Assembly: GCF_963514075.1 (NCBI RefSeq)
Contig: NC_083776.1
Coordinates: forward strand, 18,886,415 to 18,950,414
Length of the DNA: 64,000 nucleotides
Source of the DNA: Conger conger
Lineage: Eukaryota
Reading direction: 5' to 3'
How positions within the stretch are numbered: the first letter of the stretch is position 1; the number at the start of each line of letters is the position of its first letter. Position numbers and translations under genes: made by a program. Shown here piece by piece: positions 1-64,000 of this stretch. The notes under the pieces were generated by a model. The model saw only the letters and a list, made by a program, of their open reading frames with translations. It ran no database searches and was not told the origin of the DNA.

Positions 1-16
1 GGACTCTCTGGACCTG

Positions 17-180
17 TTGGAGCACACCGACAGGACTAAAGAACTGACCCCTGCAGGACTCGGGCACACCCACAGGACTAAAGAGCTGACCCCTGCAGGA
101 CTTGGGCACACTGACAGGACTAAAGAGCTGACCCCTGCAGGTTGGTGTACATCCAGAGGCCTCTGCAGCGTGCATGCCTG
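17..180. repeat. Tandem repeat, ~42 bp unit x ~3.8 (gacaggactaaagaRctgacccctgcaggactYgggcacacYSa).
   Basis: Direct reading. The ORF track translation shows the periodic peptide TDRTKELTPAGLGH. Confidence 0.8.
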
Positions 181-682
181 CCCCACACACTGTACCGTAT
201 ATACTACAGTATAAATTTGCCAAAGTGTAAAATAGCATGGTGCCTTCCTATCCTGGGTATGGAGATCGACAGTTTTCGAAATCCGTGGGTCCCAAAGTTT
301 TTCTCACTGTGGACTAGCAATTACAAGTCACAAAATTCTCAGGGCCTGCCAAACATTGTAAGTCGACTATATCATGCATTTCACCAAGACTAATTGCCGG
401 GGACTGGTGGCCATGTCGTTTGGGGACAATGGTTCTAGATGATGAATAAAACGTTTGTTTATATAGTAACCAAGTGCAGAATGGAATACTATTCAAATTG
501 CATCATGTTTATAGGGGTTATTGTCCCAGGTGAGATGCTGTATTACCCATGAACAGAAGCTTCTGTTACTTCAGTAAGGAGATGGGAGTAACAGAAGTAA
601 AATGGAAACGGAAACTTAAATCTGTCGATCAGGATGACCACCCGCAATGTAGCCTAATGTAATGATTATGTGTGTTGAACAG

Positions 683-805
683 ACAAGGGCCAAACTTCTC
701 TGAACATTGGGGTAGATCTCAAACTGGACTGGATGACCCTGGAGGACTTCCAGAAACACCTCAACGGAGACGATGAGATTCGTTCGGCCATAGGCTTATC
801 TCCAA
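683..805 (+). CDS. Ankyrin-repeat gene, coding exon A (...KGQTSLNIGVDLKLDWMTLEDFQKHLNGDDEIRSAIGLSP). The 5' border is uncertain; an alternative acceptor lies at 716.
   Basis: Open frame with acceptor tgtgttgaacag| and donor CCAA|gtgagt. Phase is compatible with the next exon. Confidence 0.4.
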
Positions 806-956
806 GTGAGTTTCCTTCTACTCAACAGAATACAGACACTTGCTACAGAATGAAAGACTGAGTGACCACACCTAAATTGACATATCTGTCTCTGTCTCTC
901 CCCCTCTCTATTTTACTCACTCACTCACTCACTCACCCACCCACCGTTTCATCCAG

Positions 957-1045
957 GTGAACTCCGGGATGCAGTCAAAGGCGGAGACTACCTGGCAGTA
1001 AAGCTGGCCCTTGGTTCTAAAGATGACTACAATCTGGACCAGGAG
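957..1045 (+). CDS. Ankyrin-repeat gene, exon B (SELRDAVKGGDYLAVKLALGSKDDYNLDQE).
   Basis: Acceptor tcatccag|GT and donor CAGGAG|gtaaaa. Length 89 nt (2 + 29 codons), joins the A/C frame. Confidence 0.5.
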
Positions 1046-1505
1046 GTAAAATCCCAGAAACCCAGCTGTATGGGGTGCATGGCTACAATGGGTTATGTGA
1101 GAGAGATGGAGGCTAGACACAAGCTGCTTACTGTTGCCAATTTAACTGACCATCCGTAGGACTGCATGATTCATTGAATCTTTTAATGCGTAATAAGAAA
1201 AACCGCCATGGTGTAGGTCATCTTTCGTCTTTTTTTCCTTTAGTCATACATGATGCGTTTGTAAATAACCAAACGTCAGAGGTCATGCGGAATGCTTCAC
1301 CAATGATGTCCGTCGGGTGTTGATAAGACTGCCAATCGGCAGCAAGGACGTACAGCTTGTGTCGTTGTGATTTGCTTTTTCAGTCAAGGTGGAAGCTGAA
1401 AGGCCTTTATTGGCAGCAGTAGATATAAGTGACAAAGTTTAGCCCTGTGTCTGTGTATGGAGCGGAGACGCCCACACACCGATGTGACGGGTGCGCCCTC
1501 TGCAG

Positions 1506-1646
1506 GACTCGAGCGGGATGTCTTTGACCATGCTGGCTGCAGCGGGCGGGCGGGACGACATGCTGCGGCTGCTGATCAGGAAGGGCGTGAGGGTGAACGG
1601 CAGGCAGAAGAACGGCACCACCGCACTCATGCACGCGGCCGAGAAG
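1506..1646 (+). CDS. Ankyrin-repeat gene, exon C (DSSGMSLTMLAAAGGRDDMLRLLIRKGVRVNGRQKNGTTALMHAAEK), an ANK repeat.
   Basis: Anchored to ORF track 1491..1751. Acceptor ctctgcag| and donor GAGAAG|gtacca. 141 nt, phase 0 to 0. Confidence 0.7.
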
Positions 1647-1655
1647 GTACCACAG

Positions 1656-1656
1656 C

Positions 1657-1702
<46 letters not shown>

Positions 1703-1752
1703 TGTGTGTCTGTGTGTCTTTCTGTCTGTCTGTGTGTCTGTGTGTGTGTGAG
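1656..1752. repeat. (GT)n microsatellite followed by (GTCT/GTGT) degenerate repeat, in the intron.
   Basis: Direct reading. Confidence 0.9.
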
Positions 1753-1871
1753 AGATGCTTTTCCTCTCAAGCCTGTTGAGTGAGTGAGTGCGTGCGTACT
1801 TGCTCTCCGTCCTCTCAGTTATCCTGTGTGCTCGAGAGCAGGCTCTAACTGTGCGATCCTGTGTGCGGCAG

Positions 1872-1958
1872 AACTTCCTGTCCACCGTGGCCATTCTCCT
1901 GGAGGCCGGGGCCTACATCAATGCGCAGACACTGGTGGGTGAGACGGCCCTCATGAAG
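1872..1958 (+). CDS. Ankyrin-repeat gene, exon D (NFLSTVAILLEAGAYINAQTLVGETALMK).
   Basis: Anchored to ORF 1788..2000. Acceptor gtgcggcag| and donor ATGAAG|gtgagg. 87 nt. Confidence 0.7.
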
Positions 1959-2475
1959 GTGAGGAGGATCATAGCATGCGTCTCATTTCAGCACTTTTGA
2001 TAAGAGCCTGAAGGCACTGGGCTTGGAAGAAAAAAAAATTGGGGGGGAAAGAAAGAAAAAAAAAAAAAAATGGGGGGGGAACGGGACAAAACCTAAATCG
2101 GGAGCGAGACAAAACTACCCGATGGGAAGAAATCTTGTGAGGAACCATGATGTAAAAAAGGGATACTCAATCTCATCCAGAAAGGGCTGGTGTGGGTGCA
2201 GGTCTTTATTCCAACCAAGCAGTTAAACACCTGATTCTACGAATCAAGGTCCGGAGCAAAGAGTCTATGGTTCATTATTAGAATTAAGAGTGTGTAACTG
2301 CCCGGGTGGAACAAAAGCCTTCAGCCACACCAGCCCTTTCTGGGACAGACTTGAGTATCCCTGGTGCAGAATAAAGGTAGAAGGCCTTCTCTGAGAACTC
2401 GCCTACCTTCCGTATGCATCCTGCTCGAGGGCTGACGTCATCAAGCTGTTCCCATAATGCTGGCTGTGTTTCCAG

Positions 2476-2630
2476 GCATGTAAGAGGGGGAATGCAGACG
2501 TGGTGCGCCTCCTACTGGAGCAAGGGGCCGACTGCAACATCCTGTCCAAGCACCAGAACAATGCCCTGAATTTCGCCAAGCTCAGCAACAACATGATCGT
2601 CTACGACCACGTGAAGGACCACATGACCCT
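2476..2630 (+). CDS. Ankyrin-repeat gene, exon E (ACKRGNADVVRLLLEQGADCNILSKHQNNALNFAKLSNNMIVYDHVKDHMTL).
   Basis: Acceptor tgtttccag| and donor ACCCT|gtgagt. Canonical ANK consensus (GNADVVRLLLEQGAD). Confidence 0.7.
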
Positions 2631-3106
2631 GTGAGTCCATGACAACGTACCTGCGACCCTGCACACGCGCTGCTGCCTTACCATAAAGTTTACTCCCCTC
2701 CAGGGTTTATAACGGAATCCGTACCCGTGGTAACCTTGGATATAGTAGTCTCTGATTGGGTGTCCTGGCCTCTGTTGCTTTGTGATGCAATAGCCAAGGC
2801 TAAGTTACCTTCGCGAACTGAACGTTGACCAGTAATGATTCATTTCATACATTCATCTCGATGATCTCATTGGAGGACACCTAACTGACACTGGATGTTA
2901 AAAGAGCAAGTGGCACAAAATCGGGAAGCGATTTGGGAGGCGTTTAATTTATACTGGAATGACTACATTCCTCAATGTGAAATTTCTCCCAGCTAACGTG
3001 AAATGCTTACTTAAATGTTCTGCAGAAGTATAGACTTTTGTGATCCCAGGCCTGTTGCTCAGTACTGTGTGTTGTCTGACCCTGACCCCTCCCTGTCCAC
3101 ACACAG

Positions 3107-3264
3107 GCTCTCCAGCGTGGCAGAGGAGACGATCAGGGCATACTTTGAGACCCGGCTGGCCCTACTGGAACCCGTTTTCCCCCTGGCCTGCCATCGACTC
3201 TGCGAGGGACCTGACTTTTCCCTGGAGTTCAGCTACAAACCGCCCCCACACAGTCCTGTGGAGG
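3107..3264 (+). CDS. Ankyrin-repeat gene, exon F (LLSSVAEETIRAYFETRLALLEPVFPLACHRLCEGPDFSLEFSYKPPPHSPVE).
   Basis: Anchored to ORF 3015..3305. Acceptor ccacacacag| and donor GAGG|gtatga. Phases check (158 nt). Confidence 0.6.
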
Positions 3265-3628
3265 GTATGAGAGCTCTCAAAACGCACGCACCCACGCATT
3301 CTTGATGTCCTGTTTGACAATTATGTCAGGCTAATTCTGAAGTAATTTCAAGCACTCATTAGTGCCACTGCTAGCACAGAGCTAAGATTTTTTTGTTTGT
3401 TTTGTACCCTATAGTGATATAATATAATTCAGTCATTGGTAAAGCTTACTGCAGCGTTGCAGTAATAGAACCGCACGGTGTGGAGCTAGCACATTGTGCA
3501 TATACAGACTGAGACTGGGCATATTTTGCCAGTTAATGACTGATATTCACACAAGAATATGATTACCTTCTGTGAGAGCGATTTCATCCGGAGATGGATA
3601 CTGAACGTCGTCTCTCTCTCTTTGTCAG

Positions 3629-3753
3629 GGTCAGGGATTCTCCTCTTTGTCTTCCACGCCAACTTCCTGAGTGAGATCACGGCAAGGCTGTGTGGGCCCT
3701 GCAGCGTCCATGCGGTGGTCCTCAACGACAAGTTCCAGCTGCCCATCTTCCTG
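3629..3753 (+). CDS. Ankyrin-repeat gene, exon G (GSGILLFVFHANFLSEITARLCGPCSVHAVVLNDKFQLPIFL).
   Basis: Anchored to ORF 3559..3927. Acceptor ctctttgtcag| and donor TTCCTG|gtacgc. 125 nt. Confidence 0.6.
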
Positions 3754-4009
3754 GTACGCTACACGCTGGGGCTCAAACCACTCATTTATGTTCCTCAAAT
3801 CAGTCATGAAGGGCAGAGAAATGCTGGGTTTCCACCCTCCCTTCCTTTACCTGGTAGCCAGTCTGGCCAACCAGTAGCACTAAGTGTTCAGTCAATTATT
3901 GCTACTGAAAAGAAAACCAGGGCCTGATTTGGGTAGCCATGTGATTTGTGAAGACACTTCTGCCCTGTTTTTACTGTAGTGTGTTCCCCCCCCCCCCCCC
4001 CCGACACAG

Positions 4010-4093
4010 GACAGCCACTTCATCTACTCCTTCAGCCCTGTGCCAGGAACCAATAAGCTCTTCATACGGCTGGCAGAGTCCCCCACTGCCAAG
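4010..4093 (+). CDS. Ankyrin-repeat gene, exon H (DSHFIYSFSPVPGTNKLFIRLAESPTAK). It is preceded by a C18 homopolymer pyrimidine tract.
   Basis: Acceptor c(18)gacacag| and donor GCCAAG|gtgaga. 84 nt, phase 0. Confidence 0.55.
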
Positions 4094-4474
4094 GTGAGAG
4101 AGGGGGCGGGGCTGAACGCTGGCAGGCTATTGGTCGGTTTGTTCAAACCGGAATGCTTTGCAGGAGCTGCCCTTGAATCCGTCATACAATCATGTGACAT
4201 GATGGCCTTTAAGGTGTAGGCTTACACAATCACTACTGGTTCTCGAACACTTGGCAAAAAAACATTTTAAAAAAACCCGCCAAAAAAAACCTACTCATTG
4301 GCTTTGTTATGGATGGAAGAATTATTCAGTGGAGGACGTACACTGCTATTGTTTTAAATCGAGTATGTAACGGGCTGACCTGGCCACCCAGAGTTTAATG
4401 CTGTGTGACGACAGCTTGTCTTTAATTCTCTTTAGACTTTGCATTTTTTTAATTAATCCAATCTATGTCTGCAG

Positions 4475-4516
4475 GTCAAGTTGCTGATCTGTGCGTACAG
4501 AGTACAGGTACAGTGA
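4475..4516 (+). CDS. Putative terminal coding exon of the ankyrin-repeat gene (VKLLICAYRVQVQ*).
   Basis: Acceptor atctatgtctgcag| lies in frame with exon H and reaches a stop after 13 codons. There is no homology support. Confidence 0.3.
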   Translation, partial: VKLLICAYRVQVQ

Positions 4517-7500
4517 TGTGCAGCCCTCTGGGTCAAAGGTTACGGTTGAGCCCTGCCCAATCGCAAGGGTGCGCCAATAACCAGAAATGCGGCACAGCCC
4601 ACACCTTCCGGGAGGAGTTCTGCCAAAGAGGATACGCGAGTCGCAGGGGCCACGCCTGTTTTCCCAGGACTCCAGCCCCGGGCCGGGGACAGCGGACACG
4701 TGCAAGGGCTCCAAAAGGGTGCAGCAGACACTGCCTGTGTTTTAACGCCCTTTGGGCCTGTGGCTAGTTGTTCAAAGCTGACAGACCTATTGCGTGCTTT
4801 GTTGGGAGCTGCCTTCACTGAGAGCCATGAAAGGAAGACATTCCCTTTGCTCCTGTGATCTTATCCGCACAAGTACAGGAGCGGGAAATGCTGTAAAAGA
4901 AGCCATTGTTTTTGTTTTTTTGGTGGGATGGGGATGTGTGGTGACAGTTGAAGATGGCGGTACAGTTCAAACTGGGCATTTTTTCGTGGGTACTGAAGTT
5001 TTGTCTTTTAATGATTATTTATTACCTCAGAGTTGCCGGCTCTTTTCACATGTTCTCTCTGGTCTGAGAGGCAGGCTGCGTAGAGGCCAGAGTGTGCACA
5101 CAACAGGCCAGGGTTTTGCTCCATGCGCCCAAAACTCACTTTTGCTTGTTTTATTGCCGTTTGGTCCGTTTTTTGTTTTTTTTGCTAAAGATAAGCAGCT
5201 ACACTGCGAACAAGCGTTTTAGTCTTGTAATAAGACTCAAGACCTTAAGTTATTCTCTCGTTTAGAAAATAATGAGCTTGTTTTAAGTTACACTTAAGAC
5301 TAAAATACTTGTTTTTTTGCAGTGTCTGCAGAATGGGAAAAGGGGTTCAGTCCATTTTGTCGCCGTGAGGATGAGAGAAAATATTGTGTGCTGTACAGCA
5401 AAGGCGTTTGACTGCTGGCAAAGTGGCCATCAGAACCCTGTTAATGTATTCACCAATCTGGTGATCGAAATCAGATTTTGATGAGCGTTTGTTGCCAATG
5501 GCAAGCATTTCAAAACCAAATCAAGGCCATATCTCCTGGGTCATCAGTAATCAGTTCCTACTGTTTATGATACTTTTTATTTTTTCACAACCATGACACT
5601 TGGCCCAGATTTAACATTGATTTGCAGCCATGTTTTAAAGAAAAAGGCTTCTGACAATTGCTATATGGTTGTGCACTAGCAGGCAGCACTGACCTGAGTA
5701 CAGATGAGCATTGATTTATAAAAATATATTTGTGTAAAGGAATGCACCCACAGGTTCCCATTTACCATTGTCTACACAATGGATACACTGGCACTTTGCT
5801 TAGGGGTCCACCATTTCCTTTTCTGTTTAAGCTGTATATACTGTACCTTTTCATGACATTTCTTTTTATCCATGTAAACAAAAACATGTTTTACAGTTCA
5901 GTTCAGTTAAATATACATTAAAGCCATTACCAACCATCCAGTGAATGTTGTATGCAGGACTGAAAGTGGATTTCCTCCCAACACAAGAAAAGGCTAAAAT
6001 AATTTACACCAAGCTTCCTTCACGTCAGCCAACTCATTCCCATAATAAAGCACCACACCAACCAAGCATCAGACATAGTTTTTGGGGAATTGTTTAATTT
6101 TTAGTGAAGGTGGAGTACAGTATGTAAGATGGTCTGTTCTTTGTTAAAAGGGGGAGGGGCGGCGCTTACCTGCTTGTGTTCTGCGTGACGATTGGGAGGA
6201 GAGGGGGGGTTCATGTGCTGTGTTTTGCACTATAATGCCCAGTTACTTTCTACAAAGCCACGGGGCAGCCTTTTGTACATCCGTCTCGTCTCTGCCATCC
6301 TACATTTTATTCCAACACTAGGAGCCCAAGACATACGACTGGGCAAAAAGCCAGTGTGTCTGGTGCATTGTGTGCGGTCGAACAGGAACACAATGAAATT
6401 GAGGACGGACGGACGGATGAATAAGGAGCAGGCTGAGCAGAAGCACTAAGGGGTAAACCTATATTTACAGTGTAATTCCATCATGTTGGTGTCGTTTACC
6501 TCTCAGTGCCTGAACTGAACTCCACGGCTCTGCATCCCAGGGGGCCGGGGGCCGGGAGACTGGGAAGGGGGCAGTTCTGAAGGACATCACCCAAGTGCGG
6601 TTTGAAAAGCCTGATGTTTAACCCTTTCAGTCCCAAGAGTGCCATATGGCACCCAAGCATACCTACCGTAAAAACCCAACACTGAAAATTACATTTCTAG
6701 GGAGGCATGTACTTTTCGGTTTAAAAAATTGCTGGAACGATTAACTGCAAAGAGTGCAAGCTCTGTGCGTGGAAGCTGATGTCTGGGTCCTCACCACTTG
6801 TCTGAAGCAAGACTGGTAACCTCTCCATTGTCCTCATCATCCCAGGGAACACCTGTAAAAACAAAGTGCATGCTAAACCATGGAGCCAATGTCCGGCCTC
6901 GTACACCACACATGAGCAAAGTGAATGCTGAGAACCAACTGCAACAAGGAGAAAGAAACCGAGAAACCAAATAAATCCCACACCCTGTGGAGTCAATGAA
7001 GGGTTAGCCACAGGAATAATCCCAGAACACCTGGTTTACATCAAGTGGTCAAACTATATACACCTGTAAATTGTCACACACAGGGCCAAACTGATTTCCA
7101 GTATACCAGCAGTAAAATAAATGGATAAAATGCATCTAAGTTCACATGAAGCAATGGGGTATAAGGGTATGAAAGAATGAAAGAAAACTGTCGGAAGTGG
7201 GAGAGCCAGAGAGGAGAAGCTAAAGAACTGCACATACACATGTATTTGTGTTTGAAATCTGTTTAAGAGGCCATGTCCGTCAAGGTTCAGCGGGCAGCTA
7301 CATCAGTGACGTCTTACTAGACAACACTGCAAATTCTTCATGAGGACGCCCTGTCATTTAAAGGCATATTATGCAGAATTTCTTTTTGCCTTGCTGTGGT
7401 CCTGCATTTACAATAAAATAATCTCCTCTGTCCTGAACCCTACCCCCTTACCTTTTTTTAATGTATTTCTTTTTTACCTTTCAAATCAGTTTTAACGTTT

Positions 7501-8212
7501 ATATCTTTCTCTGTTTTTTGATAGCCTCCACCAGAACGGAAAAGCAATGAAAGGTTTTGACCAAGGCCTGTCGTTCTGCTTTGATGTACTCTTGGCTTCT
7601 TCACTTCATTACAGTAACTAACTAAAAACACGACTGCGGAAACCTACTCCCACCCCACAGGGCCTGTAGCCGCACTGACCCCCAACACATTTCACAATAA
7701 CAAATGCTGGTAAAGGAGCGTGAATTTGGCGAAGGTGTGCCAGTGCATCGTAGACACGCCTCAGCGTGTTTATTTAATATTTTCAAGGTAAAAATCCTGC
7801 ATAGTATGCATTTAACTGCTCAACACTATGATATGAAGAGGGTCTTTGGAAAGTGTACTCATGTTGATTTATTAATCACATCCAGCTCACATTATGCCAT
7901 GCAGTGCACAACTTCTCACCAAGAAACAAATCTTAAGACTGGAGAAAATGATATAGGGAAGATATGAAAGTCAGTATATGCCTAAGCATGTTCTGAAACT
8001 GAGCTGAATCTGCATAAATCCAATCCCAGAAATAAGCCAAAGCAGGGAGCCCTGCCATCACAGAATCTCACATGTAGAATTCACACTGAACAGATGTGGC
8101 AGCAACCAATGAGTTATGCATAAATTTCTGTTGAAAATTTAATGTAGCTATTCTAGGAAATGTCACTACCCAGGATGTTGAGTTTAATGACGTCAGTGTT
8201 GGAGCAGTTTCC

Positions 8213-8388
8213 ACCCTTTCAATCCCAGGAGTGCCATATGGCACTCTCGCCCTGATACCTTTTCAACCAATCAAAATGACTGATATATTATAGTTGAAAT
8301 TGAAATTTCTCAACTTTCTCAATTTTCTCAACCAAAGGTGTGATTTGATTGGAGCCAATTCATATTGGGCTTGGGACTGAAAAGGGTA
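8213..8388. mobile_element. MITE-like non-autonomous DNA transposon with termini ACCCTTTCAATCCCAGGAGTGCCATATGGCACTC ... TTGGGACTGAAAAGGGT.
   Basis: Terminal inverted repeats are read directly. Related copies and partial copies sit at 58667-58842, about 6627-6665 and about 35028-35130. Confidence 0.6.
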
Positions 8389-11300
8389 AATTGTGCGATC
8401 AAATTCGGGATTAGAATGTTCAGAATTCAACATTCAGGTTTATTACGGGTTTCGGAATTTTCAACTTCAGCAACTTATTTAATTAGCTCAATCATGTCCA
8501 AATCTGATGTGTATAAGCACCAGCTAGTCACAGACTGCAGCTGAATCCTAAAGATTGTACTGTGCTGGAGTACAGGAGTGAACCAGTATAGTTTATAGAG
8601 CGGCGAGAACTAAAATTAAGGTAAAACCTACTCTTCAAATGGTTACAGTATGCGTCAGTATACAGCATCCTTTGTACCAGCTTTTCATTTGTTTCAGCTG
8701 TATTTTACTATAAAATGTATAAATTCACATTAAAATTGCAGCCTTGGTTTCCCTCATTATTAATATTTTACTCAACTTTACACATCTATTGACTGGAGAC
8801 AGCCATTTTCTGGCACAACGTACTCTTTATTCACAAAATGAATTAACTCTGAATTAATAATAAATATGAGAAAAAGTCCCTGCAGTGTCTTTTACCACAA
8901 ATTGTAAATGAATGACATGAAACTCAATGTGCAATATAGTAGGGCATCCTGAAAGTAGCATTTCCAGCCTCTTCAGGAGTATGCAGCCCCCAATTACATA
9001 TGGACTTAAAAATTACTGTAATGAGCTGCACAGCAATATACAGAAATCATTGTTCATGTTGGCTATTACACAGAACATAGTAGATAGTACTGCTTCGCAG
9101 AATACAGCCTTTTGTAGCATACTACACAGACACATGTAATTATATAAAATGCCTAATTTAAAGTATTACCATGTTATTTAAATGTTTTAATGAACAATAT
9201 GTTGACACCTGAAGGAGTACAGACAGTATCATAGACGTGCTGCATCCAAAGGCTGACTTTAGAAATCTAAAAGAGGCACAGGTGCTTTAAAAATTCAGCA
9301 AATTTTACTCAATCCCAGGATCAGCCTTACTCGGAAGATACACACGGTAACTGTAAACACAGATTCTTAAGATACCCATTGCTAGTTTCTTTACATTTAA
9401 AAAGGTATAAAAATGTTTACCTTCCATCCAATGCGTTTTGTTGTGGAGAAGAATTAACCTTCAGTAGAGATTCCCTGCTGTACAGAATACCAGGATGAAA
9501 TTTACAAGTGGATTGAAGTTGATCAGGGATTCCATGGGGAATCATGTCTGGCAGTAAGATATCTGGAAATATGTTGCACCAAAGGAACAGAACTAACGCA
9601 TCAAAAATGGCATAAAAGCAGGTTTGGCTGGTAAGTATGAAATAGTATGAAGTAGTAAGGGTGAAACGTTTTCAGAACTTAAACAGCACAGAACAGAAAT
9701 GTTATTATTGACACATATTCTTTTGCACTGCTCAGGAAAAGAAATGCAAGCTTTTATGTTCCATCACGGTTAAAATATTCAGAAAACTTTTAAATAGTAT
9801 GAAGCCTTAATCTGTGGAAGCCAAACCAACATTAAGAGGCATTATGCATTAAGATGGACGTTCATTCCATATCTTTTTCATATCAATTTCCATATCTAGT
9901 ATGACAAATCTTATTTCTTATTGCCGATAAATCTTTCTGCTTTTTAAATACCCAAGGAACATATTTCTGCTAAAAGTAAACAGTTTAGTGTAATCTGTTC
10001 AACTGTTCATCTGTTCCGATCCTAAGAGTTAAGGAAAAGAGTCCATGAAGTGTCTCAGGAGAAAACTGTTGATAACGAACGAATGGGCAGCTTCTTAAGA
10101 GTGACATGCAGCGTCATGAAGAGTTCAGTTATCAAATCACAGACTGAACTGAATTTGAGGGACGGTTTAATTGAAGTAAACAATAACTTAAAGAATACGA
10201 TGTAGCCTGTAGACCCTTTCCACATATTTTATATTTCATTGAAACAAATTAGAATTTTACTCGCATATTAATATATAAAGTGAGCGATATACGAAATATA
10301 TATTTCATTTTTTCATACAGGTGCATTTTCAATCAATTAAAAAGCATACATTATGACAATTGTTACGCAAATTTGTGGTTTCAAATACTTATGGTAGTTC
10401 AATGCTATTTTCCATGGTGCACGGTCATTGTTAGGCTTTACCATGCATTGTTTTTTTTACACTCCCGTGCTCTTTTGATCCCATAAAACACACCATGAGC
10501 TGCAAATGGGAGAAAAGTGTTACGCAAATAACGTTTCCATCATTACGCAGGAACTGAAATGCACTCATTTTAAATAAGATGGCTGTAGGAACATATATAC
10601 GTCAAATCAGTCATGCTTATGTAGCAAGCAGCATAGGAATCAAATGCCAAGTTCCACTATACTGTTAAATCTTGAATAATGCAGAACAGTTGTGGGTTTG
10701 CCATACAACTACTATGTCCAAGCATATGCAAAATCGGAGGCATGGGACGAGGTTTAGTTTAAGGACAGTCACAAACCTTTCATCTCGTGATCCCACTGAG
10801 GAACTGTACCTCACACCCCAAAAAGAGTAACCCCTTATAGATGGGACTTCTTCAGTAGCTAGAATGTACGGTTACAAAAACAAAAAAGGACACACTTTGT
10901 TGGAATCAAAAGGCATGTAATCAGCATGTTAATAAAATACATATGTATTCAATTTCAGACATGCAAAAGACCTACAAAAGTAGATGGTGACTAGAAAGAC
11001 TGCTAAGTGGTATATAGCCCTCCTTTGGTGACACACTGGTAAAACCACTGAGGTTCAGCAGCAAGTCTGCACACAACACCAGGTGGATAAGTAAGGAACA
11101 TACAGTACAATGGCTTGACAGCCAAGAGGAGCAGTGGTACCATTCCTATGAACTCATACAAAGTGCCACTGACAATATAAGCCTACCATCAGTGTATCAC
11201 CAATACTATATGTTAGTGCAGCAGCCAGGGTTTTTTTTCTGATCTTCTTTTAAAAAACTACAATGTTTGCCAAAATACCAGTTTATAACTGGGAAACAAT

Positions 11301-12797
11301 CTCTCATAGCCGAGGTATCTGATATCACTCGACACTGTACTTATTACACTAATAACTAACTAAACCATTCACATAAACCTCAGTGGTATGAACAGATTAG
11401 CACACTTTCACGAAGTCTGAGGTCCATCACAAGTGTACAAGTGAATTTGATCAGTAAATTAAATGTATCCAATTAGCCTGTTTCATTTAAACACAAACAT
11501 TATTGCCAATCATGAATAGGCTACAAACTATTGGTCTGCTTTAGATGCACGTTTCATGTCTTTCCAATTCCTTTAAACAAAGAGGAGTCAGAATATACAC
11601 CTTTAAGGGAATAAAACAAATATATTTTTGGAAATATACCTTTCCGACTTACCCACGAGCTGTTCAATTTCTTAGACGAGATGTTCAATTTCATTTAGAG
11701 AGATGTTCAATTTAGACGAGATGTTCAATTTCATTTTCTTTTTTGTGCATTTACTGGTTCGTTTTTCACATTAGCATAACATGTTAGCATAAAGACTTGA
11801 AGCCGATAGGAGTCAGTAGCCTACGTCCTTCAAAGGGAAGAAATACACCTTAAAGCAACATCGAAGCGGAGTCGAACTGGCTACTGTCTTTATGCCAAGC
11901 CAACGGGTTATGCCAACATAGAAACAGCCAGTGAATGCACAAAAAGGAAAATTAAATCTAAAATCTAAAGTCTGGTTAAGTCAGCAAAAAGGTATATTTT
12001 CCAAAGTGTTGGTGTATTCCTTTAATTAAACCCCAATGCACAGGACAAAAACTGAGACATGGATATGTCCTATCCGAGCTGCACACCAAATGTTTTCCTT
12101 TTATGAGATGAGGAAAAACGGCAGAATTTTACTTTATTTGCAAGTATTTGGGGTTGAATTGCTTTGCATAAACACGCGCAGCATTCACAGGCGGTTCAAT
12201 TTGTTGTATTTTCATAATTTCCAGCAGTTTAGTTTGAATGAGCAAACATATAAATAATATTCGTAGCTGAACAAGGGTCTGCTAATACACACATCAGTTC
12301 CACCATAATGGGTCCAGTAGGATATCTATTAAAAATTACTGGTATAATGGGTCTATAAACAGAGGTCAAATTTTGTTCAGAACACCGTTGCAAAGATTAC
12401 TGTTGCTCCAAAGTTTAATGTGAGTTCAATATATCACTACAGAGCAATCTGACAGAAATTTAGCTGAATGTTGCTTACACCAGAGAAATTCATGAGAAAT
12501 GCACATTCGGAATAATTATACAAATATTTGGACTGACGCAAACATGGTTCTGAATATTTCTGAAATTTTCAAGAATAATACACCACAGTTATGAAAAAAT
12601 TATTATAGAACAAAAAATATAGCACAAAAGAAAAAATGTGTGTAAAGGAAATCACTACTGACTAAAATAAAATGCCTCATTATGGGCAACCAGCCATAGC
12701 CAAGCCATACTGCTCTATCAGAGAGACAGCTTGTGAGAATTAAAGGGAACAAAATGGGAAACATAGAGAATGATCAGGGATGAGTTTATAAAGAGCT

Positions 12798-12798
12798 C

Positions 12799-12870
<72 letters not shown>
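12798..12870. repeat. (CA)n microsatellite, ~36 units.
   Basis: Direct reading. Confidence 0.95.
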
Positions 12871-12871
<1 letters not shown>

Positions 12872-15800
12872 GAGCCTGCCTACATAGATAAAAATGACAG
12901 CTTGGTGCAAGCTATGTTTTAGCAGAGCTAGAATAAGCTACCATTAGAAATACATTAAACTAGTTCAATTAAAAATAATAAAGTAACTAGATTCCACTAT
13001 TTACCTCATAGCAATCAATGTGTAGCTGAGGAAGCATAGCTTGGATACACATACACACATACAAACAAAAAATAACAGGACATATATCATAAAAAGGAGA
13101 AACATGGTGGTTGGTCACACTTTCTATGTTTTTATATCCAATTTATATGCAATATATAAACAAGAGTACAGTGAAGAAACAAAATGAAATTATTAAATAT
13201 GTCCGTGTTTTAGTTTTGAAGAAGTAAGCGGATGAAAATGTTCTCCTCATAGTGCGTCACACAAGGATAAGCACTACCCGATCCATGCAGTTCGTGTCGC
13301 TGGCCTACAGGCAAGACAATACAAATATTTAACTAATGTTAGGTTCACTCAAAATTAGACTGGCTTTTATTTCTGGTTATATTCAGCTAGGTAACGTTAG
13401 CTAGCTAGCTAGTTTGCTTTTTTAGTTGATATACTAAGTTAGCTAGCTTGTCAAAATTCAGTCTCCCAAGATGAGCGTGTATCATGGAGGCAGCTATGGC
13501 AACAGACAACAAAAGTGGGGGCACGGTCTGTCAACCATAGCTAATTGACAGTTCTCATTACCACGCCCAGACAGCTTGGGTGAACCTTAAAAGTGGGAAA
13601 TTTAGGTTTAGAAAAATTTGTTTTAAAATACTTTAAGTAATTATGCACATTTGTTTCATTGTTGCCTAAAGACAACTGGCAAGCGTCACATTCAACCACC
13701 ATGTTACTGCTTTAAAAATCACGCAATACATAACCCGATAAAGGTGATTTAACACCTTATAAGAACATTTATCAATATTAGCCAATCAGGTTAGCCAACC
13801 AAGTTTGCATACCATCTCCATAATACAGTAAACAGAAAATCACTTTTCTTCCAGTAGCCAGTGAATTCAATTGAGGTAGCTGTCAGAGGTGTGCGTAATA
13901 TTCAGAGCTGTGTAGTCAGATTTTCAGAAAGACACCTCAGAGATGGCACTACAGCATATACTGCAGCACCCACCCCCCCTTAAAAAAACAAAATGTCATC
14001 ATATTAACACCTGCTTGCAATTCATGTCATCTGGATACAGCTTGCTTGCAGCTCTTTTGCCACGATCATACAGTAGCTCAGTCGAGACATTAGCCAACAA
14101 TTTCTAGTTTACAAACGAATAGCAGTAGTAAATAAAGTAGTAGCTGATAAAGGTAGGATAAACGGAAATGCCTTTAAGCTTTTTGGACTGTTTTACATAC
14201 CTGGGGTACTGGAGAATTTTCATAAAAAAAGATATTAAATGAATGCAAAAAAGAAATATGCAGGATAGGATTTATTTTTCAGATCGCATATTGCATACCT
14301 TCCCAGGGTTTTGTTTTATGTCCTGATAGCCTGAGGCCTAGTTTTACATGCCCATTCTCCAGCCCAGTTTTAAGTGACTTTAAGGCTTATTGATGTCTCT
14401 TCTGATTGGCTGGCTAGCTCCAACAAACTGAACACAATCTGTGCTGAGCACTTGAATTTGTTCCAGCAACAAGGTGTTCCGCGCTAAAGCAAATCAGTGT
14501 ATCTTTGTAATGTCAGAAGTTCGCAGAAGTCTAAATGGCTCGTTTAAACGCAAAGAAATTTTATACAGATTGTGTGGATTTATTTGGTGAATGTGCATTT
14601 TCACAGTGTTTCTATTGCACCTTCAACCCCTTCATAATCCATATAGCAAGGAAAATGTAATTTTCCACAATATGGGACGTTTAGCATAACGGTCCTAAAA
14701 TCACCATGAGGATCACCATTCTTTAAACACCTCAGTAGCAGCAGGGCATACAGCGGTATGGGGCACCCTGTCACAGTCAGATGTGAATAATTATACATTC
14801 ATCTGTATTTTCTTTTTAAATATAAAGCGTAAGGACACAGACCACATCTAAACACAGGTCAAAAATTAAAAGAAAAGAAAAAAAAGACTACTGGCCGCAG
14901 CATTGAATGGTTGTACAATTTATTGAAGTTTTTAAACCCTTCTTTTTGGAATTTGGAATTCCCCATTGGAACACACAATTTGAGTGTTCATTCAAATTAA
15001 TGCAACTTTAATTGTAGACGTTGCAATTGATGATGCAAAGCCTCAGCAGTCCACCAATCAACAGCTGCCACAGAGTAGCGGAAGACATTATGAGCAGCTT
15101 GCGCAGGCAGACTGAGGGCACCTGACAGAACCAGGCAAAGCTGGTAAATAATGACACCAGGCACATTTACAACAGGGATCATCAAATTTGGTCCTCGAAT
15201 CCAGATCCAGTCTTGGTTTTCTTTTATCCCAGGGAATTAACTGAAAAATTTGTACTGCTGATTGGCCAGTCTGACTTCACACAGGACTCCCAGGTAAAGG
15301 GAGGGTATAAGACCAGCAGTTCTCAGCCCTCGAGGACTGTGAATTGAGGAACAGGGGTTTACATGCACATTCATATACTTTTCAGAATAAAGCCTGGTTC
15401 ATGCCTCATCCCTCAGCCTTTCAGGGGCAGTTTGGTGGTTCCGGAAATTCCATTGGCGCAGAGAAGACGGCGGCAATTCTTTTTAACCATACGCCGCGCT
15501 CCCTATTGTCTAACAAAGCCACTGTATCGCCTCTCCAGCACGCACTGCTATCCCCGACAAACAGAAACAATTCAACCACCATTCGGAGTCTCCGGGCAAT
15601 ACCGTACGGCCCCTCCATAAGGAGGCTGCCTGAGGAAGCATGAATCAGGCTTAAGACAATACCCCAATCAACATACGGATAGGATACAGCATATTCTGAT
15701 TAAATAACCCGAATAAGGCCTTATTCGGCATAATCTGATTAAATAACCAGAATAAGGATTTATTCGGAATGAGGCATAATCCGAAGAAGACATGTGCCAT

Positions 15801-16280
15801 ATGCCAGTATTACTTGGGTTATTGGAGCACAATTTGGATGTTTGCAGTTTATTCAGAAAATCCATCTCAACCCTGGTTTTCACAAGTCAGCAACACATAC
15901 AACCTGAGGGTGTTGTTTAAGGTCAGCACAGGCGTTACTAAGCTAAACTATCATACTTCAAAAAATATTAAAAGGTATATAAATAGCATAAGGGTCATGA
16001 CGTTATGTGGCCATCTTGTTTCATTTGACTATGCAAGACTGCATGTAAACAGTATTAAAACAATATTTCTCAGGAGCCATGTAAACAGCTCATTCCGAAT
16101 ATCTTCCCTACTCTTCAGTGCAACCTAGCACTGGCATGGTCCAGATGAAACACCAAACCGTCAGGCACGTCCACACACGAGAACAGAGCCTTGCCAGCAT
16201 GCGCCACCCAGCAGTCCCACAACATGATAAATAAAAATGAACACTTAATTTAGTGGGTTCAGATGTTACACAGGTCCTGA

Positions 16281-16870
16281 GTAACTGTTACTAATGACCC
16301 TAAGATACTTTCACAAGTTTTCAACCTGGAGGGCAAGGGATCAAGCCCTAGGTTCAATCTTTAAATAAGGAATGTAATTGGCTAATTATCTCTCCATCTC
16401 CAATTCGTTATTAGTATCATCATCCACATGCAAACATTTACATTAAAAACTAAGGGAATTTAGATGGGGATAAAAATAAAAAAAAGATATATTTTACTTA
16501 ATTATGAACTTGCTTAGAAGTATGGATTTAATAAAGAAATAAACCTAAACCTCATCATCTAAGCTTTCTAAAAGTAACTGTTACTAATGACCCTAAGACA
16601 CTTTCACAAGTTTTCAACCTGGCTTGTAGGGCAAGGAATCATGCCCTAGGTTCAATATTTAAATAAGGAATGTAATTGGCTAATTATCTCTCCATCTACA
16701 ACTCGTTATTAGTATCATCATCCGCATGCAAACGTTTACATTAAAAACTAAGGGAATTTAGATGGGGATAAAAAAAAAAAAAGATATATATTACTTAATT
16801 ATGAACTTGCTTAGAAGTATGGATTTAATAAAGAAATAAACCTAAACCTCATCATCTAAGCCTTCTAAAA
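16281..16870. repeat. Tandem duplication of a ~295-305 bp unit, two copies.
   Basis: Both copies begin gtaactgttactaatgaccctaaga...catctaagc(c)tt(t)ctaaaa. They are near-identical apart from a small indel. Confidence 0.85.
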
Positions 16871-17601
16871 TGAAATAAAAGGTTTCAATTCTGCAATAAA
16901 GAAATCATACTAATGGTCAACACACAATAATAAAATGTGTCAACAGACAGACTATGGAACATATTCTATAATATGAATTATATATAAATCATTGCACATG
17001 GTGAGCATTTCAATTGTTTTATTTCAGATGCCAGAATTCTTCAGAACACGACACGATTCAGAATATTTTAAAGATAACCTGTAACCGCAATCAGAAGGAA
17101 CAATGTATGGGCATGCAGTTTAACACTGAAAGACTAAGGCTTACACAAACACAAGAAAGTACTCATATCCATCAACGACACTAATCAAAGGAAAATGTTA
17201 AAAGCTAAAGGAAACACTACACAATATAAAAGTAAGTAATATCAATGGCAGTAATCTATAACTGAAGATATGCTGGATTTAAATCATTTCACATTTAAAG
17301 TATGAGCAGATAACCACGTGATCATCTGGGGCCAAACTGGGCTGTAGATCGGCAGAGTGATATCAAAGCCCTTTGGACACTGCTTTCATTTCTATGTGTA
17401 CAGGTTGCTTTTAAATCCCTTCTCATGTAACAAAATCTCTACCATTAAAACTACTGAACTTGGCTCACGTCCATCTGCAATTTAAGCAAACAGAAATTAG
17501 CCAGAAACCTTCCAGAAAAAAAAAAAGAAGAAAAAAAAAGAAGCCCATAGAGTAGCAGTGAGATGAAATTCAAGCGAGGAAGGTGCTCTATACACGTCAG
17601 C

Positions 17602-17726
17602 TCAGTATCTGCGACGTTTGTTGTTGGGACCCTCAAAGTTGGCCCCGCCTTGGTTGCCTCTCCCAAAACCCCCGGGCCCAGCACCGCCCACCCCCACAGG
17701 GACTGCCCCCACCATGGGCGGTGGCG

Positions 17727-17761
<35 letters not shown>

Positions 17762-17862
17762 GGTGGCTGCTGCTGTTGTGGTGGCTGCTGCTGCTGTTGT
17801 TGCTGGGCCTCCATTCCCGGTCGGCCGCCCATGGGTGTACCCAAAGGGGGAGGGCCGCCACT
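17602..17862 (-). CDS. pspc1: pspc1 last coding exon (SGGPPPLGTPMGGRPGMEAQQQQQQQPPQQQQPPQQQQQQQQQQQPPPPMVGAVPVGVGGAGPGGFGRGNQGGANFEGPNNKRRRY*), including a polyQ/polyP tract.
   Basis: Anchored to ORF 17602..17844(-). Acceptor gatagatttccccag| (minus strand). The C-terminus GGFGRGNQGGANFEGPNNKRRRY matches PSPC1 ...GGFGRGSQGGNFEGPNKRRRY. Confidence 0.8.
17690..17820 (-). repeat. pspc1: Coding trinucleotide repeat, (CAG/CAA)n with CCN interruptions on the minus strand and (CTG)n on the plus strand, giving polyQ-polyP.
   Basis: Direct reading of ctgctgctgttgctgctg... The ORF track reports 80, 94, 115 and 181 aa artefact ORFs in all frames over this stretch. Confidence 0.9.
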
Positions 17863-18939
17863 CTGGGGAAATCTATCATTGCGCTACAGGGCCGTGTTTT
17901 AAGCAGCACATTCACAGTCCAGTCCAATGATCGATGGTCGGTCAGAAAAGAATGTTTGTGTTGGGATTGTTTTTGTTTTTGTTTTTTTAATACAGACACC
18001 AGCACAGGTAGGTCCGAACGACGGCGTTGGGAAGAATCGAGGGCAGAGGAGATCCAAGGAGTGGCAGGATCAAACGGTGGAGAAGGAAGAAAGGAGTGGT
18101 TTTATTAGAGATCCGTAGCAACGCTCAGCCCTCCCCACATTCACTGACGCCTCATACCCACGAGAACTTCCTAACTGAAACACGTATTCACCTATGGTAC
18201 CTCCCCTTAATGAAATACAACCCAGTTGTATTCCATTGTCCCTGAAGGAACAGATAACTCTGGTTATACTAAATATTCCGTGTAAAATAAAATATTGAAA
18301 TGTCCTCCATTACCATAAAAAATGTGGACCTTGACAACAATCACTTCTTCATGGACCACAATATTGTAAAAATACTTCCATAACTAGCCCAATCAAGCAT
18401 TTCTGGCATAAAGCAAGGTCCTTGGACCTGTGTTCTTATGGCTGTGTATTTCAGTACATCGGAGGATTTGGTTTTCGTACATGTGGGTATGTACGTCAAT
18501 ATTTTGACTTCAGCCGTTTCTGATTACACATGTATATTTCAATCAGGAATAGTACAGTTATAAGAAAGATTTCAGTATTGAGTCTTGAATGAATTGCCTT
18601 CTGATTGAATTGAGTCTGTTATTGGCGTTTGTCAACATGAGGACCAAAGTTGTGCCAATGACATTCAAGGATGGAATTATGATTGAAAAGTTAGAGACAT
18701 AGGCCAAACAATAGGCATACCAAAATATGCTCTTTGAAAGATAACTATGAAGAGAATACGGGTGAGCTTGTAGGCCAAGGAAGACCTCTATAGCAATGAC
18801 TAAAGAATTCTCACCATAATGAAGAAAACCCTCCCCAAACATCTGTCCAACAAATCAGAAACAGGCAGGTGCGAATGTGACTACTGTCTGCAGAAGACGA
18901 GACAAACAGAAATGCAGAGGCTACACTGCAAGATGCAAA

Positions 18940-19140
18940 GCTCAAGTAAACTGCAGAGTGATGGCAAGGGGAAAGTGTGTAGGTCAAAAGGAACTGTCCA
19001 AAATCCAAAGCACCCCGTAATCTGTGAAACGTGGTTGTGGGGGTGTACTAGTTTGGGGATGTATGGCTGCCACAGCTACTGGCTCACATGAACTAATTGA
19101 TAATGTACCTGCTGATAGCAGTAGCAGAATTAATTCAGAA
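18940..19140 (+). mobile_element. Fragment of a Tc1/mariner-type transposase, related to the remnant at 44150-44620.
   Basis: ORF 18819..19091 (...KGTVQNPKHPVICETWLWGC...) parallels GGEKKQPKIQSIPPYL/VKLCGC in the 44.2 kb copy. Confidence 0.4.
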
Positions 19141-19689
19141 GAATACAGAAGCATCTTATCTGCTCACACACAATGAAATGCCTCCACACGCATTGGAGGA
19201 TGCTTCATCTAACAGCAGTGCAATGATCAGAAACATACAACCAGTACTCTCTTATTTTTGTTACAAACAGTTTGTTTCAGTTCTTTTTTGGCCTATGTCT
19301 CTGACTGTTTTTTCCAAGTTTCTCAGTCTCATAATTGCTTTTTTATTTGCAGTGTATGGAGGGGGAAGTAGAGATCATAGTCAAATTAGTGGTAGTTCCT
19401 TCTCCTGCTACATTATCTGTCTAGTGTCCTGACATACGCATTGTCCTTGTGCTACGGCAACCAAAACAGAGAAAGGCGATTAGAAAAGTGTTTTTATGAA
19501 AGCTTTGATAAGCAGCGGAGATATGTGATCTGGCCTCCCTGCAGTAAAGTGCACGAGGGTCATGAGTCTGGGCAGCAGTGGCTTCGTGGGCGAGTGTATT
19601 GGAGGTGTGCACGAGACGAAGGAAGGGCAATTCCTGGGTCCCAAACGGCACATTAATCAAGAGCAGCGATTGGCCCCACAATACAGGCT

Positions 19690-19850
19690 GAGCATAGACT
19701 GGGCTGGGAGTCGTGTGCGCATGTGCGTGCGTGTGTGAGCATGTGTGTGCGTGTGCGTGCGCGAGCGTGTGCGAGCGTGTGCGTGCATGTGTGCGTGTGT
19801 GAGCGTGTGTGAGCGTGTGAGCATGTGTGAGCATGTGTGTGCGTGTGTGT
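19690..19850. repeat. (GTGTGCGT/GTGAGC)n compound microsatellite.
   Basis: Direct reading. Confidence 0.9.
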
Positions 19851-21769
19851 TTACATGGGGGGGATGTAGGGGTATCTTCCAGGATTTAATTTCACTCATG
19901 GGAAAATATTCTCCCCTTGGAAATGTTGCTTTGGCAACCGTGAGGCAGCAGATCCCATAAAGGCAGTTTGATGAACAGTGGTAGGCCCTACGGACCAGAT
20001 CACACCTGGCCCAATAAATGTGCGTTACCCACCCCCAGCATTTTTCTGTGTAATGGCCATATTGGAGGACCCAAAGTCCTACTTTCCAGTATTCGTTTCC
20101 CAACGTGATGAAACGGAGTGCCCCTTATTCTTGCACTATAATATAAATGCAGGAATGTTACTTTGCAATGATATTTTAAAATGGTTGTATTGGAGGTTAT
20201 GAATCTTGCAAAGCCAGACTTCAACATCCACATTTTTTCCACAGACATACTGACATATTAATACTTGATAATAATCTACAATGTCTTCCAGTGTGCTATA
20301 ATTAGAGCGATCATGGCCAGATAATCTAATTCATGTTTTTTTTGTACAAGGGCAGGCTTTACCATCCATGCAAACGACCAACCCTCATCAGATTTAACAA
20401 TAATAACAAAACCATAATGTTTTAGAGATAATCTTCATACAATTTAAAGGAGTAACATGGTGGTTGAATGTGACACTTGCCAGTTGTCTTTAGGCATAAA
20501 CAAGCATATTTGTTTATATTATTCAGTCATTTAAATGCATTTTCAAATACTTATTTTTCTAAGCCTAAATTTCCCATCATAAAAGTTCACCCAAACTTTC
20601 TGGGCATGGTAATGAGAACTGTCAATTAGCTATCCACACATTGTTGTTTGTTACCATAGCTACCTCCATCAAGCACTCATCTTGGGCGAATTTTCACAAG
20701 CTAGAACGCAAACTAGCTAGCTAGCTAAATTAATATAACCAGAAATAGTCTAATAGTCCTTATAGGGGAGGGATAAGGGGAGTGGTTATCATTGTGTGAC
20801 GCAATACCAGGAGAGTATTCTCAACCGGTTGAAAATAGAACGATACATTTAAAAGGCTTACTTCTCCAAAACTAAAGGATGGACATATTTAATACTTTTA
20901 TCATGCTTTTTCAATGCCTCCTTGTGCAAATTGCATATAAAAACATAGAAAGTGTGATCAACCACCATGTTACCCCTTTAATATTACTTCACTACTGACA
21001 GGAAATGCCATAACATGAGATCATGCTGACATTATAGCCATCTATTTAGAGATTATGAAGCAAGTACGATTTCAAATAGGCTTGACAGTTCATGAATTAT
21101 ATTTTGTTGTGTAAACTTGCAAACCTTAACCAAGCGAATAAGTAGATCTAAGGTTGGTCCCTTGAGGTGAAGATCCTCCAGATATTGTTGTGTGTTTCAA
21201 ATATTTCAGAACAACATCAGGAACCAAATCACACCCTCAAGATAAGTTGTGGATGCACAAAAACCCTTTTTTTATTTCTATTATAATTTTTTTAACCTAG
21301 CTCCTTGGACAAAACTCCTGATAAGAGTCCAGCAGATCAGCACCTAACGGATAGTTTTATAGCACTACATATTCATGAAGGCATAACATCCTTTTAACCC
21401 TTCAAGGTGTAAGATCACAAATATGCAATGAGAATGTTCTCAACTGCTGATGTCAATATCACTACTGCTAATTGAGAGCAGGTTCTAGAACACTAACCGA
21501 ATAAAAAAATAAAAATAAAAATGAGCAAACCTAATCTTCAAAAGGTTTAATCGGTCACTGAATAATTCACTATTTTTACCCAGCAAACAATTTGGAAAAC
21601 ATACGTCAGAAACATATCGCATTATTAATCATTCCATTTTTTATGTTAGGTTAAAGTGGATCCAGATAAATACAAACCAGACACTGTACTTTCATGCAAA
21701 AAAGTCTTATGTCCAAAGCATGAGGGGTAAAGGGAAGAGGGGAATGAGAGGGCTAGGTGAATACGTTAC

Positions 21770-21877
21770 CATGGCTCCGTTATCCGGCATCATTGGGGTC
21801 CCCATGCCAGCCGCTCCCTCTGGGCCCATGGCTCCGCCGCGGCCAGGCAGACCCAGGCCCCTCATTTGTGGGGGCCC
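21770..21877 (-). CDS. pspc1: pspc1 exon 7 ([36 protein letters not shown]).
   Basis: Anchored to ORF 21707..21976(-). Acceptor ...aaccag| and donor GCCATG|gtaacg. 108 nt, phase 0 to 0. Matches PSPC1 ...[23 protein letters not shown]. Confidence 0.7.
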
Positions 21878-24371
21878 CTGGTTACCGCCAGCAGCAGCTG
21901 GGTTATACGCATCTACGCAAAACAACGTGGTGGTTTGCTTTCTTACGCGTAGCCCAAGTGAGAACAAGTAGAACATCTGAAAGAGGCTGTGTGAAGCTCC
22001 TGTCCGTCAAATTATTATGAGTATTTTTCTTTTTTTTCTTTTTACTTTTTGATTGAAACAAACTGGACTTGGTCAGATCATATTTGGGACTGCACGATAC
22101 CGAGGTGCGCAGATTAAAAACATTCCAACAAACACAACTGCAGCAGGCCTATCCCCCATATGCCACAACTGCCCCTTTTCCAAAAACATATGCACTTAAT
22201 CCCACCCCGGATGCTGGATCGCAGAACAGCGCACTGCAAAGGCACGACCCTGTAGAAAGGCCCAGACATCGGGACACTCTCCTTTGATGAGTCCAGGCTC
22301 ATGTCGTTCCATCAACAGGCTATTTAGCATACATTACACACTCATTCTTCACTACTTTGCCATTCAAGACCAACCCACAAACATTCACTAAATAATATTA
22401 ATATCATGGGAGGTATGAAGTTTCCCAGTTTTCAACGTGCCCATGACGTTGGACAATATTATGCAAGTTTTACAGTAAAATAATGCACAAAGGAAAATGT
22501 CTCGCAGGTGAGTCAGGTGTGCTGCACAGTAATAATTACTTTGTTTTACGACTTGACGCTGATGGTAGAAAGATGAGGTATATGCAAGACAACTGGAACA
22601 TACCAATATCTCAAAGACAGCCAACACTAACATTGCTTTTACAAACAGGCAAAATGTTTTACACTTCCTAGCATGGAAACACAAGGTACCATAGCCACAT
22701 GGCAGAATACATGCGATCATTCAAATGGTGTGTCCCTTCATTTTATCTGATCTAAGAAATCAAACATACTTTTTTTGTTCCATGATCCCGGAATAGTAAA
22801 AGGTTTTATTTTATAAATAATATTCTTTCTTCTCCAGTTCTGGTAAAACAAAATAGTGTGGGAAGTGTTACACACTCAAAGTCATTACATGTGGAGTAAC
22901 AAGTTGTAGCAGATTCGATACAAGTTACCCCAGGAAAATATCCCTGACCAAATGACTGTACATTCCGAAGAACTGGTTTAGTTACACTACACCTTTGTTT
23001 TCTTTCAAATACTGCCATAAATCTCTCATATCAGTCATGAAATTTGTACTCATTTTTAGCCAGAGAGGAAACTTCTACAAAATACAGGTGAATCATGAAC
23101 CTGGGCTACTGAATATCACGTAGAAGATTCTCAATATATAGAATTATATATTGTGTTTCAACACAGCATGGAAGTATAAACAATGTCTTCGAATATATGC
23201 ATCTAACATCCACAACACTGTGATGCTTATGAGTGTACTTTTTTTAAAAATAAAAGTGTAGGTTATATATTGGGCAAATGCTGACAGAAATAGTTAAATG
23301 TAGTACTATCGTGAAGAAAATGATTAATTATCTACACCAGGGTTGAGTGAATGCATACAGCAGTCACCATGCACAGTTAAGGCTACAGCTGCAACATAAA
23401 AATCCATAATTAATTGTTGAGAATTCTAAATCCATTTTATATACATTGATAGACAAAAGGGTTACCTACACGCCATTATCAGAATACAGCAATCACACAC
23501 TCCAGACACACACCAGAATTTAGTTTTTGAACTATTCAGAACTGTTGATGTTTTCAATCATTTCAACAGATCGCACTTGAAAGCTACTGTACATACAGTA
23601 CAGCATCCCAGGAAATAAGACACTTATGGACATATCCCCGATGAACAAGGAGCAGCAAAATATTGCACAGCAAACCTTTCAAACAACTTGCGTGATGTAT
23701 GATGTTCATGTGAATTTTATCATATACAACATACAGTGTTTTGGACAGTGCATTGAGGAGCAGGCTTTTTCAGAATGAGCACCAGGTTCCAATTTAACAA
23801 AGTAAAAAGATTAAAGCAAGTATAAAATATTTCACTCTACAAAGAAGCAATTCAACATGCAGTCACAGATGATATAGAAATATTATATATCATATATAAC
23901 AGAAATATTTCTGTTTTTGAAACAAAGAATGTAACCCATGAGTAGCATAGACAGACAGACTGAGGAAGGTGATGAGGAAACCACAGATAGCTGGAGCAGA
24001 ACGAATATATCGGTCGACACTTCAGATTCCCGCAAAAGGCCCACACATTGTTTCTTACATTACAGGAGGTTGGGGTACAGTACAAATCCCAGCACACACC
24101 TGCAAGTAACGTGCAGTCCCAAACACATGTGAATGGATGTCCCAGGAGCCCCACACAGCTGATTGACAGTCCACGGCGTCATTATGACCCTACCTCCCAT
24201 ATTTATGCCTCCACGTGGACCCATATCACCCATTCTCATATCCTGCTCTCTCTGGAAGTGAAAAGAATTTTGGACGGGTCAACTAAATCGGTATATTAGG
24301 GGAATAATGATAACAAGAAGAACTGAGCACAGTATATTTTAGGCACTCCGAATCCAAGGACACCCTGAGCA

Positions 24372-24387
24372 GCAATGAAAACACACA

Positions 24388-24447
<60 letters not shown>

Positions 24448-24495
24448 CACACGCACACACGCACACACGCACACACGCACACACGCACACACACA
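24372..24495. repeat. (ACGC/GCACGCAC)n microsatellite.
   Basis: Direct reading. Confidence 0.9.
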
Positions 24496-27289
24496 GAGCC
24501 CCATAATGTTTGGTACAAAGACCTTTTTTTTTTTGGCTCTGTATGCCACAATTTTTTATTTATAATGACACTTCACATGTGGTTAAAATTCAGATTCTTA
24601 ACTCTAACAGGAATTTCAATACATTTTCCCACCATGTAGAAATCAGGAAAAGCTGCCTTCCATTTCAGGGAACCAGAAGGTTTGGGACATTTTAACATTA
24701 TGTAAATAAAATTCATGTTTGGGACCATGTTGGACCACCTTTGCATACAATGACTGCTTGAAGTCTGTGACCCAGACATCAACAGGTGCTGAGCATCTCT
24801 TTGTGCTTGCCATCACACTAATACACGTGAATCTTGGTCTTATCTGTCCTCAAGACCTTTTTCCAGAACTCAGTAAGGTCTTTTAGGCACTCTTTTAGGC
24901 ACATCACAACTGTAACCTGGTGATCCTGTTTTTGTGGCAAAAAAAAAAGTGATTTGTTTGAGTAGACACTGGCACACCCACACTTGCCTCCTGAAGGCAG
25001 CCATAATGGCTTCCTTGACTTGCATTCTCACAACACTGGTCCTCATGTAGACAAATGCCAATAACAGACTCCAAAGGAAATCAAAAGCATAGAATCAAGA
25101 CTAGATGTAGATGGTGGTGGTGGGGGGGGGGGCATGTATAAAGTTTGCATCAATTTCTACATAGTGAAACAAAATACATTAAGCTGAGAATCTGCACTTT
25201 AACCAGATGTGAATTTAAATTGCGGAATGAACAGAGCCAAATTGAGAAAAATTAGTCTTTGTCCCAAACATTATGGAGTTCACTGTATCAATAAAGCTGT
25301 AATATTACACACACTGTGAGTTTATTTCTCCAAATTTTTCACCCCAACTTTTGGAATGGCCAAATGTGGTTGCCGCTTCATTATCTTGGCCCACAGAAGA
25401 GGCTTGTGCTCGTGAGTGTCCGTGCCTCAGGCCGATCAGCCCTGTGGGACACCGATCAGAAGAGCTCTGATGCCTGATGAGTGTGAGCAGCCCGTCAGCA
25501 CTGGCACTCGGAGGAGCTCATGGGGGGGTGAGGCTGCGACTGACCCCAGCAACACTCAGCAGGAAAAGCCAACTTTGTCCCACTGTTGTCACAGCCCAAA
25601 CACAAACCCACATGATCTTGGCCACTGGACATGGCACGTGGGAAGCTCCAGAGCCCTATTATTAACTCACTTCCCTTCAGGGAAGAATTTTACAAATAAA
25701 ATATAAATGTTAAAAATATGTGTATACACATTTCACAATTTTACTGAACTCAGTCGAACATGTTGGTCTCCCGCCAGCAGCCCTTCCTGCAACATCAGGA
25801 GGAGACGGCAGATACATGACTCTGCCGATTCATGCAACTATTCAGCTTTTTTTCCCACACTGCAGACGCACCACCAATCATACACTGCCCATGTTGCTGG
25901 AGGAGAACAAGGCCAGTGTATTCTTAGTTTGTGTGACCACAGGGGCCTGGTCTGACCAGGAGTGGCCACTATAGAGTGATGAGACCGGCAGAAATGCCAG
26001 CTTACCCCCTATAATTCCCCAGCGAGGCTGGGCCTAATGTTGCCGCACCAATGCTGAGATCCGGCCATAGCTGGCAATGGCATGACCGGGCAAAAACACC
26101 CAGACCCAGGGCTCACGCTTCTACTGAGAATGAGTGTCTTTACCTTCACCTGGTAGCTTAGGGTGTAAAATGTTTACTTTTATTACGATGGCAATGATGA
26201 AAATACTTCAAATAAGCAAATAAATGGCATTGCAAAAAGTAGCCAAGACTCTTCAAATTGCCTTGATCTGTGCTTATTCAAAATGACACTTAGCAAAAAC
26301 TAAGAAAAAATAAAAAATAAAGGATAAGACATGCAACCATCAGTAGCCATTACTATTCACACAGTGAGCTTGTACCATTCCCACAAATGCTCCAGCTTGT
26401 ACTACGTGAACAAGTGCTGGATAAAGATTCAGAAGGTCATTCAGAGCATATGAATAACTGTATTAGTACTACTTCTTGTACTGATACTTTTGATTTGATA
26501 TTGGATCTTGAACACAGACACCATTCTGGCAATGAAATTCATTGGTAGAAAATATTTTTTTACAATACGTTGTGGAATTTTCCTTCAATGGCTGCAGATA
26601 AATGAACAAATCCCCTTTTGGAATTATGCACCATATATGTCATTAATGGTAAAATATGATCAAATATGTTGGACTACTAAATTGAAGAGAATCTACATTT
26701 GTTGAAAGGAAAAAGGACAAACAGGGGAAAAAATAAAAAACTTCATACATACATATATTCCTGGAAAATACATACTTAATTATGAATAAAAACACCCATC
26801 TTATAATGTAATAAAGACAACACAAATATAAAAGTTATGTATGACTGCAGGTCTGTCTAGGAGTAGATGACAGTAAACATGAGGTTTAGTTCAGTCAGTG
26901 ACCCTTGTCATAAATGTTTCACGTTTATGAAATTGTGTTCTACATCATGCCATAAATGATAAGGCTATTCTATGCCCTTTAAAAGAACAGAGAAAGCCAT
27001 TAACATTCCCGTCCATAGTAGTCTATTAATCCACACACTCCTGTTCTACCTGAATATTTTATCAAACAATATGCACAATCCTATAGGAAACCACATGTAG
27101 TTGTAAGGCAAGAAGCATTATCAATGACGTACAGCAGTTACTTTTACATAACAAGAACTAGTTAAGTACAAGCCGATTAACTGTACCCTTGCTTAAAAGA
27201 CTCTAATTAACAACTAAACAAATAGTGTAAAAATAAAAACTTACCTTGAGCGTATTTCACAAACTTGTCTTGAGTAATTCAAATGCATG

Positions 27290-27369
27290 TCTGTATGTGT
27301 ATATATCTGTACACATACAAACACACAGACACAGACACACACACACAGACACACAGACACACACACACA

Positions 27370-27415
<46 letters not shown>

Positions 27416-27425
27416 CTCACACACA
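27290..27425. repeat. (CA)n / (CAGA) compound microsatellite.
   Basis: Direct reading. Confidence 0.9.
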
Positions 27426-27934
27426 TATTCTCACTCACTCGCTCTGCCTCATTCACTCAGACATACAAACAAACAAATATAAATAACATAGGCGACTATG
27501 ATGAATCATATTCCAAAAATGAAAATGAAAAAATGCCTGTGATATATCAGCCAAATGGAATGGAATAGTCTGAACTGAACTGTACTTTAAGGTGAATTCT
27601 CCTTAAATTTGGGAACTTTTGGGAAGAATGAACCAAAAATGTGGAGCCAAAATAAATAATAAAATCAGAGTGGCTTATGCAGAAGAAAACATTTATGTGT
27701 ATTCTATCACCGGTGATACTAGCATTCTTTCACACACAGATTTAAGGAATTTGTATGAATTAATGGCAGAGCAAATTAATGGGACAGGGTTAAATTCAGT
27801 AGCAAATGGAATCAGAAACTGGCAGTGGGTACAGCTGCAGTGGAGGTCAGAGAAATAACATCACATAATGGCAAGAACAGGCCATTCAACTCAGCAATGC
27901 TCGCCTTTTCCCTACTGCTTAGTTTGCCTAAAAG

Positions 27935-28050
27935 CTACATTGTATGCAACACCAGATCAAGCCTGTGTGGCAAGTAGACTTAAGGTTGCAAGTTCCATTC
28001 CCAGTAGGGACACTGCAGTTAGTAAAACACTTGTAGACTCATGTCGATTT
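27935..28050 (+). mobile_element. tRNA-derived SINE fragment with the B-box-like AAGGTTGCAAGTTCCATTCCCAG...GACACTGCAGTT. A second copy sits at about 57835-57905.
   Basis: Shared block aaggttgcaRgttccattcccagRtagggacactgcWgtt in two places. Confidence 0.45.
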
Positions 28051-29002
28051 GACTGAAAACAAAAGGATGTCACCTTAAAGACAGCATGGAATCTATATGG
28101 CGGTTAAGTAACTATATTTTTGAGGACTTAAAAATAATGCTGAATTATAATAATGAATATAAAAATAATGTTGTGGTTGCAATTATGAAAGGCAGAATTG
28201 TCCTTATGTACTGTAGTTAGTTTTTAATCAAATTGGAGAAATTATCCAGCTTTTTTTTTTGGTCTAAGAAAGCTAGCCAAAACACGATAAAATCTTAAAC
28301 AAAAGCATACCAACAAGTGTTGTAAGGCAAATGTCATTAAAACATTTTAAAATAAATAAATAAAATATAAATAACATTTATCCATGCCTCGGTCTACATT
28401 ATTGCTTAATAAACATAAATGTGAACACTGTTCAGGGGAGGGAAAAGGATTAAGTAAGGACAAACTAACCTATCAAAGTTCATTCGTAAAAGAAACACTA
28501 AAAGCAGAGTAACTATGAAAATCAACAGGTGCTAAACTTGTCAAAAAGCTTCCATATATACCTCATGAACTAACTGGTACAAAGTTCAGATGGGATGACA
28601 AAAGATATTTGTGCTAATTATTAGTTCTGAAGGTACTCACACATATAAAGAATAAAAACAAAAAATATTGAAACACTGAGGTTCAAAGGATTAACATGGT
28701 GGTTGAATGTGACACTTGGCAGTTGTCTTTAGCCAGCTAACTTGGTATAACTATCGATAGCTAAGTTAAGGACTTATTCAATAATCATTTTTGCAAGCTA
28801 GCCAAGTTAAGATAAAAGCTAAACTATAACATCCTTATGAAAGCAAACTAGCTAGCTATCTAAATTAATATAACCAGAAATAGTCTTAAAGGGCAGTTTA
28901 ATTCAAGTGAACCTAAATGTTAGTAAAATATTTGCATCGTCTTGCCTGTAGGCCAGTGGCGCAAACTGTATGGATAGAGGAGTGGTTATCCTTGTGTGAT
29001 GC

Positions 29003-29231
29003 ACTACATTACATTACATTAATGGCATTTGTTAGACGCTCTTATCCAGAGCGACATACAATTGATTAGGCTAAGCAATCCTCCCCTGAAGCAATGCAGG
29101 GTTAAGGGCACTGCTCAAGGGCCCAACGGCTGTGCGGATCTTATTGTGGCTATTGAGGCTTATTGTAGGATTAGAACCACTGACCTTGTGTGTCCCAGTC
29201 ATTTACCTTAACCACTACGCTACAGGCCACT
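29003..29231 (-). mobile_element. tRNA-derived SINE, minus orientation. The 5' tRNA-like head has A box TAGCGTAGTGGTTAAGG and B box GGTTCTAATCC, then a central ...GTCGCTCTGGATAAGAGCGTCT... block and a (TAATG)n tail. It is inserted into a copy of another interspersed repeat.
   Basis: Compared with its uninterrupted paralogous repeat at 20775-21000, the flanks (ggagtggttatcMttgtgtgaYgca ... cattcccaatcggtt) are split by exactly this element. Confidence 0.7.
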
Positions 29232-31295
29232 ACAAGGAGAACATTCCCAATCGGTTAATATAACACGCCTACTCCTCCAAAACTAAAGAACTGACATATT
29301 TAATACTTTCATTGTGTTTCTTCAATGCCCTCTTGTGTAAACAGCACATAAAAGCCTAGCGAGTGTGACCAACCACCATTTTAATCCTTTAATTGAATGA
29401 TTATGGTATTACTGTCTGCAATGTGTTCATTAGCTCTCACGAGACATTAAATCAACTAAATATAAATTTCCCCCATTTGATAAAGAATTAATTAACTAAT
29501 TATATACAGTATATTGAATCGATGGGAAAGATGGGAAATCTGAGAGGATTGGGAATTTGTGAATCAGGGACCAAACATAATTCAAGTAAATCAAAGGACC
29601 AGAATATAATATGACATACAGTATAATCCTATATAATAATTGGCAAACTCAGAAATAAGGCCAATTCTCAAATATAGCCAGCTACAGGCTCAAAAGTAAA
29701 AGAAAAATGCATTCCTACATATAGAGTTTGTACTTCACGTTAAGAATGTGAAACATGGCAGACAAAACCAAATTTTTACTCTCAACAGGCTGACTGAACT
29801 GAACACACCTTTAAGGATCCAATTCCCATTGTTGCACTTTGCCCATAAAAATCACCAAAACATATTATTTCTGGCTGAAAATTCCCTGTATAAAATAGTT
29901 GGCAAGTGCTATGTAGTTGAAGAAAATTAGTTTTACAGTAAAGATTAATACACTAGCATGTTGGGGGTACATTTTCATGGTAAATATGCCATTTCTGTTA
30001 TTAAATCTGGTAGCTCATTGACTTGTAAATATATGCATTTCATCAAGCCATGGAAGCACTTAACTATTACAACTGATTTAGCAATTTATATCGATTGCAT
30101 ATTTACAATAAATTTTAAATCATTTGACAGTGATCAAAGATTTTTTTCCATCACCACAAATGTTTAAGAATAATTTCATATTGCAGAAAATGTGGCTTTA
30201 CATTACATATACCTACCACATCAATACTTAACTTACAAATCAAAATGTAGACTTGTGAATGCAATTATCAGTTCTGATATAAACTCTTAAGTATGCATCA
30301 CTTTTCAACCTTGCCTAAATCAGCATACTACAATATTATTTTTATACTAATTTGTCCCATTCTGTGAAATAAAATAAATATGAGCGACCTAGCAGCATTT
30401 CACTTGTGTAGCCAACTATGCAATTAATTATATGCAGCGAACAGATTTTCAGCTAACTCTACATAACATAGAACTCCTGCTAGCAGGAAGAACTGAGAAC
30501 TGAGGTAGCTTCAGCAACATGGACATCAGTCAGTATCTTAATGTAAAAAAAGAAGGCCTTTTTTTTATTTATTTTTATACCCAATGGCCTTCAATGCGGG
30601 GCTGAGGATGTCCCAATTCCACCCCAATTTGGAATGTCCAATTAACCATTTGCATTGATGTGGAAAACCTACAGCCAATTCAGGAGAGAGGATGTCCCTG
30701 GTCCTCCGCTGAAGCATGTGGAATCATAGCCTGCACTGTTCCACACCACTGACTACAGCCAAGCTCCCACAGAGTGGAGTCAGAGGAAGACCTTTCATAT
30801 GAGGCTTTGGCACTCGACTGGCCAGTGGGGGGAGCTAGAGAGCGATGAAATGTGGATCTCTAAGTGACTGAGCCCTCCGGTACTCTGGGTGACACAAATC
30901 ACCAATTGTGCATCGCCCTGTGGAGCTAACAGTCACAGACTGGGATTTGATGCGAAGCAGCAAGGCTCGTCCAACATGGAGCCCTAACTTAAGAGCAACC
31001 CAGCAGCCATGATTTGTTTTTCAGCTTTAAAACAGATTACTATTACACTATTTTTATAGGGATGGGCATTTTCAGTATTTTCATGGTTTGGTTAACTGAT
31101 TGATTAACCTGTTAAAAATATCACATAATAGGCTCCAATAGGCTGGAACACAGCCCAAACAATAAAAATCAGTCTAACCATTAGTTAGATACTTTACTGC
31201 ACAAAAGGGGCATCCATTTGTGACAAGTGGCGATTGCATGAATATGGCAACTATAAACATCAATACCAAGATTTTCAGCAATAGGCTACTCGCTG

Positions 31296-31425
31296 AACAG
31301 CAGAGGACACTACCTGAGGAACAGCAGAGGACACTACCTGAGGAACAGCAGAGGACACTACCTGAGGAACAGCAGAGGACACTACCTGAGGAACAGCAGA
31401 GGACACTACCTGAGGAACAGCAGGG
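31296..31425. repeat. 24 bp tandem repeat x 5.5 (cctgaggaacagcagaggacacta).
   Basis: Direct reading. The ORF track shows periodic peptides. Confidence 0.9.
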
Positions 31426-34400
31426 AACAACATCGTCAGCCTGTAGACAGAGCAAGTAAGCAATCTGCGCTTGTTTCTTCTTTATTTTTTGTTGGTCATT
31501 TTGGTTAACCGGTTAATCAACGAACCTTGCCCTTCCCAATTCCCAGATATACAAGCTTTTATAGGTGGATATAAATTTATTCTCTTTAGCTTTATTTTCC
31601 GCTCCTTCCTGCAGTGCCTTTCACAGTCTGGATTAACGGGTTACCATGCAGGTAACATTAAAACCTTCAAGGGAGCAGCAGGTGTACCATCTATCCCATA
31701 GTGCACCAGTGCACAGAAGGACAAGTATTACGGTCCGATACTGGCCTCTTAGGAACAATGTGGGAACATGGGAAATGTAGGCAAATGTAGCTGGTAGAGA
31801 CCAAAGTCCATCAAACAATACTGAAAAGAGCATGGTTGGAACCAAGGTAATGGAAAAATGGCATTTTCCCCTCTCAATAGACCAATCATCGACATACTGG
31901 ATATTACTGAAAATGTACCACTATGAGTACTGCATGTTCTGTAATTACGGCAGCATGTAGCTTTCTACGACATTTCAGCTGGTCTTCTGCCTTTTGTCTT
32001 TAAACACATAATGAAGAGGGGAAGAAAAGGTAGTCAGGTTAATGTGAACAACCATTGCAAACATTTTACACATATAACCATACAACAGCAGCATGTCTAA
32101 GTTCATTCAAATGCTGACAGTAAAAAGATAAAGTTGCTCAACCAAAACACAGCAAGCAAAAGGGATGTAAGCATCATCCAAAGCCCAATACTGACCAAAG
32201 ATTCACAACGTGATGAGCTGCAACTGTAGACACTTCTAAAACTCGCCACCTGTGATTAATGGCTAGCACTGGCTTCAGACGTTCTGAGACGGGTAGTACA
32301 CACTGCGTCAACTGCTCTCATCAACTTTCTGAAACTGTTTCATCACACTGTGAATCTTTGGTCTGAGCTGGGCTTTAAATTCATCAAGGCTTCCAATAAA
32401 ATACTCCTCCAAACACAAGCCTAGCAAAAATATATACATTGAGGTAAATACGACTTAAATAAATTCTATGTATTTTCCACTACGGACATAACTTGAATCT
32501 TCAGTTTGAGGCCAGAGACTAGTTTGAAATATTAAGGTACAGTGCGGAGTAATGTCCCCATTCATTGTGATGGAGGGGGAATACGTACGTAAAATAGTTT
32601 TACACAGTTTTGATAAACTTGGCCAGTACCATCTGGAAAAATGCATGGCAATGCACATGGTCCCTTTACTGCGTAGCACAATATTTAAAAATGGGAACAG
32701 GACTTGCAAAGGGCTCAAATTACAATGACATGATCTGAAAATATAATATTATTAGAAGTACCATGTTAAATTGACCAGTACTTTCATAATAAGGATACTG
32801 GCACTTATAAATAAATAAAATAAAATGGTGGCACCTGCTGCATAATCAAAACATTATGGACAAGAAGGCATCATATTGAAATGCTACAAATAAGATTCAT
32901 TTGGGCATGTTAAAGGCATGTATGGCATTATTCGGAGATTTTTAACCAGGCCAGGAACTGAAATTCCCCAATAGACATATTTTGGTATATGTTGATACAC
33001 TTGGGCTTTTTAGGTCTGACATTTGATAGAAAATACTTATATCATTTCATTTGTATTCGGCTTGAAAATTGGGTACCTTGAATTCTTAAATCTATAATTT
33101 TACACCATTATGAAAAATTAGCTGGAAACTAGAGGAGAACCTCTCATTTGAAATACATCTAATGCTGGAGAAAAGAGAAACCAGAGCTGGATTAGGATTC
33201 GAGGGGCCAGATTCGATGATCCCCGTCATACAGATTAGCAAGACCGTTTATTTTTTCAAAACACTACAGACCATTCTGCCTCACCGAGGATACTAAATTG
33301 CAAGAAGCATCCACACAAAAAAAGAAATATACCCATTCACCCCAAACATTGTAGTGCTACCATTACACTGCAGAGGCGTTTTGTGAACCTGCCCATTATC
33401 AAAGAGCGTTTTCAGTATCTGCTCCACGATCAACTGTCCCTGAAAACCCACAGAACTTCCATAACAATTGTGAAGTGTGGTCACAATTTATGATGTTAAA
33501 GCACAGAACTGCGTACAGAAGGTAAGATGTAATGAACAGACATACCCATAAGAATTGTGTGTACCTAAAGTTGACAGCTCTAAGTAAACATAAACAAATA
33601 AAGCTGCTTATGCTCTAAAAAATAAAAGCATAATTTAAAACGACTGACGAAGATGAGCAAAAGGTGGAAACACGCTGGTCAGACGGTGAGTTTAAAGGCA
33701 CCGTGGGATGGTTCTCATGAGGAGTCACAGCATCAGTTAGGGAACACTGAAAAGGGAGCAGCAGTGAGCAGGGTGCTTCCTACTTCCCAGCTCAACATGT
33801 ACTGTTAAGGCCTGCTGTTCACTGATTTAGGTCAGCGGTCAGCAGTCATGTCAGCCTTCGCCAAAAGCTGCTTTCTGACAGATACCCAGTCATAGGGAGT
33901 GTCAAGGAACATTACCATCAAGAGACTTTTCCCCATTCGTTTGGAGCCTATAACCATGAAGCTGCCATTTTGCGAGCAGATGTGCAAAGCATGGAACTCA
34001 TCTGTTTTTTGTTTTTTGCATAAATTAAAGAGGGATAGAGCCTAACCAGAGACATTGGGTGGTGATTAAGTGTCCAGACAGACATTGTTCAAGACTCTAT
34101 AATTATCTGCGACAGTTACGGTCCTCTTATTGGATATTCCACGAGAGTCAGCTCTGTCAGAGACATTGACATCAGGACACAAACACAGACATAAAAGAGA
34201 AACACTCAGTGAAGCAGAACAGGAAGCGCAGCCTTCGGTAGTACTGAACGCACAAAGAAGAAACAGCATTCGCAGCACAGATCAGTTACTGAATGATGCA
34301 GTGGATATTTTATGGAGCCAGAATAACCAAACGCTTGCCGACATTCTGCAAGTACTACAAACCTGTCTACTGAACCAATATGAAGGTTTCTGTAATTAGC

Positions 34401-35256
34401 ATGTAAATGTTATATGGCAGGTTAAATGTTATAACAGGACGAACGGTCACAATGTACGCTGTCATCAAGATGCCGTTTTACTGTGATATTCCGTAGGGCT
34501 AAGAGCAGTTTTGAAAACATGCCATGTTCTGTAGGTTACAGGCTGCTGTGGGAGGATAAATGCTTTAGCCAAGCTCTGCTAACATAGAGAAAAGAAAGTC
34601 ACAGTAGCACAGACAGTCTCGCCAGCATTTTTGGCATTACTACAGCACCTATCATGATTCCAGAATTCCTAGAGTGAGCGGTAGAGAGGGCAGCTTCAGC
34701 TGCAGATTCCACTAACTTGGCTCAGCCACTCATTGATAAACTTGGTATGCTGAACTGCATTAATGGCAGTTTTACTTTGTCATGTCTCGTCGCACGATGC
34801 CTGTGCCATTTCCATGAACCCATAATCCTGTGTTTTGAAACTCCCTTTACAGTTTGTATATAAGAAAATGAAAAAAATACATAAAACAGGCGCACAAAAT
34901 GTATGCGCTTCAGTAATAAAAAATAAAAAAGGGCATTCAGAAACCGACCCAGTCCTTAAGGACTTGTGACAAAAGACAGAGGCAGAGAAAACGGTGTACT
35001 TGTTCCTTTCGAAGTGCGCACTTTAACCCTTTCAGTCATCAACCGAAACTACGGTAAAACTTCACACATTTCCAACCAAACAAAATGACTGCTACACTAT
35101 TGTTTTGAGCCCCAATTAAAACTTTACTAAAGCTCCCCTACTAAACTTCCTCAATATTCCCCCCTCTGGGATTGGGGAGGAGCCGCTGGGGTAATGGGAG
35201 TGTGCTCCGTGGGGCGCTCGGTGCGGCGGGTTTGCACTGCGCAGTGCTGTACTCAC

Positions 35257-35362
35257 GCTGTCCATGTAGTTGGGCTTGAAGGCGTCGGGCTGCCGTCTCA
35301 TCTCCTCCTGCTCCCGGTGCCGCATCATGTCCTCCTCCCGCCGCCTGCGCTCCTCCTCGTGC
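35257..35362 (-). CDS. pspc1: pspc1 exon 6 (R)[35 protein letters not shown], the DBHS coiled-coil region.
   Basis: Anchored to ORF 35116..35436(-). Acceptor ccccctcag| and donor GACAGC|gtgagt. 106 nt. Matches PSPC1 [35 protein letters not shown]. Confidence 0.85.
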
Positions 35363-36724
35363 CTGAGGGGGGGATCAGCGCCGTGGCAACGGTCAGGAAA
35401 CAGCCGACGACAACCCGCATGACACAGGGGTGTCAAACTCTAATCCTGCAGGGCCGCAGTGCCTGCTGCTGTTCCCCCTGCTGTACGTTTCAGCATGAAT
35501 GATTTTTCATGGAAACCTCTGCCATTCACATAATTCTTACTGAATTTACTTATTGGATTATGAATATATGGTCACATGGTTGCAGCTGTTTACATTTCAG
35601 TGCAGACATAACTAGAAATTGAATAAGAGCTGACTGATATTTCAATATTTAAAATGCCTCATTGTGCAGCTTGTTGCAGCCTCGAGCAGGCCAAGAACAA
35701 TATAGATCAGTATAGAAAGCCAAGTCAGAGCTTTGACAGAGACTGCCATCACTTAGGGTCGTTTCAGAAAGAACCCAAACTTAATGATGACTGGGTTAAA
35801 GCTGTAGGATGAACATCGCTACCAAAAGATGCTTGCCTGTGCAGCCAACACTTCACCTCAATTTGACCTTACGTTATACTGGTGCAACAGGCTGCTGGCT
35901 CTCAAGGCCTTAATAGGCTCCTGATTAAAAGGAAACCACAAATACCTGCCATCCAGGACTGGAGTTTGACACCAATGGAGTAACAGAATTCAAGCATTCA
36001 ATAACTCCTCCGTTCTTTAACTCTCCCCGTGCCCACCTGACATGTCCAGTGAACCGGTGAGATTAGGGGTTCCCCAACGTTTTTCTGATGCAACCGCAAA
36101 TTAATGTTCACAAATGTACGCGACCCCAACACCCCACCCACGCATGTCTTGTGCCTAACAACACTGTTTATCCATGAATATACTGCGTAACTCTCGTACC
36201 TCTTTGCTTAATTACAGTTGGGTTGTTGTGACATTCAACATGCAGTAGCCTAAATTTGCATAATTTAAAGATACAATAGGTAATTTCTGACTTCTAACAG
36301 ACACTGTTTATCCTTCCCCCTCCTCTGTGAATGCTCGGACTTGAAACACCATTGGCTGTGGCAATTTGAACCAATTTTTAACCAATGAGCTTGAATTATT
36401 ATACATCTATACAATGTTTTGGTATAGAGTGCCGGCCCGTCGACTGTATATTTTGAACACTGAATTTCAGGACTATGAACACAGGCAGAGGGCGAGTCAA
36501 CATGTCAGTGAGCCTTTTTCAATGATAGGAAGGGATTTACACTGGTCTTGTAACAATGTTTTAACACAAAAATCTTACCTATTGTACCTTTAAGGGACAA
36601 AAAAGGTATTTTCTTTTTCCCCCAAAAAAACTTTCAAGCAACCCAATCCTCAAATCAGGTGACCCCACATGGGGTCATGTCCGACCCTCTAGGAACCCCT
36701 TGGGTTAGATGTTCGGTGGCGTAC

Positions 36725-36809
36725 CTCATTTCGATATGCTTTCTCTTCTGGAGCTCCTGGTTCCTCAGCTCCTCCAGACGCCTCAGTTCCTCCTGACGCC
36801 TCATTAGAT
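36725..36809 (-). CDS. pspc1: pspc1 exon 5 ([29 protein letters not shown]).
   Basis: Acceptor ctcacccgcag| and donor GAAATGAG|gtacgcc on the minus strand. 85 nt, with phases linking exon 4 (ends +1) to exon 6. Identical to PSPC1 [29 protein letters not shown] over most positions. Confidence 0.8.
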
Positions 36810-36964
36810 CTGCGGGTGAGAGCAAAGAAACGCATCGTCACAAGAGAACATAAAACAATTTGCCTCATTCCACAATAATATTAGGCCCAAAAAAGCCAAA
36901 CCAGTTGCAGCTGTGCAAAGCCATAGAGTTGAGTTAGTGTAGCTCTATGGGGCTGTCATGAATC

Positions 36965-38880
36965 ATGGTGCTTTATATATAAATTACATGAAGCTCTATG
37001 GTGCTCTAGACAAAGATCTATGGTGTTGCATATACATCAGCTGATGCTCTATGGTACTGAAATTAATCAGGTGAAGCTCTATGGTGCTGCAATGAATCAG
37101 GTGAAACTCTGGTGCTGTAATGAATCGGGTGAAACTCTATGGTGCTGTAATGAATCGGGTGAAACTCTATGGTGCTGTAATGAATCGGGTGAAACTCTAT
37201 GGTGCTGTAATGAATCGGGTGAAACTCTATGGTGCTGTAATGAATTGGGTGAAACTCTATGGTGCTGTAATGAATCGGGTGAAACTCTATGGTGCGGTAA
37301 TGAATCAGGTGAAACTATGGTGCTGTAATGAATCAGGTGAAACTCTATGGTGCTGTAATGAATCAGGTGAAGCTCTATGGTGCTGTAATAAATCAGGTGA
37401 AACTATGGTGCGGTAATGAATCAGGTGAAACGCTATGGTGCGGTAATGAATCAGGTGAAACTCTATGGTGCTGTAATGAATCAGGTGAAGCTCTATGGTG
37501 CTGTAATGAATCAGATGAAGCTCTATGGTGCTGTAATGAATCAGGTGAAACGCTATGGTGCGGTAATGAATCAGGTGAAACTCTATGGTGCTGTAATGAA
37601 TCAGGTGAAGATCTATGGTGCTGTAATGAATCAGATGAAGCTCTATGGTGCTGTAATGAATCAGGTGAAGCTCTGGTGCTGTAATGAATCAGGTGAAACT
37701 CTGGTGCTGTAATGAATCAGGTGAAGATCTATGGTGCTGTAATGAATCGGGTGAAACTCTATGGTGCTGTAATGAATCAGGTGAAGCTCTATGGTGCTGT
37801 AATGAATCAGATGAAGCTCTATGGTGCTGTAATGAATCAGGTGAAGCTCTGGTGCTGTAATGAATCAGGTGAAACTCTGGTGCTGTAATGAATCAGGTGA
37901 AGATCTATGGTGCTGTAATGAATCGGGTGAAACTCTATGGTGCTGTAATGAATCAGGTGAAACTCTGGTGCTGTAATGAATCAGGTGAAGATCTATGGTG
38001 CTGTAATGAATCAGGTGAAACTCTATGGTGCTGTAATGAATCAGGTGAAGCTCTATGGTGCTGTAATAAATCAGGTGAAGCTCTATGGTGCTGTAATGAA
38101 TCAGGTGAAGCTCTGGTGCTGTAATGAATCAGGTGAAACTCTGGTGCTGTAATGAATCAGGTGAAGATCTATGGTGCTGTAATGAATCAGGTGAAACTCT
38201 ATGGTGCTGTAATGAATCAGGTGAAGCTCTATGGTGCTGTAATAAATCAGGTGAAACTATGGCGCGGTAATGAATCAGGTGAAACGCTATGGTGCGGTAA
38301 TGAATCAGGTGAAACTCTATGGTGCTGTAATGAATCAGGTGAAGCTCTATGGTGCTGTAATGAATCAGGTGAAGCTCTATGGTGCTGTAATGAATCAGAT
38401 GAAGCTCTATGGTGCTGTAATGAATCAGGTGAAGCTCTGGTGCTGTAATGAATCAGGTGAAACTCTGGTGCTGTAATGAATCAGGTGAAGATCTATGGTG
38501 CTGTAATGAATCAGGTGAAACTCTATGGTGCTGTAATGAATCAGGTGAAGCTCTATGGTGCTGTAATAAATCAGGTGAAACTATGGTGCGGTAATGAATC
38601 AGGTGAAACGCTATGGTGCGGTAATGAATCAGGTGAAACTCTATGGTGCTGTAATGAATCAGGTGAAGCTCTATGGTGCTGTAATGAATCAGATGAAGCT
38701 CTATGGTGCTGTAATGAATCAGGTGAAGCTCTGGTGCTGTAATGAATCAGGTGAAACTCTGGTGCTGTAATGAATCAGGTGAAGATCTATGGTGCTGTAA
38801 TGAATCGGGTGAAACTCTATGGTGCTGTAATGAATCCGGTGAAGCTCTATGGTGCTGTAATGAATCAGATGAAGCTCGAT
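36965..38880. repeat. Minisatellite, ~30 bp unit (ctatggtgctgtaatgaatcaggtgaaRct), ~60+ copies over ~1.9 kb. It lies in pspc1 intron 4 and ends 35-50 bp from the exon-4 splice donor at 38930.
   Basis: Direct reading. Many overlapping ORF-track entries at 37020..38742 carry periodic peptides (MNQVKLYGAV...). Confidence 0.95.
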
Positions 38881-38930
38881 GGTGCTGCATATGAAACAGG
38901 CGTAGAGCGTGGTTTTGCACAGCACTTCAC

Positions 38931-39127
38931 CTTGTCTCATCATCATGAGCTGGTGTTCGTGTCGTGCGGCCTCCATCTCAGCCTCCAGCTTCTCTTTGGC
39001 CTCGCGGATGTTCCGGTCCACCTGGTCCCGCTGCTGTTTCTCCATCTCATCCAGGGCCTTCCAGCGTGAGGAGTACTCAAACTCAAAGGTCCCGGGCTGG
39101 GCGAAGCGAGGGGGGTGCTCCCTCTCC
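38931..39127 (-). CDS. pspc1: pspc1 exon 4 ([65 protein letters not shown]), the NOPS/coiled-coil region.
   Basis: Anchored to ORF 38719..39138(-). Acceptor gtgcttttcag| and donor CAAG|gtgaag. 197 nt. Near-identical to human PSPC1 [65 protein letters not shown]. Confidence 0.9.
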
Positions 39128-39710
39128 CTGAAAAGCACACGGTACCTCTGTCAGGCCCTGTTACCCCACATCAGGCCCCGTTAGCCCAAGTCAGGCCCTG
39201 TAACCCCCATGATTTTGATCGCATCATTCTGCCGATTCCGCTCAAATCATTTTAGGGGGGGTCGCAGCCCATAGTTCAACGCCTAAACAGCTGTCACTCT
39301 CATTTTTATGTTCCTGATTTACAGATAAAAGCAACTGATAATAAGGCGCAACACAGGAAGTCCAAATCAGAATATTTAAACCGGAAGATCTAAACCAGAA
39401 AATCTAAAGCAGAAGATCTAAATCAGGAGCCTTTGATCACAGTGGCTGGAGTGGCCCCATATAGAGACCTTAACAATGCGTCTCAGTGGACAATTCTAAA
39501 AAGCAGCTATTAATACATTGAAAACCAGGACATCCAATCAGAATGAAAACATACAAATTAGGCTCAGCAAGTAGCGCCCGCAGCCTTCGTTCTCAAACGG
39601 TGTTTAAACGGTGTTACTTTAAAGAAATACTTCAGGCTAAAACACTTACATCATTCATAAACATTAGCAGCAATGCGAAAAGTAACTGCCTAAATGAATA
39701 ATAGCCTTAC

Positions 39711-39806
39711 TTGTGATACTGTGCAGATTTCTGCAGCAACTTTTCGGGGAGGCCGTCTTCATCATCAAACTGTTCCGTTGGCTCAACGACAGCAGGACGG
39801 GGCGCC
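39711..39806 (-). CDS. pspc1: pspc1 exon 3 (T)[32 protein letters not shown].
   Basis: Frame checked against ORF 39664..39921(-) offsets. Acceptor cccctttcag| and donor CACAA|gtaagg. 96 nt. Matches PSPC1 [32 protein letters not shown]. Confidence 0.85.
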
Positions 39807-39967
39807 CTGAAAGGGGACAGCACTCAGTTTGGACCTTCAATAGCACATAGTAACCTATGTGCACATTATAGTTCATATCCATTTCTAAAAACACAAATAT
39901 ATCTCCACCATTTTGGTCCACAAAATAATCTACTTGTCAAAACAGAATGATGGATTCATGTTAGATA

Positions 39968-41544
39968 CAGTGCATCCGGAAAGTATTCACAGCGCTTCAC
40001 TTTTCCCACATTTTGTTATGTTACAGCCTTATTCCCAGATTGATTAAATTCATTTTTTTCCTCCAAATTCTACACACAATACCCCATAATGACAACGTGA
40101 AAAAAGTTTTTTTGAGATTTGAGATTTGCAAATTTATTAAAAAAAGAAAACTAAGAAACATAAGTACATAAGTATTCGCAGCCTTTGCCATGAAGCTCAA
40201 AATTGAGCTCAGGTGCATCCTGTTTCCACTGATCAACCTTGAGATGTTTCTACAGCTTAACTGGAGTCCACCTGTGGTAAATTCAGTTGATTGGACATGA
40301 TTTGGAAAGGCACACACCTGTCTATATAAGGTCCCACAGTTGACAGTGCATGTCAGAGCACAAACCAAGCACGAAGTCAAAGAATCGTCTGTAGACCTCT
40401 GAGACAGGATTGTCTCGAGGCACAAATCTGGGGAAGGGTACAGGAAAATTTCTGCTGCTTTGAAGGTCCCAATGAGCACAGTGGCCTCCATCATCCGTAA
40501 ATGGAAGAAGTTTGGAATCACCAGGACTCTTCCTAGAGCTGGCCGCCCGTCTAAACTGAGCAATCGGGGGAGAAGGGCCTTAGTCAGGGAGGTGACCAAG
40601 AACCCGATGGTCACTCTGTCAGAGCTCCAGCGTTCCTCTGTAGAGAGAGGAGAACCTTCCAGAAGGACAACCATCTCTGCAGCAATCCACCAATCAGGCC
40701 TGTATGGTAGGGTGGCCAGACGGAAGCCACTCCTTCGTAAAAAGCACATGGCAGCCCGCCTGGAGTTTGCCAAAAGGCACCTGAAGGACTCTCAGACCAT
40801 GAGAAACAAAATTCTCTGGTCTGATGAGACAAAGATTGAACTCTTTGGTGTGAATGCCAGGTGTCATGTTTGGAGGAAACCAGGCACCGCTCATCACCTG
40901 GCCAATACCATCCCTACAGTGAAGCATGGTGGTGGCAGCATCATGCTGTGGGGATGTTTTTCAGCGGCAGGAACTGGGAGATTGGTCAGGATTGAGGGAA
41001 AGGTCAATGCAGCAATGTACAGAGACATCCCGGATGAAAATCTGCTCCAGAGCGCTCTTGACCTCAGACAGGGGCGACGGTTCATCTTTCGGCAGGACAA
41101 TGACCCTAAGCACACAGCCAAGATATCAAAGGAGTGGCTTCAGAACAACTCTGTGAATGCCCTTGAGTGGCCCAGCCAGAGCCCAGACTTGAATCCGATC
41201 ATCTCTGGAGACATCTGAAAATGGCTGTGCACCGACGCTCCCCATCCAACCTGATGGAGCTTGAGAGGTGCTGCAAAGAGGAATGGGCGAAACTGCCCAA
41301 AGATAGGTGTGCCAAGCTTGTGGCATCATATTCAAAAAGACTTGAGGCTGTAATTGCTGCCAAAGGTGCATCAACAAAGTATTGAGCAAAGGCTGTGAAT
41401 ACTTATGTACATGTGATTTCTTAGGTTTTTATTTTTAATAAATTTGCAAAAATTTCAAAAAAACTTTTTCCATTATGGAATAAGGCTGTAACATAACAAA
41501 ATGTGGGAAAAGTGAAGCGCTGTGAATACTTTACGGATGCACTG
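39968..41544 (+). mobile_element. Tc1-like DNA transposon, ~1577 bp, flanked by TA target-site duplications, with terminal inverted repeats of about 70 bp (TACAGTGCATCCGGAAAGTATTCACAGCGCTTCACTTTTCCCACATTTTGTTATGTTACAGCCTTATTCC). The transposase is corrupted. It is inserted in pspc1 intron 2, antisense to pspc1.
   Basis: The left end at 39968 and the right end at 41470-41544 are reverse complements, with the right end carrying one mismatch (c->a); TA at 39966-67 and 41545-46. Internal ORFs 40460..41218 and 41167..41385 carry the DDE-transposase hallmarks (ILWSDETKIELFG, NTIPTVKHGGGSIMLWGCF, DNDPKHTAK, LEWPSQSPDLNPI, EEWAKLP...KRLEAVIAAKGASTKY). Confidence 0.9.
40330..41388 (+). pseudogene. Tc1 transposase coding region, inactivated. 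There is an in-frame stop near the N-terminal HTH region and a frameshift near 41215 that splits the DDE domain over two ORFs.
   Basis: ORF 40460..41218 (252 aa) and ORF 41167..41385 (72 aa) lie in different frames. An upstream ATG at about 40351 is followed by TAG after 14 codons. Confidence 0.8.
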
Positions 41545-42804
41545 TATACCAGCAAGATGATCTCAGTCTCTGAAAGACTTACAGAAGGTTACAGAGGTTC
41601 TGTAAATTAAATAACCTGCTGAATGGTGACAGGAAGCTGCCATCTAGCTGACAAACCATAACTATTTTAAGTGATTCACTTACTTCAGCTGTCTTAACCT
41701 CAAGACCATCTAGTTACTCCAAAGTTCCTTAGGTTTTCTGTTCAACTTTTCTGTTCAACTTGGCCAACTCACATTAAATATTTATGCAAAACTGTCTTCA
41801 AAAAATAAATAAATAATACAATTTAACCCTACATTTATTAGAGGGGGGTTTCTACTTCAGATCATCAAATGACCTGAATCACTATTTTTAAAAAGGTGAG
41901 GGAAAACATATGCAAAGTATGCAGCATTTTCAAGCTATAGGTTTTTCTACCTCCTCACTGAGCCAGCCAACTCATTAAGTACAAATACAGCGTCATTTAA
42001 AATGTTAATTAGCCTTTACACTACGGAAGTGGCTTCTTCAGCCCGCAGCACTTAAGCAATGACATTTGTTCCCGCAAGACTACATAAAACAGCAGGAGCT
42101 GTACTCCAGATTAGCTTCTGTACAGACTGCGAAGGAATAGAAGCTTGTAATGTAGTTGGCCTGACAGGAGGCTTCCTTTGTGCAAATTTGATTAGCACGT
42201 CTACTTCATTTAATTAAGCGAGCTAGCGATGGGACAAATCTAGACAAAACATTTTCACGATGTTGCAGAAATATACTGCCAATGCCATAACATGTAACAT
42301 AGTGAGACCACTGTTATCTGGGATTAAAGCACCATCCAGTTTTAAACGGTACCATAATACCTGGAAAAGCAGACACTATAGGGAGGTAAAGCGGACGTTT
42401 TGAGAACTAAACCTCCGGTAAACTGCTCCCTATTAACTCAAGAGGCGAAAGCTAAATATAAGCAAACTACGTAGCGCTGAAGTCTGGGTTCAAAGTATGA
42501 GTTTCATGGTATAATTACATAGCTATATGCTGAATATAAATTCGTAGAAAGTCCTGTTTAGCATTTTTACACCTTTAAGACTGGCTAAAACTCAGTCTCT
42601 CATAATGCTGTCCCTTTCTTCCACAATTGGACCATCCTAATGCCACAGACAGTGGTGTCTGTATTCATTCATCATCCCGACTCATGCAATTTAAAATTCT
42701 GACTTTACCAGCATGATTTGAACACAAGCAACAACAAGGCTGCCACGCTAGACAGAGACTGCCACGCTAGACAGAGACTGCCACGCTAGATTTTTTCCAC
42801 TCAC

Positions 42805-43106
42805 GTGGTCAGTAGAAGGGCTCCATCTGCACAACGTTCCAACGCCTTCCGGGCAGCGGGTTTTGAAGCAAACTCCACAAATCCTTTGCCAGTCGGCCTG
42901 CCACGGTCGTCAACCACAACGATGGCCCTCTCCACCGGGCCGAACTGGGCAAAGGCCTGCTCCAGGAGCTCGTTGGAGACCACAGGGGAGAGGTTCCGCA
43001 CCGTCAGCGCCGCTCCGTGTGTGGCGAAGCGGATCCGGATCGGCCTGTTCCTCATGACCGTTCCATCCAGCTCAGCCTTCGCGATCTCTGCCAGCGTCCT
43101 GGTTTC
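42805..43106 (-). CDS. pspc1: pspc1 exon 2 ([101 protein letters not shown]), which is RRM2.
   Basis: Anchored to ORF 42801..43118(-). Acceptor gtgtgtgtgcag| and donor ACCAC|gtgagtgg. 302 nt. Closely matches human PSPC1 [101 protein letters not shown]. Confidence 0.9.
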
Positions 43107-44149
43107 CTGCACACACACAGACCAACGTTAAATCATTACATTCGGTTCTGCAACAATGGAGTCCCAAACTGTATTCTACATAACAAAAGCATTAACAGCA
43201 ATGTCACCAAGGAGGTTTATTTTCAGGAAAGGCTAGTTTAGTCTAGCTAGTTGTACATTTCATGGCTGCGTATCATAACATAGTCAGGGTTATAAGATGC
43301 AAGGAAAGAATAAGAAAAGTATGTCTGGGAGTGATGCCCTTGGGTGATTGAGTTAGATGCAATTGTTTGCAATTGCTCAATTGCCTCCTTAAGGCAGGCA
43401 GAAGAGAGCTGTCAGCACCTAGTCTTTCGATCACCTTTGGAAACTATCATTGCTATTGATCAACATGAGGACCAAAGTCATGCCAATGAAAGCCAAAGTC
43501 TGTCATGGTCTGGTGGTGACTGTCTCAAGCCTGCCCTCATGGCTGTGTTGGCCACTGCCTGTTTCCCTTAGCTATATTGCCATAGCCTTATTCTACCTGG
43601 GTTTTCCTTATCGTACATGGGCACCTCTCTCACCTGCTCTGCTTGACCAATTACCATCTGAAACCACTAACAATGTTTCTTTCTTCCCTTCCCTGCTCTG
43701 GGCACCTGCCCGGAGCTCTACCAAGTTTCCTGAGCACCCCCTCCTGGCCCAGAGCTCCAGCCCAAGACCAGCTGTGCACCCCCCTCCTGCCTCTGCTGAT
43801 TCAGCTGTAGCACCAAGTCTGTCGCCTTGCCTGACAGTGCCACCCTTTAGTGTTCCTGCCATCTCTCTACATGACATTTCCTTGGACATAATTAATTCAG
43901 ATTGGATATTTATGTACTTAATGAATCTATCTATATGTAAAACCATTTTTTTACAACAAACTGGTGTCAACCAGCAGCAGAAGGGGACCTCCAAGGTTCT
44001 GCTCAAGGTTTCTTCCTGTTAGCTAGGGAGTTTTTCCTTGCCACTGTTGCCCGAGGTGTACTCTTGGGAGCCAGTTCTCTGTAATGCTGCTTTGTTAAAA
44101 GCGCTATACAAATAAAAATTGATTAATTGAAAATTTCATGAACAGAAAT

Positions 44150-44620
44150 ACAGATGCAAACCACTGGTTAGCCACAGAAACAGGATGGCCAGGTTATAGT
44201 TTGCCAAGAAGTACAACCAGAGTTCTGGAAAAAGGTCTTGTGCACAGATGAGACAACGCTTAACTTATATCCGAGTGATGGCAAGCGCAAAGTATGGAGG
44301 AGAGAAGAAACAGCCCAAAATCCAAAGCATACCACCTTATCTGTGAAACTGTGTGGCTGTTGAAGGTACTGGCCCCTTTATCTTCATTGGTGATCGAACT
44401 GCTGATGGTTGTATCAAAATGAATGAGTGTATTGACACATACTATCTGCTCAAGTTCAAGCGAATGCCTCAACTCATTGGCCGCCAGTTCATTTTCCAGC
44501 AAGACAATTATCCCAAACATACTATTAAAGCAACAAAGGAGTTTTTAGGAATGGCCAAGTCAATCACCTGATCTGAACCCATTTAAGCATGGCTTTCATA
44601 TGCTGAAGAGAAGTACAGAG
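44150..44620 (+). mobile_element. Degenerate Tc1/mariner-type transposase remnant (...WSDETTLNLYPSDGKRKVWRRE...GTGPFIFIGDRTADGCIKMNECIDTYYLLKFKRMPQLIGRQFIFQQDNYPKHTIKATKEFL...SPDLNPFKHGFHMLKRS), with multiple frameshifts and stops.
   Basis: ORF 44353..44571 plus neighbouring frames. The DDE motif pattern QQDN.PKHT is present. It lies in pspc1 intron 1. Confidence 0.6.
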
Positions 44621-45849
44621 GCAAATAAATAAGTGATGGGTCTTTGTCCCAAACATTACAGATGGAGACTTAAAATGCAGTGTTTCCACAAGTTGTCCCA
44701 GTACTGTATCCAATTTACATAAACAACCTTTGGTGCAGATCACTTAAATGTGCGACTGATCATTTACTGCTGGTGACTGTGATGGGAACAGAGTCAGATT
44801 TGTAGAACAAATCTGCAAAAGTACTGAACAAATCCCTACCACAGTCACAACAAGGAAACATGAGCTGATTCTTTTTGAATCCGAGAGCAGTACACCAATC
44901 AGCTGATGAGGCAGTGTTGGTTCTTCCTATATCCACAGCAGGCATGGAATTAAATTTTAGTTTCATGAAGAGAATCAAAATAAGCTTAAAGGGGGCAGCG
45001 ATTTGAGGTAGTGAGAAGCAGGCTGAATACAGAGAAGAGGGTAAGGAGGAAGTGAACTATCTCCAAATCATTCACTTGTGTGATGCACACAGGACATAGG
45101 AGTTGTAAGAATGTGTATATAGTTTTCCAATAAACGGATTACCCTGGAGAGCTACTGCTTAAAAGACTTGGTTTATATTTGCAGATGTTTTTAAAACAAT
45201 CTGTTCAGGACAGTAGACATTCAGTTCAGGACAGTGGACGTTTTTATATTGCAATTGTTTTGTATTGAAAATTTCAATAAAACAATATTTTGTCACGGTC
45301 CACTTACATTTTAGTCATTTGGCAGACGCTTTTAATCCAAAGCGACTTACAAGTGTATAGGTTGTACCATAAGTCAAAGCATCACATCCAGAACTAGCAA
45401 AATACACATGAAATGCTGTTCTAAACATACACTTCCTGGTAACACAACTTTAATTTCATAACCTGCAGGACTTTGGTGAGACTTGAGCTGCAGTGGTAGT
45501 CCAAGATTTACCACTGCAGACTCCCACTCACTGGGGACTAATGACATCTACTGGCCGTTTTATCAATACCCAGAGACATCACTGGTGATGCAACCCCCCG
45601 CCCCGCATTTTACATGGCCACTGAAGTTTTCATTTACAACAAGAAATAGCAATACAACACATGGTGGAGATGGTCCTTATTGCACTAAAAACATTTCAAC
45701 ACTATCACTGCCACATAGCATCCAGCCGAACAATGACATAGCTCCTACAAAAAAAATCAATGGCCCTGTGACAGAGATCTGGCTGTAATCCCAGTACTCA
45801 TCTTTACCTATGGAGCAAAGCTTGAGATGCTGAAATAACAGCCCACCTC

Positions 45850-46090
45850 CATTACATTACATTACATTACATTACATTACATTATTGGCATTTGGCAGAC
45901 ACTCTTATCCAGAGCGACGTACAGTTCATTAGACTAAGCAGGAGACAATCCCCCCTGGAGCAATACAGGGTTAAGGGACTTTCCCAAGGGCCCAATGGCT
46001 GTGCGGATCTTATTGTGGCTACACCGGGAATCGAACCACCAACCGTGCGGATCCCAGTCATGTACCTTAACCACTACGCTACAGGCCGCC
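45850..46090 (-). mobile_element. tRNA-derived SINE, full length, minus orientation (head GGCGGCCTGTAGCGTAGTGGTTAAGGTACATGACTGGGATCCGCACGGTTGGTGGTTCGATTCCCGG...; tail (TAATG)n).
   Basis: A and B boxes are read on the reverse complement. On the plus strand there is a (CATTA)7 tail at 45850-45885. ORFs 45892..46110 and 45934..46119 are translation artefacts of it. Confidence 0.75.
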
Positions 46091-46389
46091 TGTCGAATGA
46101 CCACATCTAATGCCGACATCTGTTTGAAAAACAGAACTGACGCACTGAAAATATGAGTGTTCTATTTCACAAGCTGCACTGGTTTCATATAAATAATCTT
46201 ATTCTTCTTATGTAGGTAAACATATACAAATTACTGAGACACTTTTATTGCCTATGTACATAAACATGAACATGAACAGACACAAACTTATTGAGCATAA
46301 GTACCCCCACCAACATTTTGCATTGGAACACATCTTAAATAAGACTTTAAAAATGGACTTCTAATGTCACTGTGATGGTCAATTATATT

Positions 46390-46580
46390 ACAGTTACTTA
46401 GCTGATGCTTTTATCCAAAGTGACTGACAGTTGATTAGGCTAAGCAGGGGACAAGCCCCCCTGATGCAATGTGGGGTTAAGGGCCTTGCTCAAGGGCCCC
46501 AACAGCTGTGCAGATCTTATCGTGGCTACACCTGGGCCTGAATCACCAACGTTCCAGGTCCCAGTCCCAAAGCATATCTC
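46390..46580 (-). mobile_element. Divergent, 5'-truncated copy of the same SINE family.
   Basis: ttagctgatgcttttatccaaagtgactgacagttgattaggctaagcaggggacaagcccccctgatgcaatgtggggttaagggccttgctcaagggcccc aligns to the 45850 and 29003 copies. Confidence 0.6.
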
Positions 46581-48720
46581 ACCACAACCAGATTCACCGG
46601 GAGAAAGCCAGATGCTGCCATTTTAAACCATGACATTTAGTGATGGATCAAGCTCATGCCAATATAGCTCCAAAGCGACCAACGAATAAAGCACACTACT
46701 GATGTCAACAGAAAATGTTACAGTGATCCCTCAAGCACAGCAAGGTTCATCTCTGGATAGATGACAGAGTCATTTTGAATATTAGCGAGGGCTGCACGAT
46801 ATATTGTATATTTACTACATTAATTTATCGAGATATGAACATGCAAGATAAACATATCGCAAAAGACTGCTTGAAATGCGATGAATAGTATTTATTTAAA
46901 TTTCTATTCCATTAAACTGATTAGTTGTTCATCTGCAATCTGTTCAATGTCGAAAATAATGTATTCATTTTATTTTTTTATTCATTTTTTATTCGGTTCA
47001 GTAGGCTATTCATTATCAGGGTTCTATGTTAGCAGTGCTCCAAAAGCAGAAAGGCATTAGAACTGTGCACACCTCAATATTTGTATGTTCATCGCAATAT
47101 TCAACAATTACCAATTTAGCGACCACAAAGCTGACATTTCACCAAGTTCACTTGCATCAAGAAAGCAGCATTCGTAAAATTGCAAAGATAGGTCTGAAAT
47201 CTCAAAACCAGACAATGGAACACTTAACAACTTGAGCCACATTATCTCTCATGGTAAATCAGAATTTTATTAAACTACCCAATGTTTACTAAACTTTTAT
47301 GCAACGTCTGTTTTTGCAATATTACACTCTGAAGAGAACGTTTCTCGACATTTAGTCATAGTAACAAGAACTGCATAAAACCACTTTGACGGCAAATGCT
47401 GCCGTTTGCGGTACAGCCTTCAGGTCATATGATGACCACTTGAGCTAAGTGTTGAGCATAGAGACTTGGAACCAAAATCTAAATAACATTTTTTGGAATG
47501 TGTCATAGCCCAGTTGAGCACATCCTTACTCTCCTGGTATTTCTAAGGTTGTGGCTTTGATTGATTGATTGATTGATTATATTTGGTCACATAAACATAA
47601 TACCAAGTTGCACTCACCAGCAAAGAGGTGGAAAAACTAATCAGATTTGACAAATCTCTCCCCTTCACTTTGGCAGCAAATATCGCTAATATCCGAATTA
47701 TTTTGGTTTCCAATGGCACAATGATAAATATTCTTCCAAAGCCAAGCAAGACAAATAATCTAGTGTTCAGATGCCAAGATTTCATTTATTGAATGTTTGC
47801 ATAAGAGGTCGTAAATTAACAGAATTTGTTGACAATGTGAAAGGGTGGAGGCAAAAGTGAGAATCAAGCTTTTGTCTAATGATAATTTTGTTCAACTCAT
47901 ATACATCAATGATGAAGACAACTTTCTCCAGTGCTCTAAAGTGTTAAATGTGTTTACTATTTTGAGATGCTAACACAGGTGACAAGCACATATTTTCACC
48001 CACTGGAGTTCTGGAGGCAGTATGATAGTGGATAACGGCACTGAGTACTGTATGCATCATCTTTCCTGCAATGCTGGAGCAAATAAGCAACATTTAAACC
48101 ATCCCTTGCCCTCTACTGCACCGGGAGCATCTATTCGTACTTTGTCTGGTCATACTCAGCACTGGCACGTTGAGAATTTAGCTAATCGTGGCATAAGGTC
48201 ACATTACCTCCCTGTGAGGAAATGCAGTTTTGCAAAAACAAAATAATTGAATCGAACAAGCAAAAAAAAAAAGAAAGAAAAAAAAGAAGATTTCAGAACT
48301 TGGACAAGGTGCTACAACGTCATCATATCAAAGCTAGATTCTTTAATTATATTCTAATTATCATGCTGTAATCATAAACTTGCATGCGTGTCTGTGGTTC
48401 AATGAAATGAATACCTTTTTAAAAGACGGTACAGAACGGCCTCGCGCAGCCAAAGTCTTCCGTGCGCTGCTAGCCTAATCCTAATGCGCCATTGAAATGC
48501 TTGAGTGCTAATAGCTCAAGTAAACTAAGTTACTAAACCAATGTTTCATTGGTTTAGCTTGGTAGCTAACGTTAGCTTGGACAGTTAACCGACAAAACTT
48601 ACATATTTGTAGCCTAGAGTACAGTTAACTAGCTAACCTTACAGCTTGAAAACTCAATTCCAGTGCAGTTATTGCAGTTATTTCAAAATCAGAAAAAAAT
48701 CAATAAAAGCATAACGTTAC

Positions 48721-49092
48721 CAGTCGGATGAATCCAAATCCCCGGTCTCTGTTGATGAAGACTTCGTTGGCTTCTCCATATTTTGAGAACAGATTTTTGA
48801 AATCCTCCTCTGTCAAATCAGTAGGGAGATTTCCCACAAACAACCTGCATCGCTGAGTAAACGTTTTCTCTCCTGGTTTCCTGAAGCTTTTCAAGTCAAA
48901 TGTCATTTCAAGTGGCTCGCCAGCGTCAGATTCAGAAATGGGATCTGTATTTGACGTTGTTGGTCCCTCCATCTTTGGCCCTTGTTCAGCGGCTGGCGAT
49001 TCCGAATTGCGATTTGGGTTGTGGGGTCTGGGAGACGGAGAGTTGTTGTGTATATTAATCTGCTTAAGATTTCGGTTGGCCATGCTAGCCAT
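48721..49092 (-). CDS. pspc1: pspc1 first coding exon ([17 protein letters not shown]...[62 protein letters not shown]), the N-terminus plus RRM1. The start ATG is 49092-49090.
   Basis: ORF 48700..49092(-), with an in-frame TAA immediately upstream of the ATG. Donor CGACTG|gtaacg. Matches human PSPC1 MMLRGNLKQVRIEKN...[62 protein letters not shown]. Confidence 0.9.
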
Positions 49093-49221
49093 TTACACGA
49101 TATTTCGGAGTTATTATTTTAAAATTATAAACTATATTTCCGGCGAACTGAAAGTAAAGTATACGGAGGAGCAAGTATGCTGGTGCACTGCTCCGCAGCC
49201 TGCAAAAGGTGCCTGTTTTTC

Positions 49222-49232
49222 CAAGATGGCGT
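49222..49232. promoter_or_regulatory. YY1-like motif CCAAGATGGCG (core AAGATGGCG / CGCCATCTT) about 130 bp 5' of the pspc1 ATG.
   Basis: Direct reading. Motif knowledge only, with no functional evidence. Confidence 0.3.
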
Positions 49233-50479
49233 TTGGAACAGGAGCTACGTGTATAACGTGTTTCTCTGCGGCAACTAATACGTCATCGCGTACCTTGGGA
49301 AATATCTTCAGAAGATATGATTATGGTTATGGACAATTTCACAGTAAATGTACCATAAGCACGTTAGTTAAACACAGTATGCATCGCTTGCCACAAGGTT
49401 TTAAACTAATTTGGTCAAAATTAAATTGGTTAAATGTCTGTGTTGTCAAGTCAAATGCCAGTAGCCTACCATATAGATCAGTTTGTTCATAGGACTTGAT
49501 GTAATATACATATGTTGTGTTAGAGTGCCAACACAAATATATAAAATTATACGGAATGAAAGTATTTGCTAAAAGAAAGCAGCGGTAAAACCATTCCACC
49601 GTAAATGTTAAAGGCTCTGGCATAGTACCATGTATACGAATGAGATTTGTTTTTGATGATAACTTTAAGAGTATTAACTACTGTTCTAAATAAGTCTTCG
49701 TTCAATTTCATGTTCCTTTGCATTTTATTGTTTGTGAAGTGCAGTACAGTCACACTATGTAGTAACTTTGCCCTGTACTGCATTCAGTTTGTAGTGCCTA
49801 GCCTTTACCGCTAGGCGGGGCTTATAAAACAAGCTACAGCTACGGTTTATTTTCTTCGGCGTCGCGACTTCATTCGATTTTTTTCCTAATATGAGTGTGT
49901 TCTTTAAATTCTGTGTTGCTGTTCATCCCTCACTGTAGAACCTCATAGTCCATTCTTTGTTATAAACAGATCGCTCTACTTTATTCTGTGTGTGTTGGTG
50001 TGGTGGTGGTGTAAACGCTGTTGTTAATAAAATACTGGATTTTGGCTAAACACACTGGTAACAGTTGTTGCATTGCCATAAAACACACAATTAGAAAACT
50101 GGCTGTAGGCATGAAGAAATCTTTTCAAAATAATGTAAAGCACTGAGTAATCAATGTAGTACTCACAATACTAACCACTGAACACATCAATGGCATTCAT
50201 GTCAGGAATTTGCGAGGGGTCCTGGCAGATTCAAATAGGCACATCTAATTTAAAGATTTTTTTTCATGCGTGCTTTCTGTGATTTTCACATTTCATATAC
50301 TGTGTTGACCTCCCTCGTTATATTTAAATAAGAAATTACCAATATTTTTATGTATGCAAACGACAGTATTCTATTTCCATGACCATCGTGAGAAGTCATG
50401 ATGTTCATACCATAGTTATAAACATTGCAGGACATTATCAAAATAATTAAACGTGAACCATACATAATTATGTAATTTA

Positions 50480-50660
50480 GCATTTACCTGTGGCCAACAA
50501 TTTTAACAGCGATATAATTATACAACACAGTGCGCCTGCGTGAAAGGCGAGAAAGGGAAAAGATCTTCGAACGTTGCTACGTTGTAGCGCATGCGCTAGG
50601 GTATTTGTGTCAAGGCACAGAAGTGGCGCTATATCGTTTGCAGATCGACTCGGGTAAGCA
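50480..50660. promoter_or_regulatory. Putative pspc1/zmym2 bidirectional promoter core. It is a local CpG cluster containing a perfect NRF1 palindrome GCGCATGCGC (about 50589-50598). A plus-strand donor CGACTCGG|gtaagc near 50655 marks a candidate zmym2 non-coding exon 1. A minus-strand donor (plus strand catttacctg = CAG|gtaaatg) near 50488 marks a candidate pspc1 5'-UTR exon.
   Basis: Direct reading of gtgcgcctgcgtgaaaggcgag...ctacgttgtagcgcatgcgctagggtatttg...cgtttgcagatcgactcgggtaagc. This is the only CpG-dense patch between the two divergent ATGs (49092 and 53692). Confidence 0.4.
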
Positions 50661-53600
50661 ATCCAGAAACGTTTTATCGCAAATTATGGTTCATTGACAA
50701 AAGTTGTAGCAACAACTGATTACGAAAATCTGGAGTACACCGAATCCTACGACTATCCTGTTACGTTGTTAAGTCAAGTTTAATGGCGATTTAGCAGTTA
50801 ATTTTACCCCGCCTGATATTTTCTCCCCCTCTCTGCTGTAGCAGGGTGCTATTGCCTGTGCTCTCACGTATTGTTTCGTTCGCTCTAATGGCGGACGTGA
50901 GGCAGTGCTACTGATTTGATGGGGGGCAAGTAGTAGCCCCTATCGGAGACAGAGAGTAAGAGGGAATGTACTGTGCCTATTGATTCGTGAAGGTAGGGCA
51001 ATTAACATCCTTATGACAGAATGTTTGTACTCGGTTGTTTTCATAGTATTAAAAATGAAAACATTGTTGATGCAATGCTGTGCTGTAGCGCCCCTTGGGG
51101 TCAAAAGGTGTACTGCACGTGATTGCCCCGGGTAGTCGCTTAGGGGTAACTTTCCAATTAAATGCCACACAGATACAGCATGTTTTTGAGAACCTTTCAG
51201 AACAATTGTACTAGAGTACAATTAAGGAAACGCATGTTAGGATATATATTACAAGCTATACATATAGCTAGTTATTTTCCAAATAAGAACACTGAAATTA
51301 GCTTTGAAGGAACTATATATGATTTGCGCAGGTTATAGATGACGCAAGGGAGTCATCACGTGGCGTGATCTGTCATTATCTGTGGCGAATAGTCGCGAAT
51401 AACTTGTGATTATTTTTCTATAATAACAATGGCGCAGTATTCCTCGCTCACTTCCCCCTAGTTCGCCGCTAATCCAATGGCTGGGTGAGTGCAGGCGACC
51501 AGGGGTGGGATCTGAACAACTGGGCGAAGCACGTTTACTCTCAGCGATTAACAACGGAAACTCGAGCAAGAAAACATGTGTTAAGGAGCAAAATACGACT
51601 AATAACTGAATGATTCCCAACGGCAATGTTTTAAAAGAATGTTAGCTGGCTTCTTGTGAGTTTTAATCTTGTTGACGTCGGAAACCGGTTGCCTTGACAC
51701 TGAGAAGCGTTGGTCCTCGTAATGATTGTTCGACGTCAAGGGTAGGCTATCCATCTTACACCATGTTGAGTTTATAAAACATACAGCCAGAGATTTTGTT
51801 GGATTGTTTGTTAAAGGTGTGCCTTAATGCATTATCATGAACACGCGTTGACAGGCGAAAAGGGGAGCCAATATTCTTTACTTTGTCTTTTTTTATGTTC
51901 TACCTAATTCACCAAAAGCTAATGGCGAATGTAGTTCATAAAGCTATTTCACAATTTAATGGGTTATATGTTGTTGAGGCGCACACATAACAGGGACCCC
52001 TTCTGTTCATGTGATATAATTTCACCAGAGTCATTCTTAACGTGAGGAGGGTGCATGGGTTGGCATTTCTGAGCCGTTTAGGGTGAACGTGAAAAAATAC
52101 ATACGTAATGTTTTCCGAACAGGGCTATCATAATTTGACCAGACCAGTTGTTGGGTTGTCTGTCCTATTTATGATTTAGTTTATCCTGGTTTGGAAAAGC
52201 AAATATGTGCTTTTCATAACTCATTTTCTTTACCATGAAATAGGTCACATTGTTAAAATTGAGGCATTTGGTGCATTCAAGCAAATTTATCCTTGCCAGT
52301 GCTCCATATTGGTGTACTAAACATTGACAACCTTATCTATTGGGGTCTTGTATGTTGTTCTGTTCTTCAACTACTTCCTTGAGGTCTTGTTCTATTCATT
52401 TCAGTGGTAGCACCAGGTCCATTACTGATTCATTTGACTCGTCACTACGCTGTGTATACTAAAGCCTGATATTGTATTGGGGATGTCCAGCTCAGGTATT
52501 GATCTAAAGGCGCTCTAAAGGCACACATTTTTGTAGGAATCTTAAAACATCCCTCTTATTATCTTTTTAAAGGTACAATCAACCCTTTTCCTATTACTTG
52601 AAAACTAATCTTGTGTGAGTGTGAATAGAGCAGGCTGTATGTGAAGTGTGCTGGTCCAAAGACTTGCAGTCATGGCAAAGGCTATATTTCAGGCTTGGTC
52701 TACCATGCATTTTCCAGAAGCAGCAAAATTCCATATCTGGTAGCTCTTCCCATTTGTGACCTCACAACCTAAACTTGTGCCAAAACTTGCCTTGTAATTG
52801 CCTGCAACTTGTCATTCATTGTCAAGGCAAACTGAGGATAGGTAGGTGATAGGTGGTAGGTGACTGCCAAGCTGTTGTCTCTCACTGTGGCTGAGGTCTC
52901 AGCTATTTGTGAAATGAAAATGGAGAGCTCTTGTATGAAAGTTTTTGCAAACCAAGACCATAATTGTATCACTGCTGAAGGGATTGTCAAACAAATACAA
53001 AGACAGGCCATTATCGTTAGTTAATTCATGCTTCGAGTTTAAAGAAACTGAGCTGCCTTTCAAATGATTAGGTATAACACTTGAGTAAAATGCTATATTA
53101 GCATTAAGCACTGCACACTTTTGTGCTGAGCAAACGTGATAACTCGGCGATAACACAGCCGAGTTATCACGTGATATTTCTTAAAATACACTATTTGCCA
53201 TCGTTATAGAAATTTGACACCTCTCACTGTCACATGATTGGATGTGGTAGCAATAGGCACTGAAAGTATGTGAAAGTTGAAATATTTTCAGCTTTAGTAC
53301 TCACTGTATCCTCATGTAACCCCCTGTCTAGCTCCAGAGAGGTTAGAAATGATGTTTTCTCATCTGTTTAGCTGCCATTATGACCTAGGAAGAGGATGTG
53401 AAGACCAATAGGTCAAAGGTTTTCATGGGAATGCAAACATTCTGTGACCAACGATGAGCTTCACTAGCCTATATGTCATATAACACAATGTCCCAATGCG
53501 AACCTGAAAAAAATGAAAGTCACAAAAGCTATTTTTTCCTCAGTCATGGCGAATGTTAATTTTAGGGCGCCCTAGAAGGTGGATGGGATGGTTCGGCGCG

Positions 53601-53691
53601 AGAAGCAGCATGTATGCATGTCTCTCTGCCGTGGCCTTTGATTGACGACGCTGTTGGCCTGTGTACATGTCACCAGGTGGTTGTCTAAGTG

Positions 53692-54487
53692 ATGGACAGT
53701 GGCTTGCCGGAGGGTTCTGACCCCAGGCTGGGCGGAGACGAAGACGGCGTGCCCGCAGAGGCGGAGTCTTCCATGGACCCGGCCCCGCCTACCACGCAGA
53801 GCGCCCCCGTGGAGGGCGCTGACGCCGCCCACGGCGACGATGATGACGATGACGTGGTGCTGGTGGAAGCCCCGCCACCCGTACCCCCAGCCGGGGCTCA
53901 AGCGAGTACCCCCTCCCCAAAGCAAAATGACTGCGCTGAGAAGATTGTTACGGCAACGGCGGCAGCGCCCACACACGACACTAAAACCCCCACTCCCTCT
54001 CCCCCCACCCCCACCCCCACAACGGCGGCCAAGAGCCAGAGCGAGACCATAGTGATTGACGATGAGGAAGACTCCTTTGAGCAGAAGGGCTCTTCCTCAC
54101 AGCCCCCCCCAGTGAGTGTGGCCCCCCCCACCTCTGACAGCCCCCCGCTGAGCAGCACAGAGCCAGACTCGGAGATCAAGATAGCTAACGTCACCACGCT
54201 GGGCGTGGCCAGTTCCGGTCCCGCCATTGCCATGGAGACAGGTGCGTCATTGGGTTCCAAAGGGGACATGAACCTGATGATCACCAGCGTGACGTCGCTG
54301 CAGGGGGTGGGGTCAGGGCCAGGGCTGGAGCAGGACAGCGGGCTGCAGATTGGCAGCACCTTCAGCCTCAACCCGGAGACCCAAATGCAAGCGTCCACGA
54401 GCAGGCCTGCGACCTTTAACCCCGGCCGGGTCGGCACCGCCAACGAGCCTGTGCAGAACGGGGAGACCACCACACACCAAAGATCTG
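53692..54487 (+). CDS. zmym2: zmym2 first coding exon (MDSGLPEGSDPRLGGDEDG...DDDDDDVVLVEAPPP...SETIVIDDEEDSFEQKG...TEPDSEIKIANVTTLG...DMNLMITSVTSLQ...FNPGRVGTANEPVQNGETTTHQRS). The exon probably begins about 53677, after the acceptor caccag|.
   Basis: ORF 53689..54639. Donor AGATCTG|gtaatgg. Matches human ZMYM2 blocks VEDDDDVVFIEP, SETIVIDDEEDMETNQG, TEPDSEIQIANVTTL, DMNLMITHVTSLQ, FNPGRM...FQNGESATHHNPDS. Confidence 0.85.
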
Positions 54488-55027
54488 GTAATGGTCATAG
54501 ACACACACACACATACACACACACACGTATGTACAGACAAGCAACTGTATGCACACGCACACATACTCCATGTATGTCTTTGATTGATGCAGACCTCCAA
54601 GTTGACCTGCATCTGGGCTCAAAGGCTGATCGACATTGAGTCATGAATCGACCACGTTTCTTCCTATAATAGATCAGTTTCGTACTCATGGATTTGCCGA
54701 AGTCACAAATCCTTTCCACCCCACTAATGGACGTCATATTGACCTGATTGATTAGACGTCAAAACAACGTGAAAATGTTTGATGGTGAGAGAAAAAGAGT
54801 TTGCAGTGTTGTTAACATCCTCCATGTATCTCCTTGAACGGTGGGCTGAATATTAATTTTGTAATATTTATTCATATTTAATATTGCTGGGCTTATGATT
54901 GCCATTCTTAATATGAAGAAAATAAAAACAAAAAGAATACATTTTTCATAAAGAATGTTGAAAGAGAGTTTCATTGAAAGGGTTGAAGTGCTGGTCTGTG
55001 TTTTAAGGGTTGAGTTTTTCCGCACAG

Positions 55028-55313
55028 ATTTGTGGATATCCCAGTCGGCTACTTTCCCGAGGAACCAGAAGCAGCCCGGCGTGGACTCCCCGGCACCGGC
55101 CGCCTCGCTGCCCAAGCAGGTGCCCTCACCCTCGGGCTCCCAGCAGGCCCCCAGGACGGTCAAGGTCACCTGCGCCAACTGCCGCAAGCCCCTGAAGAAA
55201 GGACAGACGGCCTACCAGCGCAAAGGCTCCGCCCACCTCTTCTGCTCCACCACCTGCCTCTCCGCCTTCTCCCACAAGCCCGCCCCCAAGAAGAACTGCA
55301 CCATGTGCAAGAA
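55028..55313 (+). CDS. zmym2: zmym2 coding exon 2 ([96 protein letters not shown]), MYM zinc finger 1.
   Basis: Anchored to ORF 54955..55317. Acceptor ttttccgcacag| and donor AAGAA|gtaagg. Matches human [20 protein letters not shown]...[51 protein letters not shown]. Confidence 0.9.
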
Positions 55314-55392
55314 GTAAGGGCTCAGCCTGTCAAGCACAGCCTGGTAGTAGAGCCGGTTGGTTATATGAGACCTTGCTCCTGAACGTGTCTGA

Positions 55393-55552
55393 AGCCTGAT
55401 TTATACTTCTGTGTCGGAGCTACGCAGAGGCTATGGCGTAGCCTACACATAGCCGCGTTCCCTACCCCGTAGGCTACGCAGAGGCAACGACATGTAGTTC
55501 CATTTCTGGGGAGGTGCATGTCAGGCTATATCAAGTATAAATCAGGCTTTAC
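55393..55552. mobile_element. Small MITE-like element with 16-20 bp terminal inverted repeats (GCCTGATTTATACTTC ... GAAGTATAAATCAGGC-like) and an internal direct repeat GCTACGCAGAGGC. It lies in zmym2 intron 2.
   Basis: Direct reading of gaagcctgatttatacttctgtg...gctatatcaagtataaatcaggctt. Confidence 0.45.
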
Positions 55553-56545
55553 GATGAGGCATTCGCCTAAGATGTGGGGAATGACAGCAGGGCTCCATTG
55601 TAAATGTGTGAAGCGGGGGAGGAGGGAGGAGAGGGAGGTGTGTTCCCAGTTGCCTGTCCTTAAAAGCAGGGTTCTTTGTTACTGATTGTTTCCCCCCTGG
55701 GAGAGGGAACAGGTGGCTGAAGCCATCCCATAGTTACACAAATGAGTCAGATGGCTTGATGACGGATCTAGTGAGGAGGCGGGAAGCAAGGTCTTAATGA
55801 TGTAATTAGCCCTAACACTTATACTACCTGAGTTTTTGGCTACAGTTCTTCAGAAGCACACGTTTGGTAGCTGAAGACTGTTCCTGTGTCTCTATATGAA
55901 ACCTTGCGCTGTGATCTAATTTTCCAGTGAGCCAGTGTTGGTGTACATTAGCTAATTAGCTCATTTAGCAAAGGTAATTGGTGGAAACAGAAACCTGTAC
56001 ACACACTGGCCCTCCAGGACCAGGAATTCCCACCCCTGGTTTCATACAATGAAAAGCAGAGAGGGATGCCATCTGCACCCTTTCTTTCCCACAGACCTGG
56101 AACAGTGTTATGGTAAAGGCCCTTTATGAAGGAGACCCTTTACAGTACAGTTACCGTCGGCTTAGTCAGTCTTTGCTTAGCACTTGCTTAGTCAAATCGG
56201 TCGGATATACTTTCAGATTTTTTTTGCCATAGAGTCCAAAATATTTATGTTGAAAATGTTGCTCAAGGAAGGAGGGAGCGCTAAAGTTACATGACCAGTC
56301 AGTCAGCAACCCTGTCTTTGAAGTCTCAGGAGCTGAATGTGGATTATTTAAGATGCTTCTGGTGATGGAATACGTTTGTGTATAAAGTGTTCTGTGTGGT
56401 CTTTGCTGTGCTTGGAATAAGTTGCTTTTTAAAATTGTTCTTGAATCACGTGGAGGCGCATGGTGCTGATAGGTATTTTTTGTGTATTGTGTGTGGTGAA
56501 TTGAGGGTGGCATGCACTGACTGCTGTGTGTTGTGTTTTTCTCAG

Positions 56546-56708
56546 AGATATCACCAGTATGAAAGGAACAATAGTTGCCCAGGTGGACTCAAGCGAGTCC
56601 TTCCAGGAGTTCTGCAGCACTGGCTGTCTTTCGTCGTACGAGAACAAACAGAACCCGCCCAAGACCCCTGTGAAGACCAGGTGTACGGTCTGCGGGAAAC
56701 TGACTGAA
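56546..56708 (+). CDS. zmym2: zmym2 coding exon 3 (KDITSMKGTIVAQVDSSESFQEFCSTGCLSSYENKQNPPKTPVKTRCTVCGKLTE).
   Basis: Anchored to ORF 56526..56792. Acceptor tgtttttctcag| and donor ACTGAA|gtaagc. Matches human DITTMKGTIVAQVDSSESFQEFCSTSCLSLYEDKQNP...RCTICGKLTE. Confidence 0.9.
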
Positions 56709-56818
56709 GTAAGCCAGCCGACAGCTGAAGTGGATGACCACACGTGGGAAATGCTCTCGGTGTTGACACTTGTGTGTGCCGGTTTATTTTAATAAAAATG
56801 TCCCCCTCTTTCCTTAAG

Positions 56819-57025
56819 ATTCGCCACGAAGTCAGCTTTAAGAACGTCACCCACAAGATCTGCAGCGACATGTGTTTCAACCGCTACCGTATGGCGAACG
56901 GGCTGATCATGAACTGCTGCGAGCATTGTGGGGGCTACCTGCCCACCAAGGCCAACCACTTCCTTGTCATCGATGGCCAGCAGAAACGCTTCTGCTCTCA
57001 CAACTGCGTCAAGGACTACAAGCAG
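56819..57025 (+). CDS. zmym2: zmym2 coding exon 4 ([69 protein letters not shown]).
   Basis: Anchored to ORF 56744..57127. Acceptor ctctttccttaag| and donor TACAAGCAG|gtcagg. 207 nt. Matches human [44 protein letters not shown]...[21 protein letters not shown]. Confidence 0.9.
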
Positions 57026-58025
57026 GTCAGGGCGGCAGGAATCCTACCATCTCACATTATTATCCCCATTGGGTTTCCTGGTTTAACTGTGAGCAGAAGC
57101 ATACAGAAGTCCTGGATGAAGTGGTGAACGTGCCAATGGCATACCGATTAAACATTTTTGTATTCTCATCATAAATTTATCTTACTTTTTTGAACGAAGG
57201 GCTCATACGAGTGTGCGACGTCGGATTCAGTGAACGCACTTAACTTCAGACAACTGTCCTGAATGAAGATTTTCATTATGATACAGTATATACGGTACTG
57301 TACGTAGATTCTGTCATATAGATGGCCAAACGATTAACAAGAACAAGGGACTACTGATACCTGATTCGGTAGACTGTGGTTCCTTTGGTTTTTGGAAAAA
57401 CCTAATCATATGGCAGACTGTTGATCAGCTGTCTTTTTTCTCCTAAACAGTCCACTAAAATATGTTTCTGGAAACATTTTAGGTGAGAAATCCTGATTCA
57501 TATTTGATCTGCAAGGCCTAGTTTGAAAGTTTGATTGGAGTTTGGTGTGCCAGGCGAGCTGTGCTGACATGCACTGCAAGGCTCTTGGTTACATGAGTTG
57601 TACGACAGGTCGGGACCACTCGTAAATGTTGTTCCTACGTAAGAAAATATTCTAAATGACAGAAAATGATTGAATGTGCCAAGTTCTCTTAAATCACTTG
57701 TTTATGAAAGTTTTAAGTGATTTAAGAACTAATGTGTTGTTCTTGCATGAGGCCTGGCGTGTATCGTTTTTGTTTACTTCTCTGACTTTTACGCGGAGGG
57801 TGAGGGTAGTAATGCAGTACAATTGGCAGGGAACTGAGTTTGTAACCTAAAGGTTGCAGGTTCCATTCCCAGGTAGGACACTGCTGTTGAGCACAGTGCA
57901 TAACCTGAATTGCTGCAGTAAAATAAAAAAAAGGAAACCCTCTGGATAAGCGCATTAGCTAAACGCCTGTAATGTAATGGTGATGTTCCCTTGCATGTGA
58001 TTTTTACTTGTATTTCATTTCTCAG

Positions 58026-58194
58026 GCACACGGGAAGATGACGATCTGCAGCGGGTGTAAGACTTCGTGCCGCGCTCTCACAGGCACGCACTGCATCGGG
58101 GCAAATGGCACCATGGAAACGTTCTGCTCCGCCATCTGCATGGCCAAGACCAAGGGCTCCACCACCACCGTCAGCACCACCACCACCACCACCA
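58026..58194 (+). CDS. zmym2: zmym2 coding exon 5 (AHGKMTICSGCKTSCRALTGTHCIGANGTMETFCSAICMAKTKGSTTTVSTTTTTT-).
   Basis: Anchored to ORF 58008..58241. Acceptor tttcatttctcag| and donor ACCA|gtgagtctcc. The phase (+1) is needed to join exon 6 in the MYM frame. Matches human KLTTCTGCRTQCRFFDMTQCIGPNGYMEPYCSTACMNSHKTK. Confidence 0.8.
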
Positions 58195-58345
58195 GTGAGT
58201 CTCCCTCTCCCACACTGTATGGCCTACTGCAGTCACTGTAGAGTGAGTCCCACTCTCCCACACTGTATGGCCTACTGCAGTCACTGTAGAGTGAGTCCCA
58301 CTCTCCCACACTGTATGGCCTACTGCAGTCACTGTAGAGTGAGTG
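58190..58345 (+). repeat. Tandem array, 3 x 48 bp plus a partial unit, beginning exactly at the exon-5 donor. Each unit begins AGTGAGTC(C/T)C and so reiterates the a|gtgagt donor consensus. A further partial copy lies about 270 bp downstream at 58598-58640.
   Basis: Direct reading of agtgagtctccctctcccacactgtatggcctactgcagtcactgtag repeated. ORF-track entries 58105..58362(+) and 58022..58393(-) show periodic peptides. Confidence 0.9.
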
Positions 58346-58666
58346 GAAAGTCCCCCAGATGAACTTCACAACAGGGGTCGTGAAGGGGTGCACAACAATG
58401 GCTGATCAGTTTCTGCATTTTGTGCCAACTTCTGGTCTCAATTATTTAATTGACTCAATCATATCTCATCTGACATGTGCATGAGTGTATCTGAAAGATT
58501 TTACTGTGCTCAAGTACAGGCTTGAACCAGAGTAATTAATAGAGCTGTCAGCAAATGAAAAACAAGGCAATTGGTTGGAACAAAAACCAGTACGCAGACC
58601 GGTAGAGTGAGTGAAAAGTCCCTCAGATGAACTTTACAAGCTGTATCTGTAGCAGTTTTCATGTTT

Positions 58667-58842
58667 AACCCTTTCAGTCCAAAGGCCAATCTGAAGTGGC
58701 TCCACCCAAGTTTTAATAGGTGCTCAAAACAATAGTATAGCAGTCATTTTGATTGGTTGAAAAGGTATAGATTGTAAACTCTTGGAATTTTACAGTAGTA
58801 ACACTTGAGTGCCATATGGCCCTCCCGGAACTGAAAGGGTTC
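58667..58842. mobile_element. Second full-length copy of the CCCTTTCAGTCC MITE (termini AACCCTTTCAGTCCAAAGG ... GGAACTGAAAGGGTT), in zmym2 intron 5.
   Basis: Inverted termini are read directly. Internal AGTGCCATATGGC palindrome is shared with the 8213-8388 copy. Confidence 0.6.
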
Positions 58843-59130
58843 ATACTTTTTGCTGTTGGATGTTTCCCATGGAAGCACTCAATCTGGATTCGCTTTCGAG
58901 TGAAACAGCTTGTACATGTTCACACAGACATTTATGTTTTTAAACAAAAAAACGAACAAACAGAAACTGCTCTATTGATTTATACCGACATTGAACTGAC
59001 TGGTGGATGCCTCAGGATCATACTGCAGGAATTTGGGTCCAACAGCTAGAAGGATTTCTCTGGGATGTTATGTGTGTGTCTGTGTTATCAAAAACCTTCT
59101 TTAAGCCCCCCCTCATTTGTCTGTCCTCAG

Positions 59131-59246
59131 CTACTGAACCCCGCTGTCATTTCTGTAAAGAGAAGGCCTTGCCGCAGTACCAGGCCACACTTCCAGAGGG
59201 GGTGGTGTATAACTACTGCAGCTCCACCTGCATGACTAAATTTCAG
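59131..59246 (+). CDS. zmym2: zmym2 coding exon 6 (-TEPRCHFCKEKALPQYQATLPEGVVYNYCSSTCMTKFQ).
   Basis: Anchored to ORF 59007..59408. Acceptor tgtctgtcctcag| and donor TTTCAG|gtacagg. 116 nt (2 + 38 codons). Matches human ICHFCKRNSLPQYQATMPDGKLYNFCNSSCVAKFQ. Confidence 0.85.
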
Positions 59247-59672
59247 GTACAGGAACTCTGTCCTGGTGGGCATGCTGGTGGTTTGGAATCATTAACCCTG
59301 TTTTTGCAATGTACTAAATGTTTCAAAATGCCAAGCCAGTGTTCTAGAACTCCATTGGTTTCAGTTACCAGGAGTGATTTTTACATCAGCATTAGCATGT
59401 TCAGTTAAGATGATTCTGATCACACATTTGTGATCTCACACCTAAAAGAGGTAATGGATTTATACCTCATCAAAAAGCACTAGTCCCTGTGACATTGAGT
59501 GATATTTCTTGGGAGGAAAAAAAAAAAAAAAAAAGGAAGAAATTGTCACAGATCTCTGCTTTCTTAGCCCAGTCGCCTACAAAAGATAAAGCGCTTGAGA
59601 TAATGCTGTTCTGTAAGAGCCTTATTTAAGACCCAGCTTGAGTTTAGGATTTCTTTTTCTTCTCCCGTTTAG

Positions 59673-59804
59673 GATTTTACTGCCCTTTCCGGGAAAAAGT
59701 CAAACGGTCAGACGGCACCTTCCTCCACAACCAACAACATTCAGCTCAAGTGCAATTACTGCAGAGGGGCCTTCAGTCTGAAGCCCCAGACCCTGGAGTG
59801 GGAG
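59673..59804 (+). CDS. zmym2: zmym2 coding exon 7 (DFTALSGKKSNGQTAPSSTTNNIQLKCNYCRGAFSLKPQTLEWE).
   Basis: Acceptor ctcccgtttag| and donor TGGGAG|gtgagc. 132 nt = 44 codons. Matches human SDIQLKCNYCKNSFCSKPEILEWE. Confidence 0.8.
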
Positions 59805-60213
59805 GTGAGCTCCAGCATGTGTGTGTCTGCTCTCACTTCATTCCAGTGCAGTTATTTAGCTGATGCTTTTAACCAGACTTAGAGTTGATTTGAGGAAGGT
59901 ATTCGGCAGTCCGGTATCCATACGACCGGTCTGAAATTTCACTCTCTTCCCCCCCAGAATACAGAAGAGCGTTTGTTAATCAGTGACATTTCTTCACAGT
60001 TGACAATTTAGGAACTAACACAGACTTTCATTACTAATCGAGAACCAGGTTCATTTGAGCATTCCCACTGGTTTAAGTGGTTCGCTCCATTTTATTTGAT
60101 GGCCCCCCTCAGTTTTGACCGGTCTCCTCGGTGACCGTGTCTCTCCTGCGGTCAGGAGTGTAAATGGGAGTGAAGATCAGCGATATTTAAACAGGACTTT
60201 CTCATTCCTCCAG

Positions 60214-60364
60214 AACAAAGTCTACCAGTTCTGTAGCAAGCCCTGCTGCGACGACTATAAGAAGTTGCACTGCATAGTTACGTTCTGCGAGTACTGTCAG
60301 GAGGAGAAGACTCTTCACGAAACCGTCAAGTTCTCAGGGGTGAAGAAGCCCTTCTGCAGTGAGG
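60214..60364 (+). CDS. zmym2: zmym2 coding exon 8 (NKVYQFCSKPCCDDYKKLHCIVTFCEYCQEEKTLHETVKFSGVKKPFCSEG-).
   Basis: Anchored to ORF 60115..60444. Acceptor ttcctccag| and donor GAGG|gtgagatg. 151 nt. Matches human NKVHQFCSKTCSDDYKKLHCIVTYCEYCQEEKTLHETVNFSGVKRPFCSEG. Confidence 0.9.
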
Positions 60365-60799
60365 GTGAGATGCTTGTCCTTCTCCCTGCACTTCTCCTTT
60401 CTACATTTCCCTTTTCATTCCGTCCCTCAGGTGTGAACACGTGAAGCTTGTTAATCACTCCGAATAAGTAAATAATGTATTGATACGGTTAGGTGTTATG
60501 TACTGGTCGTTCCTGTTACTGTACTGAATTTGCGTACTCTCTGCAATAAATGACTAACTGATTAATGAAATGTGTCCACTAGATGGAGTGCTTGCACAAG
60601 AGTCGTCGCTTGTGAGCTGAAAGTCTGGAAAGCTGTCGTTTTACTGTCAAATCTTTTTTTTCCCTAAAAAGTGGGGATCTCATAGTTCTCACTTCTGCGT
60701 TATTGAACCAGTTGATTATTTATTGATTGATTATTGACTGATTGCGGCTGATTAATTAATTGATATTTTTTGTCCTCCTTCCCTCCTCATCACCCCCAG

Positions 60800-60972
60800 G
60801 ATGCAAACTGCTGTACAAGCAGGAATTTGCCAAGCGACTGGGGCTGAAGTGTGTCACATGCAACCATTGCACCCAGATGTGCAAGAGAGGCGTGACCAAG
60901 CAGATCGACGGAGTACAGCGGGACTTCTGCAGCGAGCCCTGCGCCAATAAGTTCAATGACTGGTACTACAAG
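60800..60972 (+). CDS. zmym2: zmym2 coding exon 9 (-CKLLYKQEFAKRLGLKCVTCNHCTQMCKRGVTKQIDGVQRDFCSEPCANKFNDWYYK).
   Basis: Anchored to ORF 60760..61098. Acceptor cacccccag| and donor TACAAG|gtgagtctc. 173 nt. Matches human CKLLYKQDFARRLGLRCVTCNYCSQLCKKGATKELDGVVRDFCSEDCCKKFQDWYYK. Confidence 0.9.
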
Positions 60973-61047
60973 GTGAGTCTCAGAAACGCTTATGGCTCTC
61001 TGTTCAATGACTGGTACTACCAGGTGAGACTCAGAAACACTCCTGGT
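60951..61047 (+). repeat. Tandem duplication (period 51 bp) of the exon-9 3' end plus its splice donor: TTCAATGACTGGTACTACAAG|gtgagtctcagaaac ... TTCAATGACTGGTACTACCAG|gtgagactcagaaac.
   Basis: Direct reading. The exon-9 ORF reads through the first gtgagt in frame to the second donor (KVSLRNAYGSLFNDWYYQ). Confidence 0.9.
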
Positions 61048-61097
61048 TTTGTACAAAATGGCCGTAGTGCAACTTCTCCTGCTCTGTTCCTTAGCTA

Positions 61098-61365
61098 ATG
61101 TGTGTGTGTGTGTGTGTGTGTGTGTGTTCATGTGCATATGTGTGTGTGTGCACGTGTGTGTGTGCGCGTATTTGTGTATATTTTTGTGTGTATGTGTGTA
61201 TGTGTATGTGTTCATGTGCATATGGGTGTGTGTGTTTGCGCACGTGTCTGTGTGTACGTATTTGTGTGTATTTTTGTGTGTGTGCGTGCGCGTGTGTGTG
61301 TATTTTGTGTGTGTGTGTGTGTATTTGTGTTTGTGTGTGTGTGCGCGCGCGTGCCTGTATCTGCT
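61098..61365. repeat. GT/GC-rich compound microsatellite ((GT)n, (GTGTGC)n) of ~270 bp in zmym2 intron 9, ending a few bases from the exon-10 acceptor.
   Basis: Direct reading. ORF-track entries 61049..61411, 61098..61385 and 61102.. are CV-rich translation artefacts. Confidence 0.9.
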
Positions 61366-61371
61366 CTCCAG

Positions 61372-61537
61372 GCGGCGCGCTGTGACTGCTGTAAGCTGCA
61401 GGGGAATCTGAGCGAGTCGGTGCAATGGAGGGCTGAGATGAAGCACTTCTGCGACCAGCAGTGTCTCCTCCGCTTCTACTGTCAGCAGAACGAGCCCAAC
61501 CTGGCCACGCAGAAAGGGCCCGAAAACATGTCCTACG
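61372..61537 (+). CDS. zmym2: zmym2 coding exon 10 (AARCDCCKLQGNLSESVQWRAEMKHFCDQQCLLRFYCQQNEPNLATQKGPENMSYG-).
   Basis: Anchored to ORF 61102..62163. Acceptor tctgctctccag| and donor TCCTACG|gtacgtc. 166 nt. Matches human AARCDCCKSQGTLKERVQWRGEMKHFCDQHCLLRFYCQQNEPNMTTQKGPENLHY. Confidence 0.85.
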
Positions 61538-62065
61538 GTACGTCTCACACACCAGTGTGTCTCTGCCCAGAGAACATGTCACACGGTACATCTCACACGT
61601 CTGTGTGTCTCTGGGTCCAGAGAACATGTCATACGGTGCGTCTCACACACCTGTGTGTCCCTGCCCAGAGAACATGTCACACGGTACATCTCACACGTCT
61701 GTGTCTGTCTCTGCCCAGAGAACATGTCATACGTTACATCTCACACACCAGTGTGTCTCTGCCCAGAGAACATGTCACACGGTACATCTCACACGTCTAT
61801 GTCTGTCTCTACCCAGAGAACATGTCACACGGTACATCTCACACGTCTGTGTCTGTCTCTACCCAGAGAACATGTCATACGTTACATCTCACACACCAGT
61901 GTGTCTCTGCCCAGAGAACATGTCATACAGTACGTCTCAAACGTCTGTGTGTCTCTGCCCAGAGAACATGTCATACGGTACGTCTCACACGTCTGTGTGT
62001 CTCTGCCCAGAGAACATGTCATACGGTACATCTCACACGTCTGTGTGTCTCTGCCCAGAGAACAT
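61520..62065 (+). repeat. Minisatellite of ~11 units of 48-50 bp (cagAGAACATGTCMYACGgtacRtctcacacRYCWGTGTGTCTCTGCC). It starts inside the last 17 nt of exon 10, so every unit repeats the exon end plus the G|gtac donor and is preceded by cccag.
   Basis: Direct reading. Because the period is a multiple of 3, the ORF track shows long open frames across the array in three frames (61102..62163, 61461..62180, 61655..62125). Confidence 0.9.
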
Positions 62066-62480
62066 GTCCAAAATCTCCCATGGCATTTTATATGGGGGCG
62101 TGTGCCACTTGCTTTGTATTTATAAGGAATGCAATATGCACGGCTATGTGGTTTCCACAATAGCGCCAGTTAGCTACTGATACGTCTTCCTGTTGCATTT
62201 TTGTATTGAATAAAAATGGATACTTGACTCCTGGACAAGGCTGTCTGCTATCTTGGCAAACACTAGTTCAGTTTTATCAGCCCCCACCATAGTCTGTCAT
62301 TTTTAAAGTAGCACTTTTGTCAGTTTAGGTGTATTTTATAGGTATATTGACTAATTGCCATCACAGTCAGATTACAATTTGATAGTGGCATCTTAACATT
62401 TGAAGAGGGTGGACCCCATACCATCGTTTATATCATTACTATGATTTACTCCCATTTCAAACCCTGTTCTCCTTTTTCAG

Positions 62481-62515
62481 GGCCTGGAGGACAGCCACAG
62501 GGAACCAAGGCAACG
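62481..62515 (+). CDS. zmym2: zmym2 coding exon 11, a 35 nt small exon (-PGGQPQGTKAT).
   Basis: Acceptor ttctcctttttcag| and donor GCAACG|gtaagtg. Phase (+2 in, 0 out) links exon 10 to exon 12. There is no direct homology memory. Confidence 0.55.
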
Positions 62516-62519
62516 GTAA

Positions 62520-63270
62520 GTGATAAGGGCTCTGCTCTCCTTCAGGGAGGTGTTACGATGTCTCTGGAGTTATAATATCTCTGGAGTTATAATCTCTCTG
62601 TGGGATTGTAATATGACCACTGTGGGATTATAATCTCTCTGTGGGGTTACAATCTCTCTGTAGGTTTATATAATGTCTCTGTGGGGATATAATCTCTCTG
62701 TAGGGTTATAATCTCTCTGTGGGGTTATAATATAGCCTATTTATGGGTTTACAATCTGGCCTCTCTGTGGATTTATAATCTTGCGTCTCTGTGGGATTGT
62801 AATATGACCACTGTGGGATTATAATTTCTCTGTAGGGTTATAATCTCTCTGCGGAGTTATAATCTCTGTGGGATCATAATCTCTCTGTAGGGTCATATAA
62901 TCTCTCTGTGGCATTATAATCTCTCTGTAGGGTTATTTAATCTCTCTGTAGGGTTATTCTCTCTGTAGGGTTATATAATGTCTCTGAGGGGTTATAATCT
63001 TTCTGTAGGGTTGTATAATGTCTCTGTGGCGTTATCATCGCTCTGTGGTCTTATAATCACTCTGTGGGGTTATAATCTCTCTGTGGCGTTATAATCGCAA
63101 TGTGGGGTTATAATCTCTCTGTGGGATTATAATCTCTCTGTGGGGTTATAATCTGACCTCTCTGTGGGGCTATAATCTCTGTGGGGTGGGGTTATAATCG
63201 CTCTGTGGGGTTATAATCTGACCTCTCTGTGGGGTGGGGTTATAATCTCTCTGTTCACTGGGATGGGTTT
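62520..63270. repeat. Minisatellite of a ~20 bp unit (GGGTTATAATCTCTCTGTGG and variants), ~35 copies, filling zmym2 intron 11.
   Basis: Direct reading. Confidence 0.95.
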
Positions 63271-63282
63271 CTCTCCCTGCAG

Positions 63283-63427
63283 GTGTATAATCAGACCTCT
63301 GTGCCTGCCTTCGCTGGGGGAGGAATGCTGAAGGACGTTAAAAACAAGGCTGTGCTCTGCAAGCCCCTCACGCTGACCAAGGCTACCTACTGCAAACCCC
63401 ACATGCAGAGCAAGCACTGCCAAACAG
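63283..63427 (+). CDS. zmym2: zmym2 coding exon 12 (VYNQTSVPAFAGGGMLKDVKNKAVLCKPLTLTKATYCKPHMQSKHCQT-).
   Basis: Anchored to ORF 63229..63543. Acceptor ctctccctgcag| and donor AAACAG|gtacaaatg. 145 nt. Matches human EMKNKAVLCKPLTMTKATYCKPHMQTKSCQT. Confidence 0.9.
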
Positions 63428-63439
63428 GTACAAATGCAC

Positions 63440-63600
63440 ACACACTGCCAGAGAGATGCACACAATGTCAAACAGGTATGGATACACACACACACACACA
63501 CACATACAGGCATGGACACACACACTGCCAGACAGACAGGTAAAGACAGGTACACATACATACTCACACTCACCCTATGACAGACAGGTACAGCATATGT
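63440..63600. repeat. (CA)n / CAGA-rich microsatellite in zmym2 intron 12.
   Basis: Direct reading. Confidence 0.9.
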
Positions 63601-63776
63601 ATAGGCCTGCTGACATATGGGTAAACGTTGTACAAACGTGGTTTGGAGATCTGTTAATTTGCCTTCCTTCTTAAGGATTTTTGCCCTCATATCTATGGCC
63701 CTGAATGTTGCGCCACACTGGTGCCCTGAATACGCCGTCCCTGTCTTGACCTCTGACCCCGTCTATGTGCTTCTAG

Positions 63777-63892
63777 AGGAAGAGGTGCAAAAGGAGTACA
63801 TCCCGGTCCCGGTCCCTGTCCCCGTCTTCATCCCTGTGCCAATGAACATGTACGCACAGGCCACGCCAACACCTGTCACCCTACCTGTCCCG
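63777..63892 (+). CDS. zmym2: zmym2 coding exon 13 (-EEEVQKEYIPVPVPVPVFIPVPMNMYAQATPTPVTLPVP), the Pro/Val-rich region. The gene continues beyond the window.
   Basis: Acceptor tgcttctag| and donor GTCCCG|gtaagaat. 116 nt, phases consistent. Resembles the human ZMYM2 P/V-rich segment (...IVPVPVPIPVFVPVPMHMYSQ...). Confidence 0.75.
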
Positions 63893-64000
63893 GTAAGAAT
63901 GCCCGTCTTTCAGTCATACACAACGGCCAGACCACATACTGTATATCACTCTACCTGCTTAAAAGTAAATCACTTTTCATTAAAAATGGGTAGGAGATGC

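What the first reader, a model, noticed from the sequence alone, without database searches (positions are those of the whole stretch)
17602..64000. Head-to-head pspc1/zmym2 pair recapitulates a DBHS-ZMYM linkage that exists for all three vertebrate paralogue pairs
The sequence shows a complete PSPC1-type DBHS gene (minus strand) and a ZMYM2-type MYM zinc-finger gene (plus strand) diverging from a shared region of about 1.4-4.6 kb at 49092-53692.

From established knowledge of human gene order, PSPC1 and ZMYM2 lie at 13q12.11, NONO and ZMYM3 are adjacent at Xq13.1, and SFPQ and ZMYM4 are adjacent at 1p34.3.

So each of the three DBHS paralogues sits next to a ZMYM paralogue. This implies a linkage that predates the vertebrate genome duplications and is kept in this fish.

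The human intervening gene ZMYM5 is absent here, and the MPHOSPH8-like ankyrin gene sits tail-to-tail with pspc1 as in human.

Such persistent head-to-head linkage suggests shared bidirectional regulation, or a functional coupling, between paraspeckle/DBHS proteins and MYM-type zinc-finger corepressor components.
Basis: partly seen in the sequence, partly recalled or inferred. Interest (0 to 1): 0.55.

Follow-up and report, generated by a model that had tools for sequence, protein, structure and literature searches.

The report
Ancient pspc1–zmym2 divergent gene pair
This eel-like fish window holds mphosph8, pspc1 and zmym2 in the same order as human 13q12.11, and the back-to-back pspc1/zmym2 pair is one copy of a very old neighbour pair that two papers from 2011 and 2012 already describe.

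Summary

- **pspc1:** a complete 9-exon gene on the minus strand (49092→17602, 546 aa).
- **zmym2:** the 5′ part of the gene on the plus strand, from the ATG at 53692 to the window edge. The two ATGs are 4,599 bp apart.
- **mphosph8:** its 3′ end (plus strand, about 959–4100) faces pspc1 tail-to-tail.
- **ZMYM5:** nothing like it is present.

The ancient-linkage idea also holds. In a starfish and an acorn worm, the single DBHS gene lies head-to-head with the single WOC/ZMYM gene, with gaps of 4.1 kb and 0.5 kb. A teleost sfpq gene has a ZMYM4-type gene 5 kb downstream.

Two caveats apply:
- Orientation is not always kept. Teleost sfpq→zmym4 is tandem, with a small gene between them.
- No ZMYM neighbour lies within 10 kb of the DBHS gene in a tunicate, bivalve, nemertean, scorpion, horseshoe crab or sea anemone.

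The idea is not new. Kojima & Jurka 2011 drew the three DBHS–ZMYM synteny blocks, noted that ZMYM5 is eutherian-only, and proposed co-evolution. Irimia et al. 2012 listed ZMYM3–NONO as a conserved ancestral microsyntenic pair that is strongly co-expressed in human (r = 0.83).

Verdict: real, correctly read, already known, low interest.

The parts
959..4100 (+). 3' part of mphosph8 (ankyrin repeats plus C-terminal domain). Exons at about 959-1045, 1509-1646, 1872-1958, 2476-2631, 3108-3266, 3625-3753 and 4010-~4100.
   Evidence: Matches PDB 8qfb_B (M-phase phosphoprotein 8) at E = 3.3e-132, aligned over chain residues 46-326. Pfam Ank_2 hit.
6721..6852 (-). Candidate alternative terminal exon of pspc1, encoding VFPGMMRTMERLPVLLQTSGEDPDISF...*, preceded by a ...cttcag acceptor.
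   Evidence: tblastn match to the isoform-specific tail of Anguilla pspc1-like isoform X3 (P0001 aa 387-416). The ORF appears. No Pfam domain. Its use as an exon is inferred, not shown.
17602..17883 (-). pspc1 exon 9, the last exon, including the stop codon. It carries a Q/P-rich insertion and ends GFGRGNQGGANFEGPNNKRRRY*.
21770..21912 (-). pspc1 exon 8
   Evidence: AG/GT boundaries
24194..24251 (-). pspc1 exon 7
35257..35362 (-). pspc1 exon 6 (coiled-coil end)
36725..36809 (-). pspc1 exon 5 (coiled coil)
38931..39127 (-). pspc1 exon 4 (second half of NOPS plus coiled coil)
   Evidence: Pfam NOPS hit
39711..39806 (-). pspc1 exon 3 (first half of NOPS)
42805..43106 (-). pspc1 exon 2 (end of RRM1 plus RRM2)
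   Evidence: Pfam RRM_1 at 1.7e-18
48721..49092 (-). pspc1 exon 1 (ATG at 49092; start of RRM1)
   Evidence: Pfam RRM_1 at 2.2e-11
49093..53691 (.). Divergent spacer between the pspc1 ATG and the zmym2 ATG (4,599 bp). It must contain both promoters and any non-coding zmym2 5' exon.
   Evidence: CpG o/e is 0.70 here against 0.47 for the whole window. No ORF carries a domain above threshold (one hit at E = 0.027, far below Pfam's cut-off), and there is no MYM motif and no Rfam family.
48250..50050 (.). CpG-rich block 1, over pspc1 exon 1 and its upstream flank. Probable pspc1 promoter or CpG island.
   Evidence: CpG o/e is mostly 0.8-1.2 in 300-bp windows. Promoter function is inferred.
50350..52000 (.). 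CpG-rich block 2 (peak o/e 1.54 at 50500-50800). Candidate zmym2 promoter or non-coding first exon, about 1.26 kb from the pspc1 ATG.
   Evidence: It is followed by a CpG-depleted stretch (52000-53350) and a possible acceptor (tcaccAG) about 15 nt before the zmym2 ATG. This is inference only.
53692..63910 (+). zmym2 5' part, about 710 aa with at least 8 MYM fingers. Coding exons at about 53692-54477, 55021-55317, 56544-56705, 56816-57022, 58026-58150, 59127-59246, 59703-59804, 60214-60366, 60799-60972, 61375-61530, 63283-63426 and 63760-63910. The gene continues beyond the window.
   Evidence: Pfam zf-FCS hits. MYM motif scan. tblastn with Megalops and Albula Zmym2. The named top hits are ZMYM2. 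Exon ends marked '~' are approximate.

Best explanation
The window is the orthologue, in an elopomorph (probably eel-like) teleost, of human 13q12.11. Its layout is mphosph8 (+), then pspc1 (-), then zmym2 (+). The divergently transcribed pspc1/zmym2 pair is one of three copies of a single ancestral divergent pair. That pair consisted of a DBHS RNA-binding-protein gene and a WOC/ZMYM zinc-finger gene, and the three copies arose in the two vertebrate genome duplications.

The ancestral pair already existed, head-to-head, in the common ancestor of vertebrates and ambulacrarians (shown here). The most likely reason it survives is shared or interleaved cis-regulation in the short CpG-rich spacer. 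Breakpoints there would be harmful, and the two genes would be co-expressed. This step is inferred and rests on published human co-expression of ZMYM3-NONO.

ZMYM5 is missing because it is a eutherian-specific duplicate. All of this is already in the literature.
For: - **Gene identities.** Supported.
- **Lineage.** Eel-type UnaL2 LINE elements and 92.7% identity to Anguilla Pspc1-like place the window in or near the eels.
- **Outgroups.** In Asterias rubens, a 1900-aa gene with zf-FCS, QRICH1 and DUF3504 lies on the strand opposite the DBHS gene, 4.1 kb upstream, and Pfam confirms a MYM finger there. In Saccoglossus, a 1784-aa gene with zf-FCS and DUF3504 lies 0.54 kb upstream on the opposite strand.
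- **Second vertebrate pair.** Turbot sfpq has a ZMYM gene 5 kb downstream.
- **Related species.** Albula Pspc1 and Zmym2 carry locus tags 025525 and 025527 on one 118-kb contig.
- **Literature.** Kojima & Jurka 2011 give the synteny blocks, the ohnology and the eutherian-only ZMYM5. Irimia et al. 2012 list ZMYM3-NONO as a CAMP with r = 0.83, rank 100; most CAMPs are 5'-5'.
- **Spacer.** CpG o/e is 0.70 against 0.47 for the window, in two island-like blocks.
Against: - **Orientation is not invariant.** Teleost sfpq and zmym4 are co-directional, with a 271-289-aa gene between them.
- **Missing in other invertebrates.** No ZMYM gene lies within 10 kb of the DBHS gene in Clavelina, Mactra, Tubulanus, Centruroides, Limulus or Nematostella. 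The 10-kb flank limit makes these weak negatives.
- **No transcript data.** There are no TSS or expression data for this species, so a truly shared promoter is unproven.
- **Human spacing.** The three human pairs are tens of kb apart, and ZMYM5 sits between PSPC1 and ZMYM2. This comes from my own knowledge plus the CNV coordinates. A classical promoter under 1 kb is therefore not required for linkage to persist.
Confidence: 0.8

Rival explanations
1. The linkage is a neutral relic. The two genes are still neighbours only because the spacer is short and few rearrangement breakpoints have fallen in it. There is no selection for co-regulation or joint function.
For: - The pair is broken or not close in six of eight invertebrates examined.
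- Orientation changed in teleost sfpq/zmym4 without loss of either gene.
- A new gene, ZMYM5, was tolerated between PSPC1 and ZMYM2 in eutherians.
Against: - The pair is retained in three separate vertebrate ohnologue copies and in two ambulacrarian phyla, over more than 500 My.
- Irimia et al. found 0.015 conserved pairs on average after randomising gene order, a false discovery rate below 0.0002.
- ZMYM3-NONO co-expression ranks 100 against matched neighbouring-gene controls.
Confidence: 0.25
2. The linkage is kept because the proteins work together, through co-evolution or dosage balance of DBHS and ZMYM proteins in HDAC-dependent repression, splicing or DNA repair. Shared promoter elements as such are not the reason.
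For: - Kojima & Jurka proposed this, citing ZNF198/ZMYM2 binding to PSF/SFPQ and both families recruiting HDAC1.
- Pspc1 recruits Tet2 and Hdac1/2 to MERVL, and Zmym2 represses MERVL (review PMC10794949).
Against: - A physical interaction does not by itself need chromosomal adjacency in animals.
- Many invertebrates have both genes unlinked at close range.
- No paralogue-specific pairing (PSPC1 with ZMYM2, and so on) has been shown.
Confidence: 0.15
3. The adjacency arose independently in vertebrates and in ambulacrarians, by convergence.
For: None directly. It is allowed only by the lack of amphioxus, lamprey or protostome positives in my own look-ups.
Against: - The same two single-copy families, in the same divergent orientation, appear in two ambulacrarian phyla and in vertebrates.
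- Chance adjacency of two given genes among roughly 20,000 is about 1e-4 per genome.
- Irimia et al. report the pair in at least 4 major lineages.
Confidence: 0.02

Closest known systems
Human 13q12.11 segment MPHOSPH8-PSPC1-ZMYM5-ZMYM2
   Same: The three orthologues are in the same order. mphosph8 and pspc1 are convergent, and pspc1 and zmym2 are transcribed away from each other. Order is supported by the CNV coordinates in PMC11629504. The human strand orientations come from my own knowledge.
   Different: There is no ZMYM5 here; it is a eutherian-only duplicate. The fish spacer is 4.6 kb from ATG to ATG, against well over 100 kb in human with ZMYM5 inside it.
ZMYM3-NONO conserved ancestral microsyntenic pair (CAMP; Irimia et al. 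2012, Genome Res 22:2356)
   Same: It is the ohnologous copy of the same ancestral DBHS-ZMYM pair. It is reported as conserved in at least 4 major metazoan lineages and is among the most co-expressed human neighbours (r = 0.83).
   Different: It is a different paralogue pair. That paper does not name PSPC1-ZMYM2 or SFPQ-ZMYM4 in its main text. Its supplement listing the species was not available.
ZMYM2/3/4 synteny blocks containing PSPC1/NONO/SFPQ (Kojima & Jurka 2011, Mob DNA 2:12, Fig. 7B)
   Same: The authors also speculate that the two families act together and co-evolved.
   Different: The paper gives no orientation and no outgroup linkage for WOC. Here, head-to-head WOC/ZMYM-DBHS pairs were seen in a starfish and an acorn worm, and a tandem arrangement was seen for teleost sfpq-zmym4.
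Classical bidirectional-promoter pairs such as HSPE1-HSPD1
   Same: They share the divergent 5'-5' orientation, deep conservation and a CpG-rich spacer. The Saccoglossus gap (0.54 kb) falls in the bidirectional-promoter range of under 1 kb.
   Different: In this window the spacer is up to 4.6 kb and the TSSs are unknown. The human copies are tens of kb apart. Orientation was lost in teleost sfpq-zmym4.

Membership tests
DBHS family, PSPC1 orthologue | Tandem RRM1-RRM2 followed by a NOPS domain and a coiled coil | tested here: met
   Pfam finds RRM_1 in exons 1 and 2 and NOPS in exon 4. The alignment to PSPC1/NONO/SFPQ crystal constructs is continuous over residues 63-320.
DBHS family, PSPC1 orthologue | Closer to PSPC1 than to NONO or SFPQ | tested here: met
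   All 120 best hits are named PSPC1. The score is 507 bits against human PSPC1 and 427 bits against NONO and SFPQ over the same 258 aa. Identity is 85-93% to elopomorph Pspc1, against 59% to Sfpq and 66% to Nono-like.
DBHS family, PSPC1 orthologue | Complete ORF with canonical splice sites | tested here: met
   Nine exons, all with AG acceptors and GT donors, 1641 nt in frame, stop at 17602.
ZMYM2 (MYM-type zinc-finger protein with a Crypton-derived DUF3504 domain) | Array of MYM-type (zf-FCS) zinc fingers | tested here: met
   zf-FCS hits above the Pfam cut-off in eight ORFs. Five strict C-x2-C...[FY]CS-x2-C motifs lie on the plus strand.
ZMYM2 (MYM-type zinc-finger protein with a Crypton-derived DUF3504 domain) | Orthology to ZMYM2 rather than ZMYM3 or ZMYM4 | tested here: met
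   Every top-120 hit that carries a gene name is ZMYM2, E <= 1e-197, apart from one alligator entry labelled ZMYM5.
ZMYM2 (MYM-type zinc-finger protein with a Crypton-derived DUF3504 domain) | C-terminal DUF3504 / QRICH1-type domain | not testable with these tools
   The gene runs off the window at 64000, after about 710 of about 1,200 residues. Most orthologous hits carry PF12012 and PF25561.
MPHOSPH8 (MPP8, HUSH subunit) | Ankyrin-repeat block plus the conserved C-terminal domain | tested here: met
   E = 3.3e-132 to PDB 8qfb_B, aligned over chain residues 46-326. Generic ankyrin proteins score far lower.
MPHOSPH8 (MPP8, HUSH subunit) | N-terminal chromodomain | not testable with these tools
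   The 5' part of the gene lies outside the window, to the left of position 1.
Conserved ancestral microsyntenic pair (CAMP, Irimia et al. 2012) | The two unrelated genes are linked, with at most 4 intervening genes, in at least 4 major metazoan lineages | tested here: inconclusive
   My look-ups show linkage in three lineages: vertebrates (window; turbot), an echinoderm and a hemichordate. Six other taxa were negative within +/-10 kb, which is a narrower test than '4 intervening genes'. The paper itself lists ZMYM3-NONO as a CAMP.
Bidirectional-promoter gene pair | Divergent (5'-5') orientation | tested here: met
   pspc1 is on the minus strand starting at 49092 and zmym2 on the plus strand starting at 53692. 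The same orientation occurs in Asterias and Saccoglossus.
Bidirectional-promoter gene pair | TSS-to-TSS distance below about 1 kb and shared promoter activity | not testable with these tools
   There are no transcript or CAGE data. The ATG-to-ATG distance is 4.6 kb. The CpG-rich blocks suggest two promoters about 1.3 kb apart. Only the Saccoglossus annotated gap (0.54 kb) meets the distance criterion.

The most novel reading that the evidence does not exclude
After the two vertebrate genome duplications, three ohnologue copies of an ancestral divergent DBHS-WOC/ZMYM pair survive, each still linked as a pair. On this reading, that is because the two genes depend on one shared CpG-island control region and must be produced in step for a joint role in HDAC-dependent silencing, for example of retroelements: Pspc1 works with Tet2/Hdac1/2 at MERVL, and Zmym2 with its corepressor partners. 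The HUSH subunit gene mphosph8 is a third, conserved neighbour at the PSPC1 copy. This would make the locus a small, ancient 'silencing neighbourhood' rather than a plain microsyntenic relic.
Probability: 0.12. Interest if true: 0.45.

Novelty: already known. Interest (0 to 1): 0.18.

Why it matters
The locus is a clean textbook case of three things: a pre-vertebrate divergent gene pair, its survival in triplicate through genome duplication, and what can happen to it later (compaction in a fish, insertion of ZMYM5 in eutherians, inversion at teleost sfpq/zmym4).

The pair could serve as a test bed for whether shared cis-regulation really holds ancient neighbours together. The central claims are published: Kojima & Jurka 2011 and Irimia et al. 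2012. The finding therefore adds confirmation in one more species rather than new biology.

The small additions made here are:
- direct sequence-level evidence for the head-to-head arrangement in a starfish and an acorn worm;
- the tandem exception in teleost sfpq-zmym4.

Tried and rejected
1. **Lamprey and starfish short isoforms.** Neighbour look-ups for lamprey P0131 and Asterias isoform X2 failed because only the longest isoform per gene is indexed. Lamprey therefore stayed untested.
2. **Amphioxus.** No Branchiostoma DBHS protein appeared among the 120 best hits of a search seeded with the Saccoglossus protein. None was among the 30 representatives I could name. Amphioxus is untested here.
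3. **tblastn into outgroup flanks.** Fish Zmym2 against the starfish and acorn-worm flanks gave nothing. Only the divergent, acidic N-terminal exons lie within 10 kb. A Pfam scan of a starfish ORF did confirm a MYM finger.
4. **A hidden gene or RNA in the spacer.** Considered and rejected: no ORF carries a credible Pfam domain, and there is no MYM motif and no Rfam family.
5. **Turbot P0122 as nono.** Considered and rejected. It is a 5'-truncated sfpq model in the same genomic context as mudskipper sfpq. NONO-ZMYM3 adjacency therefore rests on the literature only.
6. **Promoter scan.** The sigma-70 promoter/terminator scan was not used, because it does not apply to a vertebrate.

Full report
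**What is in the window**

The window is vertebrate (teleost-type) DNA, with microsatellites, a Tc1/mariner transposase ORF and scattered exon-sized ORFs. On the minus strand there are nine coding exons with canonical AG/GT boundaries: 49092-48721, 43106-42805, 39806-39711, 39127-38931, 36809-36725, 35362-35257, 24251-24194, 21912-21770 and 17883-17602. They assemble into a 546-aa ORF. It has RRM_1 twice and NOPS.

All 120 best hits among 5.8 billion proteins are annotated PSPC1. Against solved structures, the same 258-residue core scores 507 bits to human PSPC1 and 427 bits to NONO and SFPQ. The protein is 92.7% identical to an Anguilla 'pspc1-like' protein over 386 aa and 85% identical to Megalops Pspc1. 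Two UnaL2 (eel LINE) 3' elements sit in intron 1. The source is therefore an elopomorph, probably eel-like.

**The plus-strand gene and the left-hand gene**

On the plus strand an ORF opens at the ATG at 53692, with an in-frame TAA directly upstream. At least 12 exons follow, carrying MYM-type zf-FCS fingers. Every best hit that carries a gene name is ZMYM2, apart from one alligator entry labelled ZMYM5. The gene is cut by the window end, so its DUF3504 domain is not visible.

At the left edge, seven plus-strand exons (about 959-4100) match human M-phase phosphoprotein 8 (PDB 8qfb_B) at E = 3e-132. pspc1 and zmym2 are head-to-head, with 4,599 bp between their ATGs.

**The spacer**

The region 49093-53691 contains no ORF with a credible protein domain, no MYM motif and no Rfam family. 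Nothing ZMYM5-like is present. Its CpG observed/expected ratio is 0.70, against 0.47 for the whole window. The CpG enrichment falls in two island-like blocks:
- 48250-50050, over pspc1 exon 1;
- 50350-52000, with a peak of 1.54.

A CpG-poor stretch follows, up to the zmym2 ATG exon. This fits two closely spaced promoters, with a non-coding zmym2 first exon about 1.3 kb from pspc1. That is inference only, because no transcript data exist here.

**Is the linkage older than the vertebrate duplications?**

I identified single-copy DBHS genes in outgroups and read their genomic neighbours within 10-kb flanks.

| Taxon | Neighbour of the DBHS gene |
|---|---|
| Starfish, Asterias rubens | A 1900-aa gene with zf-FCS, QRICH1 and DUF3504 (the WOC/ZMYM architecture), 4.1 kb upstream on the opposite strand; Pfam confirms a MYM finger in the DNA |
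| Hemichordate, Saccoglossus | A 1784-aa gene with zf-FCS and DUF3504, 0.54 kb upstream on the opposite strand |
| Tunicate, Clavelina | No ZMYM neighbour within 10 kb |
| Bivalve, Mactra | No ZMYM neighbour within 10 kb |
| Nemertean, Tubulanus | No ZMYM neighbour within 10 kb |
| Scorpion, Centruroides | No ZMYM neighbour within 10 kb |
| Horseshoe crab, Limulus | No ZMYM neighbour within 10 kb |
| Sea anemone, Nematostella | No ZMYM neighbour within 10 kb |

A six-frame motif scan found no unannotated MYM fingers in those negative flanks for which sequence was returned; the scorpion and horseshoe-crab flanks were not in that scan. The divergent pair therefore predates vertebrates, reaching at least the ancestor of vertebrates and ambulacrarians. 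My negatives are weak, because the flanks are short and several of these genes are very long.

**The other vertebrate pairs**

A turbot DBHS model (P0122) turned out to be a 5'-truncated sfpq. A 1464-aa ZMYM gene with TRASH_ZMYM4, QRICH1 and DUF3504 starts 5 kb downstream of it. That gene is on the same strand, with a 289-aa gene between the two. Mudskipper sfpq has the same upstream and downstream context. The sfpq-zmym4 linkage is therefore kept in teleosts, but the head-to-head orientation is not.

NONO-ZMYM3 adjacency was not tested here and rests on the literature.

**Prior art**

Kojima & Jurka 2011 (PMC3212892) made the following points:
- ZMYM2/3/4 are 2R ohnologues derived from WOC.
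- Their synteny blocks share other genes.
- SFPQ, NONO and PSPC1 sit in the ZMYM4, ZMYM3 and ZMYM2 blocks respectively.
- ZMYM1/5/6 are eutherian-only.
- ZMYM2 binds SFPQ.
- They concluded that the two families 'cooperatively act... and have coevolved'.

Irimia et al. 2012 (PMC3514665) list ZMYM3-NONO among 595 conserved ancestral microsyntenic pairs. These are pairs linked in at least 4 major metazoan lineages, and 593 of them are inferred to have existed in the bilaterian ancestor. The paper cites ZMYM3-NONO as one of the most strongly co-expressed neighbour pairs in human (r = 0.83, rank 100), in its section on co-regulation and 5'-5' orientation. Published CNV coordinates confirm the human order MPHOSPH8-PSPC1...ZMYM5-ZMYM2.

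**Mechanism**

What is shown:
- the identities of the three genes;
- their geometry in the window;
- the CpG-rich spacer;
- the pre-vertebrate origin of the pair;
- a second vertebrate copy in a teleost.

What is inferred is that the pair persists because promoter and enhancer elements in the short spacer serve both genes, so that breakpoints there are selected against. I put this at roughly even odds.

The main rival is neutral persistence. It is supported by the many lineages where the pair is not close, by the teleost sfpq inversion, and by the tolerated ZMYM5 insertion. A protein-level coupling (both families recruit HDACs; ZMYM2 binds SFPQ; Pspc1 and Zmym2 both repress MERVL) is an interesting but unproven addition. 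Convergent origin is very unlikely.

**Verdict**

The finding is already known. It counts as a correct rediscovery, and its interest is low.

Noticed in passing
window 6721-6852 (-): This is a candidate alternative terminal exon of pspc1 (VFPGMMRTMERLPVLLQTSGEDPDISF...*), preceded by a cttcag acceptor. It matches the isoform-specific tail of Anguilla pspc1-like isoform X3. It lies 10.7 kb beyond the canonical stop and only about 2.5 kb from the last mphosph8 coding exon, so the two convergent transcription units may nearly touch.
   Followed up: partly
window 45309-45363 and 45882-45935 (-): Two UnaL2 LINE 3' elements (Rfam RF00436, both above the gathering score) lie in pspc1 intron 1. UnaL2 is an eel LINE, which points to an anguilliform or elopomorph source.
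   Followed up: no
window 40460-41218 (+): A Tc1/mariner (Sleeping-Beauty-like) transposase ORF (HTH_Tnp_Tc3_2 plus DDE_3) sits inside pspc1 intron 2, antisense to the gene.
   Followed up: no
window 37013-38900: A 30-bp minisatellite of about 64 copies (91% matches) fills most of pspc1 intron 4 and ends about 30 bp from exon 4. It creates many spurious ORFs in the ORF list.
   Followed up: no
window 61518-62068: A 48-bp minisatellite (about 11 copies) starts at the 3' end of a zmym2 exon (...QKGPENMS) and repeats that exon-end sequence into the intron.
   Followed up: no
window 17700-17800 (-), pspc1 last exon: A Q/P-rich insertion of about 26 residues (QQQQQQQPPQQQQPPQQQQQQQQQQQPPPP) is present, compared with sturgeon, Aldrovandia and other Pspc1 proteins. 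It lengthens the low-complexity C-terminal tail.
   Followed up: no
L006 10001-35869 (turbot); L007 (mudskipper): Teleost sfpq and zmym4 are co-directional: Abhydrolase_2 gene, then sfpq, then a 271-289-aa gene with no Pfam hit, then zmym4. They are not head-to-head, which implies an inversion relative to the pspc1/zmym2 and ambulacrarian arrangement.
   Followed up: partly
L008 2896-6728 (Nematostella); L004 29428-31450 (Clavelina): A MIX23 (PF09774) gene adjoins the DBHS gene in both a sea anemone (head-to-head) and a tunicate (tail-to-tail). This may be another old linkage, or it may be coincidence.
   Followed up: no
proteins P0001 and P0454 (Anguilla): Eels carry two 'pspc1-like' genes on different chromosomes, 92.7% and 73.9% identical to the window protein. 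They are probably teleost-duplication copies. Whether the second copy also keeps a zmym2 neighbour is unknown.
   Followed up: no
L004 10001-29292 (Clavelina): The tunicate DBHS gene model (816 aa) appears fused to an archaemetzincin (Peptidase_M54) gene. A cluster member from another annotation is named Archaemetzincin-2, so this is probably an annotation merge of two neighbouring genes.
   Followed up: no

Follow-up and report, generated by a model that had tools for sequence, protein, structure and literature searches.

Organization of the zmym2 locus

The window, the whole 64-kb stretch of DNA analyzed here, carries a gene whose product contains six stretches matching the MYM-type zf-FCS domain (PF06467; E = 3.6e-46 in a Pfam search) and finds its named best matches in the protein collection in chicken and godwit ZMYM2. 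The product of its exon 10 is 80-88% identical to godwit ZMYM2 and to a seal protein that is without a name in the database. The upstream neighbor is a pspc1-like gene, which is transcribed divergently; the arrangement at human 13q12.11 is the same in this respect. The zf-FCS stretches, the ZMYM2 relatives and the pspc1-like neighbor support the zmym2 call made in an earlier, sequence-only reading of this DNA, and the gene would accordingly be a MYM-zinc-finger gene with ZMYM2 as its closest named relatives, zmym3 and zmym4 not being explicitly excluded. The exon numbers of that reading are those of our splice model counted from the ATG exon, and are retained.

Reading frames of the exons are intact throughout the splice model, and an ortholog-consistent protein is obtained solely with the first donor at each junction. 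All zmym2 features described below lie on the + strand. Exon 5 (58026..58194; splice model, reading frame, zf-FCS match and a (CCA)n row from TRF) has as its 3' end a coding (CCA)12 poly-Thr run (58159-58194, TRF), followed by the donor CCA|GTGAGT. The splice model further places exon 9 (60800..60972), ending in ...FNDWYYK with the donor AAG|GTGAGT, and exon 10 (61372..61537), ending in ...QKGPENMSY-G with the donor ACG|GTACGT; both ends are conserved in other vertebrates. Exon 11, a coding exon of just 35 nt (62481..62515; GPGGQPQGTKAT; donor ACG|GTAAGT), was placed by sequence and a phase check, and its length fits a 12-aa stretch of mammal and bird ZMYM2. Exon 12 (63283..63427; splice model and donor scoring) has the weak donor CAG|GTACAA. 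On a simple position-weight score the donor of exon 9 is the strongest of the gene (8.2), and those of exons 5, 10 and 12 are weak (2.9, 3.4 and 0.5).

Tandem arrays at the splice donors

The sequence-only reading had proposed that the introns after exons 5, 9 and 10 open with tandem arrays, the unit of which comprises the last nucleotides of the exon and its GT donor. All three arrays are real and lie where stated, being recovered by TRF or in the repeat families; the composition of the unit holds for exons 9 and 10, but not for exon 5, where a single exon base is involved. The three arrays have mutually unrelated units, none of which recurs elsewhere in the 64-kb window; on the scale of this window, a dispersed repeat or transposon-borne minisatellite was thus rejected.

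Past exon 9, the duplication that had been announced at 60972 with a 51-bp period is present as 51 bp x 1.9, that is two copies (60951..61046; copies 60951-60995 and 61002-61046; family D7), which are 89% identical. The duplicated segment comprises the last 22 exon nt and 23 intron nt, starting at -22 relative to the donor G, and the junction probe scores 54, whereas the null reaches 19 at most. CAG|GTGAGA, the donor of the downstream copy (61024), matches the authentic one at 7/9 positions with a score close to it; lying in frame at +51, it would add 17 open codons (VSLRNAYGSLFNDWYYQ), and as judged from its sequence it is the sole credible in-frame candidate for an alternative donor among the three arrays. 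Most of the remaining intron is filled by a compound (TG)n-derived repeat (61099..61343; TRF, families D2 and D3).

The array after exon 10 (61518..62068; TRF, family D1 and unit alignment) is built of 48- and 50-bp units with 86-88% matches, which are arranged in a 98-bp higher-order repeat; its 11.3 copies agree with the approximately 11 units of 48-50 bp counted earlier. The first monomer takes in 20 nt from the end of exon 10 and 28 intron nt, starting at -20 relative to the donor G, with a junction probe score of 49 (null maximum 20). The copied donors stand at offsets of 48, 98, 146, 196, 244, 294, 344, 392, 440 and 488, of which +48 and +294 alone are divisible by three, as the 50-bp units shift the frame. 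Five of these ten copies read GTACAT, two TTACAT, one ACA|GTACGT, one GTGCGT, and one is identical to the authentic donor; this last (offset 440) is out of frame, and the two in-frame copies are GTACAT, without the +5G. The +5 G>A change is found in 7/10 copies, two of which have also lost the GT, with -1 G>A in one further copy. Decay of the CpG within GTACGT would be expected to produce this very transition, and the authentic donor retains both of its CpGs. Across the intronic copies, the exon-derived part varies less (6 differences in 20 columns) than the intron-derived part (26 in 28). This counts against the reading favored below, although, given the higher-order repeat, the differences represent few independent events.

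The ORFs of 156-353 aa noted earlier do cross this array, and all three forward frames are open. Each unit also carries a 3'ss-like CCCAG| and a 5'ss-like |GTAC, with 15 nt between AG and GT, which had been taken to delimit 15-nt micro-exons. These would lie 33-35 nt apart, and introns of 33-35 nt are below the usual vertebrate minimum, so that this proposal does not hold up.

The array after exon 5 (58194-58344; TRF, family D5) amounts to 48 bp x 3.1 copies with 98% matches, in agreement with the claim of three 48-bp units that each start with AGTGAGT from 58194. Its unit is AGTGAGT...CACTGTAG, and its overall form is (m+u)x3+m, where m is AGTGAGT. The array starts at -1 relative to the donor G, and what is common to junction and unit is the last exon base (A, 58194) and GTGAGT, no more; a junction probe of 20 exon nt and 12 intron nt found no significant downstream copy (score 16 vs null mean 13.9). 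A single shared base and the lack of a copy of the probe imply that the notion of a reiterated exon end was overstated at this junction. The copied donors, AGA|GTGAGT at 58243, 58291 and 58339, have a hexamer identical to that of the authentic donor and differ from it at -3 and -2. Each unit ends in CTG TAG in the exon-5 frame, where ORF 58008..58241 stops; hence, any downstream donor would bring in a stop codon. The unit does not occur in the 64-kb window outside the array; a separate copy of the end of the array and its 3' flank (58334-58371), which is 92% identical, lies at 58602..58639 (family D9) and carries a fifth GTGAGT at 58607.

We also observed two further, degenerate cases of reiteration in zmym2, both at exon 12. 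First, an array of approximately 33 copies of 19-24-bp units (62561..63303; TRF and junction probe) fills intron 11, and its last, diverged monomer runs across the acceptor and ~20 nt into exon 12 (24/32 identical; score 28 vs null maximum 25); TATAATCNGACCTCT occurs at 63147, 63212 and 63286 only. Second, the end of exon 12 and its donor are repeated in a 48-nt duplication that is old and diverged (63407..63493; junction probe; 31/39 identical), its score of 22 being reached by 0/300 null draws; the copied donor CAG|GTATGG at 63476 (+48) outscores the authentic CAG|GTACAA.

Recursive splice sites were considered for the arrays and rejected, as AG and GT are not juxtaposed: one extra nt intervenes in the array of exon 5 (TAG-A-GTGAGT) and 15 nt in that of exon 10.

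Comparison with other vertebrates

The comparison with related species that had been suggested was carried out, and the arrays of exons 9 and 10 are absent from every other vertebrate sequence reaching past those donors. Intron 9 measures 80-99 nt without a duplication in the fish contigs L001, L002 and L005, and no array follows exon 10 in L001, L003 and L005; L002 has a (GT)n microsatellite ~10 nt past its exon-10 donor, at the contig end. Likewise, no repeat was found past the exon-9 donor in the ORFs P0003, P0006 and P0007, or past the exon-10 donor in P0010, P0011 and P0015, all of which read through the respective donor. Other vertebrates share the conserved exon ends FxDWYYK and QKGPENxxYG; this conservation, along with the absence of the arrays elsewhere, marks the arrays as lineage-specific copies of exon ends. 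The unit of the exon-10 array reads GC CCA GAG AAC, with three synonymous differences from the present exon (GGG CCC GAA AAC), and its codons match GGC CCA GAG AAC of L002. Taken with the conserved exon ends, this establishes that the copying ran from the exon end into the intron.

Origin of the arrays and the status of the copied donors

In our assessment, the arrays are probably independent, lineage-specific tandem duplications or minisatellites that have copied zmym2 exon ends, the copied donors being silent or minor and drifting. They would have arisen through slippage during replication or through unequal exchange, in a part of this fish genome rich in minisatellites, and in each the first monomer spans the exon-intron boundary (exons 9, 10 and 12) or abuts it (exon 5). 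Local direct repeats make up 16% of the zmym2 part vs 7% of the whole window, and the neighboring pspc1 gene also has arrays, which begin 14 and 30 nt past donors. As unique exon lies upstream of each array, splicing from the first copy of the donor would give the normal mRNA, and as all sequence past it is intron, the duplications would be tolerated. As in human F7 IVS7, splicing would be expected to use the most upstream donor, leaving the copies silent or at most minor and probably neutral. Seeding of young intronic minisatellites at exon ends, which the sequence-only reading had held in reserve, is better supported than the functional ladder of donors that it favored. That three of the five arrays straddle a donor and that a 48-nt period recurs at three junctions suggests, however, that pure chance may not explain everything.

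One alternative, functionally compatible with independent duplication, is that the donor-proximal intron is a preferred site of minisatellite birth or survival in this genome and the recurrence is systematic, for which candidate causes are short ancestral introns, selection against duplications reaching the branch point or acceptor, and 5' intron ends being hot spots for breaks. The TRF arrays in zmym2 introns straddle the donor in 3/5 cases, where ~5% would be expected for each on the basis of array-free intron length (binomial P = 1.2e-3, with post hoc thresholds), and arrays start between -25 and +60 nt relative to a donor, a range also chosen post hoc, in 4/5 cases in zmym2 (P = 0.003) and 2/8 in pspc1 (P = 0.016). 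With repeats removed, introns 9 and 11 shrink to ~100 and ~60 nt, resembling the 80-99-nt intron 9 of other fishes, and the (m+u)x3+m form at exon 5 would be expected from slippage involving the donor and a pseudo-donor located 48 nt past it. However, these counts cover two genes and 13 arrays, the finding itself was picked from many windows, the distance range and thresholds were set after the data were seen, and the pspc1 arrays include no exon sequence; we regard a systematic preference as unlikely. If it were true genome-wide, arrays starting preferentially at donors would offer a new insight into minisatellite birth in compact introns. A bolder combination, in which 5' intron ends systematically seed or preserve arrays of ~48-51 nt that copy exon ends and donors (at exon 12 also the acceptor), and in which the exon-9 +51 and exon-12 +48 donors serve lineage-specific in-frame ZMYM2 isoforms, strikes us as rather unlikely.

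We are more doubtful still of the functional ladder, under which copied donors are used to insert 17 aa (exon 9), 16 aa (exons 10 and 12) or 5-aa ENMSH/ENMSY micro-exons between MYM fingers. Its premise of frames that stay open fails at the TAG of the exon-5 units and at the frame-shifting 50-bp units of exon 10. That of equally strong donors is borne out at exon 5 (AGA|GTGAGT vs CCA|GTGAGT) and nearly so at exon 9, but not at exon 10, where 1/10 is identical. Consequently, in-frame insertions of 16-17 aa survive as a prospect at exon 9, with its 17 open codons, and not at exon 5 (stop codon) or exon 10 (decay and frame). The near-authentic score of CAG|GTGAGA, the +48 copy at exon 12 that surpasses its original and the three open frames across the exon-10 array speak for the ladder; set against them are the lone authentic-like copy of that array lying out of frame, in-frame copies without +5G, a micro-exon spacing too short for vertebrate introns and an ortholog-consistent protein that needs the first donors. 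Known cases point both ways, as the first pseudo-sites are used in IFI6 and CBS (PMC1557585) and identical downstream sites are silent in F7. Given the former and the strength of the in-frame copy, some alternative splicing at exon 9 is plausible.

That the copied donors act as intronic U1-binding elements, whether enhancers or decoys, aiding the weak donors of exons 5, 10 and 12 is very improbable: of the four authentic donors at issue three are indeed weak, but the strongest one, of exon 9, is duplicated too, the exon-10 copies are losing U1-pairing positions, and none of the other species examined has the arrays. Although assemblies are prone to errors in tandem repeats, collapse or expansion by the assembler is highly improbable, as the copies differ by structured point substitutions (the 98-bp higher-order repeat, CpG transitions) and the exon frames are intact.

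Returning to independent duplication, if the copied donors are silent, the arrays would be nothing unusual for a region so rich in repeats, simply a by-product of it, with their value lying in annotation: gene predictors may choose a wrong donor or call ORFs across the exon-10 array. Like F7 intron 7, the locus also lends itself to natural tests of how 5' splice sites are chosen, with four reiterated donors in one gene: identical but stop-containing at exon 5, strong and in frame at exon 9, decayed at exon 10, and with the copy exceeding the original at exon 12.

Comparison with known systems

Genes of the mouse pseudoautosomal region have minisatellite-occupied introns, attributed to high recombination and unequal crossover; donor reiteration, which sets zmym2 apart, is not described for them (bioRxiv 10.1101/2022.03.26.485930). 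What they share with zmym2 is short introns largely filled by tandem arrays. Zhuo et al. (PNAS, 2007) reportedly described intron-breeding tandem arrays, or intron gain by duplication of an AGGT-containing segment, and Hellsten et al. (2011) are likewise said to have described intron gain via tandem duplication of such a segment. There, too, tandem duplication copies splice signals, comparable to the 3'ss-like and 5'ss-like sites in the exon-10 units; however, zmym2 gains no intron, its duplications lying inside pre-existing conserved introns with the coding sequence unchanged.

Minisatellites with the first monomer across an exon-intron boundary are known from F7 IVS7, IFI6 (6-16), CBS, LMNB2 and PDGF, where the donor used is the most upstream one, or the first two or three (PMC1557585). 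The earlier claim of a lack of precedent hence fails for the structure itself, and only recurrence within one gene stands. In human F7 intron 7, a 37-bp monomer is present in 5-9 copies, the first of which joins the final 4 bp of exon 7 to 33 bp of intron, and the upstream donor is used exclusively, with identical downstream sites silent (Borensztajn et al., 2006; PMC1557585). As in F7, an authentic donor is followed in zmym2 by its own copies in units of tens of bp, a layout matched exactly by the arrays of exon 5 (1 exon nt vs 4 in F7) and exon 10 (20 exon nt). The F7 pseudo-sites are strictly identical, whereas most exon-10 copies have diverged, and F7 has one array as opposed to three clear and two degenerate ones in zmym2. 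The human IFI6 12-nt minisatellite and the CBS intron 13 VNTR also span a boundary, and their first two pseudo-donors are used (cited in PMC1557585); with repeated donors able to give in-frame insertions, they could be a model for the exon-9 (+51) and exon-12 (+48) copies. However, the zmym2 units are longer (48-51 nt vs 12-31 nt), and two of the three zmym2 arrays would yield a stop codon or frameshift. With head-to-tail intronic monomers in the range of ~10-100 bp, the first of which contains the junction, the zmym2 arrays join the boundary-spanning minisatellites of F7, IFI6 and CBS in layout.

The zmym2 exons and their boundary-spanning repeats

A MYM-type zinc-finger gene on the + strand, with 13 coding exons in the window, extends from ~53.7 kb to the window's end; our exon model is based on splice signals, continuity of the reading frame and tblastn comparisons with relatives. 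The translated exons 5-10 yield six matches to Pfam zf-FCS (PF06467), and a protein-collection search recovered chicken and godwit ZMYM2 as the best named relatives, the best identity in that search being 88-91%, for the exon with the strongest conservation. Exon 10 shares 80-88% identity with the ZMYM2 proteins of seal (an entry that carries no name in the database) and godwit. Upstream, and divergent from zmym2, lies a pspc1-like gene (21770-49083, minus strand) with RRM_1 and NOPS domains. A sequence-only reading had placed tandem arrays at the donors of zmym2 exons 5, 9 and 10; repeat calls at each junction confirm all three, and its exon numbers agree with our model when counted from the ATG exon.

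The repeat after exon 10 (61372-61537, +), here array 3, occupies 61518-62068 (+), starts 20 nt inside the exon and contains 11.3 units, alternately 48 and 50 bp long, which form a 98-bp higher-order repeat. A junction probe (20 exonic plus 12 intronic nt, searched downstream and scored against null draws) reached 49, the null draws giving at most 20. At exon 9 (60800-60972, +), two copies with a 51-bp period (local repeat family D7) each combine 22 exonic and 23 intronic nt and are 89% identical; here the probe scored 54 and the highest null value was 19. About 60% of intron 9 is taken up by a compound (TG)n-derived repeat (61099-61343) whose higher-order periods are 42/90 bp.

Array 1, after exon 5 (58026-58194, +), has 3.1 copies of a 48-bp unit at 98% identity (58194-58344, +). 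It has in common with the junction just the last exon base and GTGAGT, and the exon-5 probe, being mostly exon sequence, found no downstream match. Its layout, (AGTGAGT + 41 nt) x 3 + AGTGAGT, is the one expected from slippage between the donor and a pseudo-donor located 48 nt 3' of it. Directly adjoining it, the final 36 nt of exon 5 (58159-58194) form a coding (CCA)12 microsatellite, which encodes a poly-threonine run and is a possible slippage-prone seed. An extra copy of the array end and its flank is found at 58602-58639 (local repeat family D9).

Two additional junction-linked repeats, absent from the sequence-only reading, both involve exon 12. The exon end and donor are duplicated at 63407-63493, with a diverged copy (31/39 identical) 48 nt downstream, whose donor CAG/GTATGG (slashes mark splice boundaries) outscores the authentic CAG/GTACAA. 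Further AGACAG/GTA motifs occur beyond it, at 63540-63590. On the other side of the exon, intron 11 is filled by 33 monomers of 19-24 bp (62561-63303), the final ones being homologous to the acceptor together with the opening ~20 nt of exon 12 (24/32 identity); the only sites of TATAATCNGACCTCT in the whole window are 63147, 63212 and 63286. The end of this array is an equivalent, on the acceptor side, of the donor arrays. About eight of its units, counted by eye, carry TGTAG/GG, as against TGCAG/GT at the true site.

Coding and splicing potential of the copied donors

The frames through arrays 1 and 3 had been read as open and the array 3 donors as equally strong, neither of which holds up. 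Read in the exon-5 frame, every unit of array 1 closes with CTG TAG, so that use of any downstream donor would entail a premature stop. In array 3 the triplet register is lost because of the 50-bp units, leaving only the donor copies at +48 and +294 in frame. The ten copied donors comprise five GTACAT, two TTACAT (without GT), one ACA/GTACGT, one GTGCGT and a single copy identical to the authentic ACG/GTACGT, at offset 440 and in frame 2. The substitution seen most often, +5 G>A, is a CpG>CpA transition, as is -1 G>A; the authentic donor retains both CpGs, and the copies are shedding theirs in the manner of unconstrained DNA. The exon-like part of the units is less variable, with too few independent events for a test of selection. 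The copied exon-9 donor, CAG/GTGAGA at 61024, would add 51 nt, that is 17 open codons (VSLRNAYGSLFNDWYYQ); judged from its sequence, it is the only credible in-frame alternative donor among the copies at exons 5, 9 and 10.

Direction, lineage and independence of the duplications

The FxDWYYK and QKGPENxxYG exon ends are conserved from fishes to mammals and are ancestral. The array 3 unit GC CCA GAG AAC ATG TC agrees with the codons GGC CCA GAG AAC of a fish-like contig of another species (L002), from which the present exon 10, reading GGG CCC GAA AAC, departs by three synonymous differences; copying therefore went from the exon end to the unit. Intron 9 has no duplication in three such contigs, L001, L002 and L005 (80, 99 and 98 nt, respectively), and no array follows the exon-10 donor in those contigs or ORFs of other vertebrates that extend beyond it, L002 entering a (GT)n microsatellite ~10 nt past this donor, at the contig end. 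A search of metagenome contigs gave no match to the array 3 unit, and a protein-guided metagenome scan recovered only distant vertebrates, all without arrays. Given this absence from the other vertebrates compared, the arrays are specific to this lineage.

Among the rejected alternatives, micro-exons draw on the 3'ss-like and 5'ss-like signals present in each unit, but the 'intron' between them would be just 33-35 nt and most donors are weakened. Recursive splice sites are rejected since AG and GT are not juxtaposed. A common origin of the arrays is countered by pairwise local alignments of their units, which are no better than shuffles. A transposon or dispersed-repeat origin fails because units and flanks, sought with up to 3 mismatches, are confined to their own arrays in the window. 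With units that are mutually unrelated and have no other copies in the window, the arrays are independent local events.

Repeat context and the recurrence at donors

Local direct repeats make up 7% of the whole window and 16% of its zmym2 portion. Three splice-site-proximal arrays in pspc1 all lack exon sequence: a 30-bp x 64 minisatellite (37013-38900), which starts 30 nt after a donor and constitutes nearly the entire intron following exon 39129-38931; a perfect 19-bp x 2.7 array (42740-42790), starting 14 nt after another donor; and a 20-bp x 2.8 array (39151-39207), ending 22 nt before an acceptor. Within an 11-kb pspc1 intron is a perfect 24-bp x 5.4 array (31295-31423), whose unit on the pspc1 strand, ...TGCTGTTCCTCAG/GTAGTG, joins a 3'ss-like tract directly to GT and looks like a recursive splice site, but one with a weak 5'ss part. 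A pspc1 intron also harbors a Tc1/Sleeping-Beauty-like transposase ORF (40460-41218, +; HTH_Tnp_Tc3_2 and DDE_3).

From array-free intron lengths, the chance of an array straddling a donor is ~5%; it is seen in 3/5 (P = 1.2e-3), or 4/6 with the exon-12 duplicate (P = 9e-5), values that, being post hoc and tied to a finding picked out of many windows, are only suggestive. The excess is also partly expected, both because the ancestral introns were short (with repeats removed, intron 11 is ~60 nt and intron 9, less its (TG)n-derived repeat and 51-bp duplicate, ~100 nt, like that of other fishes) and because duplications touching the branch point or acceptor were likely selected against. Three independent donor-spanning repeats (58195, 61538, 63428) have the same period of ~48 nt despite unrelated units, and the one at 60973 a period of 51.

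Discussion

The zmym2 arrays are minisatellites and duplications that span exon boundaries and are specific to this lineage; most likely they are neutral by-products with decaying copied donors. Their recurrence in this gene is nominally beyond chance, for which short ancestral introns, survivorship or a genuine hot spot are possible explanations. There are precedents in which a boundary-spanning first monomer leads to a reiterated donor, namely the human F7 intron 7, IFI6 (6-16), CBS, LMNB2 and PDGF minisatellites (PMC1557585). The identical downstream sites of F7 are functional yet silent, since splicing selects the most upstream one, and IFI6 and CBS additionally use their first two pseudo-sites (PMC1557585). 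Compared at the level of sequence, the zmym2 arrays conform to the structural definition of this F7/IFI6/CBS type, and the new aspect is its recurrence in one gene, at three sites and arguably five.
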